Part shown: in pieces, positions 1-64,000 of the stretch
How the letters are laid out: every line of letters starts with the position of its first letter
Position numbering within the stretch: position 1 is the stretch's first letter
Source: Sphyrna mokarran
Taxonomy: Eukaryota
Reading direction: 5' to 3'
Length of the DNA stretch: 64,000 bases
NCBI GenBank assembly: GCA_024679065.1
Contig: JAGIQG010000014.1
Coordinates: 28,024,001-28,088,000 of the forward strand
Program-made: the position numbers and the translations under genes
Notes under the pieces: generated by a model
What the model was told of the DNA's origin: nothing
The model's database searches: none
The model's input: only the letters and a program-made list of their open reading frames with translations

Positions 1-142
1 GACACATGATTAGAAGATAATTTTTAGGGAAATTTCCATTGAGACGTAAATATTAAATTTAGAGGAAAGAAAAATAGACTCTTGTTATCTTATGTTATGA
101 AATGAGTCCAATTTGTCTATTGAATTATTGTGTTCATCAATC

Positions 143-340
143 ATGTGGAGATGCCAGTGTTGAACTGGGGTGGGCACAGTAAGAAGTCTCAACACCAGGT
201 TAAAGTCCAGCAGGTTTATTTGGAATCATGAGCTTTCAGAAAGCTGTTCCTTCATTAGGTAGTCATTTGCATCAGTCATCACCTGATGAAGGAGCAGCGC
301 TCCGAAGACTCGTGATCCCAACTAAACCTGTTGGACTTTT
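143..340. mobile_element. Palindromic Penelope-like pLTR-derived element with degenerate hammerhead-like motifs
   Basis: Arms aaagtccagcaggtttatttggaatcatgag...cttcattaggt and acctgatgaagg...cgtgatcccaactaaacctgttggacttt are near reverse complements; same sequence as the termini of the Penelope-like element at 35678-37810; aatcatgt on both sides (139-146, 348-355) may be a TSD. Confidence 0.7.
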
Positions 341-355
341 ATTACCTAATCATGT

Positions 356-1005
356 TTTGTTCCAATCAAGTCGATAAGGTTGTTAAGAAGGCATACGGAG
401 TCTTAGCTTTTATTGGTAGGGGGATTGAATTTCGGAGCCGCAACGTCATGTTGCAACTGTACAAAACTCTAGTGCGGCCGCACTTGGAGTATTGTGTGCA
501 GTTCTGGTCCCCGCATTATAAGAAAGATGTGGAGGCATTGGAGAGGGTACAGAGGAGGTTTACCAGGATGTTGCCTGGTATGGAGGGCAGGTCTTATGAA
601 GAGAGGCTGAGGGATTTGAGGTTGTTTTCGTTAGAAAGGAGGCGGCTAAGAGGGGACCTTATCGAAACATATAAGATGATTAGAGGTTTAGATAGGGTGG
701 ACAGTGATAGCCTTTTTCCTAGGATGGAGAAAGCTAGCACGAGGGGACATAGCTTTAAATTAAGGGGTGGTAGTTATAGGACGGATGTCAGAGGTAGGTT
801 CTTTACCCAGAGGGTGGTAAGGGTATGGAATGCCCTGCCTGCTGCAGTTGTAGATGCGCCAAGTTTGGTGGCGTTTAAGAGGTTAGTAGATAAATTTATG
901 GATGAAAAGGGAATGGTTTAGGTTAGAGGGTCATTGCTTTTTCTTAATTGGTCGGCGCAACATCGAAGGCCGAAGGGCCTGTTCTGCGCTGTTATGTTCT
1001 ATGTT
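356..1005 (+). mobile_element. 5'-truncated CR1 LINE (RT C-terminus plus 3'UTR)
   Basis: ORF 331-921 has LYKTLVRPHLEYCVQFWSP, ERVQRRFTRM, LFSLERRRLRGDLIETYK, FFTQRVVRVWNALP, typical of the CR1 ORF2 end; ends in gaagggcctgttct and tatgttc microsatellite tail. Confidence 0.93.
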
Positions 1006-2509
1006 CCTTGTGGGTGTCAAGCAAGTGCTACTGCATATTTTTAATGACTAAATCACAAACGCTGGTTTTATTGTGGAGGTAAGATTTTACAAGACTGAAG
1101 AGCAAATAGTCAGAAAGACAGACAAGCTTGCATTTATATAGCACCTTTTATGATTTCAGGATATAAAGTACTTTGCAGTGTTAGATCAGCTATCCCAATA
1201 TTATGAAGCCAGACTAGACATCAACAGTTTACTTTGAGGATAAAATGTTTCAATCCCAGTGCAGTTCTGACAAACTGGAATGCTTTTATCAAAAAAAAAC
1301 TTTATTTAACATATTTTCATCATAAAAAATAAATGAGGTTAACCTTTGACAATTGAACAATACTTAAACATGACAGGATACAAATTGCAGTTGCTAGTCT
1401 ATCAATATGAGTTCCAATTCGAGAAATATTTCTCTTGTAGACTTAAACAGTCTTTAAAACTAGTTAGCAAAACACAAACATAATTATTGTGACTTAAGTT
1501 ACCAGCTCTGGAGCTCTCAGAGAGAGACAGAGACACACTGTTTTCTTCTGGCAGCCTAGGCAGCAAATGCTTGCATTTTAAAATGAAACTGAAACAGTAT
1601 TTCTTCCCTGTAAGCTTAGCTTCTCCTATTAACCACGTGACTCGAACCTAAATAAACAAAGGGTCCATTAACTCTACAAAGTAGCACATTCTTAGCTAAA
1701 ATAAATTATTAGCTTGCATTCTTTGCATCTGCTGCATGCTTATCAGGTATGTAACAAAATATTGCCTCTTAACGAAATCCTACCCCACCGTAAACAGACA
1801 ATATAGCAAAGTAGCACAGTAGCCAGTAAAGTAGTTTTTAACGTGGTCGATGGTACTGTAGGAAGCATGGCACATTCTCACAGTCAGCACTGTGATAATG
1901 ACCGTATTCTATTCTGTGCGATGTTGATGCATATTCTGTTCTCTTTAGAATAATGCTGTGGGATCTTATACGTCCTTCAGTATGTAGATGGAGACTCAGT
2001 TTAAAACCTCATCCAAAATACGATGAGGAAGAATTCAAATGTTATGGATAAATCTTTGGCATTGCCACTTGCATTCCAAATGGAAATAAGTTTCTGGCAG
2101 ATGTTATATGACCTGCTGAGCATCTACAGCTTTTGTTTTCAATTTGTAGTATTCGCAACTAATTATACTTTTTGTGTGTGAATTTAACAAATGCTTCAAC
2201 AAAATCAGTTTTGATATCTGATATATTGCACAAGGTTTAGTGGAATGCAGTAAAACCTTATTTTACAGTCAAAAGTTGCAATGTTGCAAACACACAATGA
2301 ATAGTGCTTAATTAGTTTGACAGTGAAAATATAATTATGTTTATCTAAATCTTAATTAAGGTTGCTGCTAATTTGATCAATCATTTGCTTGCTTCCTTGT
2401 TCCTGGCAAAATATTTTTTCACTCTCATTCCAGGAGCTATGTATAATATTCCCCTGGTTTAAATCCTACAAGTTCAAGGGATGCAGATTTTGGCCTATGT
2501 AGTGGGCAT

Positions 2510-2820
2510 TGGGTGGCAAGGTGGCACAGTGGTTAGTATGTTACCTCAGTTCTAGAGACCTGAGTTTATATCAGATCTCTGGTGACTGTGTGGAGTTTGC
2601 ATATTCTTCCTTTGTCTGCATGGGTTTCCTCTGTGTGCTCTGGTTTCTTCCCACAATCCAAAAATGTGCAGGTTAGGTTGACCGTGGTAAATTGCCCCAC
2701 TGTGTCAGGTGATGAGTAAGGGTAAATACGCGTAATTAAGGGGATCGAGCCTGGGTGGGATTGTGGTTGATGCAAACTCGATGGGCCCAATAGCCTCTTT
2801 CTGCACTCTATGAATTCTAT
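2510..2820 (+). mobile_element. tRNA-derived V-SINE (HE1-like)
   Basis: ggtggcacagtggttag head, V-domain gtgtggagtttgc..ttct...gggtttcctc...ttcccaca.ccaaa, CR1-like 3' tail. Confidence 0.8.
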
Positions 2821-4676
2821 AAAGAATAGAATGGTTAAGGTCGAGAAGGAGATCGTCTATTATTCAACTAACTTTGTGTTCTTGCTGCCACTTTTTTTTT
2901 TGTTTTATTCTGTGGGCAAGTCTATTATGTGGCATGTTATTAAATGCCTTTCAGAACTCCATGCATCCTAGACCAACCATGTTATCCTCATCAATGATCC
3001 ATTTCTCAAAAGAATTAAATGAAACAAATCTAAAAGCTTTCCAACCACTGAGATTAAAGTGACTGGCTTATAATTTGTTTTTATTCATTCATGGAACATA
3101 AGTTTAATGGACTATTTGGGAGGCCAGGATAGGTACTGGGGGGGAGGTTGACAATGACAGTAGTCTTTTTTAAATTCATTTGTGGGACAAGAGCGAAGCT
3201 GGCTGGCCAGCATTTATTGTCCATCCATAGTTGCATTGCGATATTTTGATCAAATACATACTCCACACTGAACCCAGTCAGTATTGGTGGATTTCTCCTC
3301 AGGATCCCCCAGGTGATTGTCACATGAGAGTTTCCAAACTCTCTAAGGACATGCGTCTCTTAGCGGTTTGCATTCCGAAATCCAGTCCATGTTTTCCAAA
3401 TGCCACTTTTAAATAAAGCTTCTCCACTTTTTAACAACAAATCCTGTCTAGGATTTTACACTAACTGCTTTGGGATTTCCTTGTCGTGACTGCTATACAA
3501 ACTGTTCACAAATGCTTTAACTCTTGATTCCCAGACAATTAAAATGACATCAAAACATTTCATCTATCTCAAGTCTGCTGCCCCACTTTATATTTTACTA
3601 CTGCAATTTTCTTAACTTAGAACACTTTATTTACTCTTCCTTCAAGTCTTTTGAACAATACCTTGGTCTCTTGTTCTCTTAACTTCTGGTGTCTTAGCCA
3701 GGGAATTGGGACAGAAAGTTTATCTGGATTGTTTATCTGAGGAAATTTGCATTTTTGCAACTCCATTGTTCTGTTCACCCTCTGCTGGCAGAGTTGAGAG
3801 AGGTCCACTCTTAAGGAGTCTTGTCTCTAACTGTCCACAAATTCAACTGAAACTTAAAAGCTTTTTTACTTTAGAAGGTCACAGTCACCAAGCAACCACT
3901 GTTGGTTTATTTATTTTTCATACCATAGTCCTCTCAAAAATACAATGGAAACATCATTGGAATTTAACCACTTTCTATGCACAGAAACATCTTTATCGAA
4001 ACATGAACCTAACTATATGTTTTACCCTTCTAGGTACATAAACACTAAACACAGTTAAAATGATACCTTATTTCTAATGTTTATCAATGCACATCTAACT
4101 TCCTTAAAACTACCTTTGTGAAGCTATGGCCCACCCCCAGCCAGTCTTTAAAGGTGATGGTGCAGAGAAATAACCAGAGTAGAATGTTACAAGTGCATTG
4201 TCATGATTTCATGAAGTGAATATCAGTGATATTTTCCTGTAGGTAATTTTGTTCTGTTTTAATATCCCTAGTACTGAGAACTGATGAATGTGCTGAAGGT
4301 CAAGACAATGTGCTGGCTTCCTCTGGTACTCCAAGAACCAAACACAGTGGTAAGGGGTCACCAATAAAATGACTGTCTTTAACTTTTTCGTTTGTGTACT
4401 TTTTATAAAATCCAACCTCTCTCGTACGTCAGTGATTTGACAGTTGCCTGTTTTTGTGACGAGATTAACAAATGTATATGCTGAAGAAGCAGACTTCACA
4501 TATTGGGATCAGAATGATGTAGAATAATTCTGTGAACACTCCAACTGCTTCTAATGTCATGTCCTCTGAAACACCGCCAGGATGATAGAAATGTAATAAT
4601 TTGTTGAATTTTGGTAAATTTAACGAGTACATGTTTGACTAGTACTTACTGAGTAGCTTTTTTCTTTGACTTGTAG

Positions 4677-4758
4677 ATGATGTGTTCCTTCCCAAAGACA
4701 TTGATCTTGACAGTGTGGAGATGGATGAGACGGACCGTGAGGTGGAACATTTTAAGAG
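4677..4758 (+). CDS. FAM193B: FAM193 family C-terminal domain, penultimate coding exon ((D)DVFLPKDIDLDSVEMDETDREVEHFK-R)
   Basis: Pyrimidine tract + ttgtag acceptor (ends 4676); translation matches the conserved FAM193 C-terminal motif; phase-2 end at a GCAAGT donor. Confidence 0.88.
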
Positions 4759-5079
4759 GCAAGTAAAGAGAGGAAAAACTGATGTGTCTAATAATTAAAT
4801 AGAGATTGGGACAGGAACAAATTTGATCAGTATTCTTTATGTGAGAAAGGAAAAATTCTTTTTCTGCTTTCCTAATTAACAGAAATATCCAGCTAATCTG
4901 AATATTCATAGTTGGTATCTTGTAACCTTGCTTACAGAAAAGGCTCTGCAATTGCCTTTTCACTTTCTTCCCCTCTCATCCTTCAGCTGTTCACTGGCTC
5001 TTTGTTATTTTGGCTTGAATCCTAACTTGTTCAGTCTCACTCTCTCTTTGGTTTTTACTTTCTTCTTCCTTTCCCCTTG

Positions 5080-5235
5080 GCCCCACTTGCTTGCCCTCCC
5101 CTTTATGGCCCCGCTCGCTCGTTAGCCTTTCCGCTGGCCCCGCTCGCTCGTTTGCCTGTCCTTCCCCGGCCCTGCTCGCTCGTTTGCCTGTCCTTCCCCG
5201 GCCCCGCTCGCTCGTTTGCCTGTCCTTCCCCGGCC
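5080..5235. repeat. CpG-rich 32-bp minisatellite (ccccggccccgctcgctcgtttgcctgtcctt) in the FAM193 intron
   Basis: Units start at 5164 and 5196 (period 32), with degenerate units upstream. Confidence 0.9.
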
Positions 5236-6396
5236 AAGTGTTGGCACTCACCCTTGATCTTTGTAGAAAGATTCAAACTAACTTGTTACAATACCCCTGA
5301 TGAGAATTTCCCTGAACAATAGGAGGGTTCCCTCAGGAGTTGGGTCTTGGCCTAGCTTTGCCATTTACTGTAAAATGAAATAAACAGTGGAGCACATGGA
5401 TAAATGCCATCTCGTACTGACTGGAGCAATTTGCACATCCAAAAGATGCATTAAGTTGTTTAAGTGACAGTCATTTTTACAACACTACTTGTGTGCAGGC
5501 AGTAATTTAAAGTGACTTAACAATGAACACAAAAATTTCAACAAATATTTTAGTCGCATAAATGATATCTGAATCATGTTTTTAAAAAAAAATCATCTAA
5601 AATTAATTAAAAAGGGAGATAACCATTCAGGATCATGTAAACATTTGTGTGAGTTTGAGGAGCATTGTAAAATCTCAACTCAGCCATTTTGAAAGTTGAC
5701 GTCATCTTTCCTGAACCAATCCTTATTAAATATTTGCATATTGACGGAGGAGGCTCTTTTCACCTCAAAATACCAGCATTCAAATTGTTGGCTTTCAGTG
5801 AGCAATTACTCCAAATTCATGCCATTGCCATTCCCTGTTTCATCGCAGAGTTAAATTTGGAGCAGCACAGAATGACCCACCACAGTTTTGAGGTTTTTAT
5901 GCGATGCACTCCTGAAGTTGCTGGCACTTCTGCATCATCGTAATGATGGACACGCTAACAACTTTTTGACTTTTACCCCACAATTTGACTCTGATTCCAG
6001 AGGAAACCACGTCTTTGGAGGAAATAGAATTGATGAAATTTTCAAGGAAATATTTTAGTTACAATGGAAGCATTTAACAAAAAAGAAGAAGCATTGTAAA
6101 TATCAATTAAGGCTATGATTGGCTGCTGTTGGGTACCTGCTTCAATCACCGTATTAGAATACTTTTCACTGATTGCTAATACATGTGACGATAATTAATC
6201 AAAAAAATTGTTACTCTCTTACTCATTTATGATTTCATGGTTGATGTTTTTCACTTCATTTGGGATTTTACTTTCATCCTTGTTTTGTTTGAAAACTGCC
6301 AAGACCAACTTTTTGTCTATTTATGTGGGAAATATAGCTGTGCTGTTTCAGAAATCTATTTGTGAGCAACACTTTCATGAAACAAAACTGCTGTGA

Positions 6397-6543
<147 letters not shown>

Positions 6544-9500
6544 AGATGACACCACACTCCTGCCTAATGGAAACTGGAATTGTCTTGCAGTTAACACATT
6601 CCTTACTGTAATGGGTATTGGCCTGCTCTCCCAAGTCAAAGAATTTGCTGTGATGTATAAACAACTTGCTGTGATGTCATCCACAACCAGTGCCTTAGCC
6701 AGAAGAAGTGCATATTTCTAACTGGGTGGCACAATTATCTCTTGGGTTGGTTTATTGCGCTTTATGGTCATTGTAAGAAAATGTTTGTCAATAATTCTGA
6801 CACCAGTGGAATAAGTCTGAATTTCAGTAGAAACCAATAACACAATTTTATAGATGGATAATTGATTTTTCCTAAATGTTTTTTAGGGGAAGAGTCAGAT
6901 GAAATGTGAAGTAGGATTTTATTTTTGTCTGTCAAATAGACAATAAGCCAAGGCCAGGCAAGTTTCGTGGCACTTACGAAAGGGATTGAAATATATCTCT
7001 TGTACTGTGAGCTATTATGGGATTGACTTTTAGGAGAATGTTGTACTCTTAATTATAAGCAAAATCGGCCAGCTTAAAGATCAAATAAAATTCACTACTT
7101 AATTTTGCACTGCCGTAAATGTAGTTTTACCTAGTCCCCTGTGAAGAAATGTACGGTAAGTGCCATCTTGGAAATGTTTAGTGAGAAGGACTGTAAAGGT
7201 ACATGATTCAGCGATACAGCCAAAGTCCACAGTCAATACCTTTGGGTTTTTTGTAATAAACTGGAAAAAAAGTGCTTTTTGATTATCACAAATTATCTTC
7301 CCAACTCTAAAACTCAGACATATGTGTATTTGTAGAATTAAAAGTAAATCAAGGGGGTGGAGAGATAAGATTCTATCATTACTTTCAAAACTGACATCTA
7401 GGTTAAAGTTTGCCACCTGTTTTCCTGACTAAGCACGACTGAACCTCATTATGAATCTGTGATGAAATTGAATAGTGATGAGGGAGGAAATTGCTATGGT
7501 CCCAATTAAACTAGCATTTCAAATTAACTTTGAAGGAAAATATTCTGACCTTTTTTTTTGTTGGCCTTTAGATATATTACCCAGCAATATTGTTGACAAT
7601 AGTTAATGGAAAATCCAAATAGTATGCTGTAAAGAAAAAGGCTTGTGGATAATAGCACTAATTGTGCAATGTGCCCATTATTGTTCAGATCATATACTTA
7701 AATTGAAAACCTTATTTTAGCATTTTATCCCATATAAAAACTGTCTTTCCCTTAATTACAGTACCAACTCAAAAGTGCACATTTCTTATTTTGACAACTA
7801 TTTTTTTATTAAAAGCTACTTTTGGCACCAAACCAATATGGGTTGTCAGTCCATTTGGAGAGCAAATTTCTGATGACTGTTATCTGTCACATTGAGTGCC
7901 AGCATTAATCACAGCTTGGTTATGATCTGAAAATCAAATGTTGCCAATGTACTGTGGTTGGAAATGATAAGCAAATATGAAAAAGCTACATTTTTTAGAG
8001 GAAAAGTTGCAACTACCATTTTGAATTACAGCATTGGGGTAATAGAGCCCATCTTCAGTTTGTGAGATCATCCAATCATTGTGGTGCAGTGCTGCTCTCA
8101 TCCAGTAAATTAATTGCACAATGATCTTGCACATTGATCAGACACTTTGATCACAAGCCCATTTGAATTGCATTCAGTACAAAGTGCTGCATTTGTCTGT
8201 CAACATTTGAGCACACTTTTAATCTGATGATCTCGGCTATATTCTCACTTTTTAATTAATCCTGTTCCTTGAGTTGCTGCCACATACCAGCCAAGTATAA
8301 GATTGCAATTGCCAGAAAGAAAGGAAGTGATTTGGGCCATGTAGTATCTTCATGGCGAGTAAGTATTAACTGCTGAAATTAATGGTGACAACCAGCTGGT
8401 TGGTATCTTCCTATGTCATGGAAAAGACCACATTTTGCAGTGTGTTATACTGTAAGTAAAAGGCTTCCTACTACACCACCATATTGGAGTGTGTAGTGGT
8501 GACTTATTTATATATATATATAAAAAATACACACGCATAAATACATATATATATAAATACCCGTAGTGGCCGATCCACTTTCATATCATGGTCAGTTTCA
8601 AACTTGAATGGAAATTGATCATTTACAATAAACTTTATATATGTGTTTAGAAACCACGTTGTAAATATCTTGTGCATAGTGGTGTCGGGTGCAGAGTGAT
8701 GCACATCTGCACATTACAGACTGACAAAAAAACTTTATATTCAAGTGTTTTTATCTACTTCAATAACTCTTGGTAAAATAAATCGGCTATAATCGTTGTA
8801 AAGTTCATTTTATGTGAAGATTAAATAAAGTCGTCACCAATGTGATGGAAACTGAATGAAAACTTTTGTTGTGTATTAGTGACTGTGGTTGGGTTTGCAT
8901 TGTAACAGATGACTCATTTCATCCTCTACTTTTCAGTGCTGTCAACAGTTCATATTTGTCACATTGCCAGGGTATGCACACCAGCATCACTGTACCTTTG
9001 CATTTATTGTATTTGATTTGGTTTGTTTTTAAAATCCTGTGACTTGGTTATGTAACCTGTTTTTACCACAGCCTTAATCTATCTTTTTTGAGACAGTTTG
9101 CTTGTTACATTTGTAATTTTCTTTTAGTATACTCTAATGAATATTACTCTTAAAAAAAAAAATCAGTTTAGCCTGTATCAGGTGGCCCTCGCTTTCAATC
9201 TTAGCTCATCTTTGCATTGTAAAGATATGAACGTAAAGATTGGTGTATAATTTTCACACCTTACTGACCTTGCAGGAAAAAACGGTTTAATTTGAAATAT
9301 AAATTTAACTTCAGAATAATGTCATTAGTAGAGGAATGTACCTGAGAACATGAAAATCTATTTTATGATGTAAGGTCTTTCTCAAATTTGCAACACAAAT
9401 GTTTGCGGAAGTGACACCCACCTACTGAAGTAGGTTTCACTTAAGGGTCATGATATCAAAGCCTAATTCTAAATAGTTTCAATTTCCAAGATGTGACATC

Positions 9501-10445
9501 TTGCCATATTGATTTGTCGTTAAATGTCTGTTTAAATTGTATTTTTTTGTTCTATTGTATGTACCTTTATTTTATATTGTAATAAGAACATTTTTATCTA
9601 CTTAAAACCAAAAATTGTTTGTTTTATATGATTTCCTGGCATTAGCCAGCTTTAACAACAACAGAATGGTGTAAATTGTTAACTATGAAAATGATGTAGG
9701 TTTGTACTATGCCAGCTGAGTCTTTTTGGCATCCTTTTTTAAATTATGTATGTGAATTGTCTTTCTTTTGAAAGATAAATATAATAACTTGATGAAGATA
9801 TGTGTGCTTGTTCTTCAGAGATTTCTTTTGCACCAATTGTAGACCAGAAAGGTACGAAATTATAAACCTGTAGGTTTTGACATGTGTTTGCTGACAAGTG
9901 GGAAGTTGGGTAAGAGGAATGTTGATTTGATGGCAAGCTTGCTCTTTAATATAAATTCAGTTTAATTTTCTATATGCTTGCTCTTTTAATCTGATATTCC
10001 TGAGACCAGCATTTAAAGGTGTATGTGATAGAGAGAAATGATTACTTTCCTATTGCAATAGGTTAAACCCAAGATTATAAGAACCGGATGTGGTTGACAG
10101 CAGCCATGAAGGTGTCCACTTTCTCTAACACAAAACACGTAGGTCCTGATGTATTATTGTGCACAACTGAAAATTTCTCTTTCTGGACTGAAGTTGAATT
10201 GTAACTTGGTGTATCAGTTTGGATGAGTGAAATTATTAGGAAGGTCATGCACTCTTTGGACTTCATAGAATCTTTTCCTGAAGTCAACATTTTCAGGGAA
10301 GGTGAAAAAAAATTACACTTTCCATTGGTTTTGAATATAATCTTGAACAACGTTATATTCAAGATATTTGGATTTTGTGCATTGTATAATTCTAAATATA
10401 TATACTATACAAGAGTTTAATTAACATTTTCAAAAATAAATTCCA
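6544..10445 (+). other. Probable long 3'UTR of FAM193B with several candidate polyA signals
   Basis: About 3.9 kb AT-rich stretch with no recognisable interspersed repeat, unlike the flanks; AATAAA at 8777, 8824 and 10435, the last followed by GT/T-rich sequence. Confidence 0.5.
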
Positions 10446-13139
10446 CTATCACCTTGTTAAGAAAAATGAAGGCTTCATTTTTCTCAGTTTAGTTTCTAGG
10501 GTGGATTAGAGTCTGTTCCACTTGTGTGGCTATTTTTTGGGTCAGTGTGGAGTTTGTTTGAGTGGCACATGACATGTTCAGCAACCAGGTGGAAGAAGTC
10601 TCTGTGCTTTTGGTTCCCAGTATTCCGGCCTCAAGTTAGTCCTAGGGGTTAGGTTTTCAGAATATTGTCTTGCAGCTTGCATTGCCTTTTATTATGTACC
10701 ACAAATTTGATTATTTTCTGACCTCGTTGTGCTGGAGCTCTTTGGAAATATTTATGTATGTGTTTAGTCTGTGTTTACTTACAGGCTCAATGCAACTGCT
10801 TCTAGCCAAGAATGGAGTAAGATTGAAGTAGAATTATAAGTTGGTTGCAGTACAGAGAATGCTGTTTGTTCCTTTGTGTGCATGCATCTCTACAAACTCA
10901 ACTAGTTCCACTCTCCTATGCCTGTCTCATTATGCTCAAGTTTTTTTGTTATGGTGCTTATTCCAATTCCATTTGGAAAGCCAAGTAAATCTGCCTCCGC
11001 CACGCTTGAGCAGTGCATTGTACACCCTAACCATTTAGTTTTTAAGTATTTTCCTCATTTCCTTGTTTATTCTTTTGCTAATTATAAACTCTGGTTCTTG
11101 ATCTTTCTATCAATGGAATAGTTTATCTTTATCCAGATCTCATCATTTTGACCCCTGCCAAATCTTCACATCTTTCCTTTAAGTTGAACAACGTAGTACA
11201 ATATCTGTCTATATAATTGAAGCCCTTAATCCCTTGAATCGTTCTCGTAAATCTTTGTGTCTAGAATTGAACACAGTACTCTAGTTGCAGCTGAACTGGT
11301 TTGCTTTTACAAAAGTTCACTAATTTCCTACTTTCATACTATGGCTGTATCATAAAGCCTAGAGTCCTGTGTGCCTTTTAAACCACTTTTTCTTACACTT
11401 TGCATAAGGTTTCATCTGTCTTATTCTACTAGTCTGTCTATACCCTCTTCAAGTCACTATCCTCACAGTTCATAAACCCTCCAAGTTTTGGATTATCTGC
11501 AAATTTTAAAATTGTGCTCAGCACACACAAGTCTAGGTTATTAATGTAGATCAAGAAAATGAATGAATCAAGAACTGACTCCTTGAGGCGAATTATAATC
11601 CAGGCCCCTTTTCGGGACTTTTCTGGATCAAATGTACTCTTGGATGATCACTGTCACTCAAAGTTGAGAAAGACCAGTTTTGTAAACACAATAGATCCGA
11701 ATAGCTGATCTAATTATAAAGGAAAGGAATCATCTGAGAATATTACTATCCTGCACATAGTCTTTATAACATGTTGCAGCTGGAGTATGACAGCTCACAT
11801 AAAAGTCTGAGCATCTGCATGAACTGGCAAGGGAGAATCCCTTGAAGACGCCCCTAGTCAGGAAACATCTCTAGAATCAGACTGGAGGGCTGAGGTATTC
11901 AGGTTTATTCATCTGATCCTTAAGTTGATGGCTTCTGCAAATTCTTTTTCAGGAATGACGCTTCTTAAAATATCTCTGAACTCTTGTTGAATTATCTTCT
12001 GAGCAATTGTCAACTAGGGGTCCACAGCCTGCTACAATCAAGTCAGCAGGAATGAATCAAATCCTCTCTTTATCCCTCTCCTGTGATGGTTATCACAGTT
12101 TCCGTTTAAAAGGGAGATGATATTACCAAATATTTAACGGTATATAGCTTGGTGTAAAAAAAAAGGCAGGTTTTACTGCTAAAACTTACCCAGATAATTT
12201 ATTAATAAAAGGTTTACAATGTACAAGCATGTCTAACTATCCACAAATGTAATTACAACACAATACTTCACACAAAATAAAGTAAAACCCTATAGTATAT
12301 CAGATATTCATAGTTGGTCAATTATCAAGGCAGAATAAAAATATTTGTAATGCATTGCATGTTTTATCTGTCTTCTTGTACTTTATATTGTGGGGTTTCA
12401 GGGTCCATTGACCTGTGACAGCAGTAAAGAACAATTGCAATGTTGATCACATCCTGTGTCTGCTTGTGTACTGATTGATTTAGAAAGATACCAGGACTGA
12501 AAACATGAGCCTCTCACCAATTTCTGAATGTTATTTACAGTGGAGAAGTTATCCTGCAGATTTGATAATTGATTGGCAGCTGTAAAGTTGGGCTGTGCAG
12601 AAATGATGACAAAGAACTACAACTGGTAGAAATCCCATGCTACCTTCATGTCACTTTTATGTGGAAGTCATGACAATATATATACATGGACACACTTCTA
12701 TATCTTTCCTATTTTCGTTGGGACAATCCACACATGCAAGAACAATGTTGAATGCAGTAACAACATTGAATAGTTAAGACTTCATAAAGCATAAGCTTGA
12801 GGCATAAAGCCCAAGTGTGTCGCTTCTCCCCATGTCTCTTTAAAAAAACCTACATACAACTAAGTCAGTATGTAGTCCATGAGCTTGGGGGTTGGGCTGC
12901 TGAGCTGTCCCAAGTATATAGTTACACCAGGTGGCTGTGCTTGCATTCAGTTTATTGTTCACATAGTGGATGACATCAGCCTTACCTGGGGTGTGCCCAG
13001 AGGCTGCAGGACTTGAGGCAACTGCAGGAGGGAGCTCTATCTCCACCAGGGCAGGGGATGAAAATCATGGACTTGGTGTATCAACCTCTGTGTCAGTTGT
13101 TGATGCTGGTTTGGGTAACTGTAAAGTTTTAAACTTTAA

Positions 13140-13470
13140 AGATTACTTATTAGTGTCACAGGTAGGTTTACATTAACACTGCAATGAAGTTACTGTGAAA
13201 ATCTCCCTGTTCAGATATACTGAGGGAGAATTTAGCATAGCCAATGCACCTAACCAGCACATCTTTTGAATGTGGGAGGAAATCAGAGACATGGACAAGT
13301 TGGGCCAAAAGGCAAGTTTCCATGCTATGAAACTCTGACTCCATGATCTGGAAAAAACCTATGTAAACACGGGGAGATTCCATGCAGATTCCACACGGAC
13401 AGTGACCCAAGCCAGAATTGAACCTGGGTCCTTGGCGTTGTGAGACAGCAGTGCTATCCATTGTGCTGCC
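13140..13470 (-). mobile_element. V-SINE (HE1-like)
   Basis: Reverse-complement V-domain (ccacacggacagtgacccaagcc...gaacctgggtcc...ctgtgagacagcagtgcta). Confidence 0.75.
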
Positions 13471-14195
13471 TGTGCCATTCCTGCCTATAATAGATGACAC
13501 TGGTTCCTGACATGTAGGGTGCCTTCTGATATGACCATGTAATTGTTTGTCAGGTGGAGGGGAGGGGGCATGTGATTGTGGATGGTGTCCATCATTAGCC
13601 TTTGTGGATGCCATGTGCAGTAAAGTATCTCTTCAGCTTTCCAATTATTGTGGTGCTTTTCATGTTGAGTAAGTAATCCACTTCATACTATTCTCAGAAT
13701 GGATCGACCAGGACCAGGTGCTATCACCCATTCCACTCAAATATATTGCTTAGTGAATGAGCGTGGAAGGTCTGGGAGCTCACGGAGGTGCTGTGGTTCT
13801 TTGATTTGATGAGGCTTCAGCATGTTGCACTGGGGACATCAGAACACCCCCGGGTGTCTTTGATGATGTTGAAGGAGTGCAATATTGTTGACCATGCTGT
13901 TACAATGTAGCTGAGGATGTAATTTATAACTAGGACTGTTCAGCGCTGTAATGGAAGCAGTAAAATTAATAAAAGAGATTCACTGATGGAGGTTCAGAAA
14001 GTTTAGGCATGCATTTGTAGAGTGACATATTGGCAAGGAAAGGAAGGTTGGAAATGGAGCAGTAATATGCAAGTACTACTCATTAACTGTTCTTCAGCAT
14101 AGTTAAGGAGTTGCTTGCTTGTCCTGTTCACACAGGTCTTAAAAACTCTATAGAGTCCTGTGCATTTCCAGTGGTTGATAGAGAGGAACATCCAG

Positions 14196-14478
14196 TTGGG
14201 CAGCACGGTGGCACAGTGGTTGGTACTTCTGCCTCTCTCGACCTTGGTTTGATTCCTGGCTTGGGTCACTGTCTGTGTGGAGTTTCCTCCCACAGTAAAA
14301 AGATGTGCAAGTTAGATTGATTGGCCATGCTAAATTGTCACTTAGTATACTGTGATGTGTAGGTTAGAGGGATTGGCAGGGTAAATGTGTAAGGTTTAGA
14401 AATAGGGCATGGGTGGGATTGTTGTCCATACAGACTTGCTGGGACGAATGGCCTCCTCTGCGCTGTGAGATTGTATGT
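14196..14478 (+). mobile_element. V-SINE (HE1-like)
   Basis: gggcagcacggtggcacagtgg head, internally deleted V-domain, ttggccatgctaaattg, CR1-like tail. Confidence 0.78.
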
Positions 14479-14823
14479 AAAAATCCATAGCAAGTTTATG
14501 GGCCCATGTGAGAATAACCACTATTGACCATAAAATCTGGACCACTAGCACTGGAGACTTGGTAAATAAACTTGTTGTTGAAGCAAGTTGTTTTATTTCC
14601 CAGGCTTTATGAGTACAACAGAACTGAGCACTTTTGCCTACTCATTCAAGCTGGCACACAATGAACTTTGTTAGGCATTTATCAGCACAATCCAGATCTT
14701 TAGCTTAATGGCAAGCTGATCCTCTGTGGGAATGTCTCCCACCTCCATGAACCCTGAGCACCAACGGTCAATTTAAGAGGGCAAGTAAAACCCAGTCCTG
14801 AAGAGAGCTACTAGCTACATAAC

Positions 14824-14912
14824 GGGATGTATGTTATGTAGGGATAACATACATCCCTACATAATGTATATAGGGATACATTATCCCTATATAATGTATA
14901 GGGATAATATAT
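14824..14912. repeat. Cluster of overlapping short inverted repeats
   Basis: gggatgtatgttat / ataacatacatccc perfect 14-bp inverted pair, followed by re-used ataatgtat, atacattat, tatccctat, atagggata segments. Confidence 0.8.
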
Positions 14913-16832
14913 CACAGGCAGGGATACCAGGAACTAAACATCTACACTAATATTCAATTGTTTTAGTTCATCAGGAGTGGAGGCATTGCTCCACCCAAGC
15001 TTGTTTTAAAATAGAACTAATGTTAGATCTCTCTTAATAAGTTTTCAGACTTTGGGATTGACACCATCAACAGCAGATTAACACATTGGCCATTCACTCC
15101 ATTGCTTTTGATATTGCACAATATTGTAACCAACTCTTCAGCAACTTTGGTTAATTCACCACAGGATGACCAATTATGCACATCAGTCCAACTGCTGTTC
15201 AGGCTAATGTTGGCAACTAACGTGGGACATCTTGGTGGTGCATGAACTGGCCACTAGATGGGGTACAGGACGATTTTTGTAGCCCACAGGAATCATTTGG
15301 CAATAGGAGCAGAGGAATGCTGAACATATTGTGCCCCAATTCCTACCTATGTTAAAAAAAATTGACTACTGCATGGGTTTAAAGTGTAAATTCATGCTTG
15401 AGGAGGGAATTACACACGGAATTTGAGTTATCACCAGCAGCAACAAGTTGTATGCTGGAAAGAGTGTTCTGGCACAGATGCCGAATCATTATTTTCTCTG
15501 TATGGGATAATACAGGTATCCTATTGTCTTTGCATAGACGTGGCTCACCATCTTGCCTCTCCCCTACTCCACTCCAAAAAACACCAGCATCTGAACATCA
15601 GAACTACCTCCTTGCCCCAAACAAACACTTTGGCTCAAACAAACATTTTTACTCAGTGCACATTCTAACCTCTCGTAGTGCTTTTGTGGATCTGGGTCAG
15701 GTTGATTAGCTTCCTACTGTGCTGTATCCAGTCCTGATGGTATAGCTGTTGTGGTATTAGGCCAGGACCAATTGACAAGCTTGACTTTCCTTCTAGAATA
15801 AGCAAAATACTGCGGATGCTGGTATCTGAAACAAGAGCAGAGGATTCTGGAAAAACTCAACAGGTCTGGCAGCAACTGTAAGGAGAGAAAGCAGCATTAA
15901 CATTTTAAATCTACTTGGCTCTTCATCAGATCCAAAGAGATGGAGAAATGAGTTCAACAACTCTGGACGGTAACCTTTTTGCCCCATTTTAAACCCCTTT
16001 TAAACACATACATTGTCGCCTCAAAGTCCCTCTCCCACACCAGGCCATCTGGCTTTTGTTCTTAAAGTTACTGCATCTTGTTGCAAACTCTCATACTTAC
16101 AGTTTAATGATTAATACATTTCTTCTCTTTAGTTGTGATGAGGAACCAAATGGATTCCAAATGTTAAATCTGCTTCCTCTCCCTACAGATGCTGCCAGAC
16201 CTGCTGAATTTTTCCAGCTTTCTCTGGTCTACTGTCTTGCCTTCTGTCATCTTTGTACCTTTGAATAGTTAAGAACAGTAGCTGAGCATGTGACTTTTAC
16301 ATCTGCAAAATATTTTACACAAGTTAGACTGAGATTTGTATGAAGTGGCAGTCGATCACATCAGTTGGGCCACGCAGAATTGAGAAGTCTTCCTTACCAT
16401 GGAAGTACATAGGATGCAAATCAGAAATAGGCAACATGTGCTGCAAGCATATCAGTGCAGAGTCTGCCTTCACACCAAAGCCTTACCTTCAGTGTTATAG
16501 GACAAGGACAAAGACAGTAGACATGTGGGAACATCACCACCCCTTCAAAGTCATTCACCATCCTGACTTAGAAATATATTGCTGTTCCTTCACTGCCGCT
16601 GGGTCAGAATCTTGGAACTCCTTCCCAACAGCAGTGTGGGTGTGCCTACACCAAAGGGGCTGCAGCAATTAAAGAAGGCAGGTCAGATGTGAGCAGCATA
16701 CTTTGGGTGGACAAACAATCTCCAGAACCACATCGAAACCCCAACCAAACAACAAAACAGAACACAACTGAACTTTGGAGAGCAGGATATTCGTGTGTCA
16801 GTGTTCCTATATTATTATTGGGATGGCACAGT

Positions 16833-17150
16833 GGAGCAGCACGGTGGCACAGCAGTTAACACTGCTGCCTCACAGTGCCAGGAACCCTGGTTCGGTTCCT
16901 GGCTTGGGTCATTGTATGGAGTTTGCAGATTCTCTCCGTGTCTGCTAGATTTTCTCCAGGTTCTCCCGTTTTCTTCCACAGTCCTAAAGATGTGCAGGTT
17001 AGTTGCACTAGCCATGCTAAATTCTCCCTCAGTATCAGTGGGACTAGCTGGGGTAAATGTACAGAGATAAGGCCTGGGTGGGATTATGGTCACTGCAGAC
17101 TCAATGGGCCGAATGACCTTCTTCAGCACAGTAGGATTCTGTGATTCTAT
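16833..17150 (+). mobile_element. V-SINE (HE1-like)
   Basis: Same head, V-domain and attct-repeat tail as other copies. Confidence 0.8.
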
Positions 17151-17459
17151 AATTATGATTTATTCCATCATCTTACTGTGATAATGGGAGGGCTGATAGG
17201 ATTGTAATTGATTGAGTAAGAGTTATAATGCTTTTCATAGAACATACTTGATTAATCTGTAATGTTATTGCAGTGACAACAATATTAGCGCAGTGCCTGA
17301 TGGCCAATGTCTCGGCTTTCACTGCAGCACAAGCAGAAGACACACAATGCCTGGGAGTAACAGTGGAAGCTCAGACTGAATCATGCAATCTTAGCTTGTC
17401 ACCATGCAAAGTGCTGCCTGATATCACATAGACATACCAATACCACCCTGGCAATTAAT

Positions 17460-18975
17460 AATAAAAAATGAGGAAATCATGGAAGCATTGACCAGGTATC
17501 TTGCATTTGTCTTTATTGCTGCAGACACATTAAAAAAAAAATCCCAAAAATGCTTGAACATCAAGAGGTAAAGGGAGGGAGGAATGTAAGATAATCACAA
17601 TCACTAGGATAAAGATACTGAAGGTAAAGCTAATAGAAATAAAGGCTATCAAATCCCCTCAACCTGATAGTTTGCATCCTGAGATCTTAAAAGGACTGGC
17701 TGCAGAGATAGTGGATGCACTATTTGGAATCTTTCAAAATTCTCTGTGTTCTGGAGAGATCGCAGTGGATTGGAAAATCACTAATGTAATTGATTCAATG
17801 GGGTGGGAGACACAGGAAATTATAGGCTAGTTAGCCTAATGTCTGTCATAGGAGGTAGTTCTGTAATCTATTTTTGGAGTGCTAATAACAGGGAGAGCGC
17901 TAATTCTATCAGGGAGAGTCAGCATGGTTTTGTAAATGTAACATCATATTTGACTCATTTATTGGAGTTCTTTGAAGAAGTAACATCAAGGTGGCTAGAG
18001 AGGAATCTGTAGATACGGTATCCTTGCCTTTCTAAAAGGCATTCAGTAAGGTGTCACATCAAAGATTAATACACAAGATAAGGTAACATATTACAGGAAT
18101 CAGAGAGTGGGGATAAATGGGTCATTTTCAGGTTGGCAATTGTTACTAGTGGAGTGCCATGAAGATCAGTGCTGAGGTCTCATGACTGGAGGTATGGTAG
18201 TTAAACTTGCTGATGATACAAAAGATAAGCAGCAAAGTAAGTTGTCAATGGAAATTTGAGTAAGCTGAGAGGGTAGCAAGAAGTTAATGGATGTAGTAAG
18301 TGAGATATCATCCAGGAGGAATAGGAAAACCAGTATTTTATTTGAATGGGATCTCTATATCACAGAAATATTTGGGTAACTTGTTACATGAATCACAGAA
18401 AATTAGTCTGCAGGTACAGCAGGTGATTAGGAAGGCAAATAGAATGTTGGTATTTAATGCAGGGGGAGTTGAGTATAAAAGTATGGAATTGTTATGGGGC
18501 CTTAGTTAGATCACATCTGTAGTACTGCGCGCAGTGTTTGTTTCCTTGCTTACATTAGAAACAGTTCAGAGAAAATGCACTTGACTAACTGCTGTGATGA
18601 AAGGATTTTCTTATGAAAAGGACTGAGCAGGTTGGGCCTGTACCCATTGGAGTATAGAAGAATGAGAGATGATCTTATATAAACATATGAGATTTTGAAC
18701 AGTTTTACAAAATGGATGCTGTGAAGTTGTTTCTCTTTATGGGGGAGGCTAGAACTAGTGGACACTAGTTTAATAATTAGTGGTTTCTCACTTGAGGCTG
18801 AGAGGAGAATCTTTTTCTTTACAAGTGGTTTGATTGTGCAAATCTCTTCACAGAGCATTGGAGGCTGGGTTGTTGAATTTATTCAAGACTAAGTTAGATA
18901 GACTTTTGAACAAGGGAACCAACAATTATGGGGGGCAGACAGGAAAGTGCAGATCAGCCATGATCTTATCAAATA
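17460..18975 (+). mobile_element. Decayed CR1 LINE ORF2
   Basis: Frameshifted remnants: GNYRLVSLMSV, ESQHGF, LLEFFEEVT, LADDTK-like, QVIRKANRML. Confidence 0.8.
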
Positions 18976-20139
18976 GTTTCTAATTACCAAGATGCCAAAT
19001 ACTGGCTCAGTAGTATTCTTGTGTTCTGACTACAGATCCAAAGGCTTTTGCAGGGTCTTGCAGCACTCCAGCAACCCATCCTCGAATGGATCTCTAGGCC
19101 CAGGAAGTGACAGTGGTTCTGTGAGGACACCTGTCACAGCCTGGAAGGACCCTAATGTCAAAATCATGGCTATCGTCACCTTCGCAGCTAATGGTAAAGT
19201 TATCCTTTCCCTCTCTGAGAGTGTACAAAGAAAGTCTTGTGATGTAGCGGCAGCGTCCCTGCCTCTGGGCCAGAAGCTCTGAGTTCAACTCTCATTCCAG
19301 GAAGGTACATTCACAATGTGACCAAACAGATTGATTCTCAGGATAACAGAAGCAAAATATTGTGGATGCTGGAAATGTGAAATAAAAACAGAACATTCTG
19401 AATAAACTTGGCAGGCTTGGCAGCACCCAAGGAGACAGAAACACAATTAGTGTTTCAAGTCCATGTGACTTATATACAGAACTGAAGAGGGATATTACTT
19501 ACCTGGGGGTGGTGGGGGAAGCGGGGGGAGTTGGCGTGGGTGGCAGAATGGAAATGAGGAAAGATGGAGCTGGCTGGGCCTATACGCATTGGAATTTAGA
19601 AAAATCAGAGAATACGGGCTGGATTTTTGTCACCTGAAACAGATCTGAACAGAGCCCTGATCAAAAAGAAAATGGCCGCAAAATTGTTTGCTCCAATACC
19701 CCGCCTCTATAGATGACCAAAGTTTTTGTGAAAATGTGGGGAGCACAAAGGAATGCAGATTTATACAAAAGTTTCAACACAAAGTTTCAGAGGAGTGTAA
19801 GCCTAAATTTTTGTGTTAAAGTCCTAGAAAGAAATTCAAACCATAGATTTCACAGAAGTATTAGAAAAAGAGCAACAACTGTACAGTGGGCTGAAAGGCT
19901 TTGTTCCAAGTTGTGCTATTTTGTGATTCTATGACGATTCCGCCCCAAGTCTTCCTGTTTACTGGTGCAGTGGATTTCATGCTAAGATATATGCTCTTCC
20001 TATCTACATCCTCCTAGGTTCTTCTGTCTGAGTTGTTGTTGAGTAATTAAGGTACCCTCTTAAGGATTGGAATCCCTGGAGTTGCTAACCAGTGAATTAG
20101 ATTCTTCTTTCTGTAAGGAATCCATGTCATTCATTTTAA

Positions 20140-20478
20140 GAATCATAGAAATCCTACTGTCAGAAGAAGGCCATTTGGTCCATCAAATCTGCACCAATGA
20201 CAATTCCACCTGGACCCTGTCCCTGAAATCTTACATATTTACCCTGCTAATCTTTCCAACATATACACCCCGGGACACTAAGGGGCAATTTAGTATGGTC
20301 AGTCAACCTAACCTACACATCTTTGGACTGTGGGAGGAACCTGGAGCACCTGGAGGAAACCCATGCAGACACAGGGAGAATGTGCAAACTCCACACAGAC
20401 AGTGACCCAAGCCAGAAATCGAACTCAGGTCCCTGGAGCTATGAGACAGCAGTGCTAACCACCGTGCCACCATGCCGC
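20140..20478 (-). mobile_element. V-SINE (HE1-like)
   Basis: Near-complete reverse-complement copy ending gctaaccaccgtgccaccatgccgccc. Confidence 0.85.
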
Positions 20479-20737
20479 CCAGAAGATGCACATTAACTTG
20501 TAATTCAGAGGTTTCTGAAAATGAGACAAAGTAATTTAATATGTGCAAAGAACATCTGGAGACTGTAACTACTAAAACCATCCCATTACCATCCTGGGAC
20601 CTAACTACTTCCCTTCAACTTTTCAAACTCCATTATGTCTCTTACTTCAGCTTGTTGAGCCTCCTACTCCTCATACCTATTGAAAGACGTGTATTAATAT
20701 GTTGCTGTTGATCTGACGATTTTGTCATAGCAGAGAA

Positions 20738-21103
20738 AGGGAGGCAATGGCCTAGTAGTATTATCATTAGACTATTAATCCAGAAACTCAGCTAATTTTC
20801 TGAGGACCCAGGTTCAAATCCCACCACAGCAAATGGTGGAATTTGAATTAATTTTTAAAAAACCTGGAATTAAGAATCTACTGATGACTATGATACCATT
20901 GTCGATTGTTGGAAAAACCCATCTGATTCACTAATGTCCTTTTAGAAGGATATCTGCTGTTGTTATCTGATCTAATCTACATGTGACTCCAGAGCCACAG
21001 AAATGTGTTTGACTCTCAACTGCCCTCCAAGGGCAACTAGGGATGGGAAATAAATGCTAGATAGTCAGTTATGCCCACGTCCCATGAATGAATTAAAAAA
21101 AAA
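20738..21103 (+). mobile_element. Second tRNA-derived SINE family (DeuSINE/SacSINE-like)
   Basis: Pol III box A-like tggcctagtagt and box B-like ggttcaaatccc; A-rich tail after atgaatgaat; paralog at 56616-56981. Family name is from memory. Confidence 0.7.
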
Positions 21104-21469
21104 CACATTCAAAATTGAAAGATACCAAACATTGGCTCAGTAGTGCAAACCTAGTTTAATATTTGCCCTTAAAGACAAACACAAACTGAAAGGACATAAT
21201 AGAATGTTAAATGGTTTTAAGGCAGAGAACTTGGAATGTAAACTAACACTGTGGCAGCTGGATATGTTGGTGGTAAAAGTCAGTGTAGAAAATATATGAC
21301 GGATAATAGCTTGTCTCATTTCATAGTGTTGTACATTACTGGGAAAGAACAAATTGTGACTACGTCAAGGAAAATCTTATCACTGTCAGAACTAATATTA
21401 GAATCTAAAGTTCAACTGACCAGATTCTACAACGGATGTAACCTAGATTGTTCCAACCTGCAATTGGTG

Positions 21470-21736
21470 TCCAGAGCAATTGCTTGTGTTGTGGCTTATT
21501 TCATTGTACAATTATTGTTTCTTAGGTAAGTTTCTGGAAAAACAATAATGCATTATATCATCCATGCCAGTGAGTAATTGATACAATCTGGCTAATAATT
21601 GTGTCCTTTGCCTATCTGTTCATTCTCTATACACTTACTCTGTCAATGCAATGAGCACTGAGTTATTACTGTCTTTATCTGGATTGTTTCAGGTCCAGTC
21701 TTCTCTGTAAGAGGATCTGAGGTGCGAGGATTCCTG
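21470..21736 (+). pseudogene. Relic TIM leader exon, short intron and first 44 nt of an IgV exon
   Basis: Hydrophobic AIACVVAYFIVQLLFL with gtaagt donor (21526) but no ATG and wrong phase; acceptor ttatctggattgtttcag and exon start (21693) G-P-V-F-S-V-R-G-S-E-V-R-G-F-L match 24188 and 49361, then homology stops at about 21736. Confidence 0.8.
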
Positions 21737-21939
21737 CGATACACTGCAGACACCATGTCAGAGACAAAGGTGAATCTAGAATGTGCTAAGGCCTTAACAC
21801 TCAGCTAGAAGCACAGCCTGAGTACCGGCACCTCAAACTCTTATCAAGCATATCAGGACAGAATTAACCAAAGGTTCAACTCCAGCCAGACGATTTTTAT
21901 CATTCACTCAGATCATTCCTGTCTGCAGTGTTCAGCAGA

Positions 21940-21991
21940 ATGTTAGTAACTGAACTTGTGCCTCATTTCACTATATTAATTTTTACTTTAG
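21940..21991 (+). CDS. TIM-like gene copy A, signal peptide exon (MLVTELVPHFTILIFTL-G)
   Basis: ATG 21940, 52 nt, phase-1 G|GTAAGT donor in frame with IgV exon at 24188; hydrophobic core. Confidence 0.7.
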
Positions 21992-22394
21992 GTAAGTTTC
22001 TGAATTTTAGATTTTCTTTTGCATTATATCATGTTAATTTAAGTTATTTAAAGATACATACTGACTTTATGAGGGATAGAACATTAATCTACTAAAATAG
22101 TAAAGGATGGGGTTGCTAAATAACAAGGGTTTGGTTAAATAAACCATGTTTGTGTTACCTTGAGCTGAGGAGTTTAAGGAATTGTCTAAGGGATTTGGTA
22201 GGGCAGATACAATACAAGAAATCATTTTCCCCTGCAAAGTGAATTCAGAATAGGATGGATGCAGCATCTGAATTACTTAGCTCATTCAAGAGCGAACTCA
22301 GGAAGAATTTTATCACACAAAGGGAAGAGAAATCTGAAAGTTTCTCCCAAAAGCTTCTGGATCCTGGATTAAAGGGTGCTTTCATGAGTGAAAT

Positions 22395-23800
22395 CAAAGA
22401 ACAAAGAACAAAGAACAAAACAGCACAGGAAACAGGCCCTTCGGCCCAACGAGCCCGCGCCGCCACCCCGATGTTCCCATCTCTACCCGCGATCCCTGTC
22501 CATATTTATAGATCAGTGGATTTAAAAACCAAATTTGAGACAATTTAGGGAGAATTTGTTTTGCCAATTAGCCTAAGAGCATATCTTTGGGATGTGGGAG
22601 GAAACCAGAGCACCCGGAGAAAACCAACGCAAGCACGGTAAGAATGCGCAAACTCCCACAGACACAGGCCCAAATCCATGTATCTGCACAGCACAGCGAT
22701 ACTCACTGGGCTGTCATGTTGCCCATCAGAATGTCCAGGTCAAGCGTACACAAACAACGTGAAGCAGTAGGATACTCTCGAAAAAGATCCAAGAGCAGTC
22801 CTCTCACGACCCATCGCGTGTATGCCCCTCGTTAGACAACAAGGTGGACCAAAGCACCTGTAGGATAAAAACAAGTACATCAATATCATCATCTATTTAC
22901 ACACTTCCCAGGGACTCCCAAGGCTCATGATCCCTATTTTAAATCAGTTTTCTATACCCCTCCATTCCCATTCTGTTCATGTGCCCATCTAAGTATTTCT
23001 TAAATAACTCCAGAGTACCTGCCTCCACCACTTTACTTGGCAGGGCATTCCATACCCCCACCACCCTCTGTGTGAAAAAACTCCCTCTAGCATCCAAATT
23101 ATACCTTACCCCCCTCACCCTAAGCCCATGACCCCTCGTGCTATTTGAGTCCATCCTAGGAAAAAGCTTAACCCTGTTTAGTCTATCAATCCCCTTCAAA
23201 ATCTTGTACACCTCTATCAGATCTCCTCTAAGTCTACGTCTTTCTAAGGAAAACAGTCCCAATTTGCCTAATCTCTCCTCATAACTCAGACCTTCCATAC
23301 CAGGCAGCATCCTGGTAAACCTCCTCTGCACTCTCTCCAGAGTCTCCAAGATCCTTCTGGTAGTAAGGCGACCAGAACTGGATGCAGTATTCCAAATGAG
23401 GTCTAACCAACGTTTTATACAACTGCAACATTAAAGGCCAGCTCTTGTACTCTATACCCCTTCCTATAAAGGCTAACATACTATATGCTTTCTTCACAAC
23501 CTTCTCCACTTGCTCTGCCACCTTCAGAGACTTGTTCACCTGCACCCCCAGATCCCTCTGCGTTTCTATACTCTTAATAGGTCTACCCTTTATCATATAC
23601 CTCCCCCCTACATTCTTTCTCCTGAAATGCATCACCTCACATTTATCAGGATTGAATTCCATCTGCCATCTGTCTGCCCAAGCTACCAGCCTATCTATGT
23701 CCTGCTGTATTGCCTGACAAGTCCAGCCATCTTTGTATCATCTGCAAACTTGCTGATCACTCCACTTACTCCCTCTTCCAAGTCATTTATATATATTACA
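22395..23800 (-). mobile_element. Young 5'-truncated CR1 LINE with long V-domain-containing 3'UTR, in intron 1 of TIM copy A
   Basis: FADDTK, MEFNPDKCEVMHF, LVRPHLEYC, FFTQRVVGVWNALP; nearly identical to 60672-61967; (ttgttct)n tail. Confidence 0.92.
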
Positions 23801-24187
23801 AATAGAAGAAAAGAGAAGTGTATGATAGGTCGAAGCAGCTGGGAACCGAGACAGCATTGAAGGAATATAGAGAGAGTAGGAGGGAGCTCAAACAGGGAGT
23901 TAGAAGGGCAAAAAGGGGGCATGAAATGATTTTGGCGGATATATAGTAGATATAATCAGTAGATAGCTAAGAATATGGAGCTGAGGTGGATAAGTGAAAT
24001 GCTGGCACCGACCAGCCTTGATCTTACTGAATGGTTGGAGCATGATTGAATGTCCTATTCTTGCTCCTGTCTTACACACGAGCTGGTATTTTCAGTTTTT
24101 TGCATCTGTCTGGCCACACTCCTTTCACTTTCTCTCTCACTGCAATGGGATACTGAATTATTACTGTCTTTATCTGGATTGTTTCAG

Positions 24188-24535
24188 GTTCAGTCCCCTC
24201 TGTAAGAGGATCTGAAGTGCGAGGATTCCTGGGGCAGTCAGTCACATTGCCCTGCACGTACTCTGTTACACAGAATGGTAAAACTGAAATGTGCTGGGGC
24301 CGGGGATGGTGCCCTATATCGCACTGTTCACAAACACTGATTGAAACAAATGGGAAAACTGTAACTTCCAGAATCTCTGAAAAATACCATCTTGATGGTA
24401 AAATAGAGGAAGGGGATGTATCTCTCACCGTGGATAATCTCAGTGAAGGAGACAGTGGCTGGTATTGCTGCCGTGTAGAGATATCCGGCCTTCTTAATGA
24501 TCAGAAAGAGAATTTCAATCTGCTGGTTTTGGAGG
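24188..24535 (+). CDS. TIM/HAVCR-family IgV domain exon, copy A
   Basis: ag/gtaag bounded 348-nt phase 1-1 exon; VTLPCTY, MCWGRGWCPISHC, GDVSLT, DSGWYCCRVEISGLLND: six cysteines and FG-loop xxND motif diagnostic of TIM-1/3/4 family. Orthology to HAVCR1, HAVCR2 or TIMD4 cannot be assigned. Confidence 0.95.
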
Positions 24536-24623
24536 GTAAGTCAGTTCAATATTATACATTACTAATATTTCTCTCATTTCAATACTGATTTGTTGTTGAT
24601 ATCTGTGATAAATCAGAGATGTC

Positions 24624-24965
24624 ATAGAATCCCTATTGTGCAGAATGAGGCCATTGGGCCCACTGAACCTGCAACAATGATAATCCCACCCTAGGCCCTA
24701 TCCCAGTAACCCCACATATTTACCCTGCTTATTCACCTGACATTAAGGGGCAATTTAGCATGGCCAATCAATCTACACCACCGCCCCCCCCGCCTCCACA
24801 CACACACATCTTGGACTGTGGGAGGAAACCTAAGCAAAGAGAAAACCCGTGCAGATACGGGGACAACATGCAGATTCCACATAGAAAGTCAACTGAAAGT
24901 GGAATTGAATCTGGGGGCCCTGATGCTGTGAGGCAACAGTGCTAACAACTACACGACTGTGCCTT
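24624..24965 (-). mobile_element. V-SINE (HE1-like)
   Basis: Reverse-complement copy (catagaatccct...ggggcaatttagcatggccaa...ctgtgaggcaacagtgctaac). Confidence 0.8.
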
Positions 24966-25107
24966 CCTGAATATTGGGAGCTGTGATACGTTTACACAAT
25001 GCAGAAGGTGGTGGCGTACAGTTTGAATTTATTGATATCTTAAGGAAAAGAGTTTTGTGTATTTGTTATAGTGACAGAACATGGGCAGAAGAGATACCAA
25101 TGTCTCG

Positions 25108-25256
25108 TACTGCTGCCGTGTACATAGTATTGGCCTCTTTAATGACCAGAAAGTAAATTCCAGTCTCCTGCTTTTGGAGAATCTGTTCAATATAATCCAT
25201 TCATTGTATTTCTCACACCTGAATTGCTTATCTAGATTTATTGTCGCTATCTCTGT
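25108..25256 (+). pseudogene. Relic 3' end of a TIM IgV exon (YCCRVHSIGLFNDQKVNSSLLLLE) plus homologous intron
   Basis: 25108-25179 translates to the F-G strands of the TIM IgV; donor GT lost; downstream sequence resembles 24541-24607. Confidence 0.85.
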
Positions 25257-26439
25257 TTAATGTCAAGGCTTATGCTAAACGTAGGTGCAGTACAACAGAG
25301 AAAAATACAAAAGTGGAATCTGTCTGCTGGAGCATGTTATTCCTTGCTGAATCTGGAGGCAGGCAGCTGTACATCTTTAACTGGTTGCATAAGTATTGCC
25401 CTTACGCATTTAAAACAGCATAAGGCCTCAATTCCAAATTTGTAAGCTCTTTAATGAGTAACTGTCCTCTTTGTGAAACATCTGGTTATAGGAGTTTGGG
25501 GACCACCTTTGATATTCCGTCTAATTTTCCTTTGCCATGTGTGGTTTGCTTATTGTCAAGTGTGGTACATTTCTGAGAGAATGTTGCTGGTCTTTATGGA
25601 AATGATGACAAAAGACTAACAACTTAAACAATTTAGCAGCTCTTACATGCCAGGAATGTGATTGCACTATTGACATGTTACTTGCACAGGTCATCAAGAT
25701 GTACAGATGAATACAAACATCTCAATCCTGACTGATGAGTGCTGGGTAGAAATTTAGAGGCTAAAATGAATGGTTGAAAAGTCAATGTGCTGGGAAATCC
25801 AGAAGGAAAAACTCTAGCCGTGATTCAACTCAGAAACAGAAAACACTAGAAGTACTCAGCAGGTCTGGCCACTTCTATGGAGTGAGAAATAGATTGGCAA
25901 TCCATTCAAACTTTTCCAAGCCTCAATGCTGCTCTGCATTTCTTGCCTGAATTTCCAAGCCTGGTTTATGGAGAGCAGCATTGCTCAGAGACCTCCAGAG
26001 CAGCATTGTAGCAAAGTGATGAAGACAGAATACTTCCCATTTTTTACGGCCTTAGTTTCCTCATCATAAGTTCAAATGTCCAGTGCAAATGTTAGTGAAT
26101 GGGCTGAGTGTTTGAAGAGGGAATGAATAGGATGGTAGGTGGATAGGTTTGTAGGTAGATGAAGTGGTAGCTGGGTCAGGGAATAATCAGGTTGGCAGGG
26201 TGGACAGTTGAGTTGGATTGGGAGGGGCAATCAAGTGTTTGGGTGGTCAGGAAGTACTCTGGTTGGGTTAAGGTGGATCAGGGGTGACTATACGATAGGA
26301 GGTAGTCAGCTTGGGGATTGGGATTTAGTGGGTTAGTCGGGAGGTAAGAATAAGTACTGAGGGATAGTCGGGGGTAGGGTATTGTGAGTTAACATAATGA
26401 TTGGATGTTTTTGGAGGGGAGACAGGGAGTGTCATTATG

Positions 26440-28800
26440 GGAAAAGCCAGGTCTGATTTGTTATGGAAAAATTAGTGTAACTAACTTGTTGCAGCTTTTT
26501 GATGAGGTAACAGAGAGTAGATGAGGGCAATGCTGTTGGTGTGGTGTACATGGTCTTCCAAAAGGCATTTGGTAAGGTGTCATACAACAGACTGGTAACA
26601 TGAATTATAGTTCATGGAATAAAAGAAGCCATAATAACATGGATATGGAATTGACAGTGACAGCAACAGAAAGTAATGGTTTTTTGAGCTGCAGGAAGGT
26701 TTCTAGTGGAATTCCTGAAGAGTCAGTGCTCTTGTTGATATTTTTTGATGACGTAGACATTGGTGCCCAGGATATAATTTCAAAATTTACAGATGATAAA
26801 AATTTGGTAGCAGTGTGAACTGTGAAGAGGATAGTGTAGAACTTCAAAAGGATATGAACAAGTTGGTGGATGCATGGACAGCTGGAAGACAAAATTCAAT
26901 GTGGAGAAATGTGAAGTGATTCATTTTAGCCAGAAGAACATGGAGAGACAATATGAAATAAAATACACTACTCTAAAGGATGAAGGGAACCTGGATGTAT
27001 GTGTGAAGAAAGCAACAAATACGGCAGGATATGTTTAGATGCAGTTAAAAAAGCATACAGTCAGCATGCTAACATTATTAAGAAAGGCATTAGGGAAGAG
27101 TATATTAGCATGGATTTAGAATTAGTTAGCTGACAGGAAGCCACGAATGGGGATAAATATGGCTGTTTTGGTTGACAGGATGTGGCGAGTGGAATGCCAT
27201 TGGGATCAAGGATGGGGGTTCAACTATTTACAATTTATATTAACGACTTGGATGAAGGGACCAAATGTATGTTTGCCAAGTTTGCTAACAAAATGAAGTT
27301 AGGTAGGAAAGTAGGTTGTATGTGGATGTAAGTATTTTGCAGAGGTGCATATGTTAAATGAATTGGCAGATGGAGTATAATGTGAATATATCCATTTTGA
27401 CAGAAAGAGTGGAATTGCAATATATTATTTAAATAGGGAGATTGCAGAACTCTGAGGTACAGAGGAATCGGGGTCTCTTGGTAAATGAATCAGGGAATGT
27501 TAGTAAGCAGGTACAGCATTTGATTAGGAAGGGAAATGAAATGTCATTTATTGCAAAGGGGAATGGAATATCAAAGCAGAGGTGTTTTATACAATTGTAC
27601 AGGCAATTGATGAAACCGCATTGAGAATACTATGTACGGTTTTGGTTTCCTTACTTAAGAGAAGATATACATGTGTTGGAAGCAGTTCAGAAAAGATTGC
27701 ACTTGACTGATGCCTGCAAGGGTGTTACCTTATGAGATAAAATTGGGCAGGTTGGGCCTGTATCCATTGGAGTTTAGAAGATTGAGGGATTATCTTATTG
27801 GAATACATAAGATCCTGAAGGGACTTGGCAGGGTGCATGTTGAAAAGACAAAGAACAAAAACAGCATGGGAAACAGGCCCTTCGGCCCAATGAGCATTTT
27901 CCCTTGTGAGAGAGAATAGAACTGGGGGACACGGTTTGAACATAGGGTATTTCCTATTGAAAATGGGAAAAGAAAAAAGCTTTTTCTTTCAGAGGGTTGT
28001 GAATCTTTGGGACTCTCTTCTAAACAATACAGCAAATTTGTAGAGCAGAAGTAGATGGGTTCTTGATTAACAAGGGAATAACAGGTCAGTGGAATGTGAT
28101 GTTGAGGCCACAATTAGATCAGCCATTTTATTGAATGGTGTAGTAGGCATGAAGGGTCAAATAACCTATTCCTGATCCTAATTAGTACATTCAGATGTAT
28201 GTTCATATTTTTGTATCTTTAGCAAAGTGGGCAAGAGCAAAGAGATTATGTTGAACTTGTAAGAGATACTACTTCAGCCTCATCTGGAGTATTGCATCCA
28301 GTTTGGGGCATCGCACTTAAGGAAGGATGTCAAGACATTGGAGAGAATGCAGAAAAGGTTCACCAGAATGACTCCAGAGATGAAGAACTTCAGTTATTAG
28401 GATAGACTGGAGAAGTGTGGGATTATTTTTCTTGGAGGAGGAGATTGGTGGGATATTTGATACAGGTATTCAAAATCATGAGGAGTCTGGACAGGGTAGA
28501 TAGGGAGAAAATGTTCTCTCTTGTGAAAGAATTGAGAGTAAGAGTATATTGGTTTAAGGTAATTGGTGAAAGAAGCAAGCGCAAAATAAGGAAAATCCTT
28601 TTCACGCATTGAGTGGTTAAGCTCTGGAATGTGCTGAAGGTTCAACTGAGACCTTCAAAAGTGAATTAGACTTAGCTGAAAAGAAAGGTTGTGCAGGATT
28701 ATTGCCAGAAGATATGGCACTAGGTTAATTGCCCATTCTGGGAGCTCATTTGATGCAGATGTGATAGACCAAATGGCTTCCTTTGTGCTATAACAATTTT
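26440..28800 (+). mobile_element. Several stacked decayed CR1 LINE fragments
   Basis: Repeated remnants of FDEVT, KAFGKV, SKFTDDK, LGLYPLEFRRLR, VFKIMRSLDRVDREKMF. Confidence 0.8.
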
Positions 28801-28894
28801 GTTGTATGAATGAGGAAATAGCAATTGAATTGGATCTCTGGATCCTTTAAACCTCTGCTTAAACCTGAACATTTTTTTACTCTGTTTCTTTCAG

Positions 28895-28974
28895 GTAAGA
28901 AGATTTCGAATGGCACTAATTCAGCAACTACCTCACTGACTAAGCGAAGTTCAACTCAAACTCCAGAGTTGACG
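28895..28974 (+). CDS. TIM copy A Ser/Thr-rich stalk (mucin-like) exon (GKKISNGTNSATTSLTKRSSTQTPELT)
   Basis: Long pyrimidine tract + tcag acceptor, phase 1 start in frame with IgV exon, G|GTGAGC donor (phase 0), S/T-rich with NGT sequon. Confidence 0.8.
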
Positions 28975-31039
28975 GTGAGCAATTCCCTTTTCACAGTAGA
29001 GAATCCCTATAGTGTAAAAGGAGGCCATTAGGCCTATTGTGCCTGCAGAGTCTCTGAAAGAGCATCTTACCCAGACCCACCCTATCCCCGTAAACTTGTA
29101 CATTTGCCATGGCTAATCTACCTAACTTACACAAGCTGGGACACTAAGGGGCAATTTAGCAAGGTTAATCCACCTAACTTGCGCATCTTTGGACTATGGT
29201 AGGAAACCAGAGCACATTTCCATATGATTATCAGCTCCATGCCAGAGTTGATTGCAGTCAGTAAAGAGTGCCTGGGAGGCTTGTGACCAGTGCTAAAGGC
29301 TCCCCACTCCTGTCTCCTGGCCCATTGTGCTACTGGAACAGTGCAGCGGGCCAGGAGAATCCCAGCCCACATTTTTTAAGAATCGTGGTTCCAGACTATT
29401 CAGAAGAGTTATAAACCCACGTTTGCATGAAGGGACCTTTCAAAAAGTGAGTTTAAATGCCCTCCTTGAGGGTTGGGTGGAGTGCCATAGCTAGGCATAG
29501 GGCCATGAGGGCCATAGGGGTGAATTTATTTATTTATGTATTTACTAGTGTCACAAATAGGCTTACATTAACTCTGTAATGAAGTTATTGTGAAAATCCC
29601 CTAGTTGCCATACTCCGGTGCCTGTTTGGATACACTGAGGGAGAATTTAGCACGGCCAATGCACCTAACCGGCATGTCTTTTAGACTGTGAGAGCAAACC
29701 AGAGCACCCAGAAGAAACCCACTCAGAAAATGCGTAGACTCCACACTGACAGTGACTCAAGCCAGGAATCGATCCTGGGTCCCTGGCACTGTGAGACAGC
29801 AGTGTTACCATGGTGAGTGGGATACATGGGATGACATGGATGGGGTATCATAGGAATCACAAGAGCTCAGAACAGGAGTCAGCAATTTATTCCATCAGGC
29901 TTTCTCTCTTATTTAATATAATCATGGCTGATCTGATCTTCGTCTCAACTCCAATTTCCTGTTCATTCACCATAGCTTTTCACACTCTTACTAATTAAAA
30001 ATCTATCCAACTCTTCTTTAAGTTTATTCAAAGACCCCACATCTACCACACTCTAGGGTAGTGAATTCCACAGACTCACAACTCTTTGAGATATATAATT
30101 TTTCCTCAACTGTTTTAAACTGTACACAATATTCTAAGTCTGGTCTTGTGAGTGTGAGGGAGTGAGGCTCTGTGAGGGGTGTGGGGCCTTTTTGTTTTTA
30201 TTTGAACTGGGACATAGTTCCACAGCATTGAGATGTGCCTTTTGAATAGTCTGCCTCAGCATTCAGCACATCCTGTGTTGCCTCTGTTCTCATTTCCAGG
30301 TGACTTGACTCCTACCTGCAGCTACCTCTGGCAGTGATGGCTGTGCCATTGTGGGTAGTCGGGCAGGCCGAGTCTGGAATTCTCCAGACTCCTTGAGGAT
30401 AAAAATTCAGGCCCTTTGCACAATATCTCACAGAAAAGAGTCAGCTACTAGACAAAGAAGATTTTATGGAGATGCAGAGAAGGACTGTTTTAGGTGAATA
30501 GGCAAGCAGGATGCTTGTGAGAGTTTGTTCTGTATCAAATGGAAGGGAACAGAACACATACACATCTCTTTAAGGAAAAGGGAGTTACAAATGTGGCTCT
30601 TGCTGTGTAAATTGAATCTGGAAAACTCGGGTTGAATGGAATAATATTTGAAGGATACATTTGTGACTCGAAGTGAGCTGTTGGAATGCTAGGAGTAAGT
30701 GTGAAACTTACTATAATTTTACATAGCTGTCAAAAGTTCAGCACATAGCAAAAAGGAGTAGTCAGTCATATATCAATTGCATTAGTTAATTAATGCAAAA
30801 GTGTATTTTCTTTATTTTGGTATTTTAATTATGTTAGGTAGTGTTTGATCAATGTTCATTTTAGTTGGTTACAATGGAAGTTTAAAATGTGAAATCTTCT
30901 TTGGTGACACCTGTCAGCTGCAGTGAAATTAATCACTTTTTAAAAGTTATCGGTCCCTTTGAGGATCCATTTGCTGCGATTTTATTTCCGTGTTCACTGC
31001 AAATGCAAATGGTAACATGGGCACAAATTCAGAAACAAG

Positions 31040-31415
31040 AAACTCCCTCCCCCGCCCACCCCACTTGGGCTGTCCGTTACCTGCTCCAGGTTGTCCTTTG
31101 TCACACCATTAACAGATTCTGATCTCCTCGTGCCTCTATCAGCATTCTTCTTAGCCATAATCATCGCCATCTACATTTCTTTTGTATTCTTGCCCAATAT
31201 TTCTTTGTCAATCCCTCCCCAGCTTCCACCTATCACTGACCTTCTATTTGGCCTCTACTGTTTGACCCCAACAACCCCTCCCTCACAAAAGTATACATTT
31301 TACACTATTTCCATTTCTCTTTATTTCTGATGCAATCATCTAGACTTGAAATGTTAGCTCTGTTCTCGGCCCACACATACTGTCAGACCTGCTGAGATTT
31401 TCCAGCATTTTCTTA
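31040..31415 (+). mobile_element. 3' remnant of a probable Penelope-like element with degenerate hammerhead-like motif
   Basis: ttctgatgcaatcatctagacttgaaatgttagc followed by cagacctgctgagattttccagcattttc, a tail also at about 15800-15935 (-), 16130-16225 (+) and 19345-19485 (-). Confidence 0.45.
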
Positions 31416-32870
31416 AGATTTTGCTCCTTAAGCTGTTGTTTTTGTATTTGATAGCTCATTCATGATTCTTATTCTGTTGATTCACGGGTGTTTGCCCTTC
31501 TTATCCATTTCTCAGATGTTCAGAGGTAGTGACTGTGGGATAGGATAGGATTCGATATTACCCTTGCGTATCCCTCGCTGCTCTGAGAGTAAATAATTTA
31601 GTTTTAGAGATAATGTGTGATTTTTGTTTTGGTGGTCATGCCAGACCTGTGACCAGGTCAGTCACATGACAAGAAAGCTGAGCCCAAGATCCTTGGATTT
31701 GAAAATTCAAAAGTGTGCATTTTATCATTGGTGGGACATGGTTCGAGCAGGGATGAGGGTTGAAAGTGAGAGAACTGTTGTAGAGTGGTGGAATAAGAAA
31801 ACTGGGAACATAGGGGGTTGTTGTCAGATTCCTACCATATGTTTACGTTTGACTAGGAATGCTGCTACCTTCATATTCCATACCTGTGGTTAGATACATG
31901 AAGGCAAACAGTAGAGTCTATCAACAGCTCCACATCCTTGTTATTTGCTGCCAGTGTAGGGCAGAGGTGAAACTCTTTACTAGGCTAATTTTGGAATGGT
32001 CCCAATTCCCTTTCTGGATGGAGAAGATGGCAGTCGCTCTCACCTTATCTCTTGAGTTTAGCTCTTTTGTCCATGTTTAGACCAAAGCTAAAATGAGGTC
32101 ATGAGTTGAGTACCTCTAGCGGAACCCAAAGTGGCCATTGCTGAGCAGATTATTGTTGAGTAAGTGCATTTTGATAGTGCTTTCAATGACACGTTTCACC
32201 ATCCCCTCTGCCCCGTAACCCTGTACATTTACCATAGCTAATTCATCTAATTATATATCCTTGCACTCTAAGTGGCAATTTAGCATAGCCAATCCACCTA
32301 ACCTATGCATCTTCGGATTATGGGAAACCAGAGCATCCAGAGGAAACCCACGCTGACAGGGGTACAATGCACAAACTCCATAGAGTCACCTAAGGCTGGA
32401 ATTGAACCTGGGTCCCTGGCGCTGTGAAACAGCAGTGCTAATCATAGTGCCACTATGCAGCCTCTGCTATTGTGAACACTCTTTGTATTTTTAATAACCC
32501 CGACCCAGAAAACTGGGATACAGTCAGGGTGTAAGTTCTGCCCTTATCTTTCTGAGGTGGATTTATTGAAAATCTGGTTGTAATGTTTTGGAAACAGTTC
32601 AGATTGTGATCAGAGAAATCTGATTTACATAGACATGAAACAGGGGTGGTATAGCATCCTGAATTTTAGATCATGAGAGGTATCGTAGACCCAAATATAT
32701 TTAACTTACTCCCATGATTGATACAAAACTCTGGATCTTAGTGGTCACAGGTCTAAGTAATGTTTAATAGTTAATGGATATCACTTTGTTCCATTTTTAA
32801 GATATCATTCTTAAATTTACATTGGTTTTCACTTTGCGAAGAAAGTTCCTGTTCTCTGATTCTATTTCAG

Positions 32871-33167
32871 ATACCAGGAGTGCTAGTTAGCAACTTGATA
32901 TCTTCAATTCTCTTGGCCTTTCGTGTTTCAGTTTTAATCTGCTTCATTGCAATCACTGTGCTCCTGTGTCGATGGAATCACGTTAAACCTGAACCAAATT
33001 GCTTTCTGCTTGACTGTCCCATGGGTGAAAGTGCAGCACCAGTTAAAGCCAAAGCTATTTTTTTGTTGCTTCACACTAGTTCTAAATCACTAACTAACGT
33101 AACTCCAAATCCACACAAATGTTTCACTGTTTCTAAAATTAATTTTTTTTCAATGTCATTTTTTTAG
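32871..33167 (+). CDS. TIM copy A transmembrane exon (IPGVLVSNLISSILLAFRVSVLICFIAITVLLCRWNH...); 3' boundary uncertain
   Basis: tctatttcag acceptor, phase 0 matches stalk exon; long hydrophobic run followed by RW; runs to stop at 33165-33167 unless weak donor at 33025 (G|GTGAAA) is used. Confidence 0.72.
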   Translation: MPGVLVSNLISSILLAFRVSVLICFIAITVLLCRWNHVKPEPNCFLLDCPMGESAAPVKAKAIFLLLHTSSKSLTNVTPNPHKCFTVSKINFFSMSFF

Positions 33168-35677
33168 TGTCTCTAAGAAAAGATAGCAGTAAAAAGGGTT
33201 CCAATCTTTTACAAAATGTTCTTCCACAGTTACAAAAATACATGTAAACCTGTACGGATTAGGCCACTGCTTACACTGTCACTTGCAATGATATAAGGGA
33301 GTAAACACTAGAACAGTATATGCACAGAATTGAAAACAAACACTGCCAAAAATTTCTTCAGCACAGTTATTATTTATTTTTCAACATGATGGATAAATCT
33401 TTCCACCCCTTCCCACCTCCCCCCTACTTTGAAACAGGCATTTCCACTTCCCACCCATCCCCAACAGTCAATGCCGACACTCTGTCCTTCTCTTCCAAAC
33501 ATTGGGCCCCTTCCCCCTACGCATACAGCCAGTCAGGCACCCCCCTTCCTCACAAATATCGGACCCCTTACCCCCATCCCCCACCTACACAGTCAACACA
33601 AGCATCCACCCACACCTACCCCCCTTGACAAATAGCTATCATTAGCATCCCCAGTTCCCAAGTCTGCTTCCCCCTAGCACACCACAAATAAATAAATCCC
33701 TTCCTCCCCCATGAGACTTTCACAAGATTCTGCCCTGGTACTGTCCCCAGCTTTGTAACCGGGCATTGCCAACCAGTGCCTAGGGGCAATGGCCAGGGGC
33801 AATGGCAGGTCACTGCCTGGTCTTGTTCCTCTCCCCAGGGGGTATGTTCACTTCTATGCCCTGGGGGGATTCCCAAGACTGGTTCACATCTGGGTGATGT
33901 CATGTCAGCATGGCTTGACTATACTGCAGGAGTCAATATATGGTGCGGAGGGCAGTTAATGACATGTAAATACATTAAAATGTATTTAAATCAGATTCAT
34001 ATCTGTTATGGGCATGGACCTGATTATGTCACCGGTGAAGGGTGGCCAAAATCAGAAGTCATGATCTTGCCAACGAGATCCTCAACTTCTGTGGTTTACC
34101 AAGTCTTTAGCCAACCCCTGCTATTTCCATGGACGGTGAACACAGGCTCAAGTTTGCCTCCTCTGAGTCTGAAATAAAGGCACATTGCTTCACTGCTGAA
34201 GGAAGATAAGCCATTTCAATGTACTAGTTTATCCTTTTATACAAACACATTTCTCCAATGCCATGCCAGCTACTGATTTGTCTTCGTGTAAAGAAGTAAT
34301 TTTTGACTTTTCGTTTATTCGCTCATGTGTTGTGGGCTTCACTGATAAGACTAACAATTGCTCCTCATCCCTTGGGAACAATTAAGAGTCCATCAGATTG
34401 TGTGGGTGTGGATTCAAATGTAGGCTGATGGATGGCAGATTTCCTTTCCTAGTGAATCAGCTGGTTTTTTATTACAATTGATAGTTTAATAGCTCTCATT
34501 CCTGAGACTAGTTTTTCAATTCCAGATTTTCTGTTTAATTTATTGAGTTTATTACTTGAGTTTAAATTCTCTTAACTGTCATGGTGGAATTTGAAACCAG
34601 TCTCCAAAGGATTGGCTTGGTCCTCTGGATGATTAATCCAAGGATATTACCACTATACCGCTGTCTCCCTCATCTCTGCAGTGCTGGACTTGTCTTTTAC
34701 CAATTTGTACCCATATCGCTGAACCATTCAATAGCCCAGTCCATCAGCAAACCAGCCTTCCATCCATTAACTCTGTCTGTGTTTCCAATGCTTCAGAAAA
34801 GCAGCCAGCATAATCAAAAACCCCACACTTCCACCTTTTTTCCATTGGGAAAAAGACACAAAAGTCTGAGATCAAGTACCAGCCCACTTAAAAACAACTT
34901 CTTCCCTGCTGCCATCAAACTTTTGAATGGACCTACCTTACATTAAGTTGATCTTTCTCTGCACCCTAACTATGGCTATAATACTACATTCTGCATCCTT
35001 TCCTTTCCTTCTCTGTTATGGACACTATGAACAATATGCTTTGTCTACATAGAGTGTAAGAAACAATACTTTTCATTGAACACCAATACCTGTGACAATA
35101 ACAAATTAACTCAAATCAAAAAGCATTTTAGCTATAGTGGCAAGTTTCATTGGGTAACTCCTACTTTGGAACAAAACACATGTGTTTCATTATTGGAGGA
35201 TTTTTAATGCTCAGTGGAGCATTGGTATCTTTAGTGCCAGTTAGATAAATTAGAAGTGATTAAATGAAAAGGTAAACAGATGAGTAAATGAAAATGAGGA
35301 GAGAAATGCCAAGGCTCTGAATAGAAGTCTAGAATGAAGCTAATGATGGTTGAAGGTTGCCATTTGTTCTGCGTGTAACTGGTCTTATTCCCACTTTGGG
35401 GTTAAGAATTTCTCAGGCCTCTGCCCAATCCCAGCGTCACTCCTGTCAGCTGGTTAGAATCCTTTCCAATTTGAGGATCTAAGCAGTTTGCCAAACTTGG
35501 AACTTCATCATAGAGCACCCTCGTGGAAGCTGAAACTTAACATATGATGATAGCTCAAGAGTGAAAAAGGCAAGCAATTGTGAAACATTGACAGAAATCT
35601 ATGTTTGCAAGAGTTCTGAAAAATAAACATTTCTAAAATTCTGGAAGCACATTGTGTAGCCCTGACAAGGGGAAAAA

Positions 35678-37810
35678 TACAGTAAGAAGTCTCACGACAC
35701 CAGGTTAAAGTCCAACAGGTTTATTTGGTAGCAAATGCCACTAGCTTTCAGAGCACTGCTCTTTCATCAGGTGAGTGGGGAGTTCTGATCACAAATAGGG
35801 CATATAAAAGCACATAATAAGTTTACAGAATACTGATTAAAATGCAAGTCTTTACAGCTAATTGTGCAGACAATGTGAGTGGAGATGGCATTAATCATAG
35901 ATTAAAGAGATGTGTATTGTCTCCAGACAGGACAGTAAGTGAGCTGTTGCAAGCCCAGGCCAGTCATGGGGTTATTAATAGTGTGACATGAACCCAAGAT
36001 CCTGGTTGAGGCCGTCCTCATGTGTGCAGAACTTGCCTATCAGTCTCTGGTTGGCAACTCTGCGCTATTGTGTGTTGTGAAGGCTGCCTTGGAGAACGTT
36101 TACCCAAAGATCAGAGGCTGAATGTCCGTGACCACTGAAAGGTTCGCCAACAGGAAGAGAATAGTCTTGTCTGGTGATTGTCGAACGGTGTTCATTCATC
36201 CATCGTCATAGTGTCTGCATGGTTTCCTCAATGTATCATGCCTCGGGACATCATTTCCTGCAGTGTATCAGGTAGACAACATTGGCTGAGTTGCAAGAGT
36301 TTATACTATGTACCTGGTGGATAGTGTTCTCACGTGAGATGATGGCATCTGTGTCGATGATCAGGCATGTTTTGCAGAGGTTGCTGTGGCACGGTTGTGT
36401 GATGTTGTGGTCACTGTTCTCTTGAAGGCTGGGTAGTTTGTTGCGGACAATGACCTGTTTGAGGTTGTGCAGTTGTTTGAAGGCAAGAAGTGGGGGTGTG
36501 AGGATGGCTTTGGCAAGATGTTCATCTTCATCAATGACACGTTGAAGACTCCGGAGAAGATGTTGTAGCTTCCCAGCTCAGTGCTTCACTGTACCTCAAG
36601 CCTATGGATAACCTCACTATGCTCCACTTCTCCAGCTTCCATCCTAAACACATTAAAGAAGCTATCCCCTATGGACAAGCCCTCTGTATACATAGAGTCT
36701 GCACAGATGAGGAGGATCGCAACAGACACCTCCAGACACTGAAAAATGCCCTCATAAGAACAGGATATGGCACTCAACTCATTGATCAACAGTTCTGACG
36801 CGCCGCAGCAAAAAACCACACTGACCTGCTCGGAAGACAAACATGAGACACGGTGGACAGAATACCCTTCATTGTCCAATATTTCCCTGGAGCAGAGAAA
36901 CTATGATATCTTCTCCGGAGCCTTCAATATGTCATTAATGAAGATAAACATCTTGCCAAGGCCATTTTCACACCCCCACTTCTTGCCTTCAAACAACCGC
37001 ACAACCTCTAACGGACCATTGTCAGCAGCAATCTACCCAGACTTCAGGAGAACAGTGACCACAACACCACACAGGTCTGCCACAGCAACCTCTGCAAGAT
37101 ATGCCAGATCATCAACACGGATGCCATCATCTCACGTGAGAACGCCATCCACAGGTACATGGTACATACTCTTGTAACTCGGCCAACGTTGTCTATCTGA
37201 TACACTGCAGGAAAGGATGTCCCAAGGCTTGGTACATTGGAGACACCATAACAACAGATGAATGAACAGCACTCGACAATCACCAGGCAAGAATGTTCTC
37301 TTCCTGACGGCGAACACTTCAGCAGTCATGACATTCGACCTCTGATCTTCAGGTATATGTTCTTCAAGGTGGCCTTAATGACACACGACAGCGCAGAGTC
37401 GCCAAGCAGACACTGATAGCCAAATTCCACACACATAAGGATGGCCTCAACTGGGATTTTGGATTCATGTCACACTATTTGTAATCCCCATGACTGGCCC
37501 AGGCTTGCAACATCTCACTTACTGTGCTGTCTGGAGACAATACACATCTGTTTAACTTATGATTAATGCTATCTCCACTCACATTGTCTGCACTTTTAAG
37601 ACTTGATTAGCTGTAAAGACTCACATTTTAATCAGTATTCTGTGAACTGTGTGTGTGCCTATATATGCCCTGTTTGTGAACTCCCCACTCACCTGATGAA
37701 GGAGTAGAGCTCCTAATGGCGTATGCTAGCAAATAAACCTGTTGGACTTTAACCTGGTGTTGTGAGACTTCTTACTGTGTTTACCCTGTCCAACGCTGGC
37801 ATCTCCACAT
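35678..37810. mobile_element. Penelope-like retroelement (RT C-terminus + GIY-YIG endonuclease) in inverted arrangement
   Basis: + strand 36585-37810: LHFSSFHPKHIKEAIPYGQALCIHRVC and NVVYLIHCRKGCPKAWYIGDT (GIY-YIG); 35678-36580 is a reverse-complement copy of about 36887-37777. Confidence 0.9.
35737..35775 (-). ncRNA. Minimal type I hammerhead ribozyme motif in Penelope pLTR
   Basis: Minus strand: cac CUGAUGA a agagc-agu-gcucu GAAA gc UA gug; core boxes, stem II, palindromic AGCU helix III and cac/gug stem I present. Confidence 0.7.
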
Positions 37811-38448
37811 CAAGGAGAAAAGTATCCTGGACACCCTGCTTGATGTGTTCTAACAAAGACACTGCACCTGGAACCTGATTCTGCCTCCTCTCACCCTGAA
37901 ACTGACAGGTTCAACTCATGTTTTTCATTAAGGATATCAGATCAACATTTATTGTCTGTTTTGCCTTTGGAGATAAAATGTCTCCTTGAACACAATTAAG
38001 TGATTTCCTAAGCATTCTCGGAGATAGGTAACAACTGACCACATTGCTGTGGGTTTAGAGTCAAATACAAGCCAGAGCAGGTAACAGCAATAATAATCTA
38101 GTAGTTACATGGTCAACATTGCTTTTTAATCCAGAATAATTTAAACCACACAGTTGCTGCGGTGAGACTGGAACTCAGGTCTCCCGATCATTAATCAAAG
38201 CCTTTGGATTACAAATACTATGCTGCTTTTCTAATCAGCATCCTTTGCTGTAAAGAAAGTGATGGCCAAATTCACTAAATCAACATTCAAATCTGAGGAC
38301 TGCTGATTCTTTGCCTTTTTAAGTATGAAATTTACGCACTTACTTTAAGTATGAAATTTAAACCACTTTGGTGGTTTAATTTGCTGTGTCAGATTGTGAA
38401 TGCAAGCCAATGGAGGAATTGTTCAATATTTTTGTTTTTGATCCTCAG

Positions 38449-38468
38449 GTCGATATGCAGCAATATGA
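38449..38468 (+). CDS. Possible terminal cytoplasmic exon of TIM copy A
   Basis: Good acceptor (tttttgtttttgatcctcag) in non-repetitive sequence; reads G-RYAAI* if joined from 33024 or VDMQQYEPTMAEALPLF* in phase 0. No homology support. Confidence 0.3.
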
Positions 38469-39059
38469 GCCAACTATGGCAGAAGCACTTCCTTTGTTTT
38501 GATGGACCGGAGATTTTTCAATATAATTCCATGTGCAATTATCCTGCACAATTCAAAGAAAGCATGCACTTGAAACTGGACTCCAATATCGTGATCTCAC
38601 AGCCCCTGGCCCATCCTCAACCTGTCTGAAGAACAACACCATCAAGACTAGGAAAATGTGTCAACTGGACAGTACCCAAAAGCAGTGCCAGGATCCTGTC
38701 ATTACTGGTAAACAATGATAAGCACTGCACGCTTTTCATGGACATGGGAAATTCCTCTTAGAGCTTTTAACAAGAGAAGTTTAGCTTTAGTGCTCTGTGT
38801 ATGTTTAGTCCTGGAATTTGTATTGAGAAACTGCCTGTGATTTACCATTTGTTAATTTTAATGGTGCACCAATTTGCAATACGCATTAGGACCCAATAAC
38901 TGAACTTTAGTTTCTGCTGAACCTTTTAAAACTTAATGAGTGAAATTATAACAAAAATTGGTTAATTTAAGAATTGATTTCCTATAAAACTGCAACCACA
39001 TATCTGCGCATTTAAACATTTTTACTTCCTCTTGAATAGTTATTTGGAAGATTTTCCTC

Positions 39060-39367
39060 AGAATCACAGTGCAGAAGGAGGCCATTCAGTCCACTGAAGC
39101 CATACCAACCACAATCGCACCGAATCTTATCCCCATAACCCCATACATTTACACTAGCTAGTTCTCCTGACACTAAGGGGCAATTTAGCATGGCCAATCC
39201 ACCTAACCCACACATTTCTGGACTGAGAGAGGAAACTGGAGCACCTGGAGGAACCCACACAGATACGGGGAAAATGTGTAAACTCAACACAGACAGTGAC
39301 CCAAGCTAGGAATGGTACACAGATCCCTGGCGCTGTGAGGCAGCAATGCTAACCACAGTGCCACCGT
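39060..39367 (-). mobile_element. V-SINE (HE1-like)
   Basis: Near-complete reverse-complement copy. Confidence 0.82.
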
Positions 39368-40949
39368 CTTCCTACATCTGGGCATATTGAATAGACAAAA
39401 AAATGAACAATGAGAATCTATGTCAATGAATTGGGAATGTTTATTGGTAACTGCACAATGTTCAGTATCATTTTCAGCTTTGTAGATAATAAAGGAGACT
39501 GTTTTCATATGCAGCAAGCCGTGGACGACATTCACTGGGCTGAAAGGGTGGCAAATAATATTCGTGCCACACAATTGCCAATCATTTCTCTTTGAAATTC
39601 AATGACACGACCATCGTGGAATCCCAGACCTTCAACACCAATAGGGTATTACCATTGACCAGAAACTGAAGTGGACCAACAATATAAATATGTGCCTACG
39701 AGTGCAGATCAGAACTTGAGAATTCTGCAGGGGGTAATTCACATTCTGTCTCTCCAAATTCTGTCCACCATCAACAAGGCACAAATCAGAAATGTAATAG
39801 AATACTCAACATCTGACTGGATGCGTGTAGCTCCAACAAATCTCAAGAAGCTCAACACCATCCAAAACAGAATAGACCACTCTCTCCTGCACACCAGCGC
39901 CATCTTAAACTACAGCAACCTATGCTCCTTTAACAATACCTTACAAACCTATAATCTCCAGCACCTGGAAGGACAAGGGCAGACATATGGGAACAACATC
40001 ACCTGTTGGTACCCCCAAGTAGGGTGCCATTCTGAATTGGAAAAATGGACAGAAGCTTTTGAGATTTGGCAGAGTGTCAATTCTGGTGAGGAAACAGATA
40101 TCAAACTCTCCAATTCCTTCAGACAGTTTTATCTTATCATTTAATTGCCAAAGCAAAAGAGTGCATGGGACTTGCACAGTCAACCTGCAGGACAGGGACT
40201 CTTAGGGCTTGATTTTACCATTTTCATTCTAAGTGCTGAATCTGTGTGCAATGCAGATCCAACTTGGAAATCAGCTTCAGGCACCCCCATATGCATTCTG
40301 CCTGAAAAATAATCACGAGTCTGAATCGCGCTGTGGACAGGGCTTATCGCATCTGAAATGATCGGAGCTCTGAATTGCGCATGCGCAGTTAGAAAAAAAA
40401 CTGAAAGTTGCGCTCCTGTCACAATCACTCCTGGGCCGGATAATACTCCCCAATCCCCACAGACATTGCCCCAGCCCCACAACATTACAGATTCACCTAT
40501 TCCCTTACCATCTGCCATCCAGAATAAGGGCAGCCCGCTCCTCCTTTCCCCTTTACTGATCTCAGGCAGAGTGCAGCAAATCTCCCCTTCCCTCCACTGA
40601 TCTCAGGCAGAGAGATCCACCCTCCACCCTACAGGTATCAGGCGGAGTAATCCCCCTTCACCCCCACTCTGGATCCTCCTGCACAAGGTCCTATCTCCTC
40701 TGGACTCTGATGGTTGTGTGACACCTTCTTCTCTCTCCCCCATTGCTAATCATTGAGGCACTGATCCATCACTATCCCCCTTCCCGTCAGTGCACCTTCC
40801 TTCACATGCCTTCCTCTCAATGCTATCATGCAAGGTGCATGTAACTTGCTGAAATGGTCTGTCAAACTCTCTGTAGTTGATCTGCCCTAATGAGAAGCAG
40901 CTCCATAAAAATCTGAAGAATGGACAGGCAGACAGGGCAAAAATGAGCT

Positions 40950-41198
40950 CATGATCAGCTCCCCAATTTTCTGAGGATAACCTGGGGAGGCTCCTGGATG
41001 CAGCAGAGGCGAGGTGAGGTGGGATACACTCTTCCTCCCAGGAGGACGTAGATCTAGGGGGGGAGGGGGCTGATGGAAATGCAGCCTGAGAGGAAGTCGG
41101 TCAGTGCCAGGGCAGTGACCCCCCTCCAACAGCCCCCCTTCCCGAGAGCCATGAAGCAGTGTTGGAGAAAACTCAATGACCTCATCTGTGCAGCAAGG
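40950..41198 (+). pseudogene. Harbinger Myb/SANT-like DNA-binding protein remnant
   Basis: RAMKQCWRKLNDL resembles the trihelix motif R..QC..KW.DL; followed by gtgagt donor; frameshifted upstream. Confidence 0.65.
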
Positions 41199-43609
41199 GT
41201 GAGTGCTGCACCCAATTTAGCATGTTCCTCCATTCTCAGCATCCAACATGTTTCCAGCTTCTGACCCCCAAACACCTCTTTCCTTTCCCCACAATGAGAC
41301 CTCTAAGGGTCACTGCCTGATTCTCTGCAGGAGTCATGCCACTATTTATCCTGAGAGAGGGTGAAAATGGGGTGGTAGTGTTGAGTAGACCTCCAGGTCC
41401 TCATCCCCTTTGATGAACAGGCACTGGAGCACTGCAGCTCAACACATGGCTAAACAGCTGGTGTGGGAGGGAGGATTTCAGATATCTGGACCACAGGGCT
41501 TTCTTCTGAGGTAGGTGGGAACTGTATAAGAAGGGTGGGTTGTATCTAAACTGTAATTGCATAAATGTTCTGGCTGGAAGGTTTGCTAGTGTGACAAGGG
41601 AGAATTTGGCAGGAGGAGGGAACCAAAGCAAAGGTGAATTAGCTCTCTAGAAAAGGGGAAATGTGGGCTGTCAGCAACAACATGGTTGGGGTGCCATCCA
41701 GACATGAGCACTTGTCATTCCTACACTCACTTTGAGGCAACTTCTTGGGGGCACGAGTTTCGGGTGCAAGGAGCAAGGTATAAAGAAGATGTACGATGCA
41801 TGTTTATTTGCATAGAGAGGGTAATGAGTGCATGGAACTCACTTTTAGGGGAGGTCGTGTGTGCATAAGGACATTTAAGGGATATTTGTACAGCGACCTG
41901 AATGAGCAGGGAATACAAGCATACAGTCCCTGGAAGGGTAGGGGGCAAACAAATCAAATGGGCAACGAGGCTGCTACAGGATTGGTGGGCCAAAGGGTCT
42001 GTTCCTGTGATGTAATTTCCTGGGTTCTTTCTTCTACGTTCAATGGAAAAATGTGAATCACGTACTTGGCATCCTGGATTCCTCTCCCTCTCTTGCACTT
42101 AATCTTGTATTCTGTGTAGAGGGACTGATCCTGATGCCCCAGCAGCTTCTGGATTGAAGGCCCTGGCTACAGCTCCCGTCCATCCCGAGAAAAATAGCCC
42201 AGACAAGTCCTCGGAAGATACGGGTGAAGGATCTCCGAGGGTAGCATCGTTTATCTGTCAGTTTGTATCTCACAACTTACCATCGCAGAAATTGACATTT
42301 TGGTGGATCTAGTTAGTGGCAAGGCTTCTGGGTCACAACCTGGTGAGCACAACACATCTGCTGCTGTACACCGTGTGGAGGAGGGAACATCTGAGGCCTC
42401 TGGCATGCAGACTCTGCTGGTCCCAGGCTACATGCTGGGCCTCTGAGATCCCTTCTCCCTCAGCTGCTGAAGCTGTAGGATCAGAGTCAGGGAATGCAGG
42501 AGGGGCTGACAGCCACATTGGACCAACTGTGAGGCTGCTGGAAGGAGTCCCAAAGCTTTCAAGCAAACTAGCTATTGCCTGTCTTGTGTGGTTCCCAGGC
42601 CAACACCGCAAGGATGGATCTGCAGTGGAAAGCGTGAGTCAGGGGATCCTCACCATAGATGGCAGGCTCCAAGCAATGGCCGAGTCACAGCAGGCCACAA
42701 CGGAGGGACCAAGCAGGCTTCTTGAGATTGTGCGGCACATGGCTGAGAGGCTCATGAGCTTGCAGGAGACCCAATGGGACAGCGCAGAGACACAGCAAGC
42801 AATGACAGCAACCCTTGAGAAAGTGGTGCAGTCTCAGAGGGCACGTGTTGTGGCCACTGAGAGATGGCCCACAACTCAAGTGGCCATTGTGGTGGGGTCA
42901 ACCACCATGGGTAGGATGCAGGTATTCCTCCACAATTGGCAGCAACAACATGGTCGGGCTGCCATCCAGATGTGAGCACTTGTCATTCCTACACTCACTC
43001 TGACGCAATTTCTTGGGGGCACGAGTTTCGGGTGCAAGGAGTAAAGTATAAAGAAGATGTACGATGCATGTTTACTGGCATAGAGAGGGTAATGGGTGCA
43101 TGGAACTCACTGAAGAAACGCTAGCACCCTATGGGGTGGCCCACGGGTCAAAAGGGAGCCCAAGGGAGGAGGAAGGGTTCGAGCCCACGCCAGGGCCTTC
43201 CAGCTAGGAGATTGTGGCTATGGCAACACTTCCAACGCCCCACTTCCTAACACCGGGGCATCTCAGGGGCAGCGGATTGAGGAGGGTGTCATGGAAACAT
43301 CCCAGATACCTAGAAGCAGGCCAGGACCCTGAAGTTCCAGGGTCCCCAGAGGACACCTCCTATGCACATCACTGGCTATGGGGTGAGGTAGGCAGTTGGC
43401 CCCCTTGATCTCTAATGTACATCTGGGAGTCACTGAGAGATAGTGGTCGGCCATGAAAAGTTAGGAAGTTGTAGTTGCACTGAGATGGCACTGGTGAAGG
43501 CCTGCCCTAGTTGGAAAAATATTTAAGCACCTTTATGTTTCTTCTTCATGAGGTTTTATGTTGCTACAGCTTATCTGAATGCCTTCATTGTAAATAAATG
43601 TTTGTTGGC

Positions 43610-44350
43610 AGGTCCAATGGGATGAAGGAGTATAGTATCAAGGGTAGGACTCTTAGCGGTGTAGAGAATCAGAAGGACTTTGGGGTCCGGGTCCATAGGA
43701 CTCTTAAATAGACCTCGCAGCTGAAAAATGTAGTTAAGAAAGCATATGGTGTACTAGCTTTCATTAATTGAGGGATTGAGTTTAGGAGTCGGGAGATAAT
43801 GCTACAACGCTATAAGACCCTTGTCAGACCCCACTTGGGAATACTGTGTGCACTAATGGTCGCCTCACTACAAGAACGATGTGGAAGCTATTGAAAGGGT
43901 GCAGAGGAGATTTACCAAGATTTTGCCTGGATTGGGTGGCATGCCTTATGAGGATAGGTTGAAGGAGCTAGGTCTTTTCTCCTTGGAGAGACGAAGGATG
44001 AGAGGCAACCTGATAGAGGTTTATAAGATATCGAGAGGTATAGATAGGGTGGATTCTCGGAGGCTATTTCCCAGGGCTGAAATGGTCGCTACGAGAGAAC
44101 ACAGGTTCAAAGTGCTGGGGAATAGGTACAGAGGAGATGTCAGGAATAAATTTTTCATTCAGAGGGTGGTGAGTGAGTGGAATCGGCTGTCGTTGGTGGT
44201 GGTGGTGAACTCATTGGGGTCTTTTAAGAGACTTCTGAATGAGTAGATGGGATTTAATGGGATTGAGGGTTATAGATAGGCCTGTTAGGTAGGGATATGA
44301 TCGGTGCAACTTGTGGGCTGCAGGGCCTGTTTGTGCTGTAGTGCTCTATT
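43610..44350 (+). mobile_element. CR1 LINE fragment nested in the Harbinger
   Basis: EAIERVQRRFTKILPGL, LFSLERRRMRGNLIEVYK, FFIQRVVSEWNRL. Confidence 0.9.
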
Positions 44351-44359
44351 TCTCAACAA

Positions 44360-46000
44360 TCACCTGTGAACAAATTGTCTCGAATATGATTCCTGTCCCA
44401 TTGATAATCACCTGATGGATGCCTCATGGTAATATCAGTTGGGGTGGCCCCTCAATGCAGTGTCACTGAGAAAAGGAAGCCATTGGTCTCTCATACCTCA
44501 CAAGCGATTCCCTCCCATTCCCCCACTGTACCCGTATGGGGTGTCTTGGATCCCTTATCTGCTAGACAGATGTGTGCCCAGGTGCCAGCGTGCATGCAGA
44601 GCTCAGATAGAAGTCAGATTAGTTTGCACTAGGGCATCATCAGAATGGTTCTTAATGAGTCATTATCACCCTCCAAACAACTCAGTAACATGGATTACCC
44701 AGGCCCACTATTCTGATGTGACAGTGTGCAGGATAAATGGAAGACATTTTGGGGGGCAGGAAATGGAATCCACAATCACCATCCCTTAGTGACTGAACTG
44801 CCTGGTTATTAGAGTCTCCCTTGCTGCCCTCACATGCCTCAGCTAAGATGTTAGCTCTCCACCACCTGGCTGGTGTTCCAAGGCGTTCTCTTCCTCCTCC
44901 ACTGCTGGTCATCCTCCCTAGTAACAGCCATTGGTCATCCTTCACATCCTCTTTCTCCTCCAAGAGCTCACCTTGCTGCAGAGTCAGATTGTGCAAGGCA
45001 CACCACCACCATGCAGGAGGAGATCAAGAGGCTATAATAGAAGGCCCCTCCAAATCGGTCCAGGCACTGGAATCGCATCTTGAGAAGCCCAGTGCACCTC
45101 ATGTCCTTCGGGTAGCTGCATGGGTTTCATTATAGCGGGTATCTGCATCACTCACAGGTCTTTGCACAGGCATCGTCAGCATGTCTGAAGCGGGTAAACC
45201 ATAATACCCAGGAGTCAGCCCCGCAGCCAGGATTCCTCCTCAAACGACTCCGGGATATCCAAGCTCCTGACAATGAAGCTGTCATGCATACTGCTTGGAT
45301 GTTTGGCACTGACGTGCATGATGGTCGTATTGTGGTCACACACAATTTTACATTCAGAGAGTGGAACCCCTTCCTTTTAATAAATCATCATGGATTCTGT
45401 AGGGAGGCTCTGAGGGTGACGTGGGTGCAATTGATGGCCCGCTGTGCATTGGGCATCCCCGTAATTGCAGCAAACCCTGCAACCTGCGCTTCCTGATGGG
45501 CCTGGTCCAGGTTGAATTTGATGTACTGCCCCACACGGGCATAAAGGGTTTCAGTGACCTGCTTGACACAGATGTGTTCTGAAGAAGGGAAGGTGCCACA
45601 GACTTCGCTTGGATTCTAGAAGGAGCCAGTCGCATAGAAGTTCAGAGTGGCCATCAATTTGACAGCCACCAAGAGTGGATGCCCCTCCCTCCCACCCCCA
45701 TCCCTAGGTGCCAGGTCCTGCAACAGGCTGCATTGGTGTCACATGGTTTCTTTTTTGGAGTCGGAGATGTCAGCGTCCGGAATGTCAGGTGTCCGACATT
45801 CTTGAACGACACTCGTGCACGGAACTGCCGGGATCTCTACTCCCTCCTTCTCCTATGCTCCCGCTCTGGGTGAAAGGCAGCCACCTCCTGCCTCTGGTGG
45901 TCATCTCCATCCGGTCCCCCAAGTGGTAAGGCCCGGGCCTCTTGTGCCCGCAATTCTTCCTCCAGTTCCTCCTCCTCAGCTCTAGCAGCAACCAAAAGAA
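44360..46000 (-). pseudogene. Harbinger DDE transposase (HARBI1-like) remnant
   Basis: Minus strand: KLMATLNFYATGSF, AGFAAITGMPNAQRAINCTHV, FIKRKGFHSLNV; contains stops and frameshifts. Confidence 0.85.
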
Positions 46001-46119
46001 CAGAAAGATTGATTGCATCTCATCACTCTGAAAAGGAGGGCGGAGATGAACAAACGTGGAAGTCATGCAACGCTGCTTGCCTCTAGCACATCAACACTCA
46101 CATGCCCTCCCATGACCCT

Positions 46120-46530
46120 CAATCACCCCAGCCACATGCTCCCCATAATCACAGCCCCCCCAATCCCCCCAGCTACAAGCTCCCCATAATCACAGCCCCC
46201 CCCCCAATCCCCCCAGCACATGCTCCCCATAATCACAGCCCCCCATCCCCCACCAAGCCCAATCCAGCCCCCCCAATCCCCAGCCACATCTCCCCTAATC
46301 CAGTCCCCCCCCCCCACAACACCCCCAATCCCCCAGCCCAGCTCCCCAAATCACAGTCCCACCGATTCCGTCAGCCACAAGCTCCCCACAATCACAGCCC
46401 CCCCAATCCCCCCAGCCACATGCTCCCCATAATCACAGTCCCACCGATTCCGTCAGCAACATGCTCCCAATAATCACAGCTCCTGCCATGCCCCCCAGTC
46501 CTCCCAGCCACATGCTCCCTACAATCACAG
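46120..46530. repeat. C-rich ~40-bp minisatellite (cccataatcacagccccccaatcccccagccacatgct) inside the Harbinger
   Basis: ataatcacag / cacatgctccc recur at roughly 40-bp intervals. Confidence 0.88.
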
Positions 46531-47484
46531 TTCTTGGCATAGTTGAGAGGCTGCATCACTTCTACCTGTAAGGGCTTTGTGCACATCCCTTCAGCCTGAA
46601 GTGAGTTGAGTACGCTCGGACCCAGCATCACTGCAAGACCTGAGGTCAGTGCTGAGACCCGGGCTCATATACTACAAAACAAACATCAGAAACCCTGCAG
46701 AACAATAGCACCCCTCCCCCACCCTCCCACACACTTGGAGAGCCGTCACCGACCCAAGGTAGAAAATGGCTGCAACAACATGGCATGGAACATAGAACAC
46801 TACAGCACAGTAACGGGCACTTCGGCCCTCAATGTTGTACTGAGCTATGTCCGAACCCAAGATCAAACTATCCCACACCCTATCACACCCGTGAGTAGCA
46901 AGAGAGCTTTCGGACACCATGCACTTACCTCCTTGCCAACCCTCACTGATGAAGCATCCAAATAAGACTTTTATTGAGCGTGTTCATTTTGCATCAATTC
47001 CGGATTGGCAAATGCAGCGGTAAAGGGGGAAATGCTGATAAAGTTTGGCAGGCAGTTCATTAATTCAACTGAAATGCACGCAAATGCATTTACATCACTG
47101 CTGCGCCCGTTTCAGGTGCGAATGGGATCGCGGCCATTCCTGGGCCTTGGTAACGTGGGCATCTGCGTGAATGCTGGGGCGCATCATGTTAATGGCCTCA
47201 CACCCGACTTTACCACATTTTCGTACCCATTATGGTAAAATCAGGCCTTTAGAGTTGGGGACGAACCCAATGTAGATTTGGGCGCCCCAATCACTGTCAC
47301 AAAAAAATTAACCTGTCCCCTTCCACCATGGAGATATCTAGTTATCTACCTGTTAGTTATCTACCAGTGCTCCTTCACCACACTTTTTCTAACAAATGAT
47401 TAAATGTGAGTTGTAATGCTTCTGCTATCTCATTCATATACTCATTTTTAATAGATGAATGAAATCTGTTCAGACCAGAACTGA

Positions 47485-47735
47485 TGTTCATGACGTGAAG
47501 AAGTCTTAAACAGCCTGAAAAATCCATGGAGAAACCCTTAACAGAGGGGCTAGTGAATCATTTCACTCAAAACCCATTCATGGTAGCAGAACATTTTTGA
47601 TTTTACAAAAGGGTAGAGCTGGAAGGAGAGTCCATTGCTCAATTTATGGCTGTGTTAGAAAGACAAGGCAGAGCAGTGTGAATTTGTCAGTTTTCTGCAA
47701 GATGTGTTATGGGATCATTTAGTTTGTGGCCTCTT
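47485..47735 (+). mobile_element. Gypsy-like gag fragment (inverted relative to 48050-48306)
   Basis: GESIAQFMAVL and FLQDVLWDHLVCGL remnants; reverse-complement homology to 48050-48306. Confidence 0.7.
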
Positions 47736-47994
47736 TGCTTTTATTTAGTTTATACATCTTTTAAAAATATTATTGCATTTTCAATGTCTTGTCGATTTGT
47801 TCCACATCACTGGGGAAAAGCAGGGCAAAATCATTCCTTAATATTTTGTCATCTTTCCATTGTCACTTGTGATAGTATCTTGTCGGGGGGGGGGGGGGGG
47901 GGAGAGGGTAAGAAACCGGGCGCGCTTTTTTTTTCATTTCCCACCCTATCTTATCATCTCACCTCATCGAATGACAGGAGGAGCAAGGTCGTAA

Positions 47995-48980
47995 AATCAT
48001 GTCTGAAGACTTTTATTGTTCGAAGTTTTTGTTGGACCGCTTCATTTCGGAGGCCACAAACTAAACGGTCCCGTAATACATCTTGCAGGAAACTGCCAAG
48101 TTCACACACTTCGATCTGTCTTTTTAACACAGCCACAAATTGAGCAATGGAATCTCTTTCCTGCTTTGTGTGCTCTTTCGTAAAATCTTCCGCTATCATG
48201 AGTGGGTTTTTGAGTGAAATGATTCACTAGCCCCTCACACAAATCCACTAAGTGTTTCTCTGTCGACTTTTCAGGCTGTGTAAGACTTCTTCACGTCATG
48301 AACATTTTACACCATCCCCCTTCCCCCCCCCGTCGTGCTGAGAATGACCCCTGCCAGGAGGTTTTCATCCATCTTGTTAGCTTTGAAGTGAAAATGCTCA
48401 TATATTAGCGCCCAGCCCTTCATTAAATGGTCCCCATCACTCTGAATTAACCGGCCATTTTCTGTTCCCGCTGCCGTGTGGTTTTCCCGCCACCTGTGTT
48501 CAATAGCCACTTGCAGCCGGGTCTACTTCTTCCACACTTTTTGCGCCAGCCATTCCCTCACTAGTTGTGGTCTCCTGCACGCAACCCGAGTCCCTTCCTG
48601 TCCGATGATCTTGGTGGCCCAGGTGAGAATACCTCTCCCATTCTGGCCGTCAACTCAAGCCCTAGACCCCTTGTGACTACAGCCCGATGCCTGCTGTGTG
48701 CCTTTTTATTGGAATCTGGGTGATATCTGCTCTTCCTCCTTCCTTCCACCAGTCCAGTGGAAACACATAGTGGGCTGTGACTCAGCTTTGTTGCCAGTTG
48801 TTAAATATGAGCTCCAATATTGGACTAATCAGAGACCACGAGCTAACTAAGTGTAAACTAAAAGGAACTATTTATTCAACCTCATGTCAGTAGCACAATG
48901 ATGATCGAGCAAGCTCTACCCAGGGTGGAGCTTGTGTCCTGGGTCACCAAACCTTTTAAAAGAACATACGCACAACTACA
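47995..48980 (-). mobile_element. 5' part of a Gypsy-like LTR retrotransposon (LTR 48799-48980, PBS, gag fragment)
   Basis: Minus strand TGTAG...TAACA LTR with AATAAA, followed by actggcaac PBS-like motif; gag-like SIAQFVAVLKR..CELGSFLQDVLRDRLVCGLRNEAVQQKL. Confidence 0.72.
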
Positions 48981-49123
48981 TATATAGTCTTCCTTAATTT
49001 CATTGTGGTTCCATAGTACTGATAACTGAAGGAAACTCTTAACCACATACTGAACTAATATTAAAACCAAATATTTCAACTGACCAACTGCAACTTAGAT
49101 AGTTCGAGCCTCCAGCGTCCATC

Positions 49124-49166
49124 ATGATATTTGTGACTCATCTGATTGTTCTAATTGTTCTTTTAT
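49124..49166 (+). CDS. TIM-like gene copy B, signal peptide exon (MIFVTHLIVLIVLL-C)
   Basis: atcATG context, 43 nt, phase-1 GTAAGT donor at 49167, 194-nt intron, in frame with IgV exon; spliced MIFVTHLIVLIVLLCSVPSARG looks like a cleavable signal peptide. Confidence 0.82.
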
Positions 49167-49360
49167 GTAAGTTTTTGAGCTTAAAACATAAATTTTCTTA
49201 CACTATTATGTTAATATAGAATCATTTAATATGGTCGATGTGTTACTGACACAGTCCAGTTGATAAGTTGTGTACTGTGCTGCCTGTTAATTCTCTGTAC
49301 ACTTTCTCTGGCAATGCAATGGACACTGAATTATTACTGTTTTTATCTGGATTGTTTCAG

Positions 49361-49708
49361 GTTCAGTCCCCTCTGCAAGAGGATCTGAAGTGCGAGGATT
49401 CCTGGGGCAGTCAGTCACATTGCCCTGCACATACTCTGTTACACAGAATGATAAAACTGAAATGTGCTGGGGCCGGGGATGGTGCCCTATATCGCACTGT
49501 TCACAAACACTGATTGAAACAAATGGGAAAACTGTAACTTCCAGAATCTCCGAAAAATACCATCTTGATGGTAAAATAGAGGAAGGGGATGTATCTCTCA
49601 CCGTGGATAATCTCAGTGAAGGAGACAGTGGCTGGTATTGCTGCCGTGTAGAGATTATCGGCATTTTTAATGATCAGAAAGAGAATTTCAATCTGCTGGT
49701 TTTGGAGG
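49361..49708 (+). CDS. TIM/HAVCR-family IgV domain exon, copy B
   Basis: 348-nt ag/gtaag exon, six cysteines, DSGWYCCRVEIIGIFND; 339/348 nt identical to copy A. Confidence 0.95.
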
Positions 49709-50861
49709 GTAAGTCAGTTTAATGTTATATTTTTCTGTGCACGGGGGTGCTTCGAGATTTTCTAACCTTGCCGTTAGTGCCAATCCTGGAGAAGAGTGCG
49801 CGACTGGCGAGTCTCCAGTTCCATCCAAACATTGCGAACCGGATCACACCTAAAAAGGCATATTTAAATATGCATAGTCCATTCAACTCCCAGCGCACGG
49901 AGGTCTCTGGCACAATAATGACGAGCATCACTAGTGGACTTCACTAGCAGTGACCTTGCAACGCCAAGGGACTCGGAAATCATTGCAGTCTCAGGTGGTC
50001 ATAGGCAGTGCCTATCTGGCTGTGCCCATCTGACACACTGGCATTAGCCAATAAGATACCCAGTGGTGTCAGTTACGTAGTGTGCCAGGGACAATTCTAA
50101 GAGGCAGCCTGAATGAGGGGGAGGGCAGGGTGGGGAACAAGGAGGGGCTATGCAGAGGACTATGGGGGTTATGCAGAAGTGGATCATGTTGGCAGTCAAG
50201 ATGGGGAGACACGTCGGGAATCATGATAGGGGGACATGTTCAGCGTCAGGCAGGGCGACCCATCAGGAGGACCCTGATGTCCTGATATCCATGTTATGTA
50301 TCACGGAGGGAGTGAGGGAGCATGCTGATGAGGAACAGTTCTGATGTCTGTGCGGAGGGTGCGGGGATCTCCCATTGCACTGAGAGATCAGGGCACCCTT
50401 ACGATGCAGCAGTTAAGTGCACCAAAACAATCTGAACAGCATGTTTTAGCCTCCCCCAAATCTGCAGAAAAGTGATTGAATGTGAGAGGATTGTGGTGTG
50501 GAGCAGGCCTGAGAGACCGGTCCTTTGTTCTTGCCATTTAGAGATTTTTTGGAAGAATTCCACTCATTATTTCTGTTTGTCTCACCTGCTGTTTCCAGTA
50601 CTTTCTGTTTCTAAACCATATGTAGGGTTAGCCACCTGAAGCACATTTGTTCCCAAAGCCTGTTGTTACTCTGCCGACCCCAGAGATAGGCAGCTGTACA
50701 ACTCCAACTTGTTACATGGATTCCTCATACTGCAATCCAGAGATTAGCAATAATTCTCTCTCCAACACTTACTATAATGTAAGGCCACAGTTCCATAGTT
50801 GTAAGTTCTCTAATAACAATCTGTCACTTTCCTCTTTGTAAGGGGTCAGGGAGAGATAAGG

Positions 50862-51205
50862 AGGGCGGCATGGCAGCACAGTGGTTAGCACTGCTGCCTC
50901 ACAGCCCTGGGGACCTTGGTTCAATCCTGGCTTCAGGTGACTGACTGTGCGGAGTTTGCACGTTTTCTCTGTGTCTGCATGGGTTTCCCCCGGGTGCTCC
51001 AGTTTCCACCCACACTCCAAAGAATGGCTATGTTAAGTTGCCCCTTAGTGTCCCAACTGTATAGGTTAGATGAATTGGCCATGGTAAATGTGTGGGACAG
51101 TGAGGATAGGATGAGAGGGCCTGGGTAAGATACTGTGTCAGAGAGTCAATGCAGACTTGGTGGGCTGAATGGTCTGTTCTGTATGTAGGGATTCTGTGAT
51201 TCTAT
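50862..51205 (+). mobile_element. V-SINE (HE1-like)
   Basis: gggcggcatggcagcacagtggttagcactgctgcctcacag head; absent from the paralogous duplicated block. Confidence 0.85.
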
Positions 51206-53316
51206 AAAGTAATATATTTCCAAGATTGATTGTGGCTCCAATGTGGCACATCTGGTGATGGAAGTTTAGGGCCACCTCTGATATTCCTGTGATTTTGCTT
51301 TGCTATGTGATACATTCCTGAAAGAACATTGATCACCTCAATCCTGACTGGTGCATTCAAAACCTGAACCATGGGCAGATATTCAGGGGCTGAAATGAAT
51401 AGTCAAAAGTCATGTGCTGGGAAAGAGGGCCTGGATGAGGGGGTGCAGAGGTGTGCTATCAACTGAGGCCTGTGCCTCTAATGGGGACTGGGTTCACTGG
51501 CCTGTCAATGGAGATGCTCAATGTCCAAAGTAAACAAAAAGGAAAACAGACCGTCCTGATGTTGGGAGGAGAAAGGCCCTGAGCTACAGGGCATCATCAT
51601 CGAGGGGACCAGAGTGGGAGAGTATTTAAATACACAGACAAGAGACCAGGAAAGGAAGGTTTCAGAGCCACAGTTCTTTGAACAGCAGGGATGGGGTTTA
51701 TTTTGGAGTTCTACAGCTAACCCCTTGAACTTAAACATTGTCTTAATTCTTTCTCCAGGTTAGCTTTTTATCAGTCTGAATTAATTATAACAAGTAACTA
51801 AAATGAGTTGTGGGTTACTGGCATGACATTTTTGTCCCAGAATACATATACCTCTTTTTCTGTGAGTGAGATGGACTGACTGAGGTATCTTTTGGATAGT
51901 GTAGCTATGTTTAAATTTTAAATGAAATAATATTTGCAAAACGTTCAAAATAAAATACAAATTGAATGCATCTACCTGCTGAACTTCAAAATGAAGAAGT
52001 AAATGAGAGAGAGTTGTGCAATCTGCAATAATATGGGATATTTGTTTCCCTGAGTATCACACATTCCAAATCAAGCATTTCAGACAGGGCACCTTTAGGT
52101 GGCTGAATGCAAAATTCCACCAGTGGCTGCCAAAACCCTGACATTTAACAGTGGAGACAACTCCCCACTTTCTATTCTTCCAATTGCAGCCTCATGTTTG
52201 CTGTATCTCTTTCTGCCTGCTCCTGTTTTCCACGTTGGGATTTGATTCTCAGTTCCAGTCCCTCCTTCAACTTTCACTGCAACAGAAAGTCACACATTGT
52301 TCAGTTTTGTGGTTAAACATCCTTTTCACTTAGATGTAACTGCTGTAAAAAGTTTGGCGCAGCAATGAGAAAGCACTAACCCAAAACCCTAACCACAGTG
52401 GAAAAACAGAGAATTCAACAAGAGGAAACAAAAAATGACTGGTGGCTCATGGTGAATATGTTATTGTCAGAAAAGGTTTTGGGAATCTGGATAATTGAAT
52501 GTCTCAGTGGAATGTCTGAATCCATCTGAACCTCTGACAAAGTGCCCCAGCCTTATGACCTCGATACCTTTTTCTTTTGTGAAAAATGTAAAATTGTGGA
52601 AGCAATGAGGAATTTGAGATTGGGTGCCAAAATAATTCCCTGAATCAACAATTGCTTTTTGACTGGTCTGTGTGAGGGAATAAAGGTAAGTGCCCAGTGA
52701 CAGCGATGTGTCAATAATGGTTTCAAGCCTAACATTAAACTTAACCATAACAGTGTTTTCAATAATATTTTTTGAGGCTAATCTAACCCAACCACAATCT
52801 AATCCCAGCCCCAAATATCATACTGAAATCAAAACTTGAAGTGGGCTTTATGAATAGGTACATGGGATGGGATTTGCCGACCTCACTGTTGCGGGATTAC
52901 ACAGGGGAATGCAGTGGGTCAACCAAAAGTTCATTCACTTTCAAGGAGACGGGACCAATCTGATGACAGATGACCTGAGAAAGTCCTGCCGATAGAAGTC
53001 AAAATGTCAATAAATTGTTCTATTGTTCTTATTTGCAACACTTTTGAAACAGTTCAACCCGACTGTGGCTATTTTTCCCCAATCTTGGTGCCCAAAAGGT
53101 TGTGAGATGGAAGGTTGAAAGGGTTAGAGGAGGGAGTGGGGATAAGGGGCATGGAAACATCAGAAGCACCAGAACCCAGAATTGCTCTCCTTGGCCCTGT
53201 TGGGAAACACAGTAAACTCCTGTCTTGGTCTCAAAATAAAAACAGAAAATGTAAGGCCACAGTTCCATATTTGCAAGTTCTCTAATAGCAATCAGTCACT
53301 ATCCTCTTTGTAAGAG

Positions 53317-53528
53317 ATGTAGAGATGCCTGCATTGAACTGGGGAAGCACAGTAAAAAGTCTCACAACATCAAGTTAAAGTCTGACAGGTTTATTTGGTA
53401 GCACAAACTTTTGGAATCTCACTCCTTCTCCAGGTGAATCTCACCTGAAAAAGGAGTGAGATTCTGAAAACTTGTGCTACCAAATAAATCTGTTGGACTT
53501 TAACCTGATGTTGTGAGACTTCTTGCTG
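53317..53528. mobile_element. Palindromic Penelope pLTR-derived insertion with 13-bp TSD
   Basis: About 85-bp inverted arms around caggtga-atc-tcacctg; ctctttgtaagag at 53304-53316 and 53529-53541; empty paralogous site near 50832. Confidence 0.85.
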
Positions 53529-54024
53529 CTCTTTGTAAGAGGCCAGAGAGAAATAAGTAACATAGTTTCAAAACTGATGTGGCTCCAGTGTGACATCTGG
53601 TTGTGGAAGTTTTACGACCATCTCCAATATTCCTTCCAGTTTCCCTTTGCCACGTGTCGTTTGTTTATTGTATAGTGCCGTACATTCCTGAGGGAACATT
53701 TATCCCATCAATCCTAACTGGTGGATTTAATGATCCAGAGCCCTGAAATTCCAAAGCTAAAATGAACAATGAAAAGTCATTTGCTGGGAACAGGGCCTGG
53801 GAGAAGGGGTGCAGACAGTGCTTATCACCAGGACAACATGCTTCTCGTGTCCAAAACAGACAATCTGAATCATCCCAATTTCTTCATGTTGGGAAGGGGA
53901 AGGGCCCATTCACCATCACAGAGGGGACTAGACTCAGCGACTTAGAGAAGAGATCAGAAAGAGAAAGTTCTGGGGCCACATTTGTCTGAACAGCAGGGAG
54001 GGCTTTTCATTGAATCCTTTCAGT

Positions 54025-54322
54025 ACATAAGGAGGCCATTTGGCCCATCAAATCTGTACCAACTACAATCCCACTCAGGCCTTATTCCTGTAAATCCACA
54101 CATCTACTTTGCTAATCCACCTGACACTAGAGTCAATTTAACATAGCCAATCCAACTAACCTGCGCATCTTTGAACAGTGGGATGAAACCGAGCACCTGG
54201 AGGAAACCCATGTAGACACTGGGAGAATGTGCAAACTCAACACATACAATGACCCAAAGCTGGAATTGAACCTGCATCTCTGGCATTGTGAGGCAGCAGT
54301 GCTAACCACTGTGCCACCATGT
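54025..54322 (-). mobile_element. V-SINE (HE1-like)
   Basis: Reverse-complement copy, absent from the paralogous block. Confidence 0.82.
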
Positions 54323-55584
54323 GCACCATTTTACTTTGGAGTTCTGTAACTAACACCTACAACATGAACTTTATCTTAATTCTTCCTTCAATTTAGTTTT
54401 TTGTCAGTCTGAATTAATTATAATATCAAGCAACTAAAGTGAGTAATGGGCTCCTGACGTTTACGCTTCTATCCCGGAATATGCACTACCCTTCCTTTCT
54501 GTTAGTGAGGTGGGCTGACTGATGTACCTTTGGGATAGTGTAGCTCTGCTTAAATTTTAAATGAAATAATATTTGCAAAGCATGCAAAATAAAATACAAA
54601 TTGAACGCATCTATCTGCTAAACTTAAAAATGAAGAAATAAATAAGAGAGAGTTGTGCAATCTGCAGTAAAATGGGACATTTGTTTCCCTGACATCATAC
54701 AATCCAACTCAGGCGTTTTAATGGGATTGAGGGTTATAGATAGGCCTGGTAGGTAGGGATCTGATCAGTGCAACTTGTGGGCCGAAGGGCCTGTTTGTGT
54801 TGTAGTATTTTATGTTCTATGTTCTATTTAATTGTCAGCCATTCTAAGGGGCTTTGGTAAAACTGCGGGGGCTGTGGCCAGGGCAAACCTCCAGTTCCAT
54901 TAGGTATACTGGCATGGAATGTCTGAATTTATGTGGACCTCTGACCAAATACCTCAGATTTTTTTGTTTCTACATCTTTACACTTTCCATAGCAATCAGG
55001 AGCTCACAATGCATGCGAAGATAGTTCCCTAAATCAACAATTGCTTCTGGTTGTTTTCTGACTAGTCTGAGGTCAGTGAAAGCGATGTGTCAATAATGGT
55101 TTCAATCCCAACACTAAACTTAACTATAACAATGTTATCAAGGATATTTTTTAAGGCTAGCCCTAACCTAATCACAACTTAATCCCAGCCCCAAATTTCA
55201 CACAGAAACCATGGCAGGAAATTTGTGGTTGTCTCTGCCGGTGGGGTTTTCTGGTCCCTCTACAATGAATGGAAACTTGGCTGAGTGCTAAATTCTCGAC
55301 CCTAATCGCTGACTTGCCCTGGGGGTGATGGTGGTGGCTGGAGGGGAGGGGGTGGGTGGTTGGATATGAACAACCAGAAACCTCCGGCCTACAACTTGCA
55401 GTGGACTTTATAAATAGACACATGGGCTGTGGTTTTCTGTTGCAGGGTTAGCCATGGGGGATGCGATGGGCCAGCCAAGTTTATTAACTTTCGGTGGTTC
55501 TGGAAAAACACGGCTGAGGCAGGGCTGAAAAGTCCTAATCGTAAGGCTCAAAATCTCAATAAGTTTTTCTAAAGCTTTTTAACA

Positions 55585-56455
55585 TGAGAACACAAGAACT
55601 AGGAGCAAGAGTAGGCCACCTGGTCTCTCAAGCCTGCTCCACCATTCAATAAGCTTATGACTGATCTTTTTGTGGACTTAACTCCACTTACTCCCCCTAC
55701 CCACCATAATATTTAATTCCTTTACTGTTCAAAAATTTATCTACCCTTGCCTCAAAAACATTCAACTGCTTCACTGGGCAGGGACCTCCATAGATTCACA
55801 ACTCTTTGTGTGAAGAAGTTCCTCCTCAACTAAATCTGCTTCCCCTTATTTTGAGGCAATGCTCCCTAGTTCTAGTTTCATCTGCCAATGGAAACAACTT
55901 CCCTGTTTCTATCTTATTTATTCCCTTCATAAACTTATATGTTTCTATAAGATATCGTCTCATTCTTCTGAATTCCAATGAGTATAGTCGCAGTCTACTT
56001 AGTCTTTTCATAAGCCAACACTTTCAACACCAGAATCAATCTTGTGAATCTCCTCTGCACCCCATCCAGTGCCAGTATATCCTTTCTTAAATAAGGAGAC
56101 CAAAACTGTACACAGTACTCCAGGTGTGGCCTCACCAGCACCTTATATAGCTGCAACATAACCTCGCCATTTTTAAAATCCATCCCTCTAGCAATGAAGG
56201 ACAAACCAACTCCTTGTAATTCTTGCACAAGGACACCCAGGTCCCTCTGCACAGCAGCATGCTGCAATTTTTTACCATTTAAATAATAGTTCATCTAGCT
56301 GTTATTTCTACCAAAATGGATGACCTCACATTTACCAATATTGTACTCCATCTACCAGACGCTCACTCAATCAATTAGACTATCTCTCCCTTTGCAGGCT
56401 TTCAGTGTCTTCTGCACACTTCACTCTGCCACTCATCTTAGTGTTATCTTTGAAA
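55585..56455 (-). mobile_element. CR1 LINE 3' fragment
   Basis: QLYKVLVRPHLEYCVQFWSPYLRKD, LYSLEFRRMR. Confidence 0.9.
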
Positions 56456-56615
56456 TAGTTCGGCCCTAATGTGACAGAAGAAGCAAAAGAGTTCATGATT
56501 TCTTCCTGATCTGCTGTGAAACACAGTAAACACAAGCCATGGTCTAAAAATAAAAAAATAAAAAGATGCTGGAAGTATTCAGCAGGCCTAGCAGTATCTG
56601 TGAAGGGAGAAATAG

Positions 56616-56981
56616 AACGGCAAAAGCCTAGTGGTATTATCACCAGATTATTAATCCAGAAACTCAACCAATTTTCTGAGGACCCACTTTCGAATCTCAT
56701 CACGACAGATGATGGAATTTGAATTCAATAAAAAAAAATCTGGAATTAAGAATTTACTGATGACCATGAAATCATTGTCAATTGTTGATAAAACCCAATT
56801 GGTTCACTAATGTCCTTAGGGAAGAAAATCTGCCATCCTTACCTGGTCTGACCTACATGTGACTCCAGATCTGCAATAATATGGTTGATTCTCAACTGCC
56901 CTCTGAACAAGGGCAATTAGAGATGGGCAATAAATGCTGGCCAACCAGCGATATCCATGTCCCATGAATGAATAAAAAAAA
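56616..56981 (+). mobile_element. tRNA-derived SINE (same family as 20738-21103)
   Basis: Collinear match to 20738-21103 with atgaatgaataaaaaaaa tail. Confidence 0.75.
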
Positions 56982-57325
56982 CTGCCTGGATCTTTCCAGC
57001 CCTCTCTGCCGTGTGTTGGTCAGCTTGGCCATTTAAATGTCTGTTCACGTCGGCACGATGGAAGATTTTGCCTATGTGAAAGATGGGGAAATTTCGACCT
57101 AGGTTTCAGGTTGCCATCCTTTCATTTGAATTGTTAAAAAGTAGAGAACAATTGGTTTTCAGCAAGTGAAAGAAGTGAGGGTAAAAAGAACAAAAATAAT
57201 CAATAACGTTAGGGTCGATGGCAGGAGTGATTAAACAGGAAAAAAATCTGTCGTGCAATCTGAAAGGAAATAGCAATGGTACAAATTTAAAAAACATGTA
57301 TCTTGAGGGGATGTGAATAGGCATT

Positions 57326-58334
57326 GGGGGCAATTCTCCAACCTGTTAGTAGATCGCACTGGTCCTGGAGATTAGTGTGCGGATCTAAAAATCCGAGTCT
57401 CCCGGCCCTTTCCTAATGACACAAATCGGATTGCATCCAGAAGAAACATGAGTTCAATCAGCAAATTTGATGTAGCATTTCAAATCCCAGTGCACAGAAT
57501 TCACCAGCCTGAGAGTATGGCACTATACTGGTGAGAATCACCACTGGTGTCCCTTCGTGGCAACTTGACACAATGGTCAAGCTTGAAGGCCACTGAATCC
57601 CCCAGCTGTTCAGGGACACTGGCAGTGCCCAACCGGCACACCGATAGTACCCAGCAGTAGTCACGTGACAGCCTAGCAGTCATGGTTAGGTGCCGCCAGT
57701 GTGCCAGGGCAGTGATGAGTAGTTAGATCTAAGTGTGGGCTGCAATTGGCGGGTTGGGGGGGGGGGGGGGGGGGGGGCGCGAGGGCGGGTTATATGGTGG
57801 CACTTGCATTGGGAGCGTGTTGGGCATCTGATGTAGGAGGACATCAGAGTCCTGACGGGGGGAGGGAGGCATATTGAAGACTGTGATGGAGGAAAATGTC
57901 AGGGGTCTGACTGGGGGAATGGAGGGAGGCTGTCAGAGTTCCTGATGGAGAGCATTTTGGGGGTCCTGATGAGGGGAGGGCATATCGAAGGTGAGGCAGG
58001 GTGACCCTCAGGAGGGGTCCAATGTCAGCAACCTTTGTTGGGAGGAATTGGGGGAAAAAGCCGTTGAGGGGGGCGGGTGGTTCTTGATGTCTGTGGGGTG
58101 AAGGAGGGGGTCTTCTAGCACATTTTGAGATGAGGATGCTCTTGCAAAATGGCACACAACCTCTCTGAAACCAGGCTCACTGCAGTGTTTAGGCCCTGCC
58201 CCCATCCCCAGCTGTCCAAAACAGTGACTGAGTGTGTAAGGATTAAGGAGCCAAGTGCACCTGAGAGCTCAACACGATTACTCCATTGTTCTCGCTGTTA
58301 TGACACTTAGGAATTTTTGGGGAGAATTCAGCCC
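57326..58334. mobile_element. Probable non-autonomous TIR element (Harbinger-like)
   Basis: ggggcaattctcc at left and ggagaattcagccc at right are imperfect inverted termini around a G-rich interior; a similar block lies at about 49745-50560. Confidence 0.45.
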
Positions 58335-60671
58335 ATCGTTTTGAAATTGATGCTTGCAGGCCAGGTGAAGCAGTTCTGGTGCCACGGGTATGCAAAAACA
58401 TGCCAGGAGCAGCATCCTATGTACCTGCTGGTGGGGTGTTATTATGGTAATGCTGCAGCACAGGAATTACTTTATATTGAAACTTTTCCAACTTGACAGG
58501 AGACCATTCAGCTTGTCATTCCTGTGTTAGCTCTTTGAAAATCTGTCCAATTCTATCCTGCACCCCTTTCTTATAGTCCTGCAAAGGAGTCACTTTTAAA
58601 ACAAGAAATCAGCAAATTACAATCACAGGACAGCAGGTCACTCAGGTCAACTGCGGTTCAGCTGAAGGCGCTTCTGCTTAGTCAGGTAGATGGTTCACAT
58701 TCCTCTCTGAGACTTGAGCACAAAATATCTAGGCTGAATCCAATGCAGTACTGAGGGATTGATCAAAGAGCAAAAGAACAAAACAGCACGGGAAACAGGC
58801 CCTTCGGCCCAACAAATGCTGCACTATTGGAATTGTTGCGGGGAGGTGGGTGGAGAAGGGGGGCAGGGAGGGGGCATTTTTCAGTTTGTTCCTTGGTCAA
58901 TATTTAACCCTCATACAACATTGCTAAAAAGCAGATTAATTAGCCAACATTGCACTAGTACTTGTGAATGAAAGTTAACCTTACTTGAAACATACATTAC
59001 TGGGGGCTGCAGTGCATCCTGAGAGATTTGGTGGTCATGAAAGCTGATGTATAAACTCAAGTCTGTATAATGGATTAATCTTCACAAAGCTAACTACAGC
59101 TCCAATAATTGTGCACAATGTCACCATTCTTCATGATTTGCATCTTCCTCATTCATACTGTTCAGTCAGAGAAGCCAGTTCAGTTCTGAGGTCGCTTGCC
59201 TGTCTGACAATCATTGGATCAAATCACTCATTGCAAAGAACATTGAATGACTCTACAGCAGACCACTGTGTCTCCTGCCAACTCAATATGATCATGCAGC
59301 TTGGCCACCAATATCCATCTAATGCAGGCACAGAAATCCAACAGCGTTACTGCTGCAGCCTGGAACTCAGAATGGCAAAAGGGGGAAGGAAGGATTTGAA
59401 GACAGGAAACTAAATCTTTCCCTTGTGGGATAGTTTACTGCAGTTATGTTGGCGAATGTTTCTAAAACCTATCTTACTACCCACTAGTATTCCCAGTGAA
59501 TACCCCAGTGAATTATAGTTTGCTGCAACAGTTAGATGAGGCGATATAATCTAACACATACAGAAACATGAGTTACTGATAATTTGCATCCGCCACTACA
59601 AATGATCATATTCTAGATAAACATGTGTGTAAATATATTGTTAGAGAAATTGAAGCCCATGAGATTAGAAGGGTAATGGTTGCAAATATGCTACAAAATT
59701 GGCTACAGAACAGAAAACAGGAAGTGAATCATTATTTTTCAGGCTGGTGCAAATTGTTTTCCCAGAGTTTGTATTAGATCTGTCCTGTTAGCTTGGAGTG
59801 GTGGACAGGGCACGTATAAGGATGCATTTTTCACAGATTTGATTTGTGAATATAAAACAGATTGATGAATAAGTAAATAGCAGCCTTACGGTTGCACCTA
59901 AGCTCCCTACATGTTTCCTGACTAACAGACTGGGATGATTATTATTTTCTGGATTCAATTCCATTTGCCATTGATCAGCCTGTCTTATCCTCCTATAATC
60001 TAAGGCTATTCTCTTCACAGTTTATCACCTTACCAATTTCTGTATCATCCCTGAACTTCGTACACTTAAGTCTTAATTGTTCATATAAATCCCAAACAGC
60101 AAAGGCTCCAATATTGATTCCTGAGGAACACTAGATATTCTAGTTCTAAAACATCCTTCTCGGGATCTCATGCACCTGAAATCCTTCCCACCAACACAAT
60201 CAAACTCCCCTGCCAGGACACTGAACTTTTGGTTCAGCTACAATCCATTTGTTTACAGGTCCCACTGTCTCAAAAACTATGCTATTGTCCCCGAAAAAGT
60301 CCTCCCTCCTGCTTCATCTCTCCAGCCATACTTTCAACTAGATTAACCTTCTATTTCTAAACTCACCGGCACATGGCACCAGGAGTAACACAGAGATTAC
60401 TACCTTCTGGGATTTTTTAAAGTCTATATGTTAAGTCCAAAAATTCTGCCTGCAGAACTTCATCCATTTTTCTACCCATATTGTTGGTACTGATATGTAC
60501 CACAATATTTGTCTGTTTGCCCTCCGCTTCAGTAACATCCTGACCGTGGCAATAAGAGAATATGCCATCCTGGAATCTCTTTTACAGTTGCAGAAACACT
60601 TGCCTGTTCTCCTTGCAATTGAATTCTCTACCATTGTAGCTCTGCCATTCTTGCTCCTTCCCCATTCTTAT

Positions 60672-61967
60672 GCAGCGACATAGATAGGCTGGTAGCTTGG
60701 GCAGATGGATGGAAGATGGAATTCAATCCTGATAAATGTGAGGTGATACATTTCGGGAGAAAGAATGTAGGGGGGAGGTATATGAGAAAGGGTAGACCTA
60801 TTAAGAGTATAGAAATGCAGAGTGACCTGGGGGTGCAGGTGAACAAGTCTCTGAAGGTTGCAGAGCAAGTGGAGAAGGTTGTGAAGAAAATATGCTAGCC
60901 TTTATAGGAAGAGGTATAAGTACAAGAGCTGGCCTTTAATGTTGCAGTTGTATAAAACGCTGGTCAGACCTCATTTGGAATACTGCGTCCAGTTCTGGTC
61001 ACCTTACTACCGGAAGGACGTGGAGACACTGGAGAGAGTGCAGAGGAGGTTTACCAGGATGCTGCCTGGTATGGAAGGTCTGAGTTACGAGGAGAGACTA
61101 GGCAAATTGGGACTGTTTTCTTAGAAAGACATAGACTTAGAGGAGATCTGATAGAGGTGTACAAGATTATGAAGGGGATAGATAGAGTAAACAGGGTTAA
61201 GCTTTTTCCTAGGATGGACTCAAATAGCACGAGGGGTCACGGGCTTAGGGTGAAGGGGGTAAGGTATAATTTGGATGCTAGAGGGAGTTTTTTCACACAG
61301 AGGGTGGTGGGGGTATGGAATGCGCTGCCAAGTAAAGTGGTGGAGGCAGGTACTCTGGAGTTATTTAAGAAATACTTAGATGGGCACATGAACAGAATGG
61401 GAATGGAGGGGTATAGAAAACTGATTTAAAATAGGGATAATGAGCCTTGGGAGTCCCTGGGAAGTGTGTAAATAGATGATGATATTGATGTACTTGTTTT
61501 TATCCTACAGGTGCTTTGGTCCACCTTGTTGTCTAACGAGGGGCGCACACGCGATGGGTCGTGAGAGGGCTGCTCTTGGATCTTTTTTCGAGAGTATCCT
61601 AGTGCTTCATGTCGTTAGTGTACGCTTGACCTGGACCATTTGATGGGCAACACGACAGCTCAGTGACTATCGCTGTGCTGTGCAGATACATGGATTTGGG
61701 CCTGTGTCTGTGGGAGTTTGCGCATTCTCCCCGTGCTTGCGTGGGTTTTCTGTGGGCGCTCCGGTTTCCTCCCACATCCCAAAGATGTGCTTTTAGGCTA
61801 ATTGGGAAAACAAATTCTCCCTAAATTTTCTCAAATTTGGTTTTTAATCCACAGATCTATAAACATGGACAGGGATCGTGGGTAGAGGTGGGAACATCGG
61901 GATGGCAGCGCGGGCTCATTGGGTCGAAGGGCCTGTTTCCCGTGCTGTTTTGTTCTTTGTTCTTTGT
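60672..61967 (+). mobile_element. Young 5'-truncated CR1 LINE with V-domain-containing 3'UTR
   Basis: MEFNPDKCEVIHFG, LVRPHLEYCVQFWSP, FFTQRVVGVWNALP; near-identical inverted partner of 22395-23700. Confidence 0.92.
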
Positions 61968-64000
61968 CCAGACAGACTCATGGCGTCATGAAGCTGGCTG
62001 CCACAACTTTCCACTGCACAGTCATCTCCCCTAACAATATCCAAGAAGGTATATCTATTAGAAAGGGTGTTGGCCACAGGGAACTCCTGAACTACCTGTC
62101 TTCGTCTATTCTGCCTAGGGGGTCACCCATGCCCTTTCTGCCTATTCAATCTTTATCTGTAGCATGATCTCCTCACCTAATGTGCTAATCATTACTTCCT
62201 CAGTATCACGGATGCTCTACAGTGAATTCACCCTCAGCTCCAGCTTTGAAATGTGGTTAGCTAGCGGCTTTAGTTGGACATACTTTCTGTATATGTGATC
62301 ACCAGGGACAACTGAAACTTCCAAGATTTTCCAAGAAAGCACAGGAGGAGCATATCATGGGTGTGAGTTCTCCTGCCATGACAACCTTCAAACTCTTTAA
62401 TTACTTCCTTTCTAACAAAACATTATGCTTACATAAAAATATTATCAACTTGCATTTCTCATGGCAGTACCTTGATCAATCAGAATAAATTTGCTTGGAT
62501 TAAATTTGAAGAAAGGATTGGCTGTTAACATCTCTGTTCTGCAATCTCCATGGTCATGTCTTTACCAATTAGAGTCCACTTGCCAACAGTCAGCAATCTC
62601 TTCTAATCAGCATAAATGGCTGTTCCCTTTACTATTGGTATTTCTGTGAATTTGTCCTGATGAGTGCAAAACAAAAAGCTTCAATAGCATGTCTCTTTTC
62701 TTTTAACAGTAATCAAAATATGTACTATCAAACTTGATCATTTTATGATTGCTATTTGATAAATATTAATGCAAAGTGAAGATGTTAATTATATTTAGTT
62801 CTTTAAGTATATTTAGCTCTTTCCTAATCTAATATGACCTGTTGAGTTTAGTTGCAGGAAATTGTTGCGGATGACACAATTCACTACTCATTGACTGAGT
62901 AAAAGATGAATCTGGAATCAGTCTTTTACTTAACATAAGATTAGTCAGAAAGCTTGGAGGGCACAGGACTCCTTTTTCCTTCTCCCACAGAGGTGGAAAC
63001 TGATTTTTATGTACTCCTATCATGCCCTACTCCTTCCACAATTACTAACAGCTGCTCTCACTTACAAACTGGAACATGCAACAGCATTCCAACATTGACG
63101 CTGAAGAAAATAATTCTGTTTTTCACATATTATGTGCTAATCTGCATATTCCAATCCATATGGAAGATAAAATCATCCACTAAAACCATTATTTTGTTGC
63201 TACATGCTTGTTTAATCTTAGCATTTGTGCAAGGTACCACTTCACAGCTAAAACCAGGTCCTTATATATGACATCTGCTACAGTCATAACTAATTTTATG
63301 CTTTGTAATTCAACCCAAATTCTCTGCTGCTTACTTCCTACTTGTTAGATTCTCTCTTGAATTGATGTCACCATTAACTATTAAGGCAATTAGTCTGTCT
63401 CTGCTGTATCCTCTATCTTTCCTGTTGATCTTGTTTATATTTGGTATATTTTAGATATAGATGAATAGTATTGGTAGAACTGCAGACCACCGTAGATGTA
63501 AGTTGCTGCTGAATCGGTTGCCAGTAATATCTTTTTTTTTAATCTATCACAGCTCCTTCCACAATCACGATTCCCCCAATCACTACTGAACATGGTAAGC
63601 ATAGCAAATGACATCAAAAAAATTTTTGACTGTATTTATAGAAACTCTGAGAAAGAAAACAAATATAGATATTTAATATTAAATTTTAAGTGAATTTTGC
63701 TTTGATACTTGAAATATTTTATAGATTTTAAAGGTCACATATTGTTATGACCGGATGAGAGGATTTGCAGTGTATCTTGCTCCAATACTCCTCAAGTCGT
63801 ACCATTAGTTTAAATGTTAAATGTTTAAATATTAATTCACTCACCAAAATGGTCAATTATTTCCTTTACTATGATTAGACCCAGAATAAAAGAGACTTTA
63901 ACCAGGTTTCTTTCAATAAACTAGAATCATAGAATAAAATCATAGAATCCCTGCAGTGCAAAAGGAGGCCATTTGACCCATCTTCTTTTAAATCTTACCA

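Follow-up and report, generated by a model that had tools for sequence, protein, structure and literature searches.

A TIM leader and IgV exon nested between two broken pieces of a matching IgV exon in the shark Sphyrna mokarran

RESULTS AND DISCUSSION

Layout of the nested TIM locus

The window, a stretch of 64,000 nucleotides of Sphyrna mokarran contig JAGIQG010000014.1, contains gene A of a TIM cluster and the first exons of its paralog, copy B; the paralogs C and D are located farther downstream. Within gene A, the front half of a TIM gene is nested between two broken pieces of a matching IgV exon (Table 1). This nesting is real, with edges that had to be corrected from those in an earlier note on this DNA. 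The inner piece of 3.3 kb, approximately 21809 to 25097, is composed of an intact leader and an intact IgV exon, both already recognized in the earlier note and now confirmed with their GT/AG ends. The two relics keep the exon order without overlapping, and together they are not a whole IgV exon: nucleotides 115 to 264, about 150 nt, are absent. No match to this missing middle was found near either junction (730/1000 and 201/1000 shuffles were equally good), and a profile search of 264 kb also gave no significant match.

Table 1. Features of the nested TIM locus and of copy B in the window
Position	Strand	Feature	Remarks
21292..21469	+	Promoter-side region of the old B-type gene	Aligns to B 48980-49120
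21470..21525	+	Dead leader exon (approximate start)	Donor GTAAGT at 21526 intact; out of phase and without ATG
21526..21692	+	Short intron 1 of the relic, 167 nt	Acceptor intact (21692); without the insert common to A, C, D, E
21693..21793	+	5' IgV relic, exon nt 1-114	E 3.4e-12, profile built without relics
21794..21808	.	Left junction, 15 nt assigned to neither side	No target-site duplication seen
21809..21939	+	Promoter-side / 5' untranslated sequence of the cassette itself	Profile of five other promoters matches 21809-22009, E 1.7e-21
21940..21991	+	Intact leader exon of gene A, 17 codons + 1 nt	
21992..24187	+	Intron 1 of gene A	Old insert common to C, D, E at 22125-22400 and 23953-24068
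24188..24535	+	Intact TIM-type IgV exon of gene A	GT/AG ends, six cysteines, FG loop LLND
24536..25097	+	Intron 2 of the cassette, C/D-type	Dispersed repeat ~24622-24950; C match stops exactly at 25097
25098..25179	+	3' IgV relic, exon nt ~265-347	FG loop LFND; E 2.8e-12, profile without relics
25180..25900	+	Intron after the 3' relic	B-type in its distal part
28895..28974	+	Ser/Thr-rich stalk exon of gene A, 27 residues	
32871..33167	+	Transmembrane exon of gene A	Arg in helix; donor deleted; read-through to stop at 33165
38449..38468	+	Short last coding exon of gene A	Acceptor intact
49124..49708	+	Copy B: leader 49124-49166, short intron, IgV exon 49361-49708	FG loop IFND
63553..63594	+	First stalk exon of copy B	Remainder of B beyond window end

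Upstream of the 5' relic is a promoter-side region, for which a profile match at 21292-21560 was obtained with the region itself among the profile inputs, followed by a dead leader that ends in phase 2, whereas the leaders of the paralogs end in phase 1. The leader and short intron had been described before, together with 44 nt of an IgV exon, but the exon relic runs on to its nucleotide 114. The first part of 44 nt, with an identity of 39 to 40 of 44 positions, is followed by a 13-nt deletion and a second part of 57 nt with 37 to 38 identical positions, which 0 of 1000 shuffles equaled. A change of TGG to TAA created a stop. Of 16 further TIMs from sharks and rays, 10 share 8 to 9 of 18 residues with the second part and the remaining 6 share 6 to 7, compared to 5 to 6 of 18 for A and B. 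Such a closer relation to other shark and ray TIMs is expected for an exon that was frozen before the live exons were homogenized.

For the 3' relic, the loss of the donor, which occurred through a 4-nt deletion, agreed with the earlier description, but the start of the relic had to be moved from 25108 to the changeover from C/D-type to B-type sequence, exactly at 25097/25098. Over 25 codons, this relic exhibited a pN of 0.15 versus a pS of 0.40, and this coding imprint indicates that it was once a working exon. Of 5 FG-loop positions at which B differs from A and D, the relic is B-like at 4; three of these positions are adjacent and may represent one event. The QIDY/GRYCC motif, present in the Mustelus counterpart of B, is missing from the relic. 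Microhomology or a target-site duplication was not evident at either junction when the alignments were inspected by eye, in sequence that has since diverged by at least 20%. A retroposed or transposon-carried cassette was rejected: the introns are retained, and the target sequence was lost instead of duplicated.

Intron types of the inner and outer pieces

By the introns on both sides, the inner piece is of the type of C and D, the paralogs farther downstream, and both relics are of the type of copy B. The upstream region and short intron of the 5' relic gave the best local score with copy B, 92 versus 44 to 53 for the 4 other leaders, and the distal intron following the 3' relic matched intron 2 of B, which contains an internal duplication, with a score of 118 (0/40 shuffles as high) but not C or D (33/40 and 26/40 shuffles as high). 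Both matches had been proposed in the earlier note and hold. In the cassette, the intron 1 insert matched C, D, and E with scores of 105, 150, and 93, each with 0/60 shuffles as high, versus 18 and 19 for the relic and B introns (56/60 shuffles as high), and the distal intron 2 matched C and D with 62 and 63 (0/60 shuffles as high) and had no significant match to B (13/60 shuffles as high). The two independent two-state intron markers concur in an outer piece of the B type and an inner piece of the C/D type.

When the intron 1 insert was assessed as a LINE remnant, only its 3' piece clearly matched a local repeat tail (0/300 shuffles), and its 5' piece gave marginal or nonsignificant matches (10, 12, and 80 of 300 shuffles); a derived insertion is therefore likely. 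A younger repeat at 22401-23705, 94% identical to 60672-61967, is also present in intron 1 of A. The short intron of the relic is probably the ancestral state and, as such, can rule out types for the relic without establishing its own. The phylogeny did not add to this: promoter-leader trees from four alignments were star-like, and the relic was joined with B in 0 of 4. C/D-type markers occur within 60 to 115 kb of the cassette, but its promoter and leader are only about 62% like those of D, and an exact donor is absent.

Near-identity of the live IgV exons

The intact IgV exon had been regarded as a distinct domain that replaced the ligand-binding domain of the old gene. It differs from that of B at only 9 of 348 nt, and the IgV exon of A is 97% identical to those of B and D. 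Among A, B, and D, the synonymous difference of the IgV exons is 0.04 to 0.06 versus 0.30 between the transmembrane exons of A and B, and the leaders are only about 55 to 65% alike, the pair C/E excepted. Despite different tail types, the four live IgV domains of the cluster form one clade (support 97/94). The near-identity likely resulted from gene conversion between the four genes A to D, so that little of any swap of the binding domain remains and the proposed replacement is largely moot today. From the sequences, later exchange likely erased any change in the binding of the receptor, and the lasting change is that of the promoter-side sequence and leader, not of the binding domain.

The A-B differences appeared clustered in the FG loop when counted as single bases (45/200000), but this fell away when three adjacent bases were taken as one event (13283/200000), and selection on the FG loop is not claimed.

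Predicted product of gene A and tails of the paralogs

Gene A is predicted to encode a type I membrane TIM of 258 amino acids with an abnormal read-through end and a hydropathy peak of 2.7 at residue 173. A cryptic donor at 33025, if used, would join the transmembrane exon to 38449 in place of the read-through. No counterpart of the extra stalk exon of B and C was found in A. The model contains no tyrosine after residue 195, as in the short-tail type of TIM. The earlier suggestion that the signaling half was kept is weak: the old stalk and transmembrane exons are present, but there is no tyrosine in the tail and the donor leading to the last exon is lost. This loss indicates that gene A may be decaying. 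The cassette brought its own promoter-side sequence, about 130 nt from approximately 21809, and no transcript was seen; use of the old promoter, as assumed before, is thus not supported in that form. For 21155-22400, read coverage in the one run presumed to be RNA was uninformative. A transcript spliced from 21525 to 21693 would reflect the old promoter and would contain three short upstream ORFs, none of which overlaps the start codon.

An arginine is present in the transmembrane helix of 7 of 9 short-tail sequences, and paralog D has a long tail with an EENVY motif, which is not known to be a canonical ITIM. Short-tail forms with an arginine helix beside the long tyrosine-motif tail of D make the shark TIMs look like paired receptors in their sequence features. 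The tail of B groups with the Mustelus protein P0005 (support 95/98) and its IgV domain with A, C, and D, although forcing the IgV domain of B together with P0005 was not rejected (p-AU 0.072). The tail protein tree did not join A with B and left the placement of A unsupported (1 of 6 inner branches supported). A protein search with the read-through tail of A retrieved only P0005, matched via the membrane helix. The leader and the tail of A both resemble one Scyliorhinus torazame protein, P0067; by eye, the two are alike in the leader, the KR.STQ stalk, and the missing extra stalk exon, while the tree gives no support. This likeness is a lead only, which would place the hybrid before the catsharks. 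MED7, a neighbor of the mammalian TIM cluster, shares the contig, but at a distance of 42 Mb, and is thus uninformative as synteny.

Origin of the nested arrangement

The agreement of the markers on both sides indicates that a single B-type gene, interrupted by a paralogous front half, was probably the source of the outer pieces. We give an even chance to a single old repair or replication error that copied a C/D-type front half, consisting of promoter-side sequence, leader, intron, IgV exon, and about 560 nt of the next intron, into a B-type IgV exon, yielding a hybrid gene in which a new front precedes the stalk and membrane exons of the old gene. The B-type gene would have broken, or its replication fork stalled, at IgV nucleotide 114, followed by a switch to a neighboring paralog about 130 to 145 nt upstream of its start codon, copying of 3.3 kb, and a return to the first gene at nucleotide 265, with a loss of about 150 nt. 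The old leader and both exon pieces would then have decayed, the 3' relic becoming intron due to its missing acceptor. Through later conversion between the genes A to D, the live IgV exons would have become almost alike, and the acceptor region of the relic, where the last 42 nt of intron 1 are identical to A, B, and D at 36 to 38 positions, was probably renewed as well. This additional assumption of conversion is needed because the relic identities are unequal, about 90%, 65%, and 73 to 80%. Against this history also speak the promoter-leader and tail trees, the QIDY/GRYCC motif missing from the 3' relic, the probably ancestral short intron, the junctions without evident microhomology, the lack of an exact donor, and the unseen transcript together with the lost donor of A.

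Alternatively, the relics may be two copies of one gene, O, in an array O-B-C. A tandem duplication that joined intron 2 of C to nucleotide 265 of the O IgV exon would have produced the hybrid, and a later deletion would have extended from nucleotide 114 of the upstream O IgV exon to the upstream C promoter. These ordinary events yield the observed order of relic, cassette, relic, tail, B, and C, the blunt junctions suit them equally well, and other partial duplications, the orphan leader E (84.6% like C over 942 nt) and that within intron 2 of B, exist in the cluster. This history is possible but on the unlikely side. It costs one extra event, and the coordinates require a separate deletion that by chance also ended in the same 348-nt exon of a unit of about 27 kb, upstream of the duplication point. 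A plain tandem array in which two deletions left relics of two different B-type paralogs on both sides of a C/D-type gene is unlikely. The trees do not tie the two relics to one gene, and the relics, unequally diverged, contain no overlapping sequence for a direct comparison, but an extra B-type gene in an alternating order B-C-B is required, and each of the two deletions would have to stop within an IgV exon, in a nonoverlapping order.

That the relics are decayed products of two small local duplications of the ends of gene A itself would explain why each segment is present exactly twice and would leave the P0067-like leader and tail as native partners. This is very improbable and largely refuted by the B-type introns on the relic sides and the C/D-type introns on both sides of the cassette. 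An assembly artefact mixing paralogs or haplotypes is hardly credible. The relics are 10 to 35% diverged from every live copy, with deletions and a stop of their own, the relic region occurs once in the assembly, and no N is present in the 264 kb around the locus. The left junction lies within a short-read contig that shows 0 differences, and the 13-nt deletion of the relic recurs in a second contig, whose run is labeled as another organism. Read support covers the left junction only, and the run of the spanning contig may derive from the source sample.

The concurring markers and the switch at 25097/25098 support the core of the earlier note, in which B-type fragments surround a paralogous front half. 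The splitting of one ancestral gene by an insertion is the most economical history for this, but the relic groups with B in no promoter-leader tree, and a duplication followed by a deletion would leave an identical arrangement.

Comparison with known systems

Gene A resembles the TIM family (HAVCR1/TIM-1, TIMD4/TIM-4, HAVCR2/TIM-3) in its six-cysteine IgV domain, Ser/Thr stalk, and one membrane helix. The IgV domain scored above the Pfam V-set cut-off, with mouse TIM-1 (2or8) as the best solved match (E 3.3e-36), and the 15 PDB sequences matched at an E of 1e-8 or lower were all TIMs. It differs from the family in a stalk encoded by a single 27-residue exon and from TIM-1 and TIM-3 in a read-through tail without a cytoplasmic tyrosine motif. 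TIM-4 is not known to have such a motif either, and its absence from A is, therefore, no bar to TIM membership. The metal-dependent phosphatidylserine site of TIMs is described as WFND in the FG loop (PMC9611583). Compared to this site, A retains the N and D, with L and L instead of W and F, and its product probably still binds phosphatidylserine through the N-D metal site.

In paired receptors such as KLRC/NKG2, PIR, and Ly49 ("merohomogenization") and in SIGLEC11/SIGLEC16, binding-domain exons are homogenized within species while the tails remain distinct, and SIGLEC16P illustrates that a nonfunctional copy can join in conversion (PMC3210942, PMC5701461). The shark cluster, with homogenized IgV exons and distinct tails, resembles these systems as described there. 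Conversion of this kind is in register and leaves no relics; it accounts for the 97% identity, but not for a nested out-of-register cassette. Searches of full-text literature found no account of a paired-receptor layout with homogenized domains in shark TIMs. This layout is the larger lead, and no functional effect of the nesting alone is apparent so far. Speculatively, and improbably as a whole, sharks might run TIMs as a paired-receptor system of short arginine-helix and long tyrosine-tail forms, with binding domains matched by repeated gene conversion and by wholesale copying of leader-IgV cassettes across tail types. Gene A would then preserve a trace of the second route, in which templated insertion in the germline put a D-type front on a short-tail gene before the catshark split, and it is maybe still transcribed via the dead leader as 5' untranslated exons.

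The locus is an unusually readable record of the swapping of front and back halves in a tandem immune-receptor array, and IgV sequence predating homogenization is retained in both surviving pieces of the displaced exon. The near-identical IgV exons hide old relations between the paralogs, so that shark TIM orthology is best read from tails and introns. Chimeric genes formed by duplication and joining of adjacent genes, or by FoSTeS/MMBIR, likewise place the front of one neighbor on the back of another. Unlike in those chimeras, both junctions here are nonhomologous and in the same exon type, and both halves of the displaced exon are still visible. The LAIR1/LILRB1 inserts in antibody genes also copied an Ig-domain exon with flanking intron into another Ig gene. 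These are somatic, come from another locus, and add a domain, whereas the shark cassette is germline, comes from a neighboring paralog together with a leader and promoter-side sequence, and takes the place of a like domain. Hybrid genes and homogenized binding domains are thus already known in immune-receptor arrays, and the nested out-of-register form is the variant.

Nested arrangement of the IgV pieces

The order described in the earlier note, with the intact leader and IgV exon of gene A (the "cassette") between two broken pieces of another IgV exon, was borne out. An IgV profile derived from the whole exons of A, B, C, and D recovered both relics, and its remaining seven matches had E values of 0.9 or worse. 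The end of the 5′ relic had been placed at a 13-nt deletion. Similarity continues beyond it with 37 to 38 of 57 nt, and none of 1,000 shuffles of this second segment reached an equal score. No trace of the missing middle of the exon, about 150 nt, was present next to either junction. On the left side, the last relic base is 21793, and from 21809 the sequence is of promoter type. A short-read contig from sequencing run X1, which may be the source sample, spans this junction with 0 differences. A 162-nt contig from run X2 (depth 3.1, different organism label) spans 21615-21774 ungapped with 5 differences, which indicates that the 13-nt deletion is common to X2.

Introns are more informative than exon sequence for grouping the pieces. 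The insert in intron 1 of the cassette is common to C, D, and the orphan leader copy E but absent from the relic and B, and the distal intron 2 of the cassette is like that of C and D and unlike that of B. After the 3′ relic, the distal intron matches B, not C or D, and the similarity to the intron of C stops at 25097, with the relic starting at 25097 or 25098. These markers on both sides and the junction positions show that a 3.3-kb front half of C/D type sits within B-type flanks. The anatomy and the main inference of the earlier note are borne out in part.

Exon sequence is unable to settle which pieces pair, since the live IgV exons are homogenized. Those of A and B differ at 9 of 348 nt, and the synonymous distance is 0.04 to 0.06 among the IgV exons of A, B, and D, versus 0.30 for the membrane exons of A and B. 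In a tree of 20 shark and ray IgV domains, the four domains from this locus form one clade (97/94), and two Scyliorhinus canicula proteins with unlike tails pair (100/95). Five of the nine A-B differences fall within the FG loop, the phosphatidylserine-site loop, a clustering that is not significant when adjacent bases are counted as one event. This loop reads IIGIFND in B (49656-49666) and ISGLLND in A, C, and D, in an otherwise near-identical exon; at this ligand site, B may have kept a patch that escaped conversion.

The TIM cluster

The region examined lies in a 2.77-Gb genome and comprises the window with 40 kb on its upstream side and 160 kb on its downstream side; it contains zero N. 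It harbors six leaders, four whole IgV exons, and the two relics.

Features of the TIM cluster and its surroundings (plain positions in window numbering, also beyond 64000; the window is G000:C446:28024001-28088000)
Feature	Position	Remark
5′ IgV relic	21693-21793	exon nt 1-114; profile E 3.4e-12
3′ IgV relic	25097-25179	exon nt 265-347; profile E 2.8e-12
Relic leader	21470
A leader	21940
B leader	49124
C leader	81630
Orphan E leader	104911
D leader	134577
A tail	32871-32975	short
B tail	G000:C446:28095452-28095560	short
D tail	G000:C446:28186760-28187882	long
Copy C, lost acceptor (L013)	G000:C446:28110180-28110200	AG to GG
Copy E (L015)	G000:C446:28128757-28129476	promoter and leader
TIM-like IgV exons (L005-L008)	G000:C938:7448007-7457729	four in 10 kb
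B intron 2 tandem duplication	50776-53249, 53248-56563	blocks 70-93% alike
1.3-kb repeat, opposite orientation	22401-23705 (A intron 1), 60672-61967 (B intron 2)	94% identical
0.9-kb inverted repeat pair, A last intron	35675-36579, 36890-37782	83%
P0005 match, 3′ of A membrane exon	34129-34197	non-coding
P0005 match, in B intron	G000:C446:28091562-28091636	non-coding

The IgV exon of A (24188-24535) is of the TIM type with a Pfam V-set match; every one of the 15 PDB sequences with a match at E ≤ 1e-8 is a TIM, and the nearest named proteins are shark HAVCR1-like proteins (69-80%). The membrane exons of A, B, and C are short-tailed, and D has a long tail with an EENVY end, as judged from unassembled tblastn exon matches. 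Short-tail shark forms carry an Arg in the membrane helix in 7 of 9 examined, which we take as a putative sign of adaptor binding. Long-tail forms end in EENVY or EENIY, and the two forms of one species have near-identical IgV domains. In sequence features, this is the layout of paired receptors.

Copy C has lost its usual IgV acceptor and about 12 nt close to where the exon begins; splicing to an AG located 6 nt downstream would preserve the reading frame. The membrane helix of C is without the Arg. Copy E resembles C at 84.6% over 942 nt and is separated from D by a stretch with no IgV exon; it reads as a further partial front-end duplication. The exons on the second contig, 41-53% identical to A, may form a second TIM-like locus or a multi-domain one. 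Because two segments of the Mustelus asterias TIM model P0005 match non-coding sequence here, this public model probably has spurious exons.

Gene A

When 21940-21991, 24188-24535, and 28895-28974 are spliced to the exon that begins at 32871, the reading frame stays open for 258 aa. The predicted protein has a signal peptide and an IgV domain, followed by a stalk of 27 residues and a single helix. The membrane exons of A and B differ with a pN of 0.08 and a pS of 0.30, indicating that the exon of A was selected through much of its history. A small deletion removed the donor of this exon, so that the predicted protein has a read-through tail, or a weak donor at 33025 is joined to the last exon at 38449. 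In the phosphatidylserine site as defined in PMC9611583, N and D are retained and WF is changed to LL. The old leader, the B-type one upstream of the 5′ relic, has an intact donor and acceptor, and transcription from the old promoter could therefore yield RNAs in which the relics serve as 5′ untranslated exons; the 90% identity near the relic acceptor may equally be a conversion tract.

The proposal that A combines the old promoter and a kept signaling half with a new binding domain fails as worded, since the IgV is homogenized, the cassette has its own promoter-type sequence, the membrane-exon donor is lost, and the read-through tail contains zero tyrosine. A might just as well be a working gene as not. 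The locus is a real, well-preserved nested paralog cassette within a shark TIM array.

Origin of the nesting

Ordinary unequal crossing-over was ruled out because both junctions are out of register, and retroposition because introns are retained. Both junctions, together with the loss of 150 nt, would follow from a single double template switch or from a templated insertion, and we give such a single step an even chance. Tandem duplication followed by deletion yields an identical map, but a second breakpoint must then hit, within a unit of roughly 27 kb, the 348-nt exon already broken once; this two-step history from one gene seems rather improbable. The relics may instead derive from two different B-type paralogs, a slightly less probable origin. 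Several observations count against the single-gene origin inferred in the earlier note: the relic does not group with B in the promoter and leader trees, the tail tree leaves A unplaced, the short intron is probably the ancestral state, and neither microhomology nor an exact donor is visible.

The event looks old, since the cassette intron insert is only about 65-73% identical to those of C and D and the second part of the 5′ relic is closer to TIMs of other sharks than to A or B. The A-like leader and stalk of a Scyliorhinus torazame protein (P0067) hint at great age; orthology of the two is without support in the tree.

Comparison with known systems

A full-text literature search, with most subscription journals outside its coverage, brought up no publication dealing with the structure of shark TIM genes or with their conversion. 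In paired receptors, homogenization confined to the binding domain is a well-documented phenomenon (PMC3210942, PMC5701461), and PMC2926785 names the joining of exons of adjacent duplicated genes as the chief way in which domains are gained. LAIR1 inserts in antibodies are a somatic analogue of the shark cassette.

Follow-up and report, generated by a model that had tools for sequence, protein, structure and literature searches.

TIM receptors read the 'eat-me' lipid phosphatidylserine (PtdSer) and are exploited by enveloped viruses. Two exons for TIM-like IgV domains, copies A and B, lie within 64,000 nucleotides of the Sphyrna mokarran genome (the whole stretch that was analysed, hereafter the window), and they are nearly identical except in one loop. 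The question raised by this locus is whether that loop has been held apart by selection or was passed over while the rest of the exon was copied from gene to gene. Copies A and B were found to be V-set domains closest to TIM-1 and TIM-4, and they carry the six invariant cysteines that mark the TIM fold. A structure model of copy B (pLDDT 94.9) matches mouse TIM-1 with a TM score of 0.95 and an rmsd of 0.8. The variable patch had been assigned to the FG loop in a first-pass annotation of this DNA, and this holds in both alignment and model, as it aligns with EIPGWFND of mouse TIM-1 and sits after strand F (83-89) and before strand G (98-107). LLND of copy A and IFND of copy B align to WFND, with two hydrophobic residues and then Asn-Asp kept but the aromatic pair not; the loop of human TIM-3 reads IMND. 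The nearest named proteins to the TIM heads of the window are shark TIMs, which are 71-80% identical. By fold, cysteines, motif and exon order, the window genes belong to the TIM family, and their heads are predicted to bind PtdSer through the kept Asn-Asp.

Four close IgV copies (A to D) are present in the genome, all within 111 kb. When shark proteins were mapped onto 264 kb, four genes emerged in tandem, with exons for leader, IgV, mucin and TM following one another in each; genes 1 and 2 are the ones that begin in the window (Table 1). The leader-to-IgV splice of gene 2 is seen in contigs of a relative's sequencing run, which is presumed to be RNA. The TM Arg is present in genes 1 and 2, and gene 3 is of the same class but has lost it. 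In gene 4 the TM is neutral and the tail, mapped except for one short exon between the TM and the last exon, ends in EENVYNTE. Part of this cluster may be decaying, because the TM exon of gene 1 lacks the donor present in genes 2 and 3 (its frame runs on for about 64 codons), a search for a first mucin exon of gene 1 found none, and gene 3 combines its lost Arg with an IgV acceptor changed from AG to GG, an in-frame AG following 6 nt further on. The mammalian TIM cluster adjoins MED7. In this genome MED7 is on the same contig as the TIM cluster but 42 Mb away, and the comparison of neighbours covered this gene only.

Table 1. Features of the TIM locus, in positions of the window unless marked as beyond it.
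Feature	Position	Strand	Remarks
Leader-like relic exon	21440..21525	+	no in-frame ATG; GT donor; matches the leader regions of genes 1-4 at 68-76%
5' IgV relic	21693..21736	+	first 44 nt of an IgV exon, cut off
Gene 1 leader exon	21940..21991	+	MLVTELVPHFTILIFTLG; ATG to GT donor
Gene 1 TIM IgV exon (copy A)	24188..24535	+	AG/GT intact; six Cys
FG loop, copy A	24478..24501	+	EISGLLND; common to copies C and D beyond the window
3' IgV relic	25098..25260	+	last 83 nt of an IgV exon and adjoining intron sequence; neither donor nor acceptor; HSIGLFND
Gene 1 mucin exon	28895..28974	+	in frame with IgV and TM exons
Gene 1 TM exon	32871..32978	+	Arg within the hydrophobic run (LLAFRVSVL)
Gene 2 leader exon	49124..49166	+	MIFVTHLIVLIVLL
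Gene 2 TIM IgV exon (copy B)	49361..49708	+	A/D-type sequence
FG loop, copy B	49651..49674	+	EIIGIFND; divergent patch flanked by A-identical stretches
Gene 2 first mucin exon	63553..63594	+	
Gene 2 Arg-TM exon	G000:C446:28095452		beyond the window
Gene 3 IgV exon	28110184		beyond the window
Gene 4 IgV exon	28159263		beyond the window

When aligned, copies A and B differ at 9 of 348 nt, and 5 of these 9 differences are clustered at exon offsets 295-305 (11 nt) in the FG loop. The alignment bears out the replacement of EISGLLND (A) by EIIGIFND (B) that had been read by eye. By codon, the differences (A/B) are V/A at 5, T/T at 23, G/D at 30 and S/S at 63, followed in the FG part by I/I at 98, S/I at 99, L/I at 101 and L/F at 102. 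The changes that had been listed outside the loop (V/A, G/D and two silent) are thus correct, but the silent changes total three, one being inside the FG five. Three of the five amino-acid changes fall within the FG loop. Counted as bases, the probability of finding 5 of 9 differences in any 11 nt is 0.0002. However, the changes at offsets 295-297 are adjacent and may be a single event, as a 1-nt slip aligns all three, and the clustering is then only marginal (P = 0.067 for 3 of 7 events in a free scan; p = 0.009 if the FG loop is named beforehand). Further, the view that divergence is almost confined to the FG loop applies to the pair A/B alone. Among the four copies only B departs from ISGLLND, the reading of A, C and D, and between copies A and C there are 24 differing sites, most of them in the region from CC' to C''D.

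The FG letters of gene 2 come from the assembly only. Logan contigs of the sequencing run that covers most of the window have only A-type letters at 49451, 49658 and 49663, as would be expected if these letters, or the near-identity itself, were an artefact of assembly or polishing. These data are assembled contigs rather than raw reads, and such contigs drop bubbles, so that A-type letters neither confirm nor refute the FG letters of gene 2. The same run yields separate zero-difference contigs for both gene-2 flanks, and the changes keep the frame and produce a Phe that is found in 33 of 37 elasmobranch IgVs, all of which makes an artefact very improbable.

Another explanation is that, while the remainder of the exon becomes homogenised, positive selection on the FG loop maintains in gene 2 a specificity for a different lipid or virus. 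The clustering of base and amino-acid changes in the loop, with A-identical sequence flanking the patch, would fit such selection, as would the importance of FG hydrophobics for PtdSer binding reported for TIM-4 (PMC8484753). It had been proposed that Asn-Asp is kept while the hydrophobic residues vary, and the 37 elasmobranch IgVs agree: Asn and Asp are each present in 36, the loop Gly is fixed, and nine states are found at the residue before this Gly and five at the first hydrophobic. Among our copies and those of relatives the codon before Gly (codon 99) likewise has six states, again pointing to selection on the loop, with Gly, Asn and Asp constant, and it appears to be hypervariable. However, a nonsynonymous excess specific to the FG loop did not emerge from the larger paralogue set, in which CC' varies more (6-7 of 9 species versus 4-5 of 9 for FG columns). 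Amino-acid changes among the four own copies do crowd in the loops (23/110 versus 3/138 sites, p 1e-6), but the loops have a pN of 23/110 (0.21) against a pS of 6/34 (0.18; p 0.81), the FG loop itself having 4 nonsynonymous and 1 silent change. Framework dN/dS is about 0.2 whereas in loops dN is close to dS (Nei-Gojobori style counts, with loop bounds set by hand). FG-specific diversifying selection is therefore not borne out, and the loop pattern fits relaxed constraint or weak positive selection in which FG is not singled out.

The changes are also divided between both lineages. All 8 non-relic contigs from four relatives, phased by hand from contig depths, retain the Phe codon and have Leu or Pro at codon 101, and their codon before Gly is Ala, Val, Gly or Pro. 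Because the relatives keep Phe and have Leu or Pro at codon 101, Leu102 in copies A, C and D and Ile101 in copy B both appear to be new, which argues against selection acting on gene 2, as does the marginal clustering by events. Loss of one FG aromatic in TIM-4 lowers PtdSer binding by about 70% and loss of both abolishes it (PMC8484753). Since copy B retains one aromatic while A, C and D have none, B may by analogy bind PtdSer better than the other three. Pseudovirus entry through human TIM-1 was reported not to be reduced by the same substitution of F by L (F113L), which counts both against better binding by B and against selection on the loop, whereas R110C, at the position of S/I here, reduced entry (PMC9611583). 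The link of FG variation to viruses is thus by analogy only. Taking both sides together, we find it rather doubtful that selection holds the gene-2 patch apart. The FG patch alone is a minor feature, consisting of a few changes within a loop whose sequence varies in all sharks.

More relevant to the origin of this pattern, the likeness among the four genes is concentrated in the IgV exons (91.7-97.4%) as compared with leaders (63-73%), mucin exons (69-81%) and TM exons (49-81%), the leader and mucin values being rough as their exon bounds are a few bases off. Flank likeness falls to background within 60-120 nt of the IgV exon, except upstream of genes 3 and 4, and the match between A and B ends 62 nt before the exon and about 20 nt after it. 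Between genes 1 and 2, silent differences amount to 3/79 in the IgV exon but 8.5/27 in the TM exon (p 0.0007). In Mustelus, protein P0003 has a TM 97% like that of gene 2 but an IgV only 78% like copy B, ending IAGLFNDQIDYTN. IgV contigs of this type occur in the runs of 3 of 4 relatives, and one continues into gene 2's own 3' flank (intron). Because the gene 2 of relatives carries a different IgV 3' end, the IgV exon of gene 2 was probably overwritten in this lineage. Patchy gene conversion, one of the two mechanisms suggested in the first-pass annotation, is strongly supported by the exon-limited identity, the overwritten exon of gene 2 and the grouping of IgVs by lineage in trees (see below), and is very probably the mechanism of the IgV likeness.

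It has to be asked whether a one-time recent duplication or shuffling of the exon into several genes, rather than repeated conversion, would suffice. Relic pieces of IgV flank the gene 1 leader and IgV exon on either side and speak of cut-and-paste at the locus, but every gene retains a leader of its own, and intron sequence of its own to within about 60 nt of the exon, the same pattern arose independently in several lineages, and copy C is a mosaic that is A-like in FG and distinct in CC'. We consider a single shuffling event quite improbable. Under repeated conversion, the IgV exon, as the sole stretch still alike, would be exchanged again and again in short tracts. The B patch would have been skipped, or repaired the opposite way, in the last exchange and then have gained its own changes. 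Having missed the latest copying, the FG patch would thus have changed in both lineages, gene 2 retaining the Phe that A, C and D have lost and acquiring Ile at codon 101.

The relics themselves had been taken to include a third variant of the loop. The letters HSIGLFND are indeed present at 25108-25152, but this piece is not functional as it lacks splice sites and is only about 79% alike. A reading of the 3' relic as a third functional allele was rejected on the same absence of splice sites and on its Phe codon being Ser or Val in relatives. Two relatives also carry the relic, cut at the same edge, and it is an old, decayed pseudo-exon. According to one idea, a leader and IgV cassette was inserted into a single exon and so produced both relics. 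Ordinary IgV 3' flank precedes the 3' relic for 260 nt, and this relic may be a short local duplication.

Elasmobranch TIMs fall into two classes, one with Arg in the TM and a short tail and the other with a neutral TM and a Tyr tail. In a TM tree of 29 rows, 16 Arg-class sequences were separated from 13 Tyr-class sequences with support of 100/100, and sharks and rays were found on both sides. By comparison, an IgV tree of 38 rows grouped sequences by lineage, with our own four copies together at 98/96. The protein set, which consists of automatic gene models for the other species, retained one elasmobranch record per gene, and the trees left out isoform duplicates and non-elasmobranch matches apart from one coelacanth. 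An AU test on the rows with a class (leaving out U, H, gene 3 and the coelacanth) rejected a single clade of Arg-class IgVs at p 0.017 for 29 rows and p 1e-76 for 16 shark rows. Within species, Arg and Tyr IgVs are 79-100% alike, with 14 of 15 pairs at 85% or more. The IgVs of both classes are identical in Heptranchias, and in C. punctatum they differ by one residue, which is in the FG loop and so counts in favour of selection there. Homogenisation of the IgV is not universal, since the IgV of catshark R2 and its orthologue has stayed distinct, at 79% to that of the Tyr gene. Arg or Lys in the TM was found in 17 of 35 elasmobranch records, isoforms included, but in only 1 of 88 others, mostly birds, mammals and frogs. 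A search with the Arg-TM region alone gave 4 matches among 8 candidates, all of them sharks, and is too narrow to map the range of this class.

Given this distribution, we considered whether the two classes are a neutral by-product, with tandem paralogues converting where they are still alike (the exon), loops drifting and tails without paired function. Loops with dN close to dS beside a framework at about 0.2 are in keeping with such a neutral process, as is the turnover seen in relics and damaged genes, and converted Siglec-11/16 exons have also been described as under relaxed constraint (PMC5701461). However, both tail classes and the TM Arg have been kept from sharks to rays, and the equally old TM exons of genes 1-3 have not been homogenised. 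A purely neutral origin therefore appears fairly unlikely to us. Rather, we consider it probable that near-identical heads on differing leaders, stalks and anchors are maintained through repeated conversion of the head exon, that they form a paired-receptor-like set, and that the FG patch of gene 2 missed the latest copying. The exchange would keep a similar PtdSer-type pocket on receptors with different tails, of which the Tyr-tail class would signal directly and the Arg-TM class through an ITAM adaptor of the FcR-gamma or DAP12 type. Loop changes would tune affinity, with one aromatic retained in gene 2 and none in the other copies.

The features of paired receptors found here are near-identical neighbouring heads on different tails, homogenisation within each lineage, and a charged TM with a short tail in one member. 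The classic signs are only half there, because the Tyr-class tail (EENVYNTE) has no match to the ITIM consensus and the NxxR motif is absent from the TM start of the Arg class, whose Arg is placed about 10 residues inside the hydrophobic stretch, within LAFR or WTAR. An FcR-gamma TM exon is present in this genome. A predicted complex between the TM of gene 2 and a dimer of FcR-gamma TMs, run without alignments, scored 0.14 against a mark of 0.34 and speaks neither for nor against such coupling. The chances that the Arg class couples to an adaptor seem to us evenly balanced.

We know of no case of TIMs acting as paired receptors, and a search of the open-access literature found no paper on conversion of shark TIMs or on Arg-TM TIMs. 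Like mammalian TIM-1 and TIM-3 as well as TIM-4 (HAVCR1, HAVCR2, TIMD4), the shark genes have a six-Cys IgV, a CC'/FG cleft, the metal-site Asn-Asp, a mucin stalk, one TM and a tandem arrangement (PMC9611583, PMC8484753), and the Tyr tail of gene 4 (EENVY) is a further likeness. They differ in that mammalian IgVs are clearly distinct from one another (HRGWFND vs VPGWFND) whereas shark IgVs are homogenised, in having LL or IF in place of WF in the FG loop, and in the TM Arg of the second class, as the mammalian sample held no charged TM residue. The closest parallel is Siglec-11/16, in which conversion, repeated and fragmented, has homogenised the V-set exon of neighbouring genes with differing signalling ends within each lineage (PMC5701461, PMC4042635). 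Inhibitory and activating function with a common ligand has been demonstrated for that primate pair, whereas the shark TIMs are known from sequence, have no ITIM, and show the pattern across sharks and rays. The CEACAM1 paralogues and CEACAM32 are also described as a case in which ligand-binding Ig exons evolve in concert but escape locally (PMC7042247), although CEACAM32 escaped in whole Ig exons under selection whereas here the escape is an 11-nt patch for which selection is unproven. FcR-gamma-coupled receptors (Xenopus XFL, LILRA2, PIR-A, GPVI, OSCAR) have the same two TM classes, Arg with a short tail versus neutral with Tyr motifs, but carry NxxR at the TM start (PMC2413239).

While conversion-kept paired heads are thus already known elsewhere, the larger and new result is that sharks and rays combine two ancient classes of tail with TIM heads very probably linked by conversion. 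The natural variants LL and IF on a near-identical domain offer test material for the roles of FG residues. More tentatively, and with a somewhat smaller chance of being right than wrong, shark and ray TIMs may be a paired-receptor system in which an adaptor-coupled Arg-TM form, unseen in bony vertebrates, and a Tyr-tail form share one PtdSer-pocket head that has been kept by conversion since before the shark-ray split, with selected CC'/FG micro-escapes giving new lipid or pathogen specificity. If this is true, an adaptor-coupled TIM class with a conversion-kept head would be a very old strategy of the Siglec and CEACAM kind, aimed at a lipid signal.

Besides the tandem TIM cluster (genes 1-4), TIM-like IgV exons were found on a second contig of the Sphyrna mokarran genome, C938, where L005-L008 possibly make up one multi-IgV TIM-like gene (see the table). 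Two of these four exons have a loop without Asn-Asp, which reads YSRGNNK in one and YCGGNNK in the other. The IgV cluster on contig C805, judged by eye, is one that we take to be CD300/pIgR-like. Two matches to PF11628 were also located, one being an exon for the transmembrane (TM) segment of the candidate adaptor FcR-gamma and the other probably the CD3-zeta TM exon.

Within the cluster, gene 3 carries a 12-nt deletion in addition to its tabulated lesions. The frames of the 1.3-kb inverted copies in the introns of genes 1 and 2 resemble LINE reverse-transcriptase ends.

Features in the window and the source genome (G000; C446 is the window's contig; identity to copy A, the gene 1 IgV exon, where stated)
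Feature	Position	Details
Four TIM-like IgV exons (L005-L008)	G000:C938:7448007-7457729	inside 10 kb; 41-53% identity to copy A
IgV cluster, at least 10 exons	G000:C805:9976489-10559213	0.6 Mb; 27-39% identity to copy A
Inverted copy pair, 1.3 kb	window 22401-23705 and 60672-61967	94% identity; introns of genes 1 and 2
Inverted repeat, ~900 nt	window 35675-37782	83% identity; in the gene 1-gene 2 interval
Tandem array, 41-nt C-rich unit	window 46116-46480	9 copies
Gene 3 IgV (L004)	G000:C446:28110184	acceptor AG>GG; in-frame AG 6 nt downstream
Gene 3 TM	G000:C446:28121852	6-nt deletion, removing Arg
FcR-gamma TM exon (L043)	G000:C446:11045007	
Second PF11628 match, TM exon (L042)	G000:C335:17364945	

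Among the gene models of other elasmobranchs, the unusual N-terminus of Mustelus P0003 matches the DNA that separates gene 1 from gene 2 at two places (window 34129-34197 and 42121-42225), which suggests that this model counted repeat DNA as exons. Tandem pairs of IgV domains occur in the ray TIM models P0001/P0067 (Hypanus) and P0076 (Mobula), and these may be genuine or may be fused gene models. Finally, comparison of Heptranchias P0017 with P0074 revealed that one annotated isoform lacks 16 residues spanning the FG-loop motif and strand G, a loss that would abolish the predicted lipid pocket.
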